DNA of 64,000 bases from Neoconidiobolus thromboides FSU 785 (lineage: Eukaryota; Fungi; Entomophthoromycota): contig MU626282.1 of the NCBI GenBank assembly GCA_025603075.1, positions 98,232 through 162,231 on the forward strand, in the 5' to 3' direction. How positions within the stretch are numbered: position 1 is the stretch's first letter; each line of letters opens with the position of its first letter. The position numbers were made by a program, and so were the translations under genes. The notes beneath the pieces are model-generated. The model saw only the letters and a list, made by a program, of their open reading frames with translations. It did not search any database and was not told the origin of the DNA. Positions 1 to 64,000 of the stretch are shown one piece after another.

Positions 1-367
1 ATTGGAAAACAGAAAGAAAGAAAAAGAAGAAAAGATGATAGAGCTCGAGAAACAAGAAATAGAATCTATCTGGAAGCCAGAGCCTGTCGATGAGGTTGTA
101 AGATATTCTATTTTTGTCAAACCTCCAAAAGGAGAAGTTATAAAGTTTAAAATGAATTTAGTAAGTAAGATAGGTTTATTAATATTATAACTAATAAGCA
201 ATTAGGAATCTACAATTCAAACTCTTTTAGATAATGTGAAACAAAAATTAAATAGTGGAGAAGCAAAAATGAAGCTAGAGTTTGATGGAATACTATTAGA
301 TCCTACATTAAAGTTAAAAGAAACCGAGCTAGAAAACGAAGATATGGTTAATCTATGGATTGAGTAA
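1..367 (+). CDS. 3' part of a Rad60/Esc2-like SUMO-like-domain protein (5' truncated by window)
   Basis: ORF 2..160 joined over a GT-AG intron (161-205) to exon ESTIQTLLDNVKQKLNSGEAKMKLEFDGILLDPTLKLKETELENEDMVNLWIE*. The L-x-FDG...ELE-x-ED pattern is typical of Rad60-type SUMO-like domains. Confidence 0.65.
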
Positions 368-423
368 AAATAACCATGAAAAAATAAACTTAATTAGTAA
401 TGCCCTTTAAATAACAGCTTTAT

Positions 424-1278
424 TTATTTGCGAGAATGTTGGCTTAATTTTAAGTTTCTTATTTTAATCAAATTCTGATGAATTTTAGCTTTAAGCTTCT
501 CTTTAACTTTAGCTAACTTTTCAAATTCTTCTTGTTCAGCTTGTTCACCTTGATAATTACAAATGAATATAAACACTTTTATAGAAATATGTCTTACTAT
601 ATGGCTGTGCTGGTGTTTTTTTGGCGGGCAGCGTAATCGTAGGCTGCTTTAAATAAGTTTGATAAAAAGCTTCATAGGGTTCGTTGAAAACCTTAAAAAT
701 TAAAGTTTAAATAAGATCAAAGCAGATGTTAAGCAATGTTACCAGCTCATCGTAGTGAAAAGAGTGTACAACCTTACCTCTACTCCATGTTGTATTTGAA
801 ACATCATCCAATGGATACAATCTAAGGTTATGATAAAGCGTAATTAACTTTTCGTTACAGGCTAATGTAAACAATAATTTAATCACAATCTCAAACTCTC
901 CCCACCCCGTTTCAGTAACTTCAAAAGGGTATTTTTCAACTGAGCGATTATTATTATCGTAAGTGTCATGTAACCTGAAGGTAACCCTTCTTAGCATAAA
1001 ACTTAAATCTTCTCCATTAACACCACGGACAAATACAGTCCAACGATGTGTATGGTTTTCCGGTGCTTCTGACTTTTCTTTTGCTGATAATGGGATCGCC
1101 TGGCTTCCATATACAAATGGTATGTAAAAACATACATCCTAATTTGAGGTATTTAATGTTTAGTATCCTTTTCTTTTGGTTTATGATGTCTGCTACCTTT
1201 GCTCTTCTTCCACTCTATTAATAATAAATATTTTACTAAATTATTTTTATTTTTTTACCATTACTTGGATTGATTCAT
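424..1278 (-). CDS. YAF9: YEATS-domain protein (Yaf9/GAS41), multi-exon
   Basis: PFVYGSQA...HTHRWTVFVRG...VTFRLHDTY...YPFEVTETGWGEFEI YEATS motifs, and a C-terminal coiled-coil exon ending TAA at 424. The two short 5' exons are inferred. Confidence 0.88.
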
Positions 1279-1370
1279 TGAAATTAATTTTTATCGTTTG
1301 CATTTTAAGAGCACCCTTTTATTTTTTGGGCAAAGTTCGATTGTACAATAATTTTGGAAAAAACGCTAAA

Positions 1371-1462
1371 TATAAGGTGTTTTTTTGGTTTCATCACTTT
1401 CCATTTTCTAATCATTACTTAAGTAGGAAAGCTGTAAGATTTTTAAAAAATAGATCCCAATA
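1371..1462 (+). mobile_element. MITE-like hairpin element, degenerate copy
   Basis: GGTGTTTTTTTGGTTTCATCACTTTCC...GATCCCAATA matches the family consensus. Confidence 0.6.
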
Positions 1463-1536
1463 TGAGTATGTCCAAATTAATTTTATTTTTAAAAACCCTA
1501 CCTAAATTCTATAAAAATAAATTCTTTATTAAACTA

Positions 1537-1632
1537 AGTGGGGGTGTTTTTTTTGGCTTCATTACTTTTTTCATCTTTTAGATCCTATTTGAATGGGAAA
1601 GTTATTAGTAAAATTAAAAATACATCTCCAAG
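1537..1632 (+). mobile_element. MITE-like hairpin element
   Basis: GGGGGTGTTTTTTTTGGCTTCATTAC...TACATCTCCA. Confidence 0.75.
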
Positions 1633-1798
1633 TACTTAACATAGTTTTAGGTTATTTTATTATAAGTTATATTATAAATTAGCAGAATTTTTACTAAATT
1701 TAATAAAAATCCTTGGATTAACAAGACTTTTATTAGTATATTAAGTTAATAAATAGCTGCATAAGAGGGGGAGTAATTAACTTTTGTAAAAGTTAGTA

Positions 1799-1902
1799 TT
1801 TGGTGATATGTTTTTATATTTAAGAATTTTACTAACAATTTTTCCACTCAAATAGTGCTTAAAAGACAGAAAAAGTGATGAAGCCAAAAAAACATCCCCA
1901 TT
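1799..1902 (-). mobile_element. MITE-like hairpin element
   Basis: Reverse orientation; TTTTTCCACTCAAATAGTGCTTAAAAG core; ends ACATCCCCAT. Confidence 0.8.
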
Positions 1903-1979
1903 TAGTAATTAGAGTTAAAGGCAGCTTTTGCTTAATTAACTAGTTATAAGTTAAAAAGACTTAAATTATAAAGATAACA

Positions 1980-2084
1980 TATGGGGGTGTATTTTTGTGT
2001 TTAAAAACTTTATCAATAATTTTTCCACTCAAATAGTGCTTGAAAAATGGAAAAAGCAATGAAGCCAAAAAAACCACCCCCATA
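1980..2084 (-). mobile_element. MITE-like hairpin element
   Basis: TATGGGGGTGT...CACCCCCATA termini with the conserved core. Confidence 0.85.
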
Positions 2085-2151
2085 TAATAACATTAATAAA
2101 AGTTACAAGACAAAGTAATATATAATATACTTTAATAAAATAAACTTAAAG

Positions 2152-2565
2152 TTAATAATAGTTTGACTTTTGGATATAAAAAGGCATCAGCTCAAGAGCA
2201 ATCCCACGAGCAGCTATCATACAGTGTTCTCTTTCATAAGGAGGTAAAAAAGTAGAGTGGTATTTACATAGTAAATAATATAACTCGTTAAATTTAAGGT
2301 ATTTAAACTGATATTTGGGATTCAGAGTGCAATTATACTTAAAAAAATTGGAATCTCTTATAAATTTTAATTTTTCTAAAAGAGCACTGGTATCAGTTCT
2401 TCCCATCACACTACGTTGATGATTTACTTGTACTTGAACATTGTGTAAACTATTTACTTCTTCTTCCTCTTCCTCTTCTTCAGTTTGAAATGGATCCAAG
2501 ATGTTAAATTTCTTTTCACCTCTTGATCTGATAAAGCTATTGTCTTGAGCTAAATGGTAATTCAT
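2152..2565 (-). CDS. hypothetical protein with a poly-Glu tract
   Basis: Open frame of about 137 codons with higher GC than the flanks. Non-random C-terminal segment (HSTFLPPYEREHCMIAARGIALELMPFY). Start uncertain; a possible upstream GT-AG intron exists. Confidence 0.5.
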   Translation of the reverse strand: MNYHLAQDNSFIRSRGEKKFNILDPFQTEEEEEEEEVNSLHNVQVQVNHQRSVMGRTDTSALLEKLKFIRDSNFFKYNCTLNPKYQFKYLKFNELYYLLCKYHSTFLPPYEREHCMIAARGIALELMPFYIQKSNYY

Positions 2566-2736
2566 TATCAAAAACCATTATTATAAATCCTTACTAATGT
2601 ATTTATAGTTTTATTTACTACGTAATCTAAACTTGTATTTTTATGAAATGACTGTTTTTATGGTAAACCAATTAGAGAAAGGTATCATTTAAAGTAAATT
2701 AGATTTAAAAAAATTTAAAAAATTTGCATTTTTATA

Positions 2737-3381
2737 ATGGATAAACGTGCGAAATTAGAAGCCTTAGCAAAGAAGAAGAGAGAAGAAAGGGAAGAGGCCG
2801 AAAGAGCTAAAAAACGAACTAAACAAGCCAAACAAATTGAAAGTAAGAATAAAAAACAATAAAGTAAACTGATTCATAAATTTTTAGGAAGTAAACCAAT
2901 AGTCAAAAAGCCTGAAAAAAGTGACTATAAAGTAACAGAAAGGCCAAGTGGTAAGTGTTATTATATTCTAAGTGATAAATTTTAAATTCGACCAGGTATA
3001 AAAAGGCCTACCCCAATACCCAAAAATAGAGTATTTGAAAGGGTAAAACCAAACTCAGAAACTCTACAAAAGCCATTATTTGGGAGACAGAATGAAGACA
3101 CATATGACGAAGGAGATGGGTTTGTAGTTGACAGTGAAGACGAAGAGGGAGAAGAGGAAGATGATTTCAGCGAAGAAAGTGAAGAGTCACCAAGACCAAA
3201 AAAGAAGGGCAAAAAAGTTAAAGAGGTAGCTAAAAAGAAAAAAAAGAGTCGACATTCCGACAGTGATGAAGGCTCAGATAATATCGATGAAGAAATCACG
3301 CTAGAGGATGAGTTAGAGGATTTAGATACCTCTGTAATTATTAAATCTGGGCCTGGTAGACGTACTCGCTCATCAAGATAA
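2737..3381 (+). CDS. Lys/Glu/Asp-rich nuclear protein with a C-terminal CHZ-like (H2A.Z chaperone) motif
   Basis: Three exons from MDKRAKLEALAKKKREE. C-terminus EDELEDLDTSVIIKSGPGRRTRSSR* resembles the CHZ motif (DL-x-EIDTSNII-x-SGRRTR). Confidence 0.6.
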
Positions 3382-4047
3382 GTCTCCTAATCTATTTTTT
3401 AGTTCCGAACCAATTTAAAAGTTTAGGCAAAATAAGTATGTTTTTATTTTTATATTTTATATTTTTTATATTATAAATGTCTTGTAAGGATCGAGTACAA
3501 GTAGTTTGACTAAATCATTAAGATTCATTATTAATGCTTGAAAATGTTAAATAAAAATTAATTATAGATAAACTAGAATAATTCTAAATCAAAAATCAAA
3601 ATTTATAGTAAAAGATAAAATATAATGAAAGATGTTAGAATAAGACAATATCAAATATAAATGTAAAGTATGAATATACATTTATTGAAAAAAGTACCAA
3701 TATTTTATAATGAAAAATTATTATAAAATTTAAAATAGATGTATTGTGTGGTAATTTTAAACACAAGTATTTTTGTCACTATTTAGATATTGCAACTTTG
3801 TTATAATTCAATAAACTGTTCTATATTTAGAGTTTTTTACTAAATAAAAAATTGTTTAACTATTTTAGAAATCATATTATTCAGATGATTCCGTATATGA
3901 AGACATACTTAATATAATATCACTATTATTGTATTTTAAAAAATTAACTAATTATGCAGATTTTGCATATTGTTCCTTATGGTTTTAGAATAATACTTAA
4001 ACTAGGAGTTTATAAGAATATTTTTTTAAAAAATTCACTCAGAGAGA

Positions 4048-4130
4048 TGATCAGGATGGGATTCGAACCCACGCCTCCGAAGAGACCGCGGCCTTAACAC
4101 GGCGCCTTAGACCAACTCGGCCACCTGATC
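4048..4130 (-). tRNA. tRNA-Leu(AAG)
   Basis: GATCAGG/CCTGATC acceptor stem, TGGCCGAGTTGGTCTAAGGC D-arm, anticodon stem CCGTG-TTAAGGC-CGCGG, long variable arm, GGTTCGAATCC T-arm, downstream T-run. Confidence 0.96.
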
Positions 4131-4912
4131 TTCTTGCTAATTTAACATTGTCAATTATTTATTAATTTATTTTTTGCGATCTTATCAAATCTATTGATTA
4201 ACATCGAAGTAAAACTGGTTGTATTTGAATATCATTATTGCTTTAATTTATTATTGACTTTCTTTATGTGAATTTAATGATTTTAATAAATTTACTATCT
4301 TGACTTTACATAAGACATCAGCATTAAATTTAAATAGACACAAAAATTATTTCTACCAATTTTATAAAAATAGTTTAATTTATTAAAGATACTCAATCTC
4401 AAATGTATACTGTATACCAAGTATTTATAATTGGCAGTTAGTATTATTACACTGATCCGAACTTTGATACTTAAATTTTAATTATTAAACGAACAGTTGA
4501 ATTTATTCATCTGTAAGTTTAATTTTTAATCTACTCCTTTTATCATCTGATTTTAAGCTTGAACAGTTAGAATTGTCGGAATTAAGCTAGTTTCCGAAGC
4601 TTATAAGCATCCCACTGACCCACGTACTTTTAACAGTGAACATAATATATTTATTAGAATTAGAATCAGAATAGAGTATATAAGTAAAATAACTAATTTA
4701 CTTCATTATTTGTTTACTATTTAAAATAAATTTACATTATAAAAATGGTATTTAAGCTATAAATAGCCTTTTTAAAATAATAAAATAAATGGCTAATACC
4801 AAGAGATAGTGCCAAGAGTAAATATCATCCATTAATACATGATATATATACCTTAGAAATAAACAAGCTGCCTAATTATAATATTCGAGTAACAACACAA
4901 TTATAGTCTCAT

Positions 4913-5512
4913 ATGAAATTCTTTAACACAATTGTTTTATTAACCAGCGGCATCTATTGCTCCAAAGAAGTCTATGATGGGGACTTTAATCAGCCATTGC
5001 CTCCTAGACTCTATGGGAAATTTTCTGCTAATTACATGCAACATAAGTGGAATAGTATCAATATGAGCCATGTGTCTGCTGGGATGATTTATCATTCTTA
5101 CAACGATAAAAAAATCCGAGTTGACGGTGCTAATGAAGGAGGGGTATTGATGAGCTCATCCTTTGATTTTGCTAATGTTACTAATGAAGGCGTTAGTAAT
5201 CGAATTGTGGAATTAGGAAAGAAAGATGATCAATACTATCGTATTCCAATTCCAGCTTTTCCATTAGTTGATCCATCGTTACTTATCACTAATAATGCAA
5301 TATTTACAGGCTATGGTATGGATGAGTTGTACGGAAAAGTTGAACAATGGAATGTGATTAAGAACAACCTTAATGTCCAATTTTTTATTAAAGATAAAAA
5401 ATTTATACGTTATGACTTTTGGTCAGAATACAATCGCACTTACACTACTACTCGATTCTTTAATATTAAGTATGACGTACCTTCAAGCATCTTTAAATAT
5501 GATACAAATTAA
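4913..5512 (+). CDS. intronless secreted protein of unknown function (possible LolA/ependymin-like beta fold)
   Basis: 199-aa ORF with an N-terminal signal peptide (MKFFNTIVLLTSGIYC), N-glycosylation sequons and alternating beta-strand patterns. Confidence 0.75.
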   Translation: MKFFNTIVLLTSGIYCSKEVYDGDFNQPLPPRLYGKFSANYMQHKWNSINMSHVSAGMIYHSYNDKKIRVDGANEGGVLMSSSFDFANVTNEGVSNRIVELGKKDDQYYRIPIPAFPLVDPSLLITNNAIFTGYGMDELYGKVEQWNVIKNNLNVQFFIKDKKFIRYDFWSEYNRTYTTTRFFNIKYDVPSSIFKYDTN

Positions 5513-5799
5513 CAAAACCACTAATTAGATGTTGGTTTATTTTACTATCTTAGATTTATCATTTTATAATTAAACCACATATATAGCACTTTCAACCGAT
5601 TATAACTATCTCAAAAAAATATTTGAACAAGCTGTCATAAAAAATTTCAATAATAAATATTAGGAAAATATAATATATATATTTATCATCAGTTTTTATA
5701 ATTAAATGCGAATAATTTCTATTACTTTATTCTATATTTTGTTTTTTAATTATTATTGAAAAAATTTAGCTTATTCAAATTTTTAGAGAATTGTAAAAT

Positions 5800-5881
5800 T
5801 ATGGCGTTTTTTTGCTAATATTTTTTCCGCTCAAACAGTTTAAAAGATGGAAAAAGTAATGAAGCCAAAAAAACACCCTTA
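5800..5881 (-). mobile_element. MITE-like hairpin element, internally deleted
   Basis: TTTTTTCCGCTCAAACAG...GATGGAAAAAGTAATGAAGCCAAAAAAACACCC. Confidence 0.7.
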
Positions 5882-6230
5882 TTTGTTAAAAATTTTGCAC
5901 TAAATAATCGAAATCAAGTTTGACAGATTTTCATTAAACTTTATAAGCAAGGATCACTTTTTTGATTATGTAACTTTTAATATAATACCCTATTCTAAGT
6001 ATTTAAACAAATTAACAGCTTTAATATATTTGATAAATGATAGTATTTTTTATTTGTATTAAACCAGATTGAGTTTTCCTAAATTTAAATAGTCTTTTAA
6101 GCTTTTTTTAAATATATTGTATAACTAAAAACTAACTTTACATACATTTGATAATAACTAGCTTATTTAAATAACATAATTCAAACTTATGTACAGTTAT
6201 ATAGAGCTGTGCCATAATAAAAATAAAAAT

Positions 6231-6368
6231 AATGAGGATGTTCAAATTGGTTTTATTTTTCTATATAATTTTTAAACATTTTATATTTTGAAAATTACTC
6301 CAAGTTCTATAAAAATAAGCCTTTTAGTAAAAACTGGAAATACTTAAACACAAAAATACACCCCCATA
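6231..6368 (+). mobile_element. MITE-like element, degenerate (3' half clear)
   Basis: TAGTAAAA...CTTAAACACAAAAATACACCCCCATA right end. The left end is only weakly recognisable. Confidence 0.55.
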
Positions 6369-6455
6369 TGTTAAGGATTTTCCTAACAATTCTTTCTTCT
6401 GCTCAAATAGTGATTAAAAGATGGAAAAAGTGATGAAGCCAAAAACATCCCCCGT
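6367..6455 (-). mobile_element. MITE-like hairpin element abutting the previous copy
   Basis: CTCAAATAGTGATTAAAAGATGGAAAAAGTGATGAAGCCAAAAACATCCCCCG. Confidence 0.72.
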
Positions 6456-7429
6456 GTTCTAAATTATTTTATCAAATTTAATAAAAATTCCTAAATTAAT
6501 AAGATTTCTATTAATATAACTTATATATTAATATTGATCAAAGTTGTGATATATAAATAAATAAACATTTTTATAAAACCTCGTTAAAAAATATTTACTT
6601 ACATACTACAACTTTAAAAGTTATATCAGTAAGTGCTCTGGTAATCCGGGAATTCCTATTAAATTTAATATAAATTATAATAAAGTAATTTAAAACTATG
6701 GTAAGTACTTTTATTTTTTAATAAAGCACTTATTTTTATAGAGTTTTAAGTAAAGTTTTTAGCACAAAATATTTAAAAATTGGATAAAAAATCAAATTCA
6801 GATGTTCTCATATACTATCAATTATAAAACCAATGACAAAATAGCTGAATAAAATTGCTGATCCTCTGTACTTTGCGTTATTTGCAAAAAGACTACATGG
6901 GATGGGCATTTCCACCAACAGCATTTAAGTCCATTTCCTTGCTACATCTTTCAGTTCTCACAGATCAATAAAAAAATATATTTTTTGTTTCAATATTTTG
7001 TCTATTTTATGTAGAAAAGATTGGTGACTTATTAGTTGAAAAAGAGATATTCTCATGTTATACATATATGATCTTTTCTATATTAATAATAAGTTGAATT
7101 ATGTATGCAGTTGAAATAAAAATTTATAAAAACTCTACTATCCAAGTTTTTATAATAACTGTATAAAGCTACCTTGATTTGCTAAGCTTCTATACAATAA
7201 TATTTATTTAATAACCCCATTTTGACCAACAACCCATTTAATCAGCTTTCTGCCTTATAAATCTAAGTTGGGATAATATTAAAGTGGTTCATTTAATTTT
7301 AAATAATTTATTGCAGTTGATGAGGAAGAGTATTATTATATTAGGAAAGTATATAATAAAATATAAGAAAAGAGTGTTTATTAATTTTATCGTTCTGTTT
7401 TATAAATATTATTGTATTGCGATTGCAAA

Positions 7430-8666
7430 ATGGAGATCTTTTCTTTAGTTGTTTCTTCACTGCAAGCATTTATACAAGTAGCCTGTGTTTCTCTGTTTGG
7501 CTTCATATTAACGAGAAGAGATATAATTGATAAAGCAATTCAAAGTAAGTTTCAATAATAAAGGTTTATTAGTATAACTTATTAACAGTCAAATTATAGG
7601 GATTATCAAAAATTAATGTACAGTTTTTTACCCCATGTTTATTATTTACCAAGATGGCATCAAATGCCACTTTGACTACACATTTAAGTATGTGGCCAAT
7701 CCCTACTATTTATTTCACCTTATTTTTAGTATGCTGGAGTATATCAAAGCTTGGCTCAAAGATTTTAGGTTTACCTGAGCCTATGCGCAAATTTGTTACT
7801 TTAGCTTCTATTACCCCGAGTGGTAACTCTTTACCAATATCTTTGATTTAAAGTGTAACTATTAGCTCCGTTGCCAACCATCTTCTTCGCAATGAAAACG
7901 ACACCTTAAAATAGATAGGGGGAGAGGAATTATGTATATTGTTTTATTTGTTGCAGTTTCTAATATTATAAGATGAAGTTATGGCATCACTTTAATTCAA
8001 AATCCAGAAAATAAAGCATGTGACACTATCGAAGATAGAAAAAATAACAACAGTATAGTTCATACTAAACCACCGCCTATAGTTAAGAGTAAACCTCAAA
8101 GTATTCCACTCTATCAGAGATTTGTAAGTTTTATTAGACCAGTATTCTCAAGTATTTATAACTTTTTTAATCCACCCTTAGTTGCAATTTTCGCTGCTTT
8201 ATTAGTCGGGTCTATTCCTCAGCTTAAAGGATTATTATATGGTCCATCACCTATATTCGGAGCAGTTGCTAAAGCTTTAGAGGCATGTGGTGGGGCTGCT
8301 ATTCCTATTGTTCTTATCAGGCTAGGATCTAATATATTTATGTTACTACAAGGATCTAAAAGTGTAAACATCCGAGTTGTAGGTTTAATTATTACAATTC
8401 GATTTTTGTTGGGGCCATTGGTAGTCATAGGTTTACTTGTTTTAGCAAAACCATAGTTCTACTTGGGTCATGGCCCAGTGTTCATATTAGCTATGATGAT
8501 AGTAGTATCTACCCCAACAGCTATCAACTTATTGAATATTTGTCAATCTGTTAACAAGTTCGAAGAAATGTCTATACTACTTTTGTACTCATACATACTC
8601 TGTCTTCCTATCATGACTTTATTGGTTACACTTTATTTATGTATCATTCAAATTTTACAGTTTTAA
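7430..8666 (+). pseudogene. auxin efflux carrier / PILS-like membrane transporter pseudogene
   Basis: Motifs FFTPCLLF, GNSLPISLI, IR(W)SYG, FNPPLVAIF, AIPIVL-x-x-LGSN and PTAINL. Interrupted by TAA 7849, TAG 7912, TGA 7974, TAG 8454 and a frameshift in the G-run near 7918-7922. Confidence 0.85.
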
Positions 8667-8951
8667 TAATCATAACAATTTTTCATTTTACTTATATTAA
8701 ATTTATAGTAAATTATTATTATAAACGCTATATTTTTGATTAAATTTGATATTTTCATTTTTTACCATTATTTTGTAGTTATTACCAAAGCATAAAATTT
8801 GAAATTGTTAGTTTAATCAAGTAAAAACATGCCTATAAATTTTACTACCAGCTTGATAGGCTAAATTTTTTGAGAAATAAAAATTAGAATGAAGCTTTCA
8901 GTTTCACCAACTTTCATTTTCTATCTTTTTGACAAATAAATTAAACAAACT

Positions 8952-9599
8952 ATGATCATACAAGGCGCAAACGCGTATTGGAACAAAGTACTAAGCTCAA
9001 ATCAGGAAGACATCAAAGATTTTACTCAATTATTGAGTCGAATGCATGCTGCAAGGAAAGAAGTTGAAAGGAATGTAGATGCTTATATTCAAAAAAAAGA
9101 TGTTAAACAGCAATTTAAAGGAGAGAAGGCTGTTAACTCAACGATGATTACTAACAATAAAAACAGGTAAGTGTTGAACTTCATATATCCATGTAACAAT
9201 GCATTAATTTATTTCATTAGTTTTGGTCTAGGAATGACTTTAGAAGAATTCAAGAAGAGAAAGACAACTCAAAATAATGCTAAAGCTCAAGTTGAACAAG
9301 AAAAATTGAATAATTTAAAACGAATTGTTGAAGACAAAGAAGATAGTAAATATAACAACCCAAAAAACGAAACTTTAAAGCCTAACGGTACACCTATAAT
9401 CAATAATAAAAAGAACAAATGGAAAAAGTCGGTTAACGATGGAAGAGAGCTACAAGAGTTTTACTTTAGTAATACAAATCAACATAACAGTAAAGCAGAT
9501 TCGGATGGAAGATATGTGAGAGTAAAAGCAAATAAGAAAAAGAAAAAGGCAAATGGTGTTAACAGTACTAGCCAAGTAACAGAACAAACTAATTTATAA
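8952..9599 (+). CDS. hypothetical Lys/Asn-rich protein, two exons
   Basis: ORF 8952 joined over intron 9167-9220 (gtaagt..cattag) to SFGLGMTLEEFKKRK...TNL*. No recognised domain. Confidence 0.65.
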
Positions 9600-9722
9600 T
9601 ATAATATAATAAACATATTTTTTTAATATATATTTTCCAACTTTACTAAAATACTAATAGTTCAAAAGATTTTAATAATAAAATTTAAATTAAATAATTA
9701 TTATTTTTATTTGCAAAATAAC

Positions 9723-10317
9723 TTAGTAGAAATAACCAAGAATTTTACCACCAGTGTGCTTACGACGAGCTTCTTCGTGGTCCATAATACCGGCAGAAGT
9801 AGTAAGTACAATATAACCTACGGAACGAGAAGGAAGTAAATCAGTAATCCATTTTTCAATTTCGGTGATTTGAATGTTGAAACGTGGGGAAATAACACCA
9901 CATTTGTTAAGACGGCCATTAAGTTGGATAACTAATTTACCGGAACGATGGTCATCGATCTCTTCGAATTCCTCAATGTAACCTAAATTATGAATTAATA
10001 TTTGTCATCTAATAAAAATTGTGTAATTTAAAACTAATATAAAAACTACAAATATTCTCACTAGAATATTAATTTACCAAAGGCTAAAAGAAAAAGTAGG
10101 TGGAAACCTCTTATCATAAAGATAAAAGAATTACTTTCTCCAGTTATGCTTTGGCTGAACTTGATTAAGTAAATAAAAACTTACCATGCTTTTGCATAAC
10201 GGTTAAGAATTTGATAATAACCTTGGAGGTTGGACGAACGAGAACTTGACGTTTTCCTTTCTTTTCAGCATTGCTGATAGATTTAAGACAATCGTGTAAT
10301 ACGGAAATTCTGACCAT
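9723..10317 (-). CDS. RPS22: 40S ribosomal protein uS8 (S22/S15a)
   Basis: [38 protein letters not shown]...[16 protein letters not shown]...[18 protein letters not shown]. One 202-nt intron at 9983-10184. Confidence 0.97.
10000..10159 (-). ncRNA. intronic box H/ACA snoRNA, probable snR44 orthologue
   Basis: Two hairpins with internal pockets, an H box AAATTA (10075-10070) and ACA (10005-10003). Pocket 1 strands AUAACU and UUUAG complement the SSU rRNA segment UUAAA-U-C-AGUUAU. Confidence 0.8.
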
Positions 10318-11283
10318 TTTTTATATAGCACTACTAATCGATTTGTTAATATTCTTGTTCATTAAACTAAATAGAGTGTCGCAATAAAAATAAATAACAG
10401 TTTATAATGGTATGCGATTCTATATAGTTGTTATTAGCTTATGTAATATAAGCTAATAACTTATTCAAAGGTATCTTTGCTAAGATTTCTTGAATAATAA
10501 TACAAGTTCACCATAAATTAGAGTTCATCTTCCCATTTAAATGTATTCGAGTTTATATTTTAATAGTAATATAAACTTACCCTTAAGCAAGAGAGGTTAT
10601 TAAAGTAAAAGGAGGATTTTTTTATAGAATTTCAGTTTTACTAGTAGCTTTTGCTATTCTAATAAAAAATTTTAATCCCCTGCTTTTATTTGTCAAAGTT
10701 TTTTTTTGCACAATTTCTGCACTTACTTTTCTGGATTTCAAGCTTAATATTTATGGGATTTGTTGAGATTTTTTAGAAGTTCCTGTAGTTTTTTCCTAAA
10801 AAGCAGAAAGTTATTGGTTGCAGCATAAATTTAAAATTATAGAAGTTTCTAGCTTAGTAAATCTTGCTAAAATTTAGAAATTATAGTAAATATTTTATCT
10901 GTTGCAGCTCTACATCCCTACCGGCTTTTCCTGCTAAAACCAATTTAGATACTTTAAAAAACTTAAACTGATAAAAAATATCGAAGTTATCAATAGATAT
11001 TTAGAGTAGTATCACTTAAAGAATCCGGCTTTAATATTTTTATGAAAATGAGTCAAAATTAAAATCAAACTATTCAAAACACTATTAAAATAGGTATATT
11101 TAAATTAAACTGATTCGACTCTTAAAATCTAAGGCTACTTACTATTTTTAGTAACTGTATTAAAATTATAGTTTATTAGCATTCTAATATGTTAGCAACT
11201 TAAAAATGAAAATAAGTGGATTAGTAAAAGAGATCATGTTAAAAAAGAAATTGTTATTTTATTAAATATAATCAATCAATAAA

Positions 11284-12345
11284 CTAAGGAATGAGTACTA
11301 ATTTACCAGTAGATTTGCGACCTTCCAATTCATTATGAGCGTCAGCAACTTGTTTCAAAGGGAAAGTTTTGATATTAAAAATCTCTACTTTTTTATCAGC
11401 AAAAAGTTTGAATAGTTCCTTGTTATAGTTATCAAATGAATCATCTCCAGTAAAAAAGCTAAATAAAGAAGTACGCATAAGCTTAACACTTTTAGCTGTT
11501 AATTTAAATATATCAACTGGTGGCACTTTACCAGAGGCGTTTCCAAAAGACACAAAGGTGGCTAAATGCCCACATGACTTTAAGCTCCCTTCAAATGTAT
11601 CCTTACCTACACCATCAAAGACAGCTTGTACCCCTTTACCGTTAGTAATTTCTAATACCTTTTCACCAAAATCTTCTTTGCTATATAAAATAGTATGGTC
11701 GGCACCAGCTTTCTTTACTAATTCTGCTTTTGCTTCAGTTGATACGGTTCCGATTACTTTGGCTCCAAAATATTTGCTCAATTGAACTAAGAGTAAACCA
11801 ACACCACCCGCAGCTGCATGGACTAATACGGTATCACCCTTCTTTACTTGGTAGGACTCAGTTACCATAGTGTATGCGGTAAGACCTTGTAAGGGAATAG
11901 AGGCAGCAACTTCAAAGTCTAAGTTATCCGGAACAATGGAGGCTAAATTTTGTGGCACTGGGGTATAATTAGCATAAGAACCTTGGGTCATATAAGCTAC
12001 TCTATCCCCTTTCTTAAATTTTGTTACTTTGCTTCCTACTTCTTCCACTATACCAGCACCTTCTCTTCCAAGTACAAATGGTAATTGAGTTGGATATAAA
12101 CCGCTACGTTGATAAGTATCAATAAAGTTAATACCAATTGCCTTGTTATTAACTAAAATTTGATCGTCTTTAATTTGTGGCTTTTGTGCTTCTTTATAGT
12201 CTAAAACTTCAACACCTCCATTTTTTGTTAATTCAATAGCGTAACTCATCTTTGATGTTTTTCTTGTTGTTTGTTTAAAAGTTTGATAGAGTGGTGTATT
12301 TATATATCTTTTGGATAATAAAATTGTTGGAGTTAACCTTAACAT
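11284..12345 (-). CDS. NADPH:quinone oxidoreductase (zeta-crystallin/Zta1/Qor-like, MDR family), intronless
   Basis: GINFIDTYQRSGLY, VLGREGAG and VHAAAGGVG nucleotide-binding motifs. 32-aa presequence-like N-terminal extension before a second Met at 12249. Confidence 0.93.
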   Translation of the reverse strand: MLRLTPTILLSKRYINTPLYQTFKQTTRKTSKMSYAIELTKNGGVEVLDYKEAQKPQIKDDQILVNNKAIGINFIDTYQRSGLYPTQLPFVLGREGAGIVEEVGSKVTKFKKGDRVAYMTQGSYANYTPVPQNLASIVPDNLDFEVAASIPLQGLTAYTMVTESYQVKKGDTVLVHAAAGGVGLLLVQLSKYFGAKVIGTVSTEAKAELVKKAGADHTILYSKEDFGEKVLEITNGKGVQAVFDGVGKDTFEGSLKSCGHLATFVSFGNASGKVPPVDIFKLTAKSVKLMRTSLFSFFTGDDSFDNYNKELFKLFADKKVEIFNIKTFPLKQVADAHNELEGRKSTGKLVLIP

Positions 12346-13257
12346 TAGTAATTCAAAATTTCAGAGTTTTAGATTTTAAATTGATGACGAAATCTTATTA
12401 AAAATTTCAAATCATCTTGCTTTTAATAGATAATTTGTTGCTATTTTTAAACAAAGCTCAAATACTATCTAAATCATATAATGAATTACTTTATATGGCA
12501 TTTACAAGAATGTTTGTTATTTCCATCACTGACAAACGTTTTTTCCTATAATCCGAGCTGTAGGGAAATCGAATATTCGTTTTTACAGTAGAAATAGCCC
12601 ATTTGTTTTTATAATAGAAATAGCTCATTTACAAAGTAAAAGTGTTACAATATTAGAAACTAAAAATCGCCTTCAAAACTACCAACTATTGACAGCCATC
12701 GAATAAGCGTTAATATAATTTTTTATAAAATAAATATTGTAGTTTAAAATTTTATTATTAATACGATGAAAAAATTAATGAATTTTAGATATATTTTTAT
12801 TATCTATAACAAAATTAATTCAAATGTTGCTATTCTTAATTTGAAAAATAAAGTAAAAATAGAAATATTTTTATAGAAATTAATCAAAATATGCTATTTT
12901 CGTTAGTAATGTTAAACATTTGGTTTTGATAGTAACTTTATAATACTAAATTTTAAATAATAGAGTAAACCTAAAAAATCAAATTAATAATTAAAATACC
13001 TTAAATTTGGACCTTACAATATCTCATTTACCTATTTTATCCAAAGCTACATTTTGATAAGCTTGGTATTAGTAATATGTTAGCTATTGATTAAATAAAG
13101 CTAATAAGCTAACACTTATTCTTATTATTTTATATAAACGATTGTACAATTGTTATAGCCACTTTTGTTTTAAGAGATAAGCTAGTTTTATAAAACCTAT
13201 GTTGCTAAAAATAGAATATTGGTAATTATCATGTTAAAATAAAATTATCAAAAAATA

Positions 13258-13363
13258 GATGGGGGTGTTTTTTTTTGGCTTGATCACTTTTTCTATCTTT
13301 TGAGTGCTGTTCAAGCGAAAAAATTGCTAATAAAATTGTTAAATTTAAAAACACATGGAGATA
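13258..13363 (+). mobile_element. MITE-like hairpin element
   Basis: ATGGGGGTGTTTTTTTTTGGCTTGATCACTTTTT... core; right TIR decayed. Confidence 0.75.
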
Positions 13364-13846
13364 TATTTTATTCAAATACTGATGAAAAAAATAAATAACG
13401 TCTAACATTTGCCCATGAAATAATAAGACTTCTATAAAAATAGGGCTATTTTTTTATAATAGAATTTATATTCTTAGCTATAAGCATCGGAATCGCAGTA
13501 TTGTCTGAATTATAATGGTCTTATTATGTTTTCTATTTATTCTTTTTCATAATCCATCGTTCTATATCTTATTTAGCTTTCTTACTATTCTTTAAGCTCT
13601 ATCTGTTGATAAGAATAAAGTACTATCAGTTTAAAGAATTTAGGAAAATTAGTCAATGATTATATAAGAGTGTAAATAAAATCTAGAAAAATGTTTTTTA
13701 GACATTAAACAAGCAAAAAATTAATTCTATTTTCATAGAATATCCTAACAAAAATGAAATTTCTACTTTTTGATTTTAGCAAAAAAGCACCACTAAATAT
13801 TTAACTTTAGAATAAAGATAGAACTATTTTATCAAAGAACTAAGAA

Positions 13847-15516
<1,670 letters not shown>

Positions 15517-15636
15517 CCTAATAAATTATTTCAATGTTATATATCATTTATTATTATCACTAGTATTAGTCTTACTATTTAACATTTAATTTAAAACTCT
15601 CAAGATTATAATTTAAAAAATTTATTTTAAAAAGAT

Positions 15637-16773
15637 TTAACTGGTTTGGGCAAATTTGACACCTTTAGCAATGTTACCTTTAAGTTGAGAAACAGCTTCC
15701 TTAATTAAATCTTGTTCAAATGGAGTAATTTCACCAACTGGATGGATCTTTTCTACACCATTTTTACCAAGTTCAACATTGGTAGCAAAGAATTCAGCAC
15801 CATCTTCCTTGAAAATTGGAGATTCAACGAAAGCAGGTTCAATGATACCTTGTTTACCATCAAGAGCTTGTAAAAGGGAAGAAGTGAATCTAGCACCAGC
15901 GAAAGCCATTGATAAAGTAGCTGAGCCAGTACCATTTTTAGCTTTAACAACTTCATCACCACCAAATTGAACACGGTGAGTTAAAGCTTTAAGCTCTTCG
16001 TCATTTAATTTAAGTCCAGAAACTTGAGAAAATAATGGTACAATAGTGGTACCAGAGTGACCACCAATAACTGGTACATTGACTTCTTTTGGATCTTTCT
16101 TTAAATGTTCAGAGATGAATCTAGAAGCTCTAACAACATCTAAGGTAGTGACACCGAATAAACGTTTAGCATCATAAGCATTATGTTTCTTTAAAACTTC
16201 AGCTACAATTGGTACAGTGGAGTTAACGGGGTTAGAAATAATTAATAAATGAGCTTTTGGGCAATACTTAGCACAAGCAGAAGCTAAGTCTCTTACAATA
16301 GAAGCATTGATGTTAAATAAATCATCACGAGTCATACCTGGTTTACGTGGTACACCAGCTGGAATAACAACAACATCGCAACCTTCTAAAGCATGCTTAA
16401 GACCATCGTTTTCTCCAGTGAAACCTTTAACCTTTTGAAAAAATTAAGATAAATTAATAAATTTTATATTTTAAAAACTTACAGTTGAGTTAGTGTTGAT
16501 ATGAGCTAAATCAGCAGCAACACCTGGGGTATTAACAATATCATAAAGAGAAAGTTCAGTAACCAATGGGTTTTGTTTTAATAATAAAGATAATGGTTGA
16601 CCAATACCACCAGCAGCTCCTAATACAGCTACTTTAGCAGCATTCTATAAAAAAGAAATATTTAATATATTTAATAGTTCTTACATTAATAGCTAATAAC
16701 TTACAGCAACGCTACTGGAAGAAAAGTTACGCTTAGATAAGCTAATAATGTTACGAAGACCAGTGTTAATCAT
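15637..16773 (-). CDS. MDH1: mitochondrial malate dehydrogenase
   Basis: Presequence, then [50 protein letters not shown] and GSATLSMA. Three introns in the 5' half. Confidence 0.96.
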
Positions 16774-17036
16774 TTTATGTAAGTTATTTTTATGAAAATG
16801 AAATTAAATGATTTTATAGTATGCTATTTAGCCTTTTTTTCGAATGAGATCACGGTTTTTGATTCTGTCCCATAAGTTATGATACGCTATCAGATGCTTA
16901 AGGTTTAGGAAATGAAATTTAAGCCACATTTGTTACTGTTTTATTTGTTAACTTCTAAGAATTATAAACAGATAGAATATTCTATATAATACTTTGTCAA
17001 TCAAATTTTATAAGATTATTATTGCAAGTTGTAGTA

Positions 17037-17139
17037 TATGGTGATATTTTTTTTGGCTTCATTACTTTTTTCATCTTAAGCACTATTTGAGTGAAAAATT
17101 TGTTAGTAAAATTCTTAAACATAAAAATACATCCCCATA
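17037..17139 (+). mobile_element. MITE-like hairpin element
   Basis: Near-consensus copy ending AATACATCCCCATA. Confidence 0.85.
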
Positions 17140-17598
17140 TATTAAAATTTAATGTATAATATGAAATGCAATATACAGCTTATAAGCTAAATATAGTAAT
17201 TCTACTATTATTTAAGGATAATCAGTGGTTAATCGAATATTGAATATATAAAAAATGATATAATTTTAATATTCTGTTAAATAATAATTGTATTAATTCT
17301 AAAAACAGATAATCTATTTATTATATAAGGTTCCTTTTAATGCTTTGTTGTATTTAAAATTTACAAAATTTGTCAATAACTATTCTCAATATATATATGT
17401 ATACTCTTGAAAGTTAAAAAGTTATAACAATAATAAATTATAAACTCTATAAAACTCATTATAAATTTTATTCCTAATTTTAATTCTTCTATCAAAAAAT
17501 TAAAACAATTATCAAAATAGTATCAAAAAGATAGAGGGCAGGATGCAAAAGCATAGAAAGATAGATTTTATAAAAAAGAAGCGTTAGAAATCAAAAAA

Positions 17599-19315
<1,717 letters not shown>

Positions 19316-20259
19316 ATTTGTTTTAGAAACTTGAAGTAAAAAAATAGGAATTTATTAACATCATTGCTTTATTTATATAACTTTTTCTCATCCTTTTTTT
19401 TTGTGGTGAACTTAAGCTTTATTGGCTCATCAAAATACTATCCAGTAACTGTTTTTTTACCAAGTTTTGTGAACTAAAAAGGATTTAGTAAAGTTTAATT
19501 TAAATCTTTGAATTATGTTAGAGTTACTAAGATTTATAAGAATAAATCACCAATTTTAAACTTATAAAATACAGTCTACCATTTAACACCATCCTAATCT
19601 ATACTTTCAACACAATATAATCTCATATACAGTATCTATTCTCCTCTTACTCCTCACTTCGAATATAGGCTATTTAATTTAAGCATTTAATTCCTTGTAC
19701 CAATCAATTGTTATTAACTTCTATTCAGTTTTTAAGGTAATTTTATTAGATAAAATTTGTCCATGGTTAAGTGTTAATTATGAAATCATCAAGGATCAAG
19801 AAATTAAATTTCGGTCTGAAATAGGAACTTGAGTTTGAAATTCATCTTTTAAAGTGAGAATTACATCACTATTTTGTTAGTATTCTCGTTCTAAAAAATT
19901 TAAAAGTGGAGAGGATAAAGTGTACCGATTAAATGAATTGGGTACTACGAGTTTAAGTTAATGTTCTTTGTATGGTTTAACTATTATACAAATCACTATA
20001 TAATGTATTAATTATTATACTTTGTTCAATATTAACATTTTAAAGGACTGAATTTAAATCTATTTTTAGTATAAGCTAAGTTGAATATTAATATCTTTAA
20101 TTAAATTAAATTGAGTCAAATATTTGATTATAAACATGTGTATTCTTATATTTTATAATGATGCAAATATTAACTTTTATAAATGAATGGCTTAGCTTTA
20201 AAATGTTTATTTTAAATTTTAATTTCAATTTAGTTACTTAATATATTTGATTAATAGTA

Positions 20260-20362
20260 TATGAAGGATACTTTTGGTTTCATCACTTTTTTCATTTTTA
20301 AGCGCTATTTCTATTTAAGCGAGAAGATTATTAGTAGAATTCTTTAAAAATATATCCCTGTT
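20260..20362 (+). mobile_element. MITE-like hairpin element
   Basis: GGTTTCATCACTTTTTCATTTTTAAGCGCTATTT...TTAGTAGAATTCTTTAAA. Confidence 0.7.
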
Positions 20363-21624
20363 AAACAAACTTTTTTGTAAGGTAGAAATAAATTTACAGT
20401 TATAAACATATTGAAATCTCATTATTATTTTGGAGTTTATTAAAAAGTAGCATTTGTTATAAATTCTTTATATCTACGAATAGATTAAACTTGTGAATGC
20501 TATTATTTTGAATGTTCATATATAAAATATGATAATTGAAATTAAATTAATTAAAGTACACCTTTTGAATATAACATAATAAAACATGATATTTGAAATA
20601 AAGCATAATACAATATTTAAAATCATAGTACTTTATTAATATCAAATATTCATTTTATAAAACTTTATTTTAATTCAAATAAACTGGTCTAGACTTATCT
20701 TTACAAAGATAATCTTTTTATAAGGGATATATTTAAAGCCTCTTATACTTTTTTTCACTGAAGCTTTTTATAGTCACTAACTTTTGGTCTGTTCATTATT
20801 ATGCAATATTTTTAATACTAATGTATATTGGTCTACTGTTGTTTCCTTTTTGTTTCTTATTTGAAATAATTTATATAAAGCAAAGCATAAAATTAGTAGT
20901 ATGACTTGTTATAAACAAAAATTAGAACTTTTATATTAAAGTACTTTCCTCTAGTATATGAATTTTTTTTACCCTTTCTTATCTTAACTCAATCTTCTCC
21001 CTTTCTATTGTTAGATTTTTAATCAGCAATCCATTTAAGAATCCTTCGGTTTCTTCTAAGCTTTATTAAAAAATATATAATATTTTAGATAGTTTCATTG
21101 TTTTATAAATAAAATAGAGATTTATGATATTAGTTTGTGCTATTATAAGATCGAAAATCACGTTTCAATTATTTTAATAATTACGATTGCTTTTATATAA
21201 CGTTTAACAAGTGATTCTATTATTACTGACTTTGATTTTACTAGTCTTATTGCTGTTTTTTTAAGACAAGTCGATATCAAAAAGATATTATCACTTAATT
21301 CTATCAATTAGAGAGGAGAAATTGTAAGAAAATTACATAAAAAATAAAAGGACTGTTTCTAAATTTGATTATTGTTACAACTTTATAGTATAGACTATCA
21401 ATAAGCATCTTAATATGATTTAATATTTTCACATAAAATAACCATAATCACTCAAAAAAATAGTTTAAGGAACAACAAATCAATTAGATAATGCAAAAAT
21501 TCCAACCCCATTATTTGTTGAAAAAATTGAATAAAATAGTCTCAATTATTCAATATTACTCAGTATAAAATAAAATTAAAAATAATTTCGTTAAAGAATA
21601 TTACTATTTTTTCTTAACATAGCT

Positions 21625-22302
21625 ATGATTTATCAATATTATCAACGTTTGGTTCACTTCTCCAAAACCAATCCCGTAATTACATTAACTATCACAAATA
21701 TGGGACTTGCTGCTATAGCGGATATAACTGCTCAATCGGTCGCTAATTTAGATAAAGAGTTTAATATTGTAAGTCATCAACCATTTGATAGCTATCGTTT
21801 TATGAGATTTGTATTATATCAAGGAGCATTTGCGCCTATTTGTTACAAATGGTATTCTATATTAGATAAAAGTATACCAGTTAAAATGGCAAGTGAGTTA
21901 CCTAGTAATACTAAAAAATTTAGTAGTTTCCAAAATATTTATCAGCCAGTATTAAAACGAGTGTTTGCAGATCAACTGTTTTTTGCTCCATTAGCAGTAG
22001 GTTGTTTCTTTTTAGTTATGCCATTGTTAGAAGGAGGTAATTGGTTACAGATTAAAACAAAATTTAACGAAGTAAGTAGAAAAAGTTCATAAATTTAATT
22101 AATAATAATTTTTATTTAGTTATACTATCCAACCTTGTTAGATAATTGGAAGGTATGGCCTTTATTTCAGTTAGTAAATTTTTGTTATGTACCCTTATTT
22201 TTCCGTTTGCCTTTTGCTTCCATTATGGGTATCTTTTGGAATACTTATCTTTCTATGGTTAATGCTCAAAGCCCACCATTTTCAACTGAAAATATCAATT
22301 AA
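21625..22302 (+). CDS. Mpv17/PMP22 family membrane protein (Sym1-like), two exons
   Basis: ADITAQ, R-x-x-RF, KWYSILD, KRVFADQLFFAP, and a second exon with NWKVWPLFQLVNF-x-YVP...WNTYLS. Confidence 0.9.
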
Positions 22303-22366
22303 ATTAAAAACAAAGTTTGATTTTTTTTAAATATTTTATATGGAATCAATAAGTTTTAATGTTAAT

Positions 22367-22739
22367 TTATTTTTTAAAAAACATTCTTCCCCAAGTTTTC
22401 TTTAATACACTTTCTTTAACTTTATAATGCCATACCCATCGTGCTGCTTTTTGTAAAGCTAACTCATAATCATGATATTCAAATGGAAAATTGAATTTGA
22501 TAAAATTGTTGTCAATTAATTCCATATAATATTTAGATAACATTTCTTTCATTTGTCTATTTAAAAAAAATACATTAACAATTTTACTTTGATGTAAAAA
22601 ATAGAATTAAAACTTACAGATTAACATGTGATAAAACTTTGTTATACAAATCTAATACAAACGCTACAACTATGAAGGTACCAAGTAACAAAGGAACTAG
22701 AATCAAGTCTAATGGACTAACGTAATACAACTGTATCAT
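22367..22739 (-). CDS. small hypothetical membrane protein, two exons
   Basis: Hydrophobic exon 1 (MIQLYYVSPLDLILVPLLLGTFIVVAFVLDLY) splices in frame to ORF 22367..22552. Confidence 0.6.
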
Positions 22740-23370
22740 TTTTTTTAAATATTGAGAAGTAAAAAGTAGTCACAATAGAATGCAAATTAGTCTAAGTTAT
22801 AGCTAATAAAACTATTGGCTATAGAAAGGTTTGGCTTTCTTTAGATTATTAAAAGCTGTCATTATCACGGATATTTCGACATATTATGAAACTAGTTTTA
22901 AACTGTTTATTTGTAGAATTCTACAAATTATTTATAAATCAGTATTAATAATATTTTATAAAAGACCACCTATTTTAATATGAATTATTGAATAATAAGA
23001 TTTACGCTTTAATTCTTATTCAACTCAAATAAAGAATCATTTTAAGAATCTAACAAATTGTTTGATTTTTTCTATATAAAAAATGAATAAAAATGAAATT
23101 AAAAAACATCACCCCAGAATTAAGTTATGGTAGACTATAAATCGAACTGATCAAATCAAACTCAATTTAGATTTTAAATTCTCATTAAATCCCTATCACA
23201 TGATACATATCGCCAACTAACTTGAATTGATTGGATTAGTTTTAAAGCATAAATTTAGTTTACTGGCTCAACTAAAGTTCGAAATTCAACGATTTCGTAA
23301 GTGGCATTTAAAATCAAATAAAATCAAATTAGCAAAAAATAAAACCTTTAGTTTTATTAATCTTATTTCA

Positions 23371-26197
<2,827 letters not shown>

Positions 26198-26710
26198 TTT
26201 AGTTGGATTTTATGGTTTTTTATAAAAAATATATCATAATTTTTTACCTGATTTATTTCTATAAGGTCTTATTTATCTTTGTTTGCTTTTTTTATACTTT
26301 CAAAATTGTATTTTATAAAAAGTTAAGACTTCATTTAAAAATTCATCGAATTATTTTAAAGTAGCTTTAAGCCCTTATAAATAGAACTGAAGTTAAATCC
26401 TCTAAAATATTAAATTATGAACATAAGTTTCGTACTTTATCTAAATAAAATTTAAAGTAAACAAGCAGACGCATAGAATTTAAACAAGATATTAGTTCTA
26501 TAAAAATTTATTTAAAATAATCATAATTTTATACTAAAAAAGATACAAAGAATAGATTACTGCTACCAATAATAATGTCTCAAGGGTTTATTTTAATTCT
26601 ATAAAAGAGTGAGCAATTGAATTCAAAGATAATTGAAAATATAAAAATCAAATTTTATAAACAACAATGTTGCTCATAAACCCAATATCAGGAACGACTA
26701 CTTTATATAT

Positions 26711-28056
26711 TTAATGGTCAATTTTATCCACTATAGAAAATTAAATTAACAGAAAATATTAATATGAAAATAGCTTACATTTCATTGGCATCTCATCAAT
26801 TTGAGTAGCATAATATTGTTCAATTTCTCTTAAAGCTTTAACATCTTCATCACGAACAAAATTAATAGCAACACCTTTTCTACCAAATCGACCAGAACGG
26901 CCAATACTAAAAAAATAAATTTCTAATTGTAATCAATATATTAAAATAATTACCGATGGATATAATTTTCACGATTGGTAGGAAGGTCATAATTAATAAC
27001 TAAAGAAACTTGTTGAACATCAATACCTCTAGCCCAAACATCAGTAGTAATTAAAACTCTTGATTTAGCTAATCGAAATTCAGACATAATATAATCTCTT
27101 TCTTTTTGGGGCATTTCACCATGCATTGAAGTAACTGAAAAATTAGCTTCCGTCATTTTTTGAGTTAAAAACTCAACCTTACGACGAGTATTACAAAAGA
27201 TAACTGCTTGAGAGATTGTAATGGAATCATATAAATCAGTTAAGGTATCAAATTTCCATTCTTCTTTTTCAACGCTAATGAAAAATTGTTTAATCCCTTC
27301 CAAAGTAAGTTCATCACGTTTAACTAATATCCTTATTGGTTCTGTCATAAATTTACTTGTCATTGATAAAACATCATGTGGAAGGGTAGCGGATAATACA
27401 ACAACTTGGCAAGAAGGTGGTAAAAAGCGATAAATATTATAAATCTGTTCTTTGAATCCTTGGTTTAATAATTCATCAGCTTCATCAAGTACTAACATTT
27501 TTATATTTTTGACTCTTAAACTACGACGCTTAATCATGTCGTGTACACGCCCAGGGGTCCCAGATACTACATGTTGTCCGTATTCTAATTTTTTAATATC
27601 ATCCCCAACGCTAGTTCCTCCAATACATGCATGACATTGGACATTCATATAATCTCCTAAAGCCAAAAGTACATTTTTGATTTGTACAGCTAATTCTCGA
27701 GTGGGTGAAAGTACTAATGCTTGTGCATCTCTTAAAGAAGTATCGATACGTTGTAAAATTGAAATGGAAAAAGTACCAGTTTTACCAGTACCTGATTGAG
27801 CTTGGGCAATGACATCACGTCCACTTACAATTGGGGCAATAGCTCTCTGTTGAATTGCAGATGGTTTTTCAAAGTCTAATTTGATTTAAATTTAAATATA
27901 TAAAATAAAATAAACTTAAATAATAAACTTACTATATGCAAAGATACCTCTCAAAAGATCTTCTTTTAAATTTAAGTCATCGAAGGAAGATATAACCTTT
28001 ACAGATTCACTTGTCTCGAATTCCAATTTTTCATCTCGACTATGATTATAACCCAT
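26711..28056 (-). CDS. FAL1: DEAD-box helicase eIF4A-III (exon junction complex)
   Basis: N-terminus [10 protein letters not shown]-x-x-[44 protein letters not shown] and [17 protein letters not shown] and LPHDVL are eIF4A-III-type. Confidence 0.93.
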
Positions 28057-28744
28057 TTTTAAACTTTAATTGTAAAAAAAGTAGTTTTAAAATTCATCAT
28101 TTTTTTACTCTAAAGCTTCGATAGAAATTGAACCAATTAAATCAAATTAAAAGATTAGAAAGCACACTTGAAAGTAAATTTATTAGGTTGGAAATTTTAT
28201 GAAATTTCTTAGAAATAGCTATTTGGTGATTTTATTTTTACTATAGTAAATAAAACATTAGTATTCTATATTTTAAAAGCAACTAAAAGAAGCTTTTAAC
28301 TTTTTAAAGTTTTAAAAAGAAACTTAAACTTTAAGCTTATAGCTTAGCAAAAATTGTAAATTAAATTGTTTTGTTGGAATTAAACATAACTTAATGGTAC
28401 AATAAGTTTAATGTTTCAGTAAGAAAATATAAGAAAATATAAAATTGTAATAATTTCATTATTTCTATTCATAAACGTTTATTCTGATTTATAAAATATA
28501 GCTTCTCATAAGCCTTTTAAAAACATTGATGAATAGTTGAAAAAGTGAGAAAGCAAATTCAGCCTTAAATCGATTATGAACCAACTAACCAATAACATTT
28601 TAGCTTAAAGCTGTGGAGCAAGACGCTTTTAGCTTATGAAAATAAAATGTCAACAAATCAAAATGATGTAAAATGATTTAAGGATTAATCAAAAGCATTA
28701 AATTAAAGAGATATTTTAGAACTAAAAACTCCACTTTAAAATTT

Positions 28745-30635
28745 ATGGATTTAGCTAATGTTATTATAAGGAGATCGGGTAACACCCCAGATTTCAATAT
28801 ATCAATTTCACCTTCCAGCACAACTGTATTTGAATTTAAAAATTTATTAGAATCGAATGGTATACCTGCAAACGGCCATAGGCTTATTCATATTGGGGTT
28901 ATATTAAAAGACGAAACGCTGCTTGAAGAATATAGTATGTAATTTTTAATTAATTAATTTGTTTAACCCTTTTAAAGATGTTAGAGATGGAAGTATCATA
29001 CATTTGATCAAACTTGCTCAAAGTAACCAACAAACTGTGGCTCCGAATGCTCCAATAAAGCAACCTCAAGAATCCGATGATTTTAGTATGAAGAAATTAG
29101 GCTCAAATCCATTGATGAAAGTAAAGAATTTGATTGAAAATATATATAGTTTTAATGTGATTTTAGCGCTTTTTAGATAATCCTGATTTATTAAAAGCAA
29201 TGATAATGTCGAATCCACAAGTAAAAGATATCATAGAAAGGAATCCGGAATATTCTTCTATTTTTACGGACCCTTCGTTTTTACGTCAAGTAATTTTGTT
29301 TTGTCAAAAAAATAAATCAATATGCTAACTCAAAAAAGGGATTTGAAATGGCTAGTAATCCAGATAAAATGAAGGAGGTACTACGTAATAACGACCTTGC
29401 GATATCAAGCCTAGAAATGCAACCTGGAGGGTTCAATCATTTGAAAAAACTTTATAAAAGTATTCATGAACCAATTAATAAAACTAAAGTAATAGATCAT
29501 TGTTAATATAGGATACTAATTAAGTACAATAGGCTGATTCATCAACTGAAGAAAAAAATATGCGATTTGCTAAAATGTTTGGAGTAAAAGAAAAAGAAAG
29601 TAAGTTTAAATAGCGTCCATTGAATATAATTTAATCTTTTTTAGCAAAAACTATAAATTCTGATCCACTCCCAAATCCATGGAAAGCACCTGTGAAACAA
29701 CCGACTGCAAGGACTCTTCCTGATTTTTCATGTAATTTGTATAAATCATAATAACCAAAATATTTATCTTTTTGTAGCAATGACTCCGGGATCCCTTTTT
29801 CCATCGTCATCTAGAGGTATAGGGGGTAGAGGTATAGATATATGTCTAGACTCTTAATTTGTGCTAATAATTTAATTAGATTCTAGTATATTTGGACCTG
29901 AAGGTTCAGGGTCTAGAGGTACAGAAAGAGGTAAATTTATATGATGACTCTTGTATTATATATTAACATTTCAATTAGGGCCTGAGGTATATTTAGTATT
30001 ACTATGATAAATTATGATTATATTAAAAAATTAAAAGTGGCTAAAAAATTTTGGACAATCAATTAGAGCAAATATGGATCAAAATGTCGCTGCTACTCCA
30101 AGCTCTACTTCGACTTCAAAGAGTCAGGCAATACAGGATGCAATCAAAAAAAGAGAAAAAGATATTATAAACGGGTTAAACGAAATGAAATTAATCCAAC
30201 AACAATCTAATAGTAATAATGTCAAATTGCCTAATCTTTCTGAACTTGTTCCAGAAGGTAATATTCATATTTTAAAGGTAAATATTTTATTGATATAAAT
30301 TCAAGTGGAAGAAGACCCTATAACAAAAGAATATCGATTCAAAGCGGATGGAAGTGGTATACCAGATCGCGAATTTATTGAACGTTATGAGTAAATTTTG
30401 TTAATTTTATGTTATATTTATAACTAATATTATTAGAGAAAAACTCAAAGCACGATTTAGGGTACAACTTGAAAGAATGAATGAAATGGGATTTCAAGAT
30501 CTCCATGAGAATTTAACGTAAAAATGTATTTAATTATAAAGTAATAGTACTAATATTTTAAATAGTATGCTATTAGCTACCGATGGGGATGTAGATTCTG
30601 CGATTGAAAAGCTTATAGAGGATGATATATTCTAA
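28745..30635 (+). CDS. ubiquilin/Dsk2-like UBL-STI1-UBA protein, many exons
   Basis: N-terminal UBL (HRLIHIGVILKD...DGSIIHLI), STI1-like region (NPDLLKAMIMSNP...QPGGFNHL), PLPNPW motif and a C-terminal UBA (MNEMGFQD...LLATDGDVDSAIEKL). Confidence 0.82.
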
Positions 30636-31008
30636 TTTGATTTATTACTAATAGCTTTGGACCATTTTGAGAAAGATTCCAAAGTTTCATTTACAGCATT
30701 ACTAGCTTTTTAAACTTACCTCTTAGTTTGTTCCATTATAATTAAAGAACTTAAATTTCATTTATTAATTATTATTTTTTGAGTAATAAGATACAACTTT
30801 AGTTCTCTTTAAGTTCAATGGAAGGTTTATGATTCATTTACATGCTTACAGATAAAATATTTTAGTAGAATAAGCTTAACTGTTTATTGTGAACTATCAT
30901 ATTATATAAACATGATTAATTAGAATTGAAAATAAAATAAAGCTGCATTTTTTAGATTTTATTAAACCTGTGTTTATATAAATCTATAGTTATATTCAGT
31001 AAAGTATA

Positions 31009-31036
31009 TTTTATTTTATTTTATTTTATTTTATTT
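31009..31036 (+). repeat. (TTTTA)n microsatellite
   Basis: About 5.5 units. Confidence 0.8.
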
Positions 31037-31108
31037 CATCTTATTTTTATTTTGTTTTTAATTCCAAATTAGTAATCAAGATTACTAAAACAACTTAGTC
31101 AACTATCA

Positions 31109-31212
31109 TACGGGGATGTTTTTTTTGATTTCATTATTTTTACATTTTTTAAACGTTATTTAAGTGGAAAAATTGCCAGTAAAATTCTTAAATACAAAAA
31201 TACATCCCCATA
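31109..31212 (+). mobile_element. MITE-like hairpin element
   Basis: TACGGGGATGT...ACATCCCCATA, 104 bp; retains the CpG in the left TIR. Confidence 0.88.
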
Positions 31213-31606
31213 CTTATTATGGTATTTCATAATCATAATTTTAGAATTTAGTGTACTATAATTATCAACTATATTTTTTCAAAACTACTTTTGCACAGAA
31301 TAATAGCAAAAGGCTTAATTATGTATTGGATGAATTTATAAGCTTTATCATATTAAAATTATGTTCCAAATACATATTTATATTTAAGCATAACATTCTA
31401 TTTCATGGATAAAACTAATTATTTGAAAGCATCTATATAAAAAATACAGCTAAAAAAACTGAACAAAAAGCAAGTAATTAAAAAAATTATTCAAAAAAAG
31501 ACAAGTACATAAAAGTAACCTAAAGGAACGCTTCTAATTTATAAAGAAATTGAGTTTGTAGAATTATTAAATGATTAAATATGTTTTTTTTATAAAAGAT
31601 TGAAAA

Positions 31607-33048
31607 TTATGGTGTGGTAGGTTTAAGCGTCGGTGTAGCCAAATTCGATTTTCCTAACGACATGGCAATTTCTCCAGATTCATTAGGTGTACTACAAGCT
31701 GCTGGATGATGTATTGATGAAGCAGAGCCAGGGGTAATAGGCGATGTAGTCATATTGGGTACCACTTTACCTTTTGTATTATGTTTTAGTACAAATACTG
31801 GGGAAGCATTAGCTTCTTTTAATTTTTGATATATTTTTAATGGCTTTTCTTCCATTTCAAGTTTCCTTTCAATTCCATTTGCTAAAACTATTAATATTTT
31901 TATTTTATCATTATATTTTGTTTACCTTGTGATATATAAATACTATAATTCTTCCAATCATCATTTATTTTGTATTTCCTAAGCGCTGCTGGAATTACTT
32001 TATGACACGGATCATCCAAAAATATTCTTAAACTTTTATAAGCTTCATTTTCCCTTTGATGTTGTTGTCTAGATTCTATCGGTTTAATGGTTTCCATACT
32101 TCCTTGATTGTCATTTATTGGAACTTGATTTGATTCACTTGATTTCGACTAATGTGTATAATTAAATAGTTAAACCATAGTAAAATATAAATCTTACATA
32201 TAGGGCTGAAGATAACTGACTATTAAAATTAGGTGAATGAGGTGAAATCGGAAATGGTTTTCCAGAATTCAATGTTGAACTGCTCTTAGAAGTAGTTGTA
32301 ACAATAGGCGATGGTCGATACTTTGATGGCTTAAGAGGTTCTATATTACCTATATTTGACTTGAATACTTTTAATATGTTAAATTTTAAAAAAAGAGTAT
32401 GAATTACTCTATCAGGTGAAGCTAGTCTTTGATTCATCTCTCTAATTTTTATAAGCTCTGAATTTATTTTTGAAATTTCATGAACTAAATGCTTTATCAC
32501 TGCGTCTATAAATTCAATTTTAATAACGCTCTTTTTTAAAATTACTAATAATAACCTCTTTCTTTAAATGCAGAAACTATTTTAGAATCTTGAATATGAT
32601 ATCCTCCAAACATCTCATCTTGATAATTCTAATGAAAGCTTTAATAAAAATAACTAAACTGATATTATTTTGAGTATTACAACTTCCTCAATCGTATCTA
32701 AAATTAAGTTAGATTTTCGAATATAAGTAGTAAAATATTGGCTTACTAGGTGGGGCATAATCATCTGAGTATATAGGTATGTTAAACCGAATCTTTAACT
32801 CATAAATCGCTTTTAACAATAATATCCTTTTTCCAACTGATTTGATATTCAAATCATTTAAAGTCTCATGATCCAAGTTAACCAATACTTCCCCGGTAAT
32901 TCCTTCCTCTTTATTTATAGTTAGTCTCCAATTTTAAATTATAACTTAAATAAATACCTTTAAAGTCTTTAATATATTCATTATAGCCTATAGTACCTAA
33001 CCAAGATGCAACATGATCTATTGACCAATTTAATACTGAGTCCTCCAT
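31607..33048 (-). CDS. STE50: Ste50 adaptor (SAM + coiled coil + Ras-association domain)
   Basis: N-terminal SAM (WSIDHVASWL...ITGEVLVNLDHETLNDLNIKSVGKRILLLKAIYELK) and a Ste50-type RA domain (YKSLRIFLDDPCHKVIPAALRKYKINDDWKNY...EKPLKIYQKLKE-x-x-x-SPVFVLK). Confidence 0.88.
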
Positions 33049-33366
33049 CCTTCTATTATTTTTATATATAAGTTAAATTGGAATTGAATAATTCTGCTTT
33101 TTTAAAAAAGACAAAATTAAGCTTTTTAAATTTTTAAAAAAATAATTTTGGATCTTATTTTTAATTTACACTCATTTGTTCTTAATAGTACTAATTTAAC
33201 TTTTTATAACTTTATTGAAATCATCAAAAAGTTCAAAGTGATATATGAGATAAGATTATTTACTTATTTAAAAAAATATTATTCAATTATGTTTACAACA
33301 AATTTGTTATGCGATCATGTTAAGCTTTGTCATAAAAAGCCATAATTTTTTTTATTAAGGCTTATA

Positions 33367-33470
33367 TATGGGGATGTACTTTTATATTTAAGAGTTTTAC
33401 TAACAATTTTTCCACGCAAATAGCGCTTAAAAAATGGAAAAAATAATGAAGTCAAAAAAACATCCTTGTA
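33367..33470 (-). mobile_element. MITE-like hairpin element
   Basis: TATGGGGATGT...ACATCCTTGTA, 104 bp. Confidence 0.85.
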
Positions 33471-35771
33471 TCCTAATTGCTTTTTCAGGTATTTTACTTG
33501 TTGGTATTTGTTACAAGGTATTCATCTCTTACTCTTTGTCATTAATATTGACAAACAAACTGTTGTGTTGTTATAGTTTTAGAATAATTAATAGAAAATA
33601 AATTATTTAATGGCTTTGACATCTTTATATTTGGTGTCTAGATCAGCAAAAAATCTAACATTTTACATTTTAAATAATTTAAATTAATTTGAATCTATAT
33701 ACAATACTTGATTAACTAAAGAACATAAAGCAATAATTCTAGGTTTTTAAAGCTATTATGTAATACAAATTAATCATATAAATCTACTGTGTATGGTATT
33801 TTTAAATTAAACTTAAGTGATAAAAGATTTTTAAAATAATTTGAGTTTCTTATATTTTATCGTTATAGAGTACCTAAAAATAATAAGTTATCAAAAAAAT
33901 GGAGAACAAGATCTTATCGAAATTAAATCTCAACTCCACAATTTAAAACTTGAATTAAAAACAGGGTATGCTTCTATCCCTGCTCGAAACCCGCATTTTA
34001 AACAAAGTAGCATTTTTTATAGTTGATAATATTGATCATGAATAAATAAAAACAAGGACTTTCTTATTTTTGAGGGTCTAGAAATAATTGAGGATATCTG
34101 ATCATGGAATAACTGAATAAGACTATCTGATATAGAAAAGGTTTATTTTAAAGAAGTTTATAGATGTTGGGCTAAAATTGAAATTTCCATACACTTTCAA
34201 AGATAATGGATCTGGGCCTAGAATTTTATTAAAAACTAAGGTTAAATTGAACTTAAGGTAACAGGTTATAAACATGGCATATAACTATTGTTTGTTTTTA
34301 GTTTTAATCTAACAGTTTATTAACCTTATATAAAAGATTTATTAGAAGTTATCAAATTTATAACTCTCTTGATATTATTTTATTTTAAACTTGTTGACTC
34401 TCTTGGTGGAAATTTCTTTAATTATAAAGAATTAAATAATCAAAACACAAACATTATCACACAAATTGTATAATGATAATTTGAGAATATAACTATTAAG
34501 CGTGATGATAGTTTCATTATCAAAAATATAATTGTAAATTAAGCTGAAAATCCCAATTTGAGCTTCATTTAAATATTTTGACTATGCTACATTTTTCATC
34601 ATCAATGGCTTATACAATTTTTCTGCTTTAGCTTAGAATCTGAAATAAAATTGTTAAAAGTTGGAATTAGTTGTGTTTAGATGCCTTAAGTTTAATTGTT
34701 ATTGATTTGTTTATAAATGAATTTATAGGCTATATACAGCGCTCTAACCTATAAGTTCATTACAAAAGAAATCATTAACAAATTAAAAAAATGAAGTATT
34801 TAAATTTGACCAGTTCTAACTTTATAGTAATCATTAATTTTCAAACTGAATATCAGACCAAACCCCGTGATTCACTGATAGATCATTATCAGTATTATCA
34901 AGAGCTCTAATAGCAAGCGCTTTGTTGTTTAGATGCTATATGTTTTAAAACTTATTTAAAAGCAAAGCTACTTAAGTGAATTTAAAAAAAGAGCTATTCA
35001 ACTGGTGCATCTTTTACTTAATAGCTGCTTATTTAGGAGTGAAAATTAAGTTAAAATCTATTAAAGCAAATGACCAGAGTTTAAAAAAAATCATTATATA
35101 AATAATTTTATAAAAACTATCGCTAAAGGTGTCAAAAGAGAACTGTAACAGCTATATGAAGGCTTTAAAAGTACAGTATATTTTAATAAGTGAGGCAATC
35201 AAAGGAGAAAAGTACATAAATTCAATGAAGTTTGAAAACTAAACTATTGAAAAATTAAAGCGGGAACAGACTTCATATTTAAAGCAAAAGTACTTGGCGT
35301 TTCTGCTTTAAAAAATTTTAAAATTGAATCACTATTTAAAAAAACGTCTTAAACCCTTATTTTGACAAGGTAGAGAGCGATGAGTTACTCAAAGGACTAT
35401 AAATATTAGGTAAACCTTATCACTTTTAAGTTAAAGTAAAATTAACTCATTATAAGCATTAATATTAAAAATTTAGAACCAAGCCCAACAGTGGTCAAGA
35501 TTACCTAATTATTGCCTAATAATAAATGCTGATTACAGAAATATTCATATTTTTTGAACAGAAAATCCATTTTTTAATTGAAACCTCTAAAAGTAATTTA
35601 AAAACTTTAAATTTCAAGTTGACTAAATTCAATCCAATAAATTTAAAAATTAGCCCTAAATCATTGATCTAAAATTATAAGCTAATGTAATTGGTTAATT
35701 ATTACACTTGTTGATAAGATAATTAATAGGAAGATAATGAAATAAGTAATATTAAGTTTTTTAATAAAAAG

Positions 35772-36632
35772 ATGGCAAGTAGAAGAAAAGTATTATTAAA
35801 GGTAAGTATTATAACTATATTTTAAAAGTTTGACTAATTTTTTAAACTACTCAGGTTATTATTTTAGGTGACAGCGGGTAAATTTTTGTAACTACTAATG
35901 AGAATAAAATTTTAATGTATCTAGTGTTGGTAAAACTTCGTTAATGAATCAATATGTAAACAAAAAGTTTACAAATCAGTATAAAGCAACTATTGGAGCT
36001 GATTTCTTAACCAAAGAAGTTATAGTAGAAGATAGAGTGGTTACTATGCAGGTAAGGATAAAATTAGTTTATAAAAGTTTAATTAAATAAAAATCAATCA
36101 GATTTGGGATACTGCTGGACAAGAAAGATTCCAAAGTTTAGGTGTTGCGTTTTATCGTGGAGCTGATTGTTGCGTTTTGTGTTATGATGTGAATAATGCT
36201 AAAAGTTTTGAAACTCTTGATTCTTGGAGAGATGAGTTCCTTATTCAATCTAGTCCTAGAGACCCGGAGAATTTCCCTTTTGTTGTACTTGGTAACAAAA
36301 TTGATTTAGAAGAATCAAAAAGAGAAGTAGGTTGAAATTTTATATTAGACAATCGCTGAATTTATTTTTAGATATCTGAAAAAAGAGCTACTGCTTGGTG
36401 TACTTCTAAAGGGAATATCCCATATTTTGAAACTTCAGCTAAGGAAGCCATCAATGTTGAAGAAGCATTTCAAACTATTGCAAAAAACGCTCTTTCACAA
36501 GAAAGTGATATTGAAGTGTAAGTTACTAATTAATTTTAATAGAATAACTAAACAATTATAAATAGTGATTTCCCTGATCCAATTAAGTTAGATGGTGAAT
36601 CAACTGCTAGGGATTCTGGATGTGCTTGCTAA
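35772..36632 (+). CDS. YPT7: Rab7 GTPase
   Basis: [33 protein letters not shown][16 protein letters not shown], [24 protein letters not shown]-terminal CAC prenylation motif. Confidence 0.97.
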
Positions 36633-36799
36633 TTTATTCAGAATGGTTTAATTCATCATTGCAATCACCTTCTTTTTATTTTTCGAAATCTTTTTTAATT
36701 ATAAATGGTCCTAATTACTAAATCAAATCTATTTGAGTTTAAAAGTTTTTAATTTTAAAAAAAATCAATAATGCTTAATCATTTTATTTATTTACGAAA

Positions 36800-37395
36800 C
36801 TAATTTTCAAGTTGATGAATCTTATCGACTCTAGTTTTATGTTGATTCCCTTCAAAAGTATTTGCGAAAAAAGTTTTAACAATTTTAATGGGCATGTCAC
36901 CTTCTAATACCCTTTGTCCCATAGCAAGAATATTAGCATCATTATGCTTAAAAAAGTAAGTAAATCAATAAACAAAGATAACGAAAACTAAATACCTTTC
37001 TTGCCATTTCAGCAGTGTATTCATTATGGCAAAGAGCACATCTTATACCATTGATTTTATTAGCAGCAATACTAATACCAATTCCACTGCCACATATTAA
37101 AATACCTTTACTATCAGCTTCTTTTAATACAGCTTCACTTACTTTTCCGGCTATATCTGGATAATCACACTATAAGATATTAGATTATTAAAACTGACCT
37201 GATTTAATTTACTCTGTCTCCGCTATGAGTTCCATAATCCATTACTTTTATATTTTTATTATTCTCTTCAAAATACTTTTTAATCTCCTCTTTAAGCTGA
37301 TAACCTAAACTATTATTAATATGCTATTTTATTTTGACTATTGCTTTACCAGCATGATCTGACCCAATAATGATAGTTTTTGGTAATTCACTCAT
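36800..37395 (-). CDS. rpiB: RpiB/LacAB-family sugar-phosphate isomerase, 3 introns
   Basis: IIIGSDHAG, DYPDIA, GILICGSGIGISIAANKINGIRCALC, ARKHNDANILAMGQR, FEGNQH-x-x-RVDKI. Confidence 0.92.
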
Positions 37396-37511
37396 ATTTA
37401 AAAAATAAAAAAATAAAAAAATAAGAGCTTGGATGATTTGATTTATGACGTAAGCTAAAAATTAAGATAAAATCGAAAAATAATTTATTATGAAATGTTA
37501 AAATATTACAA
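37396..37511. promoter_or_regulatory. putative compact bidirectional promoter (rpiB / chitinase) with an ATGACGT CRE-like site
   Basis: Only 116 bp separate the divergent ATGs. ATGACGT lies at 37445-37451. Confidence 0.45.
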
Positions 37512-38953
37512 ATGAGTAGGGTAATAGGGTATTATACTTCATGGTCCATTTATGACCGTAATTATCAACCTACCGATGTACTTGTGGAAAAATTAACTCA
37601 CATAAATTATGGTAATAAAGATAACTGCTATTAAGAAAAGGATAGTTAATTAGTGTGTAGCTTTTGCAGATATAAAAGATGGTGAAATAGCATTAGGAGA
37701 TCCATGGGCTGGTAATAAGCAACGTAGCTATATTATTACATTAATAAAAGATTAGATGCGCAAAAACCATACGATAAAGATCCAAATATATTGGGTAATC
37801 TAGGGCAGTTTAATGAACCACATGGTCCAATAAGACAGCGTAACCCAAACATTAAAGTATTGATATCTGTTGGTGGTTGGACATTTTCAAAATATTTTTC
37901 AGTTGTAGCAAGTACTGAGGAAAATCGTGTAAAGTTTGCTAATAGTATTTTAAACTTTTTAATCAAGTACAAATTGGATGGTGTTGGTAAATATACTTAT
38001 TATGGGTAATTTAATCCCTTTTAACTTTCTATTTTAGATTTAGACTGGGAATTTCCTGGTAATTATTTATTTGGTTAGCATTTATACATACTAAATATGT
38101 TTAAGTTGAGGGCGGTCATGAACATAACATTAGATCCCCACAAGACGGTTACAATTTTACTTTACTACTAAACTGTATTAGAAACACCTTAAATCAGTCT
38201 CAACACAAGCAATATCTATTGACTATTGCTACTTCAGCAGCACAATACAGCTATCAACACTTACAGTTGAATGAAATAACTAAATTTGTTGACTATGTTA
38301 ATATTATGACTTATGGTAATTAAACTAGTATTATTTCTTTGTTTGCAAACTAAAAATTAGATTTTACTGGCCCATGGTCTCAGCAATGTCATCATCAGTC
38401 TAATTTATTACCTGATCCAAATAATCCAAGTCAATTAAGCTGCTTCAAAGCAATTAATGACTATATTAGTGGAGGTAATCGACATACTAGTATTTTAGCT
38501 TGACTTAATGAAAAATAAATAGGTATTAGAAGAGATCAAATAGTAATGGGGGTACCATTTTATGCCCGTGGTTTTACAAAACTTGAACTTAATGAATCCC
38601 ACCCACCAACTTCGTGCACTGGATATCAAACAAAGTATGGAGCATTACCACCAGGTAAAGCAGAAGCAGGAGTTTATCAATATCATGAGCTACACAATGA
38701 TCATTTAACTAAAGTTATTGGTACAAACAATAAAGAGGATAAGTATTTTTTATTTTTTAATGAAACTACCAAAGCTACGCATTTGTATGATCCTGTTGAA
38801 ACTACTTTTATCTCCTTTGATGACCCACAGTCTTTAGCATGGAAATGCTTTCATGTTAAGACTAATGGACTTGGTGGAATCATGATTTGGGAGTTGTATG
38901 GGGATTATCAAAATAAGTTGGTGAATGCTATCTGTTCTAATTTATGTACCTGA
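37512..38953 (+). CDS. GH18 chitinase (group A-like) without a signal peptide
   Basis: VIGYYTSWSIYDRNY, LTHINYAFA, KVLISVGGWTFS, catalytic DGVDLDWEFP (split by an intron), IMTYDF-x-GPW, MGVPFYARGF, GLGGIMIWEL. Confidence 0.93.
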
Positions 38954-40351
38954 TATTTAAATAAAGTCAAACGTTACGTTGTATACTATATAAGCCTAAT
39001 TAAATGTGCTTAGCCACCCTTTATAGGGGTCGTTTTTGTTCCTTATTATTGTGAGTTTTTTATTGCAAGCAATTAGAATAATAGCTTTAATAAATGATAG
39101 TAAAATAAACAAATGCTTATTGTTCCCTGTGGCACTAAATTAAATAATATTACAACATTATCTTGCTTTATATCAAGATTATACTTTAAAGCAGCCTTAA
39201 TTGAATTTTTAATACTAGATAGCTTATATTTCTTTATAACGATCAATTCAACAGCATAAAACATATATATTTATTCCATGAAATATATATTTATTATGCT
39301 TATTATGGAGACCATAACAAAAAATAAATACAAATTTTGTGTAAACGCTTGATAGAGGATAGGTGTAATAGTAGGGATTATAATATACTTAGCATATTAG
39401 CTTATAATATAAACTAGTAAAGCAGCCAAATATGACATATTGAGAAAGATCCTCATATGGATTAATTTGATATTTGATATCGCTTTTAATAGTTTTATTA
39501 GAGTGTATTGTTACAGTAAATATAAACCTAGTGATAAGTAAATATAATTAAGAATTTAAATATGTCAGACCTAATCATTTCATCTTTAAATTCTATACAA
39601 TTCGTTGGTTACAGTTAAACATATTGATATCAAATTATGTGACAAATTAATAGATCCTAAATCAAAAGTATGCCTTGCTTCTTAAAATATGTGTGATATT
39701 ATCTAACTTATCATCCATTTAAGTCCAGATAAATATTAAAACAACCGATCAATTTTTAAAAAGAGGAGTGGTTCTAGGTTAATACTTACACAAATTAACA
39801 GTAAACGATTATCAAAGGTTGACTCAAGGGCTATGTAAGCCGACTTGAGATCCATTTTAAAACAACCTGACTAATGGATATAGAAAGTAATTTACACAAG
39901 ACATTAGCCACTCAAAACATTTTATAAAGGTGCCAAATTAGGAATTAATAAAACCTTCCAAGTCACTGAGAGCTGAATGATGTGTAAGCTAAGTTCTGAT
40001 CAATTAATCGTTATTATAGCTAACTAAACAATAAAAAGAAAGCCAAAATTTGAAATGACATATTTTTCGATTTTTTATTACTCGCATTTTAGTCATTTAA
40101 TTTACGATTTAAACTTTAGGACAAATTTGGCTGAATTAGAATAACGAACCAAGTTAAAGCATACACGAATAGAAATCTATAAAATTACAACTTAATTAAA
40201 CTTGATTTGCAATAGAAAACAGCGCCCAATTAAAGTGAACAAAGTTCCAAACCAGATAATGAACTTCAAAATTAATAATTACTTTTATATCTCTAATTTC
40301 AAGGTTAACTAAAAGCCCACTTAAAAACTTAATAAACAGTAAAATAAAACA

Positions 40352-41231
<880 letters not shown>

Positions 41232-41558
41232 GCTAAATCCTTATAAATACGTAAATAGTGTTATTATTTCATCTATATTATAAATGAATCAATTTTAAAT
41301 ACTAGTTTTTGGATTTTATTTATTTAGTTTTATATGAAATGATTTAGATTACATACATTAAAGTATTAAGCTCACCACTTAATTTAGTAGCAGTACATTA
41401 CATTTAATATAGTATGAATTCACAACAATTTTCGTAAACGACAATTAGAAAAATAAGATGAATTTAAGTTATAATCCCAATACAGTGATTTATTGTCAAT
41501 AGAAAGTTTATAAATTTATGTTGAAAAAGTAAGTTGTTAAGAGTAAATCCAAAAGTAA

Positions 41559-41640
41559 TGTCAACTGTGGGGTTCGAACCCACGCCTCTCTCGAGATTGC
41601 ATCTTAAGTGCAACGCCTTAGACCGCTCGGCCAAATTGAC
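41559..41640 (-). tRNA. tRNA-Leu(TAA)
   Basis: GTCAATT/AGTTGAC acceptor stem, TGGCCGAGCGGTCTAAGGC D-arm, anticodon stem TTGCA-CTTAAGA-TGCAA, long variable arm, GGTTCGAACCC T-arm. Confidence 0.96.
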
Positions 41641-42028
41641 TTGTTATCTTCTTCTTGTATGCTGTAGCATAATTGTATCTATTAATACAAATTTGTATGT
41701 GTACTAAATAATCAAAAATGTAATATGGCCCAAATTAAGGCAGTATTCAATGTATAAATATAAGTCATTTAAATAACTTTTGCCCCTATTGATAACGGCT
41801 TTAATTTTAAAATAATATAATATGATATAATATGTTGATATCTAAAAATATTATGGTAATACTTTTTACTACTTTTTTTAAATATTTTGCATTATACTGA
41901 AACTAAACTTTATTTATGCTCTAAAAAGTAACTAACTTTGTTATTTTATGAACAATAAAGCAAATAATATTAAATAGAGTCTACTAAAGCATCAAGCTTC
42001 AAATTATGTTTCATCTTAATACCTATAA

Positions 42029-42132
42029 TATGGGGATGTTTTTTTTGATTTCATTACTTTTTCCATCTCTTAAGCGTTGTTTGAATGGAAAGATTGTTAG
42101 TAAATTCTTAAACAAAAAAATACATCCCCATA
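42029..42132 (+). mobile_element. MITE-like hairpin element (best-preserved TIRs)
   Basis: Perfect 11-bp inverted termini TATGGGGATGT/ACATCCCCATA, 104 bp. Confidence 0.9.
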
Positions 42133-42141
42133 TATTGAAAA

Positions 42142-42244
42142 TCTGGGAGTGTTTTTTTGGCTTCATTATTTTTTCCATTTTTTAAGCGCTATTTAAGCGG
42201 AAAATTTGTTAGTAAATTCTTAAACACAAAAATACATCCTCATG
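42142..42244 (+). mobile_element. MITE-like hairpin element, tandem to the previous copy
   Basis: Conserved core AAGCGCTATTTAAGCGGAAAA; 9 bp from the previous copy. Confidence 0.85.
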
Positions 42245-42502
42245 TCTACTATAGTTTTTAATGTATCAAAATAATTTCTAACTATGATTTAATAGATATT
42301 ATAAACATTGCTTTCATCAAATTCTAAATTCTTTTACTTATCAATTTTTTTTGCAATAATTAAAATCCAGGTCCTTTTGGCCAAAAAGTTTCGAATAGTA
42401 TTAACATTTTATGCTATTCAAGTTTTAAAAAAATATCCTCAAATTATTAAACCTACATACAATAGTGATTTTTAACAATTACAACTTGAAATTAAATAAT
42501 CA

Positions 42503-42568
42503 GTTTCATCACTTTTTCCATTTTTTAAGTCCCATTTAAGTAGAGGGTTGTCAGTAAAATTCTTAAAC
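42503..42568 (+). mobile_element. MITE-like element, internal fragment
   Basis: GTTTCATCACTTTTTCCATTTTTTAAG...TCAGTAAAATTCTTAAAC; termini lost. Confidence 0.65.
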
Positions 42569-42906
42569 TACCTTTCAAACATAGTACAAGGTTGTTAATT
42601 CAGACTTTGAAAATTATTATTATAAATGGGAATGTATTTTTGTTTATGTTGATTGTGGCTTATTGAAATTTATTTTTACAATGTTTGGACTCAGGTTTAA
42701 TTATTTCAAGGATATTATCTCATAATTTGTCCATGATTTTTTATCCGATCAAGAATGCAAACAAAGCAAACAAATTAAAAATTAGGGGAATTCATGCAAT
42801 ATGACTCAAAAATTAAGAAAGTGGAAAAATAAAATATACAATTTTATTAAAGATATTTACTAAAACATGCAAGAATATAAAAAATACAAAATAAATAAAC
42901 TTATTT

Positions 42907-43674
42907 TCAATTAACTTGATTAGACAGTTTAGATTTCAGTAGTTTTGATGGTGAGGGGGTGGCCTTTAGTTCTGCTTTTTCTTGTGAAGAAACAGATTTG
43001 GGGTTTCCTAGTGCAGTATTTGAAGATATACTTCCATGGTCTGTAGGGCTTTGAATTGAACTTTTGGTTGATTTGAAGTCATGGAAATCACTATTTTCAT
43101 ATTTGACGTTATTTTTTAACTCATAGCTTATAATTTTGGATTTATAAATCTCTAATTCTCTTAGTAAATCGGCATTTTCAATCTGTAACTTCTCGTTATC
43201 TAAATTAATAAAGCTCATGTATTCTAAATTATGCTTTAAATGTTGGCATGTTTCTTTGTAATCTTTTAACTCTTGCTCAATCTTTTGAACTGTATCCTCG
43301 TAATATCTTTTTCTTTCATCTAGCTGAGAATTTTCTAAATCTAACTTTACTTTTTCACTTTCAAGACATTTCAATTCATGTTCTAACTTATCCTTCTCTT
43401 CTTGAAGTCGACAAAGTTGGGATTGGCTTGAGACCGTAGAATCGTATTGCTTTTTTACTACATTATCGTAATTAATTTGCATAAGATCTAATTTCTTTTT
43501 ACATCGATTGTTGCTTTCGATCGCTTGTTCTAATTCTACTTCCAGATGTTTTATACTTTGGCATCGATATGACAATTCTTCGTTAAGTCTAGTTTCCTTT
43601 GCTTCAAGGTCATTAACCCTTTTTTTCAAACGATTTATTTGGTTTTCGTAGTCTTTGTTTTGGTTTTCAGACAT
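42907..43674 (-). CDS. intronless coiled-coil protein, function unknown
   Basis: Long open frame from MSENQNKDYENQ, with heptad-rich E/K/L composition and a Ser-rich C-terminal tail. Confidence 0.72.
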   Translation of the reverse strand: MSENQNKDYENQINRLKKRVNDLEAKETRLNEELSYRCQSIKHLEVELEQAIESNNRCKKKLDLMQINYDNVVKKQYDSTVSSQSQLCRLQEEKDKLEHELKCLESEKVKLDLENSQLDERKRYYEDTVQKIEQELKDYKETCQHLKHNLEYMSFINLDNEKLQIENADLLRELEIYKSKIISYELKNNVKYENSDFHDFKSTKSSIQSPTDHGSISSNTALGNPKSVSSQEKAELKATPSPSKLLKSKLSNQVN

Positions 43675-45387
43675 AATTAGGTGGTTTTGGATATAAAATA
43701 AAGTATGTATGTTTAATATAATAACTTTGCAATAAAAAAATACAAATAAATAGAAAATCAAGTCTTATATACAAGGGGGTAGCAGAAACAGGTTAAATTA
43801 TAACTGGGTTTCTTTAAAATCTTAAATGAATGAGGATATAAAAAAGAGCTTCAAAATGGAATGGAGACTTGATTTTGATTTTAATAATACAAATAATAAA
43901 AACTATAAGTTGAACTTTCCAAGTTTGCAGATTTATTAATTCATTTTGGGTTTTTTTTAACCAATCATGTTCATTAACCTACTCTCTGACCAACTAAATT
44001 TAACGGTTTTTGATAGATTGGAACATTGTGATGCTCTTTTTTAATATTTTTATGGATTAAAGCCAATAAAGTTATGTTTTTCTTAAACTCAGCCACACTG
44101 TTGAACTGTAGCTAATTAAATAATCTATTAACGAAATAGATTTGTATTTTATTGAGCTAATTTTAATAAGTGACATAGTTTGTTGGCACTTATTATGAAA
44201 CCAAGTTTAAGAAATCAAAAATAAAATTATTGTTCTCAGTTAGAACAGTATCTGTAAAAAATAATCGAATAGTAAATAGTGATATGAAAGCTAAGTCTGT
44301 TTATTGTCAACTATTAAGCTGATGATTGAATTAAAATGCTACAAATTGCTTTGATTTACTACATCGAACTTCAATTTAAATTATAACATAGTTTTCTAAC
44401 TCAATAAAAATAAATTCAAAGTTAAACCAAAGAGATTGTTCCAAATTAAAGATTTGTCCAATAAAACTGGATTTAGTTAAAATTAAATTTGAAGGTGAAG
44501 TTTTATATTAAATGCTTATTCTGGAGTATAAGTTTATTTCTATTAGGATATTAGAACTAACGAAGCTCTGTATGTTTATATCAAAGACTTTGCAACAAAT
44601 AAAACATCAGATCTAAGTGCTTAGCTTCCTGAATCGGAGGAAAGGTCTAGATATCCTTCTTAAAGGCGGTTTTATACTGTTTTATCAATTAATTTTAGAT
44701 ATTATATCCTAACTTGAGATATTTATTAAAAATAACACAAAAACGAAGGTTCATTTATTAAGAATTATTTTATTTTTTAAATTGATTTGTATCAATGACA
44801 ATAATTAAAACTGAGCCTATACTAAAAATATCCTACTTTTAATATTAAATGGAACGCTTGAATATATTTGAACTCTGTAGTCTATTATACACAATAAACT
44901 TATTGTAAATATCAAAGCTTTGAATTTTGATCAAGATAAACATTTTTTAGAAATATAAAGCAATTTTAGTAATTGTAATACAGGTCAGGTCTCAAAATAG
45001 TTAACAAAAATAATTAGTTTAGTATTAAAAAAATTATTATATTTATATTCGATCTACTTTAGCATCATTTCATTTAAAAAATAAATCGAACTTAAAAATA
45101 CAAAACCCTATTGATACATAGTTGTGTATATTGCCTATATGGTGTATTGAAAGTGGTATACATTCAACTTCTAGCTTATATTAAATGATAATAAGATATA
45201 AGAAAAGCTTAAATTTTCAAGAATATTTATATTGATTTTAAAATGATTTTACAATTATAGTAAATATAAATCTTGAAACTACGCACCCAAAGGTCCAGGC
45301 ATCATAGGAATTAAGTTGATAGCCAATTAGAAACCAACTCCCAACTTTAAAAAATAAAAAAATCGAAATATTTCTCAATACTTTAGA

Positions 45388-48382
45388 ATGTCATCAAGAG
45401 CGTTAAAAAAATTAAACAATAAGCAACAACCACTTGCCATAGAAGAGGAAGAGGTCTTCAAAGATGAATTGATGGCGAATAGCATTAAAATAAATAAAAA
45501 GAAGAATAAAAAAAATAAAAAAACACCATTGGTCGACCCAGTCTTAATTAGTCAACAGATTGAAATTGAGTCGATGCTTGCTGAAAATAATCAAGGGGAT
45601 GCGGAAACAGAATCAAAGAATAACAAGAACCTCAGTTCGGTAATACATATATATATATAAATATATTCCATTAATTGTATAATAGTCAGAAGTAGAAGAA
45701 GAAGAAAAAAATAAAGAAAATATTAAGGAATTAAATGAAAGTAAAGATGACAAGGAAAAAAGTGAGGATACGAGTGAAGAGGAAAGCGAAGGAGAAGTAG
45801 CATCTAATAAAGCGATAAATCCATTTTTATTGGTAAGTTGATTTAAAATTGAAAAATCATAATTAAAATAATAAAAGCTTGGTAATGATGACGAAGTTGA
45901 AATGGATAATGAAGACCAGAGTGAAGATTTAAAAGAAGATATAGTATTATTTTTAATAACTAATTTTCAAAAGTGCTCAATTTAAATAGGATAACAAGCC
46001 GATAAAAAATATAAAAAATAACAAAAAGAAGAAAAAGAAGAGCAAAAAGAGAGTAGCAAAAGTAGACGAAGAAAACGAGTTAGAAGATAAAGAGTTTGAC
46101 AGAATTTTAGAAGACATCAGAAAAAAGTAATAATATTGGAAATAATTTAGTTTTTATTTATCAATTTTTAACTAGATTCCAAGATCACGATATTAACTTC
46201 AAAACTAATAATAATAACAATAATCGAGTTGGGGAGCAAGATGTTGATATATTAAAGAAATTGTTAAATATCAATGTTAAATGCTTAGATCCATTAATAG
46301 AGACGACCAGATTGTTTGGATCTAGAATTGTATTTACTTTTTACTTTTAATTTATTAAGCTAATTTTATCCTATTTAGGTTAATGAAGAAATCCGAAAGA
46401 AGAAATTTTCAAGGTAATTAGAAAACAACCAATAGCTAGTTATTTTATTGACAAAAAATAGATTTGCTGGGCGTTGTCTTTTAGCAAGTCCAAGGGATTT
46501 CTGGCCTATGCCACAAAATTTAGGTTTAAGTATGGGTCAGGGAGAAAAAGTGGAAAGTAAGTATACGTATTCAGTAGATTAAATTGAAGCTAAAAATTAG
46601 ATATTACTTATTTCAACTTCCAACATGGTCCACGATATAGAGATGCTCAAAAAGCGTTTTATCAAGGAGTGGCTAGCTTAGATCCCAATGCTATAGCGGG
46701 GTTATCTGGAATGTTCCCTTATCATGTTGATACCCTTTTACAATTATCCGATATAGCCAAAAATTCTGGTAATATGACTGAGGCATTTGAGCTTATAGGT
46801 AATAGTACATACTTACTATTAAACTCAATTTAATCACATTTCTAAAGAGAGGGCTTTATTCGCATGCGAAAGAGGTTTTAGCCCTTCATTTTCTTTAACT
46901 AGTGGATTATGTAGATTAAATTATGATCAGTTAGAAAATAGGTAAATAGTTCTAATCTATTAATAATATTGATTTATTTTTTAGATCCTTCTACTTGGCA
47001 TTATATCGCCATATCCAAAATCTATCAAGACAAGGTTGTTGGAGAACAGCATTGGAATTTACAAAATTAATATTAAGGTAGCAAGCACAATTATAGTTTT
47101 GTTATGTTTATTTAATTCTAATGTTTAGTTTTGATCCTGTTCATGACAATTTGTGCGCTTTGTTACATTTGGATTTCCTTGCTTTAAAAGCGCAGCAATA
47201 TTCTTATTTGTTAGAATTTAACGAACAGTGGATTGATTCTGAATATATTTCAAGCTTGCCTAATTATCATTATTCTTGCGCTTTAGCTGCACTTCATGTG
47301 AATCAAAACACTAAAGAAACAGTTAATTCTAAGCTTGAAAAGGTAAGCTTACTTACTTAGTGTTACAATTAGTTAATCATTCTTTAGGATTACGATCATA
47401 TTGATATGCTATCCTCTGCAATTATTTTATATCCTAATGTTATTTTGAATTTAATCAAAAAGACAGGGATTTCGATTGACGCTCCTACAGGGATTATAGA
47501 GCAGCATTTAAGCCTATTAGAGTCTAAAAGTAATTTTATACTTATTTCCTATTTAATTTGATTCTAAGCTCTATTTAGTTTCCAATAGCCAGGAATCTCA
47601 GATCAAACTGTTAGCTGACCTCTATACTGAAAGAGCTTTTTCTCTTTGGAAACTTCCAAGTGTAAGTCGTTATTAATTTAACTTTTTCTTAACTTAATTT
47701 AATATCCTTAGGTTACTGATATTATTTCTGATGCAATTAAATTAGCAAGTGATAAGTTGAGAGATAGTAACAATGAGACTGTTTTATTAAGTAAAGAGAT
47801 TTGGAGCGCAGATTCTACTAATGAAATACCTTTAAATTTATGCCGTCACATCTTAATTTCAGGTAAAAGGATTATCCTTGTAAATGGATGAGATATTAAT
47901 AATTTAGAATTCTCTGATCTTAATAAGCATCTCCCTAAAGATTTAAGGAGTCGAGCCATTTATGCCCATGATCCTTTACCACCTCCAGATTCTGTTAGTT
48001 TATACGATGATTTCAAGTATCTTCCAGGGTATACACAGGATGGCTCAAATATAATTACAATGGATTCAATTTCTGGTCTATTGGAAAGGATTCGAAATGG
48101 GGTAAGAAACGTTTTAACTCAAGATAGTTCCAATAATGTAAGATAGTATATGTATGAATTTAACATTTCTAACCTTTTTTTTAGGACACTAACCAACTTA
48201 TAAATGCTTTAAAGTAAGTTCATCTCAATATGTTATTTAGTTTATTTATCAATTTTAGTGCGGAAAATCGCCCAGGTGTACTTCAAGAATTATATAATTG
48301 GCTACAAAGCAGTACTACTCCTTCTAATGATCCTAATGGATTACCAGATGATGTTTCTACAGATTCAGGAGACGAAAATTAA
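45388..48382 (+). CDS. RQC1: ribosome quality control protein Rqc1/TCF25, many exons
   Basis: MSSRALKKL start, acidic/basic N-terminus, PYHVDTLLQLS, ERALFACER, ENRSFYLALYRHIQNL-x-x-x-GCWRTALEF-x-KL, DFLALKA and HDPLPP. Confidence 0.88.
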
Positions 48383-48837
48383 GTAAAAAATTAGAAAGTC
48401 TTTAATCTTTGTTATAGTTTTTACGATTTTATATCAAAATTGCAATCTTTGAAATAAAGATGCTAGATAGAGTCAAGTAGTAAAACAGTCAAGCATTTAA
48501 ATAATAAAAATATTAAAAGATGGAAAATGTTTTATGCAATATATTATATAAATTAAATATAAACATATCAGTAAAAAATTATGACGCAATTATGTGTTTC
48601 AAAATATTGCGAAATTTTGTTCCAAAATGGAATCATTTCTTTCAATGTATCATTTCTCTCATTAAGGATAGTCAAATGTTAAATTATCTGTAATCTTTTA
48701 ATTTTTAAGACATCGTCTGACCTATAAAATGTTTATTAATTAGCTTAATTTGTTGAAGAAGATACACATTAGATATTAATGCTATTAAACTAACATATAT
48801 AACTTTATAAATAAAATACTTTTTTAATGGGCTATCA

Positions 48838-49465
48838 TCACCTTGAACTTGGCTCCCTAAGTCTAACAAGTTCCAAATTTAATTTAGATATTTCTTGTAC
48901 AATGAGTTTGATAACAGCATCTGGAGGGTATTTAATAATAATTTTAATTAATTAAACTGAAATACCTCTTTCTTTTAACGCTGCAACGACTTTATTATCG
49001 CTAATTTGATATCCTCCAAACATTTCATCTTCATAACACTTTTTAAAATAATTAATTATTAGGACTAAAAGTAATTTGCTTTCTTACGACGTCTTCAATT
49101 GTATCTAGATAAATTTCTAATAAAAGAGATGTGTCAAAACTAAAAGGTTTACCTGGAGGAGCATAATCTTCTGAAAAAATTGGAATATTGAACCTCACTT
49201 TAAGCTCATAAATAGCTTTCAAAAGCTGAATTCTTTTACCCAAAGATTTGAGATTTAGATCAAGTAGCGTTTCATGGTCTAAATATACCAATACCTCGCC
49301 TGTTATGCCTTCATCTTTTTGTTAAAATTGATATTTATTCAGAAAAATTACTAGCTATTTTAGTTTACCCTGAAATTTTTGAATGTAACTGTTAAACCCT
49401 ATGGTACCTAACCATGATGCTACTTGCTCACTCGTCCATGTCAATACATTATCTTCCATTGACAT
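48838..49465 (-). CDS. truncated Ste50 paralog (SAM + short coiled coil, no RA domain)
   Basis: Same exon layout as STE50 at 31.6-33.0 kb; the second SAM exon is 45/54 aa identical by manual alignment. The frame ends at TGA 48838 after ELVRLREPSSR. Confidence 0.75.
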
Positions 49466-50180
49466 TAAATTAAATGATTAAAAGTATAAAATAAAATAAT
49501 CAGAAGTCGATTGTTCCATAAATCTACAAAACACTAACCCTTATTTGTAAGAATAATATGTATTTTTACTATTTTAGTTAGTGCTTTAAAGGTAAAATTA
49601 TTTAACTTACCTTATTTGTGTGTTTGTTCTCAAATTTCGTCATTTGGTTTGTTTTTATAGGTGATAGTCTCATGAATGTTTTATTTAATAAGGTTCATAT
49701 TTGTTATTACTGTTCAATTGTTTATTATTCAAATGTAGCATTTATACTAATGCCTGCTTTAATTAATATATGTCGTGAAGACATATTATCAATCTAAATA
49801 GCAGTCTTAAATCTATAGGAGTTTAAGAGTTCGATTTATGTATCTAACAATACCTATTTTGAGGCTACAAAATGGTATTTAAGAGACATTAGACTAAAAA
49901 AAGATATAAGAAAACAACTCAAATACTGATGTCAATAGATAATCAAGCAATAATAGCACTTTACTTATTAAAAATTTATTATTAATATATTGCTTAAAGG
50001 TTTATTAATTAATTAATATAAAATAATTTTACTCATTTGATATTTTTATACTTTATTAATAAATATTACTTTATTTAGCTATGAGTTTACAAAATTTGAT
50101 TTGTATAAACCTATTTCATAAAACGATATTTTATGATTATATATATATTATGTTTCATCTGTTATCTATTTTAATATCTA

Positions 50181-50224
50181 TCATTTATCATTTATCATTT
50201 ATCATTTATCATTTATCATTTATC
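50181..50224 (+). repeat. (TCATTTA)x6 minisatellite
   Basis: Six tandem 7-mers; GATAAAT on the minus strand. Confidence 0.9.
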
Positions 50225-50338
50225 CATTAACTATCTAGTATTTATTATCTAATTTATTTTATTATTTAAAATATATCAGTTATAAATTACAATCTTAAAA
50301 TCTCAATTAATTATTTAGTAAAGCTTTATAATCAAAAT

Positions 50339-51129
50339 TTAAACGATAATGAAGGTAATAAAAAGAAAGGTAACTAAGCTAGAGACAGAAGCTTTAACTA
50401 TAGAAGCATTGGAAGTGGCTGATTTAACAGAATTCTCTTCTCTAGGCTTTGAACCATCACCAGTACAAGGACCAGAAACACATGTACCAAGTAAATAAGC
50501 TAACTCTTTCCTGCAAGTTTTAGTAGAGGGTATAAATTTAGTTGGACAAGCAGTAACCTTATCAGGATTCAAATTAATGATAAGTTTCTTATTAACAAAG
50601 TTAACTGTCCAACAAACTAATTTCTCTTCGCTATCATCGACATAAACACCAACTTTAAGGGTATCAAAACCACCTTTACCAATGGCTAACTCTTTTATTA
50701 CCCAAGAGCTTTGAACTGTTTTATATATGGGATCTGCGCCATCTTTAAAACTACTAAAATCTTTACCGATATCTACCCCTTCACCAGCCGGAAAATCTAA
50801 AGAAAAGGTGGTGCTATTTTTGCATGGAAGTAGCAAGGTTTTATTATCTTTAGATGCCTCTGGGTAAAAATAGGTAAATTGATAAACTCCAGCGTATTTG
50901 GTTGTGTCTGTATTTGCTACTTTTCCTGGTCCTTGACCCACCGCTAAAGGTTCACTACTACTTCCATCACTGCTTCCATCACTGCTTCCATCACTGCTAT
51001 CGCTTGATTTAGAATCTAAATTTGATTTAGTGATTATTACTTTAATAATCTTATAGTAAACTTACCGCTACACAACAAAGCAGATGTAAAAAATAATAAG
51101 GTGATATAAGATAATGTTAGATATTTCAT
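50339..51129 (-). CDS. secreted, probably GPI-anchored cell-surface protein, unknown family
   Basis: Signal peptide exon (MKYLTLSYITLLFFTSALLCS), one intron, SDGS x3 repeat (50961-50996), Cys-containing core, Ser-rich linker and a hydrophobic C-terminus. Confidence 0.78.
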
Positions 51130-52288
51130 ACTAATTAAGTTGATTTAGACTTTTTTTAAAAGGTATTAAAAGGTGATAAAAATCTTCATTTTACTTTATT
51201 TTCTCATATATATATAGTTTTAATTCATGAGTATCCTTCTCTCATATTAATTGATTAAATTGCTATTGTAATAGCGGTTCAATTTTACCACTTGCTACTA
51301 TTTCATTTTAATTTTTTTAGCTAAAAATAATGAAAATAGCTTTATATGCATAAATTTCATTTTAAGAATAATTATATTATGTACTATATAATATATAATA
51401 TAGTTATATATCATACTGTTTACTTAATAATGAAGAATATTTTTATTAGTATACATTTTTATTAACAAACTTTTATTATTGTTGTATTAGAAGTATTTCT
51501 AATAATGTCCACAATTTAATAGATTATAATAAATATAAAATCAAAAATGATTTCATGAGCACTGATATTTATCTATGATGTCCTTTTATTTGAATAATAT
51601 TGAAGTATAAAAAATAGTAAGAACTTACGTTTTATATTTTATATTCTTTATAATGTTAAGAAGTGGTGTTAATTTGATAATTTTTAAATTTGCTTTATGC
51701 ACTTACGATTACCACCAAATAGGACTTTACTCAGTATTATTAGCCTGCAAGCTATTACTTCATAGAGCTTTTTGCCCAAATAAGTATAAGCTGTTATTGA
51801 TCAAAATATAAAATTTTAACTGAAATTTTTTGGGCTGGGGATATATTTTAAAGAGTTGCGCTTTAAGCAACTTTTTCATTTTATACTGTTTTTGTAGTTT
51901 ATGAAGTATAGAGCTAAAAACTATATTACCAAGTAAAACTATATATACAGGCATTTTACTTTTGAAAGCTTTTAAAGTTACACAGCTTATGAATAGAAAT
52001 AAAGAACCAACAATTTAGAGATAACACTATATGTATTTTGTTTGAAAATTAAACTCTTATTGCTTAGAGTTATACCAACCTTGCTATCTTTCATTATCTT
52101 TTATTCACCCTTTTATCTATATATTACTAATCAAAGTAAATATTAACAGCCTTGGAACTTGCTAGCTTTTTAAAAAAACATATTCAAGCCGAAGAACAGA
52201 AGTTAATTTTAAAATATTGATTTATCTTTCAAAACGCTATTGATTAAAAAATTAAAAAATGAATGAAATGCTATATATATAGTTTGTA

Positions 52289-52392
52289 TATGGGGATATA
52301 TTTTTATGTTTAAGAGTTTTGTTAACAAATTTTCCGCTTAAATAGCGCTTAAAAAATGGAAAAATAATGAAGTCAAAAAAGACATCCCCATA
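52289..52392 (-). mobile_element. MITE-like hairpin element
   Basis: TATGGGGATAT...ACATCCCCATA, 104 bp. Confidence 0.88.
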
Positions 52393-54501
52393 TTGTTAGT
52401 AGCCAAAGTTTTTAAAACTTATCACCTTAAATTTCTGTTTAATAAATGCATATAAATCAACCTGACTTAAGAACCTATCAAGGTAACAATACAGCAATAC
52501 TCAAAGGCTATTTTTTATAAAGTATAAACCTTTAAGCTCTTGTAATTAATTTAATGCATTTGAAATTATCAACATCTTGCAAAGATATCAATGGTTCTTT
52601 ATAATCAGACTAACTTTCATTAAATCACCAGTTTATAAAACATACCTAAAATTTTATATACAGTTACTAACAGTTGTTTCTTAGTTTCAGCATGTCAAGT
52701 TAAACTAACTCAAGGCGTTATTATATAGTCATTTTCAGATATTTTCTCAATATTCTCTTTGGATTTTCAAAACTTCCAATGAAACATAACATGTGTGAAA
52801 AAACATTGATAGCATCTGAAAGATGAATTTACAAATTTATGAAAGGCAAAATTTATGTATCTTTTTAAAGATCATAATTTTATCTTGGCTTACCTTTTTT
52901 GATATTTAAGCAGATTCTATAAATTCTCATTAGAATACCAAGTTACTATTTGTTCTAGCAAATTGAGGGATAGAATAAGTATAGAATAAGTGTTGGACAC
53001 TTTGAATTTTGATTCAAATTTCTCATGAAAAACACGAAAATTAAAACTTTATAGTATCCAAATCATCTATAGAATTTAATATAAATTATATAAAAAATGA
53101 ATTTGTATTTTTAGCTTATAGTAAACTTAATTTTAGTATGAAGTAAAAGATCATATAGGAAATTAAGATAACATAATATTAAATATACACATGTATATGG
53201 TACATTATTAATTAAGTCAGATATCACTTAAACTCCTATAAAGCCGAAAAGTATTCATCAAAAAAACAGCTCGTAATAGTATGAAATATAAAGAACTTAT
53301 AATTTGATGAAAATGGCCGTATTATAAATCTTAGTATAGCAAAAAGAGGGGTTACGTCTTGCCAAATTAGCAAACTTTACGTTTAATCAAGTTGGCTATT
53401 AGTTTGATGTACCTCCATTTCTATTTCAACATACCATTTATATACTGGGCTAAAATCACAAGCCATAAAAAGATAATAATAGTTTTTGATTGTGTATAGC
53501 TCTTTGGGGAACCTTATAGAATCTAAGCTTTATTTGATATATATAAATATCGTTTTAATTAAATACAAAATCAACAAAATCAATATAGATACATATCTTC
53601 AATGCTCCCATTATGTATAAAATTTTTATTTCCTATGTCAAAAAACTTTAGATGTAAAATATGTAGGACGCTACAGTTATTTTAATTATATCTATAACTT
53701 CGATAAAATAATGAACCATTTAATTAAATTTTATGGCTCTGTATTTGTTCAATTTTTATAATGTAGGCAATCGTTATTAACTAAAATACAGTATTTTCGA
53801 GGTCAGAATAATCAGGAAAAATTGGATTTTATAAACATAACTTAAAGTAAAATTAGCTTTCTTTTGTGCTTGGACAACCATTAGTGCAGTAATATTTAAA
53901 ATGATGCCAATTTGATATAAAAGTAATGTTAACATTGAATATATGATAGCTTTAAATGCAATGATGGTTTTACTTCTCAAAATCAGTTAAAACAAGATTG
54001 ATTTATGTTGGGAAATTGTTCTTTGTATCATTTTGTATTACTTGTCAAGAAATACTAGCAGAGAAATTAAGATAGCCAGTGTTTAGTTTTAGTAGAGCTT
54101 CTATAGAGCTTTTAGGCATAGAGAATCGCAACTAAAAACATTATAAATTATGCACGAAAGGATAATAGTTTACAAATAAAAGAGCGGAAGGCAAGCATAA
54201 AAACAAAAGATGGGGCCTTTATATAAAATTTACATAAATGGATTTATACTTAAGCCAACGTCTAGAATACTTTGAAATCTTAATGTGTTTATTCCAAAAT
54301 TATATTTGAGTATAAACAAGATATCCTTGAAGTATTAAACTTTTAAGCAATAAATATTAATGTGAGTATGGCAAAATGAAAATGTAAAGTCAGATTAATA
54401 GTATCGCTGTTACGGTTTCATAATATCAAGTGTTACAGAATTTGAAATTTATATATATTAAGCCAACTTTATTAATCTAACTTATTCTTTATAAACAAAA
54501 T

Positions 54502-55233
54502 TCAATTTTTAATAGGGTATCTGATTGTCTTAGGGCAAGATCCCATTGCTGGAGAGTTAGTAATTTGGAAATTATCTTTTCCGGTTACATACATATGAAG
54601 TCTGATTTCATTTATAGCACCGCTTTTACAGATAAGTTGAACTTGAGCACCAAGTTTGTTTAAAGCAGCGATAAAATCATTTCTAGGATAAGAGCCTCCA
54701 GGAACGATACCAGAGCTTTTAAGTGTCTGATAGAGGTTGAATTCAGATCTTAATTTTAAACCTGTTTTAAAATAGTCTCTAGCATCTTGTCCTTTTGAAT
54801 ATGAAGAATAACAATTTGGCGCAAATACGCTATAGCATGTGCCATGTTTGCTCCACTCATGCTCCCAAAAAGCAGGATTGTCTCCTTTGTAAGATGCCCA
54901 ATAAGTGTTCATATCAGATTCCAAAGACGAATCAGCACCTACGATAGCATCAAGGTCATTATAATTGCGGGAGGTATCACATCCTTCTGCTGATCCATAA
55001 GTTCCATCACAGTTATTAGGCCATAAGCCATGAACAGTAAACGCATCCCTTGGGCCTAGTCCTGGAATCCATTGTAAAGCTAATACTAATAAGCCCATAT
55101 CTGGGGTACAACATTTATCTACAGCACTTGCTGAACATGAGCGAACATCACTACTACAAGCAAGGTTTGAGTTTAATTGGCCAAAAGCGCTAAAAGTTAG
55201 GGTTGATAATACAAGTCCAGTAGAGAATTTCAT
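54502..55233 (-). CDS. secreted ribonuclease T2, intronless
   Basis: Signal peptide, CAS I FTVHGLWP, CAS II FWEHEWSKHGTC and conserved cysteines. Confidence 0.95.
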   Translation of the reverse strand: MKFSTGLVLSTLTFSAFGQLNSNLACSSDVRSCSASAVDKCCTPDMGLLVLALQWIPGLGPRDAFTVHGLWPNNCDGTYGSAEGCDTSRNYNDLDAIVGADSSLESDMNTYWASYKGDNPAFWEHEWSKHGTCYSVFAPNCYSSYSKGQDARDYFKTGLKLRSEFNLYQTLKSSGIVPGGSYPRNDFIAALNKLGAQVQLICKSGAINEIRLHMYVTGKDNFQITNSPAMGSCPKTIRYPIKN

Positions 55234-56052
55234 CTGGTTGTTTATTATTTATTATTTTTATTTACTAATTGTTAAAGTCGAAATATACTATGCCTTCCTT
55301 ATATACCTTTTTTATTTAATTTAGAGGTACTGTCAAATTAAATAAATTTTATTTCTCTGTTAATTTTTTTATTCACTGTATTTATTCTTGGGAATAATTT
55401 AGCATGTGGAAGTATAATTAGGTTATAAATCATTAATATGTAGAAATGGTTTTAAATTTGATATACAAAACATTAAATTAACTTTAAGTAGTAAAAAGTA
55501 ATGGATATTGGAATAAAGTATGAAAAAAAATGTTATATTATATAACACAAAATTATTATTACAACTCGTGCTTCCATTTTTTTAAATATATTTCTGTATA
55601 AATACCGTTCATTGACTTTATGTTGTAGACCCAAATTTATATTGTCACATTTTCACACCTAATTTTTGTGAAAATTGATAACAATTTAATATATTAAAAT
55701 GAAAATATCGATGAAAATATTAATTAAAACACTTAACTTATATAAAAACTACAAATATGATCTAGTGTTATTTAACATACTAAATAAAACATGGTGCTAA
55801 CTTTTTTTAAATCTTGAAGCTGATGATGACTCACTAAATCAATCTTTAAAAATAGCAAATTTATTCATGGATATTATTCTTAGTTCAATTACGGCTTATT
55901 TTTTTAGCTATTTTGTTTTATATTATTTTATATTAAGCATAGAATTTGACAACGTGCAATTCTAACCTTTTTATTGTTTTTTGAAATAAGTGCACCATCG
56001 AATGAATGAGCTATTAAAAAAGCTATCTATAATATTTAAAAAACAAGTACTA

Positions 56053-56156
56053 TATGGGGGTGTTTTTTTTGATTCCATTACTTTTCCATTTTTTAATCAC
56101 TATTTGAGTAGAAAAATTCTTAGTAAAATTCTTAAACGAAAAAATACATCCCCGTA
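56053..56156 (+). mobile_element. MITE-like hairpin element
   Basis: TATGGGGGTGT...ACATCCCCGTA, 104 bp; retains the CpG in the right TIR. Confidence 0.88.
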
Positions 56157-56751
56157 TGGAGATATTTTTACCAGTTGTCCTTTTTTACTATTTTTTTAAA
56201 TTCAGAAATTAACTAACTAGTTAGTATGTTGTTTAAGCTTGACTGTGTGCTAGCCAACTATTTATTTCAAAATTAATTTGAACTAGTAAGCGTTAAATTA
56301 GCATGATAAAATAAACAATTAGTTATAAAATTCATAATTTACCAGCGCACATTTAAACTTAAGCAGCTACATTAATTGGTTAATCTCAATTTTAAAATAA
56401 TAGAAAAAAGGGTAAAGGTAAAAAACATTCCCATATTGTACATAAATATTAAAGCAGTTTGAAACTATTTTAATAAAAGTTTAGCAAATTTAACAATTTT
56501 ACTAAGTTACATCTTATATTCAAATAAAATGATCATAATCGGAGACAACGATATGAAATGATGGTCTAAAGAACATTTACTTTTGTTCAAAACAGAGTCA
56601 CTGAAAGTATATTTTGAAATATGTTTAGTGCAATCTCTTCAATATTTCCAAAAAGAACATAAGTTAACATTTAGAAGTTACTTAAGATAATTTATTCATA
56701 AAAAAACTTATCATCCAAAATAAAGTCAAATTTAAATTTAAGAGTACATTA

Positions 56752-56856
56752 TGTGAGAATGTGTTTTTGTATCTAAGGATTTTACTAACAATTTTTCCGT
56801 TCAAATAGTGCTTAAAAAATGGAAAAAGTAATGAAGCCAAAAAAAACATCCCCCTA
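56752..56856 (-). mobile_element. MITE-like hairpin element
   Basis: Core TTTTTCCGTTCAAATAGTGCTTAAAAAATGGAAAAAG; ends ACATCCCCCTA. Confidence 0.82.
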
Positions 56857-56995
56857 TCCTATACTCAATGATCTAACTTTCAAATAGAACTACTAGAATA
56901 TGCAGTAGAATACAGAAATACTATTTGGTAGTTGATATATAAACCAATTAAAAAGAGCTATATTTTGAATTTTAAAAATCAAAAAAAGGTTATAA

Positions 56996-57096
56996 TATGG
57001 AGATGTATTCATGTGTTTAGAATTTTACTAACAATCTTTCCACCCAAATAGTGGTTAAAAGATGAAAAAGCAATGAAGCCAAAAAAATCATCGCTA
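56996..57096 (-). mobile_element. MITE-like hairpin element
   Basis: TATGGAGATGT left end with the conserved core. Confidence 0.8.
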
Positions 57097-57259
57097 TATT
57101 ATTTAGCATAGTATACGCTAAATATACATAGTTATGCCATAAAAAATAAAAGCGTGATGGCTTGAAAATTGTCTTGTTTAAATTAACTGTTTCAATTTTA
57201 CGACAATTTATTTTATTTTAAATACAAGATGAGCCTTGCAAAAAAATTTAGAATAAAAT

Positions 57260-58720
57260 TTAGTGAAAAGCACAGTTTTTTCCAGGAAGAGATAAAGAAT
57301 TAACTTCATAGATCATAGCCCCTAAAGTCCATCCAATTTCGACGCTATCAATTTCTTCATCAAAATAGATAGTACGATCTAATGATAGTCCGTACCCTTC
57401 CTTTACTATGTTAACAATATAAGCTGCCATAAAACAATAATCATTTATATTCTTATCGTCGCTTGTTTTACTATATACTTTTAGGTATTCTTCATGATTT
57501 AAATTACTACAGACAGAATCCGCATTTTTCAACAAACATTGTATATTGGATTTTCCTTTACATTTGAACCAATTCGCTACTCCATACATTGCAGAAACAG
57601 CTATCAATTTCATATCATCAGGAATATCCGGTTGATAAACCCCATTGATAGCACAAGACATAGTAGAACAAAAAGAATCTTTTAATAGCAATCTTTTAGT
57701 ATTTGAAATACATCGTTTAAAATCCCCACTACCTTCAAACTCAATATTATCTTTTGTTTTTCCTTTATAACCCTTAACAAAGCATGGGTCTTTGATTTTT
57801 TCACCATAGCCTTTGGACAAAGGATTAATCTCATTGACTTCATATCTTGATTTAGCTTCATTTCTACCGAATCGAAGATAAGAATGAGTATAAAGGATCC
57901 TTGAAGTGCCATTTAAACTGATTGGAAAAGAGTTTTCAATTGGTACTTGTGAAGCCTCAAAAGTGATTTGACATGAGGCGCCGCCCATATCAAGCATACC
58001 ATAACTAAGACCGGTTGCAGTATTATTATTATTATTTAAAACACCGGCCATATAGTTACCCGCCAGCCAGCCAAAGATTCCTTCATATTCCCCAGGGATC
58101 ACTTGAGCTCCGAATTTTAAATCAAATTTAAAACTGGAAGTTTTCAATACCTCTTTTACCTGTTCCATTATATCGTTTGATTGCTTTTTACTTAATAATC
58201 GCATACCAGCGGTTGCTTTTAAGAAGATTGGCGTTTTACTATGCTCCGATTTAGGTACGAACCGGGTTACATTACCAATGAAATCTTTTAAATAACTTTG
58301 AACTTGATTGGGATTAAGATCCGCTAATCCTCCTGATTTTTTAATACTATATTGTTTCCCTTGTTTTGGTCCAGAAGTGTGGAGACTTGGTCTTACATAT
58401 GGCGAGGCATAACAATTTCTTGGATTATTCCATTCATAAACAAAAAGTCGACTAAATTAATTATCAATAGTTGCTATTATGATTAATATTTAATCAGCTT
58501 ACGTTCCAGTCGACCCCGCATCCATAATTATACCATAATTCAAATATCTTTCCTTTTCATCTTTACCTCTTTTTACCCATTTATAGTTATTAGTCCTAGC
58601 CATTATATCTCTTATTCTATTCATCCTCATTGTTGATGCTAAGTATGATATTTTCTCATTAGAACTGATATCAGAAGAAGTAGTTGAAATTAAATTATTG
58701 TTATTATTAGAATAATACAT
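57260..58720 (-). CDS. GDA1/CD39-family NTPDase (apyrase), one intron
   Basis: All five apyrase-conserved regions: DAGSTGT, ATAGMRLL, GEYEGIFGWLAGNY, DMGGASCQI and GWTLGA. Start uncertain. Confidence 0.9.
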
Positions 58721-59063
58721 ATCAATTAGGTTATCAAAACAAAATGAAAAGTCAAAAGCTTTTAACTCACCTTTTATAATTAGTTTAATTTATTCTAATT
58801 TATTACATAATTTTTAATGTATTTATTTAACGATTACTGCTTTAAGATATTTTTAAATGTACTTTATATTAATAGAATTTTTCAGAGTTAAACTTGTTTA
58901 ACACTGATAAAGCCATTTTTATTATGGCCTATTTTCCACTTAAACTAATACTTTAGACACTAATAATATTATTATAATGCTTTTCAAAGCCTCGAAAAGC
59001 AAATAGTTTTTTTAGAAAAATGTTGTTGCACTCATTAACTATAAATTGTCAACATAATTAAAA

Positions 59064-59167
59064 TATGGGGCTATTTTTTTTGGTTTCATAACTTTTTCCA
59101 TTTTTTAAGTACTATTGAGCGGAAAAATTATTAATAAAATTATTAAGCAAAAAAATACATTTCGATA
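59064..59167 (+). mobile_element. MITE-like hairpin element
   Basis: TATGGGGCT...TACATTTCGATA with the conserved core. Confidence 0.78.
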
Positions 59168-59282
59168 TGTGTGATAGGTATAGATAAATTTAAGCTTGCT
59201 TGAAATTACAAGTAGTTCGTTCACTTTGGCCAAGGTTAAATTTTTTAAATTTTTATGACCAGTTTTAAGCTAAGAGAAGGTA

Positions 59283-59385
59283 TTCAGGAATGTATTTTTA
59301 TGCTTAATAATTTTATTAATAATTTTTCCGCTTAAATAGTATTTAAAAGATATAAAAAGTAATGGAGCCAAAAAAACATTCCATT
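59283..59385 (-). mobile_element. MITE-like hairpin element, inverted relative to the 59064 copy
   Basis: GGAATGTATTTTTTATGCTTAA...GGAGCCAAAAAAACATTCCA. Confidence 0.78.
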
Positions 59386-60443
59386 TTTTGATTTTTGATA
59401 TTTTTATATAACTTCTATATCATATGTTTAAATAACTATTTGAAGAAACAACAAAAGAACACTATATCGACCATAAAAACGTTTGAAGAATATTATTTAA
59501 CGCTATAAAGATATTTTGAAAAATTCCAGAATAGACTAAGCTGGTTTATTTAATAGCTCAATCTAGATATTAATATTTTTATCAATCTGTATCTATTATG
59601 ATTTAGATATGCTTTAACAAATAGCTAAAAGTTCTATTTATTGTATTATTAGAAATGTTCTTTTTTATATGAATTGAACAATTATAGAAAGCAAAAATTA
59701 CCTTCAAATACTATTTATTGGGAACAAAGCAATTCATCCTTTAAGAAATAGATTGAGGTACAGAATTAAGAGAAGAAAAGCAGAGGAAGTGATAAAAAGC
59801 CCTAATTATTTATGAAAGTTTTAACTCCAATATTAGCACTCATGTACAAAATTTTAATATCAAAAATGTCTAATTGATATGAGCATGCTCTTTGATTATG
59901 ATTTGTATCTGGTTACGCTTTACATTTGGGCACTCATATATTTACCCAGATATAGTTAAAGATGATCGGAATGCCTATCTATTCAAAGAAAACCTAAACT
60001 AGGATTGATATAAGCAATGAATTAAAACATCAGTTAATAATAGCAGAGGTTATCAATAAAACCAAATAAGTAGCACCACGAGGTCCTTGCTGGCTTTTTT
60101 CAAGCATACATATAATACATTAAGATGTTTTGATTATTATTTCATGAATAATAGCTTATCGATATAGAGAGTTAGAGATAGTATATTAATTCTATAATTT
60201 TAGGCCCGGATATTACAAGTCAAGAATAAGAGAGGATGCTAGAGTACAATTATAAGGGCGTATAAATTAAAGATGAGATGAAGGGATTCGATTGGGAATA
60301 TGTATGATGTGGGAGTTTGAATTTGTTTTTAGCTGAAGTAAGTTTGCACATTTTTGTTCCAATTTAATGTGCTTATTTGTTTGTGATAAAAACAATCTAG
60401 CTCAAACATCTATTCGTTTTCTAATAGTTCTACTTGAACAAGA

Positions 60444-60547
60444 TATGAGTATGTATTTTTTCGTTTAAGAATTTTATTAACAATCTTCCCACTCAAATAA
60501 CGCTTAAAAAAGGGAAAAGTAATAGAATCAAAAAAAACATCCCTATA
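60444..60547 (-). mobile_element. MITE-like hairpin element
   Basis: TATGAGTATGT...ACATCCCTATA, 104 bp. Confidence 0.8.
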
Positions 60548-61108
60548 TATTCAATCCGAGGCGGTAAAGAAAAACTTAAAAAGCATTGAAATAATCACAA
60601 GTGATATCAACACATATAAGTTGAATGAAGAGTACATTGAATTCAGTTGTACTATTAGCATTGTGATAGTAAACATTTAAAAAGTTATCATATGGTTTTG
60701 AGTAAGGTGGGGGACTTATTAAAAGATGAATAAAGCTTATTGTTTTGAGACTTCTTTTGCCACAAGTCAACTTCGTACCTTTTCTTGACGGAAGAGGGTG
60801 CCTTGTAGCTTGTGGATTGCATATTTAATAACGACAATATCTAAACGTAGGCGAATATTGTATTGTTTACAAGATGAATTTTTAAATTTTAAACTTAAAA
60901 GGTGAATCATTCAGAAACAAATAGAGACTACCAAAGGCAAAACCATAAATATTTCAATAAAATAATATATTAGTAGCTTTCGAAAACATAGTTTAGTATT
61001 AAAAAGGATCATAGGCTTATAATATATTTATAATAAAGAGGTCGTGTATAGCTTTAAAATGCAAATATTTAAGTATTAGTCCATTTTATTTAGCCAATTT
61101 TAAACAAT

Positions 61109-62150
61109 TTAAAGCTTGTCAGTTTTTACTGAAGCTTTTCCAAAATTTCTACCTTCTACCATATCAATAAAAGCAGTTGAAAGATCCTCAGTACCTTCAG
61201 TAATATGTTCTTTATATTTCATTTTATCTTCGCTTAAATACTTTATAAAAGTCTCAAATGATTTAGATAAAGATTCATTCTACCACTCACAATAAAACTT
61301 TGTATATAAGTTTCTTTGCCAATGAATTGTAATAAGTTGTGAATTATATCACTATCGTTGCTTTTATTGTATTATAAAATAACATCATATGGTGACATAC
61401 AGATTTATTATTTGGTACCTCTAAAATTACTTTAAGAGTTTTACCCTTCACATTACAAAGCAAATACCAACGTCATTTGTAAAATTTTGTCTAAATACTA
61501 GGGCTAAATCATCGTACTTCTTATACTTAAAAGCAGCATCAAAGTTCAGCTTCTTTATTAAATAGTTGATCTTATTATTATTACAACTTGATCCGAATAC
61601 CCTTAATTCTGATTGCTTACAGTGTTGCCCTATTAGTTGATCTACTGCTCCAGAAGCAGCACAAATAAAATTGGTATCTCTTTGTTTGATCGGCTCACAA
61701 ATAATATCCAAGTTAACGTAAGCATCAAGATTAGACATACCAGTGTTATCTAGGTAGTAAAAAAGTGATGTTTTTAACCTAAAGCCATCTGAAATTAAGT
61801 TAGTATGAGTTTTCTTGGACACATAATATCCATCCCAATCGCCAAATGTAATTACAATATCACTCTCATATATTTGAAACTTTATGGCCTTATTGCTTTC
61901 GATACTACATCGCCACTAATTGGCTCTCTGATATTATGTATTGTGGAGCAGCTTTTAACCTCGCTTCGTCTCAATCTTGAGCGCATATATGAATTCACTC
62001 ATTTGTAAAAATTATATACTAATAACTTCCCTTGATCTGACTTTTTACAACCAAGGCCAATGCCTTGTTCATTTATTTCAAAGTGCTTATCAGAATGTGG
62101 TAAACCAGATGAATGTGCTTTATAGAGTACTTTTACTTTTGTGTTGCGAT
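61109..62150 (-). pseudogene. decayed paralog of the PTGR/alkenal reductase at 63380
   Basis: High nucleotide similarity to 63380-64000. N-terminal remnants (SGLPHSDKHFEI, YMRSR, GDW-x-x-Y) with in-frame stops and frameshifts. Confidence 0.85.
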
Positions 62151-62256
62151 CTATAATAATAATTATATTCTTAAGTAAAACTGTAATTCTTTGTTTATTG
62201 TTTTTTAGAGTTTATTTTATTCTTTCATACATCTGTTATTATTTATAAGTAAAAAA

Positions 62257-62847
62257 TTAACTTCCTTCCTCTTCTTCTTCGATTGTGTCTTGATACCCTT
62301 GGTTAATTGACCCCCTCTCACTCTTTCTTATCGCTATCTTTACCCCCTGTTTAGCAAATGCTTTAGATAAGTTTGTAGAATCCGTCATCCCTGGGAATCT
62401 TTTAGGTGGGAACACGTCAAACATATTACTAAACAAAGATTGAGTAGCTGGTGTAGCTTCCACAGAATCATTGATACAAAATAAAGTAAACTTGAGCAAA
62501 AATTTACCCTCAGTACGTACTGATAAATCTAAAAATAAAAAAAAGATACCGTATTGATCATTTTCATCTAATAATAATTGTGGCGAAGCTACTAAACTAC
62601 CAACAAGGTTACGTACATTTTGTTGGTTATTGCCCTTGATATTACTACATTTAGTATCGGGATCAGAATACAAATCGCAATGTACAATAAAACTTTGTAA
62701 TTTATTGAATTCTTTCTTAACATTCGTCTCATCTGGTAAAATCAACTTAATAATTGGAGGTGGATCTATTGGCCTTCTATCTTTTTCACCAAATCCACAC
62801 ATGCGTGCACGTATTGGACCTTGGATCAATTCAATTTTATAAATCAT
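62257..62847 (-). CDS. velvet-domain transcription regulator, intronless
   Basis: QGPIRARMCGFGEKDRRPIDPPPIIKL, RNLVGSLVAS, GIFFLFLDLSVRTEG-x-F-x-LKF, F-x-V-x-x-PKRFPGM-x-x-ST-x-LSKAFAKQGVKI-x-IR: the full velvet signature. Confidence 0.93.
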   Translation of the reverse strand: MIYKIELIQGPIRARMCGFGEKDRRPIDPPPIIKLILPDETNVKKEFNKLQSFIVHCDLYSDPDTKCSNIKGNNQQNVRNLVGSLVASPQLLLDENDQYGIFFLFLDLSVRTEGKFLLKFTLFCINDSVEATPATQSLFSNMFDVFPPKRFPGMTDSTNLSKAFAKQGVKIAIRKSERGSINQGYQDTIEEEEEGS

Positions 62848-63197
62848 TGAAAGTTTTATTGTTTATTCTACATTTACCTGCCTTTATATACCTTTTTCGC
62901 ATGTTTTGTGAGGCTTAATACGTTTCAGTTTTATTGTGGCATTAATAATAGTTTAATGAATTAATGAATTAATGTGTGGTTGAAGTTAATTCATCAATTT
63001 TTAATAAAGTTATTGTAACTATTTTACTTTGTCTATATAGCCTTTTATCAACGACATATGTAAAAACGATGGTATATTGGTGTAATATTGATTGGTTTTA
63101 AATTAAATGTGACAGCTAAATCTAAAATTATCTAGCTTATTCATTTTTTATAACACTAAAAGTGATAAAGTGGAAATTGTTGATCTTTGTTTAATGT

Positions 63198-63258
63198 ATT
63201 AATAATTTTTCTGCTAAACAGAGCTTAAAAGGGAAAAAGCGATGAAGCCAAAAAATAC
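63198..63258 (-). mobile_element. MITE-like element, fragment
   Basis: GCTTAAAAGGGAAAAAGCGATGAAGCCAAAAAA. Confidence 0.62.
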
Positions 63259-63379
63259 TAAGAGTATTTTTTAATAAATCAACTTATTTTAAAAACTACA
63301 TAAGGAATAAGTTAAACAATAAATAAGAAAACTGTAAAGTCTCAAGTATATAATATTTTATTAAGCTATTTTGGTTGTT

Positions 63380-64000
63380 TTAAAGATCGGTAATTTTTAC
63401 TGAAGCTTTACCAAAATTTCTACCTTCTAACATATCAATAAAAGCAGTTGGCAGATTTTCAATACCTTCAGTAATATGTTCTTTGTATTTCATTTTACCT
63501 TCACTTAAATATTTCCCAAATATCTCAAATGCTTTTGGATAAAGATCCATTCTATCAACTACAATAAATCCTTCAAGACGTATTCTTTTACCAATAATTT
63601 GAAACAAGTTGTGTATTCCATCACTTTGTTTATCTTTATTATATTGTGAAATCATACCGCATACTGGAATACGACATTTATCATTAGCTACTTCTAATAC
63701 AGCTTCAAGTGTTTTACCACCTACATTTTCAAAATAGATGTCAATACCATTGGGACAATATTCTTTAAGGACTGGTACTAGATCATCATACTTTTTGTAG
63801 TTGAAAGCAGCATCAAACTTTAACTCATTTAATAAATACTCAACCTTATCATCACTACCAGTTGATCCAACTACTCTTAATCCTAATTGTTTACAATATT
63901 GTCCAACTACTTGACCTACAGCTCCAGATGCAGCTGAGATAAAGATAGTCTCTCCTTGTTTAACAGGTTCACAGATAGTATGCACTCCAACATAAGCAGT
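63380..64000 (-). CDS. NADP-dependent alkenal/prostaglandin reductase-like MDR oxidoreductase (5' truncated by window)
   Basis: TAYVG, GETIFISAASGAVGQVVGQ, GIDIYFENVGG, RIPVCGMISQYN, AFIDMLEGRNFGK. Confidence 0.93.
   Translation of the reverse strand, partial: TAYVGVHTICEPVKQGETIFISAASGAVGQVVGQYCKQLGLRVVGSTGSDDKVEYLLNELKFDAAFNYKKYDDLVPVLKEYCPNGIDIYFENVGGKTLEAVLEVANDKCRIPVCGMISQYNKDKQSDGIHNLFQIIGKRIRLEGFIVVDRMDLYPKAFEIFGKYLSEGKMKYKEHITEGIENLPTAFIDMLEGRNFGKASVKITDL

Follow-up and report, generated by a model that had tools for sequence, protein, structure and literature searches.

Dense 99-bp palindromic MITEs with 4-bp ATAT-type target duplications, putatively driven by a Sola2-type transposase, in Neoconidiobolus thromboides

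One short palindromic sequence recurs throughout the 64 kb stretch of Neoconidiobolus thromboides FSU 785 DNA analyzed here (the window), and raises the question of what kind of element it is and which machinery would have spread it. Twenty-two copies, about 17 of them near full length and five truncated or degenerate, have been identified on both strands between positions 1373 and 63264 (Table 1). The copies were collected with an iterated nhmmer profile, seeded with the copy at 42029–42132, at a cut-off of E ≤ 0.01. Two stray terminal fragments are found besides these 22 copies, at 6349–6365 and approximately at 56410–56432, so that the count of at least 23 copies in an earlier note on this DNA was essentially right, as was its observation of both orientations. 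The 11-mer TATGGGGATGT, with at most one mismatch, occurs 18 times in the window, compared to 0.6 expected. Elsewhere in this genome, 46.5 kb of contig MU626258.1 contain twelve further copies. The density is approximately 0.3 copies per kb, and the family occupies about 3% of the window. In two other isolates, contig word depth summed over the copies exceeds that of unique DNA by a factor of thousands, a value which is not a copy number.

Table 1. Copies of the 99-bp element in the window, with flanking 4-mers where they are informative
Position	Strand	Copy	Evidence
1373..1459	+	Internal deletions, 5' end decayed	nhmmer 43 bits
1540..1629	+	AAGT/AAGT flanks, non-consensus direct 4-bp duplication	nhmmer 62 bits
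1802..1899	-	AAAT/AAAT flanks, non-consensus direct 4-bp duplication	nhmmer 82 bits
1983..2081	-	Full-length, ATAT/ATAT	nhmmer 84 bits; DNA fold z -4.0
5785..5880	-	3' end degenerate	nhmmer model positions 3-74
6349..6452	-	Inverted terminal fragment (6349-6365) in place of last ~20 bp	Sequence inspection; nhmmer model positions 1-81
13261..13360	+	AGAT/ATAT, decayed 3' CCCC, divergent promoter region	nhmmer, flanks, gene map
17040..17136	+	Full-length, ATAT/ATAT	nhmmer, fold, flanks
20261..20359	+	5' end decayed, small internal duplication	nhmmer, sequence
31112..31209	+	Full-length, ATAC/ATAC flanks; tells 4-bp from 2-bp duplication	nhmmer, fold, flanks
33370..33467	-	ATAC/ATAT, AAGG in place of 5' GGGG (decayed)	nhmmer, fold, flanks
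42032..42129	+	Reference copy of the earlier note, ATAT/ATAT, best hairpin	DNA fold -18.7 kcal/mol, z -5.3
42145..42241	+	ATCT/ATGT, 15 bp downstream of copy 42032..42129, same orientation	nhmmer, flanks
42487..42584	+	Relic, core only, both termini gone	nhmmer model positions 17-84
52292..52389	-	Full-length, ATAT/ATAT	nhmmer, fold, flanks
56056..56153	+	Full-length, ATAT/GTAT; organism C site occupied	nhmmer, flanks, other-isolate sequence
56755..56853	-	ATAG/ACAT; organisms B and C sites occupied	nhmmer 85 bits, other-isolate sequence
56999..57095	-	ATAT/ATAT, ~165 bp downstream of GDA1 stop; organism C site occupied	nhmmer, flanks, gene map, other-isolate sequence
59067..59164	+	ATAT/ATAT	nhmmer, fold, flanks
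59286..59383	-	Termini decayed; organisms B and C sites occupied	nhmmer, flanks, other-isolate sequence
60447..60544	-	ATAT/ATAT; organisms B and C sites occupied	nhmmer, flanks, other-isolate sequence
63173..63264	-	Degenerate relic adjoining truncated reductase gene	nhmmer model positions 7-86, 40 bits

The consensus element is 99 bp long, starts with GGGG, ends with CCCC and contains no ORF. Its terminal inverted repeats are 5'-GGGGATGT...ACATCCCC-3', and each half is an imperfect inverted copy of the other, with 33 of 44 aligned bases in agreement. This corrects the length of 104 bp given earlier; the inverted repeats described with it are retained, except for their outer TAT/ATA, which belongs to the flanking 4-bp duplication ATAT. 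The assignment to miniature elements, MITEs, is supported by a size below about 800 bp, absence of coding capacity, inverted termini, target duplication and high copy number, and the earlier description as a non-autonomous MITE family agrees with these features and with the lack of a transposase in view.

The target duplication is 4 bp long, of the AWWT type with consensus ATAT, and not TA. Among 19 copies, the flanking bases from –4 to –1 are A (18), T (14), A (15) and T (13), and those from +1 to +4 are A (16), T (14), A (17) and T (17); this conservation ends exactly 4 nt outside the element, the composition being that of the background from position 5 outward. Identical 4-mers stand on both sides of 11 of the 19 intact copies (permutation p = 0.00018, all pairs). 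Moreover, we observe three exact direct pairs other than ATAT, that is, AAGT/AAGT, AAAT/AAAT and ATAC/ATAC, with 0.26 expected (permutation p = 0.001), and in a tandem pair of copies in L008 the left and right outer flanks are both ATAC, with ATAT separating the copies. The element thus prefers AT-rich 4-bp sites, ATAT above all, and duplicates them on insertion.

These flanks also bear on the TA duplication and Tc1/mariner-IS630 affinity proposed in the earlier note, under which the family would be a Stowaway-like MITE with T and A as outermost bases and termini TGGGGATGT. Most copies read TA-T-GGGG...CCCC-A-TA and are compatible with duplication of TA within A-TA-T as the preferred site, but the would-be duplication is AG in copy 1540–1629 and AA in copy 1802–1899, the same on both sides in each case, while ATAC on both sides of copy 31112–31209 requires a mutated terminus and a chance match under the TA model. 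In addition, the approximately 110 kb of DNA read contain no Tc1/mariner transposase, and we consider this affinity very unlikely. The choice between 4 bp and 2 bp is thin, informative copies being few and, strictly, limited to copy 31112–31209 and the L008 pair; for the rejection of strict TA there are three further informative copies. Small size, inverted termini, AT-rich sites, strong fold-back and location near genes are shared with Stowaway-like or Tc1/mariner MITEs, exemplified by mimp in Fusarium, but those duplicate exactly TA, whereas here 4 bp are duplicated and the centre may be AA or AG. A practical lesson is that palindromic ATAT flanks look like a TA duplication, and non-consensus flanks alone show its true length.

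The 4-bp AWWT duplication therefore speaks against Tc1/mariner and is consistent with Sola2 as described in the literature, where its elements have AT-rich 4-bp duplications, given as “AWWT” and as “ATAT, AAAT, ATTT” (PMC3627910). The duplications of the 99-bp MITE, ATAT with AAAT, AAGT and ATAC variants, are of this AWWT kind. Sola2 and its non-autonomous derivatives (Bao et al., 2009; DFa and PPa of dictyostelids, Bao and Jurka, 2013, PMC3627910) share with it the AWWT-type 4-bp duplication (ATAT, AAAT), short inverted termini with G first and C last, then T-rich sequence, and a cut-and-paste architecture with non-autonomous derivatives; Sola2 MITEs are described in insects as well (PMC5199201). 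Unlike the known Sola2 systems compared, the MITE resides in a zoopagomycete fungus, is only 99 bp long, and is palindromic end to end and very dense. Its terminal sequence also differs from that of DFa from Dictyostelium fasciculatum, the only Sola2 ends compared, a manual count giving 7 identities among terminal bases 1–11; the Repbase rule places non-autonomous elements in a superfamily when 10 of 11 terminal bases agree, that is, with at most one mismatch (PMC4455052).

Judging by the duplication pattern, a transposase of the Sola2 type, encoded at another place in the genome, would most likely be the driver. Neither a transposase nor a longer element with the same termini was found in the approximately 110 kb of the genome searched, which bears out the earlier statement that the window contains no transposase and extends it to the rest of the DNA read. 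This result and the limited terminal agreement with the dictyostelid ends would also suit mobilization of the MITE, with its 4-bp AT-rich duplication, by Sola1, Sola3, Ginger1, Academ or an undescribed group, as 4-bp duplications are made by several superfamilies; such an origin is nevertheless unlikely, since in the literature surveyed the AWWT/ATAT/AAAT preference is given for Sola2 only. The target of piggyBac and Kolobok is TTAA, and piggyBac ends are CCC...GGG; MITEs derived from these superfamilies resemble ours in the 4-bp duplication and in termini with G/C runs, but differ in these respects from the ATAT target and GGGG...CCCC ends observed here. We therefore regard the family as probably a high-copy non-autonomous cut-and-paste MITE with a 4-bp duplication, putatively Sola2-driven.

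The structure of the element suggests that it has been mobile. A transposase supplied in trans would have bound both of its symmetric ends, excised it and then cut the target with a 4-bp stagger. Symmetric inverted ends combined with target duplication are hallmarks of DDE/DDD cut-and-paste transposition, and they speak against another of the earlier suggestions, in which an HUH or tyrosine recombinase would act on the element as a single-stranded hairpin. That suggestion has nothing in its favor beyond the long hairpin potential; to our knowledge, elements of the IS200/IS605 and Crypton types have neither symmetric inverted termini nor target duplication, no recombinase ORF of either sort lies nearby, and we consider it extremely improbable.

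The whole-element hairpin itself is real as a register in well-kept copies, as noted earlier, each of which folds as DNA into a single long hairpin (z from –5.3 to –3.3). Diverged copies do not fold in this way (z from –0.7 to –2.2), stability falling with copy age. The element folds end to end because its two halves are imperfect inverted copies, and this symmetry alone suffices. Base-pair covariation, named in the earlier note as the check for selection on the inner hairpin, is not detected in the alignment: 84.7% of cells are paired versus 84.9% in shuffled alignments, with covariation scores of 0.151 and 0.150, respectively, and a separate permutation test yields p = 0.81. Single-sided changes broke a pair in 71 cases and left a wobble pair in 70. 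The Rfam search of the window retrieved two tRNAs only and no match for the MITE. The hairpin is a matter of inherited symmetry and not of selection on structure.

Selection on the hairpin itself, with copies kept because they yield hairpin RNA or small RNA, or co-opted near gene ends as regulatory elements or terminators, could be argued from the strong folds of well-kept copies and from RNA-library contigs of the same organism, which hold family copies from other loci. In this library unique intergenic DNA at 59531–60318 has zero depth, and DNA carry-over is therefore low. Against it stand the missing covariation and Rfam match, the loss of fold stability with age, the equal frequency of pair-breaking and wobble-leaving changes, and the lack of any bias toward 5' or 3' gene ends or in orientation, which together make such selection highly improbable.

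As regards position, 21 copies fall where the window is annotated, and none of them lies inside gene ranges (P about 3.5e-6), in full agreement with the earlier remark that copies are always between genes. The nearest gene end is a 5' end for 11 copies and a 3' end for 11, and no orientation bias is observed. Hence the proximity to many gene ends pointed out earlier is confirmed, reflecting short intergenic spacers, and the regulatory role hinted at with it is not. We attribute the intergenic confinement mainly to selection against insertions in compact genes and partly to an excess of ATAT, as this 4-mer is 1.7 times commoner between genes (17 versus 10 per kb).

The 99-bp MITE represents a known kind of element in a fungal host and not a new kind of system. 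The genome of N. thromboides is reported to be 13.5% repetitive, with MITEs and Sola elements unmentioned there (PMC11105155); given this figure and the share of the window taken up by the MITE, it probably accounts for a considerable unclassified fraction of the repeats and deserves masking and annotation. Aspergillus flavus provides the only Sola2 case listed when cut-and-paste transposons of fungi were surveyed (PMC5751038); should the link to Sola2 hold, the range of a superfamily with hardly any fungal records would be extended to Entomophthoromycotina. It is conceivable, with little probability, that a Sola2-type transposon, rare in fungi, swept an entomophthoralean genome, possibly by horizontal transfer from an amoebozoan or insect host, and left thousands of palindromic 99-bp derivatives, which would now be present in many transcripts and either contribute to hairpin-RNA silencing or affect how neighboring genes are expressed.

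The copies in the window are old, mostly dead and common to other isolates. The earlier note had looked to empty sites and insertion polymorphism as a sign of mobility; at six sites of old copies no empty-site joint and no insertion polymorphism were found in other isolates, at least five of these six sites, between 55 and 60.9 kb, being occupied there too. Divergence from the consensus ranges from 7 to 23% (mean 12%) and is mostly due to GC-to-AT transitions, the best pairwise identity being 93%. The G/C-rich termini have been worn down by these transitions, G>A and C>T running at 0.19 per site versus 0.06 for A>G and T>C.

The window is nuclear DNA of Neoconidiobolus (formerly Conidiobolus) thromboides FSU 785 and corresponds to the final 64 kb of contig MU626282.1 (GCA_025603075.1); a GDA1/CD39 exon within it matches the protein of this fungus at 100% identity. 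The GC content is about 27%, and the genes use the standard genetic code and have short introns. An nhmmer profile, seeded with the copy at 42029-42132 and iterated, has identified 22 MITE copies on both strands of the 64-kb window, from 1373 to 63264, and the same profile yields 12 copies in 46.5 kb of MU626258.1, a second contig of the same genome, so that the density is about 0.3 copies per kb on both contigs. A dense family of short repeats, as claimed in the earlier note, is thus confirmed, and the 11-mer proposed there occurs 18 times in the window at one mismatch or less, compared to 0.6 occurrences expected. In an alignment of 22 full-length copies, mean column identity is 80%, and the consensus is 99 bp long, with GGGG at the start and CCCC at the end; the termini of the element are GGGGATGTTTT and AAAATACATCCCC. 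The 5' end of the MITE has no match in a JGI metagenome scan, no copy is present in 21 kb of Entomophthora muscae, a tiny sample, and a quinone-reductase homologue search, meant to collect paralogous loci, returned no paralogues.

Both termini are intact in 19 copies. In these, the four positions flanking GGGG are A (18 copies), T (14), A (15) and T (13), those flanking CCCC are A (16), T (14), A (17) and T (17), and the fifth base outward has background composition on both sides. As ATAT is its own reverse complement, copies with consensus flanks cannot tell an inverted repeat from a direct duplication, while copies with other flanks can, and three of these are listed in the table. Upon random re-pairing of the left and right flanks, 0.26 exact non-ATAT pairs are expected, compared to the three observed (p = 0.001), and the overall number of exact pairs, 11, is also significant (p = 0.00018). 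Therefore, the outer TAT...ATA, previously taken for the ends of the element, belongs to the target. Tc1/mariner transposons have a near-strict TA target, and the AA and AG centers of the flanks are incompatible with it, which speaks against the TA duplication and the Tc1/mariner assignment proposed in the earlier note. Moreover, a 4-bp duplication accounts for the ATAC/ATAC pair, while the 2-bp model needs a mutated terminus together with a chance match. Likeness of the flanks past the 3' end in three copies proved to be AT-rich noise only.

Features of individual MITE copies and other sequences; positions refer to the window or, where so prefixed, to the loci L002, L005 and L008 of the same genome
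Feature	Position	Strand	Description
MITE copy	1540-1629		Flanks AAGT/AAGT, direct, not inverted
MITE copy	1802-1899		Flanks AAAT/AAAT, direct, not inverted
MITE copy	31112-31209		Flanks ATAC/ATAC, direct, not inverted
Tandem MITE pair on MU626258.1	L008:17398-17593		ATAC-copy-ATAT-copy-ATAC; exactly one 4-mer between copies
Back-to-back MITE copies	42032-42241		Same orientation
Back-to-back MITE copies	L005:20355-20543		Same orientation
Rearranged MITE copy	6349-6452		Last ~20 bp replaced by the same terminal segment, inverted
Unannotated ORF	50339-51061	-	200-240 aa; Ser/Asp-rich N-terminal part, hydrophobic C-terminus; no Pfam match; missing from the NCBI gene table
N/Q-rich protein gene	L002:190-1704	-	Intronless, 504 aa; Cys-rich C-terminus; no Pfam match
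Reductase paralogues	61083-61724 and 63355-63998		74% identity
SAM-domain gene paralogues	32438-33036 and 48853-49447		66% identity

The arrangement of the tandem pair is the trace expected if an element enters the 4-mer already duplicated by an earlier one, or if a dimer moves as a unit; it suggests that successive insertions use the same duplicated target again. The rearranged copy could have originated by a local inversion, or from two copies arranged head to head that lost the sequence separating them.

The 4-bp duplication measured for the N. thromboides MITE agrees with that of Sola2 elements, which are flanked by "AT-rich 4-bp TSDs (AWWT)" (Bao and Jurka, PMC3627910), e.g., "ATAT, AAAT, ATTT" in the Polysphondylium families (PMC3627910). 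Dictyostelium Sola2 elements start with G and end with C beside AAAT-type flanks (PMC3627910, supplementary end alignments), and 7 of 11 positions match between their ends and the MITE termini in a manual comparison; the Repbase rule for assigning non-autonomous elements is 10/11 terminal bases (PMC4455052), so that by its termini the MITE is only tentatively a Sola2 element. In approximately 110 kb of the N. thromboides genome we have found no longer element that has the ends of the MITE and encodes a Sola2 transposase, and neither orphan termini nor long elements between inverted termini. One terminus match, at 30582, sits in coding-like sequence, and another one, at 56410-56432, is a decayed end. 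A self-BLAST aimed at further dispersed repeats and remnants of transposases retrieved gene paralogues only, unannotated ORFs are ordinary genes or low-complexity sequence, and MU626258.1, examined towards its end, contains more MITE copies and no transposase. Two pairs of diverged gene paralogues within the window, reductase and SAM-domain genes, are given in the table. The 504-aa protein, suspected to be a transposon protein, is an N/Q-rich factor with weak FAR1/ZSWIM3-like ESM Atlas features (scores below 0.8), and may be a transposase-derived DNA-binding factor.

Full-text literature searches returned no account of this MITE family or of Sola elements in N. thromboides. A comparative study of entomophthoralean genomes gives 13.5% of repetitive sequence for this species and mentions neither MITEs nor Sola (PMC11105155), in a survey of fungal cut-and-paste transposons the sole record of Sola2 is from Aspergillus flavus (PMC5751038), and Sola2-type MITEs are known in insects (PMC5199201). 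By these searches, the 99-bp MITE is a previously undescribed fungal family of an already known kind.

The 5' half of the consensus and the reverse complement of its 3' half align at 33 of 44 bases, and thus the whole element is an imperfect palindrome. With DNA parameters, well-kept copies form one long hairpin of –18.7 to –13.8 kcal/mol (z from –5.3 to –3.3); more diverged copies are not distinct from shuffles (z from –0.7 to –2.2), and RNAalifold applied to the raw alignment including flanks produces a poor consensus (–2.1 kcal/mol). Pairing was assessed on the trimmed alignment with an explicit 32-pair structure derived from the consensus: 84.7% of cells are paired, compared to 43–64% with the 3' partners slid, and therefore the hairpin register is real. 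When the 3' partners are shuffled among copies, 84.9% of cells remain paired, and the observed value is equalled or exceeded in 375 of 500 shuffles; the covariation score is 0.151 vs. 0.150 in shuffles, and four pairs carry double changes vs. 4.8 expected. The second count, with copies projected onto the consensus by global pairwise alignment, gives 593 paired cells vs. 594.8 (p = 0.81) and six pair-keeping double changes vs. 5.6, and among single-sided changes 71 break the pair and 70 leave a G–T wobble. Hence, the full-length hairpin of the earlier note stands as to fold and register and fails the covariation check, and as covariation does not exceed that in shuffles, the hairpin is a legacy of a palindromic master copy and is decaying without constraint. 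What the earlier note called a "conserved one-sided bulge" reduces to a 5–6-nt asymmetry between the arms.

The copies diverge from the consensus by 7–23% (12% on average), and pairwise identity among them is 93% for the closest pair, with the median of 81%. The rate of G>A and C>T changes is 0.19 per G/C site per copy, compared to 0.06 for A>G and T>C, and erosion is heaviest in the G/C-rich termini (17.6% divergence). Probably, most copies in the window are no longer recognisable by a transposase.

Gene ranges were taken from the NCBI tables of three loci, which together account for 52 kb of the window; there, a random 99-mer has a probability of 0.45 of touching a gene range. None of the 21 copies in this region does so (P ~3.5e-6), in agreement with the claim that copies are always intergenic. 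The nearest gene end is the 5' end for 11 of the 22 copies and the 3' end for 11, and the orientation relative to this gene is the same in 10 cases and opposite in 12. Since ATAT is only 1.7 times commoner between genes, target supply explains little of the exclusion from genes, which is likely caused by purifying selection. The product of the unannotated ORF at 50339-51061, judging by its sequence, resembles secreted or GPI-anchored proteins.

Logan contigs of two other isolates, organisms B and C, which share 76–85% of the 31-mers of the stretch, were compared with the window over 55000-60900. The contigs pass from unique flank into the copies at 56056, 56755, 56999, 59286 and 60447 and extend there over 31 nt or more of the copy, and the overlap is 26 nt at the copy at 59067; no joint skipping exactly one element is observed for these six copies in organisms B and C. 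The insertions at these sites were in place before the isolates diverged; that the MITE is mobile is suggested by its structure, and no insertion polymorphism is observed among the six sites. In both isolates, the word depth summed over copies exceeds that of unique DNA by a factor of thousands; although this depth does not equal a copy number, it fits thousands of copies.

The RNA library of organism A (X7), the same organism as that of the window, contains contigs of 0.4–1.7 kb with family members at 90–95% identity that continue into unrelated sequence, while unique intergenic sequence at 59531-60318 has zero depth; therefore, some transcripts contain embedded copies from other parts of the genome. 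For MITEs beside compact genes this is to be expected, and it does not demonstrate a function. In the same library, unique stretches at 58546-58742 and 55788-55984 have word depth of 691 and 234, respectively, with the adjoining GDA1 exons at about 5; the DNA depth of both stretches is ordinary, and one RNA contig begins at 58677 with unrelated sequence ahead of it. This signal may come from a small exon or RNA that is highly expressed and missing from the annotation, beside the 5' end of GDA1.
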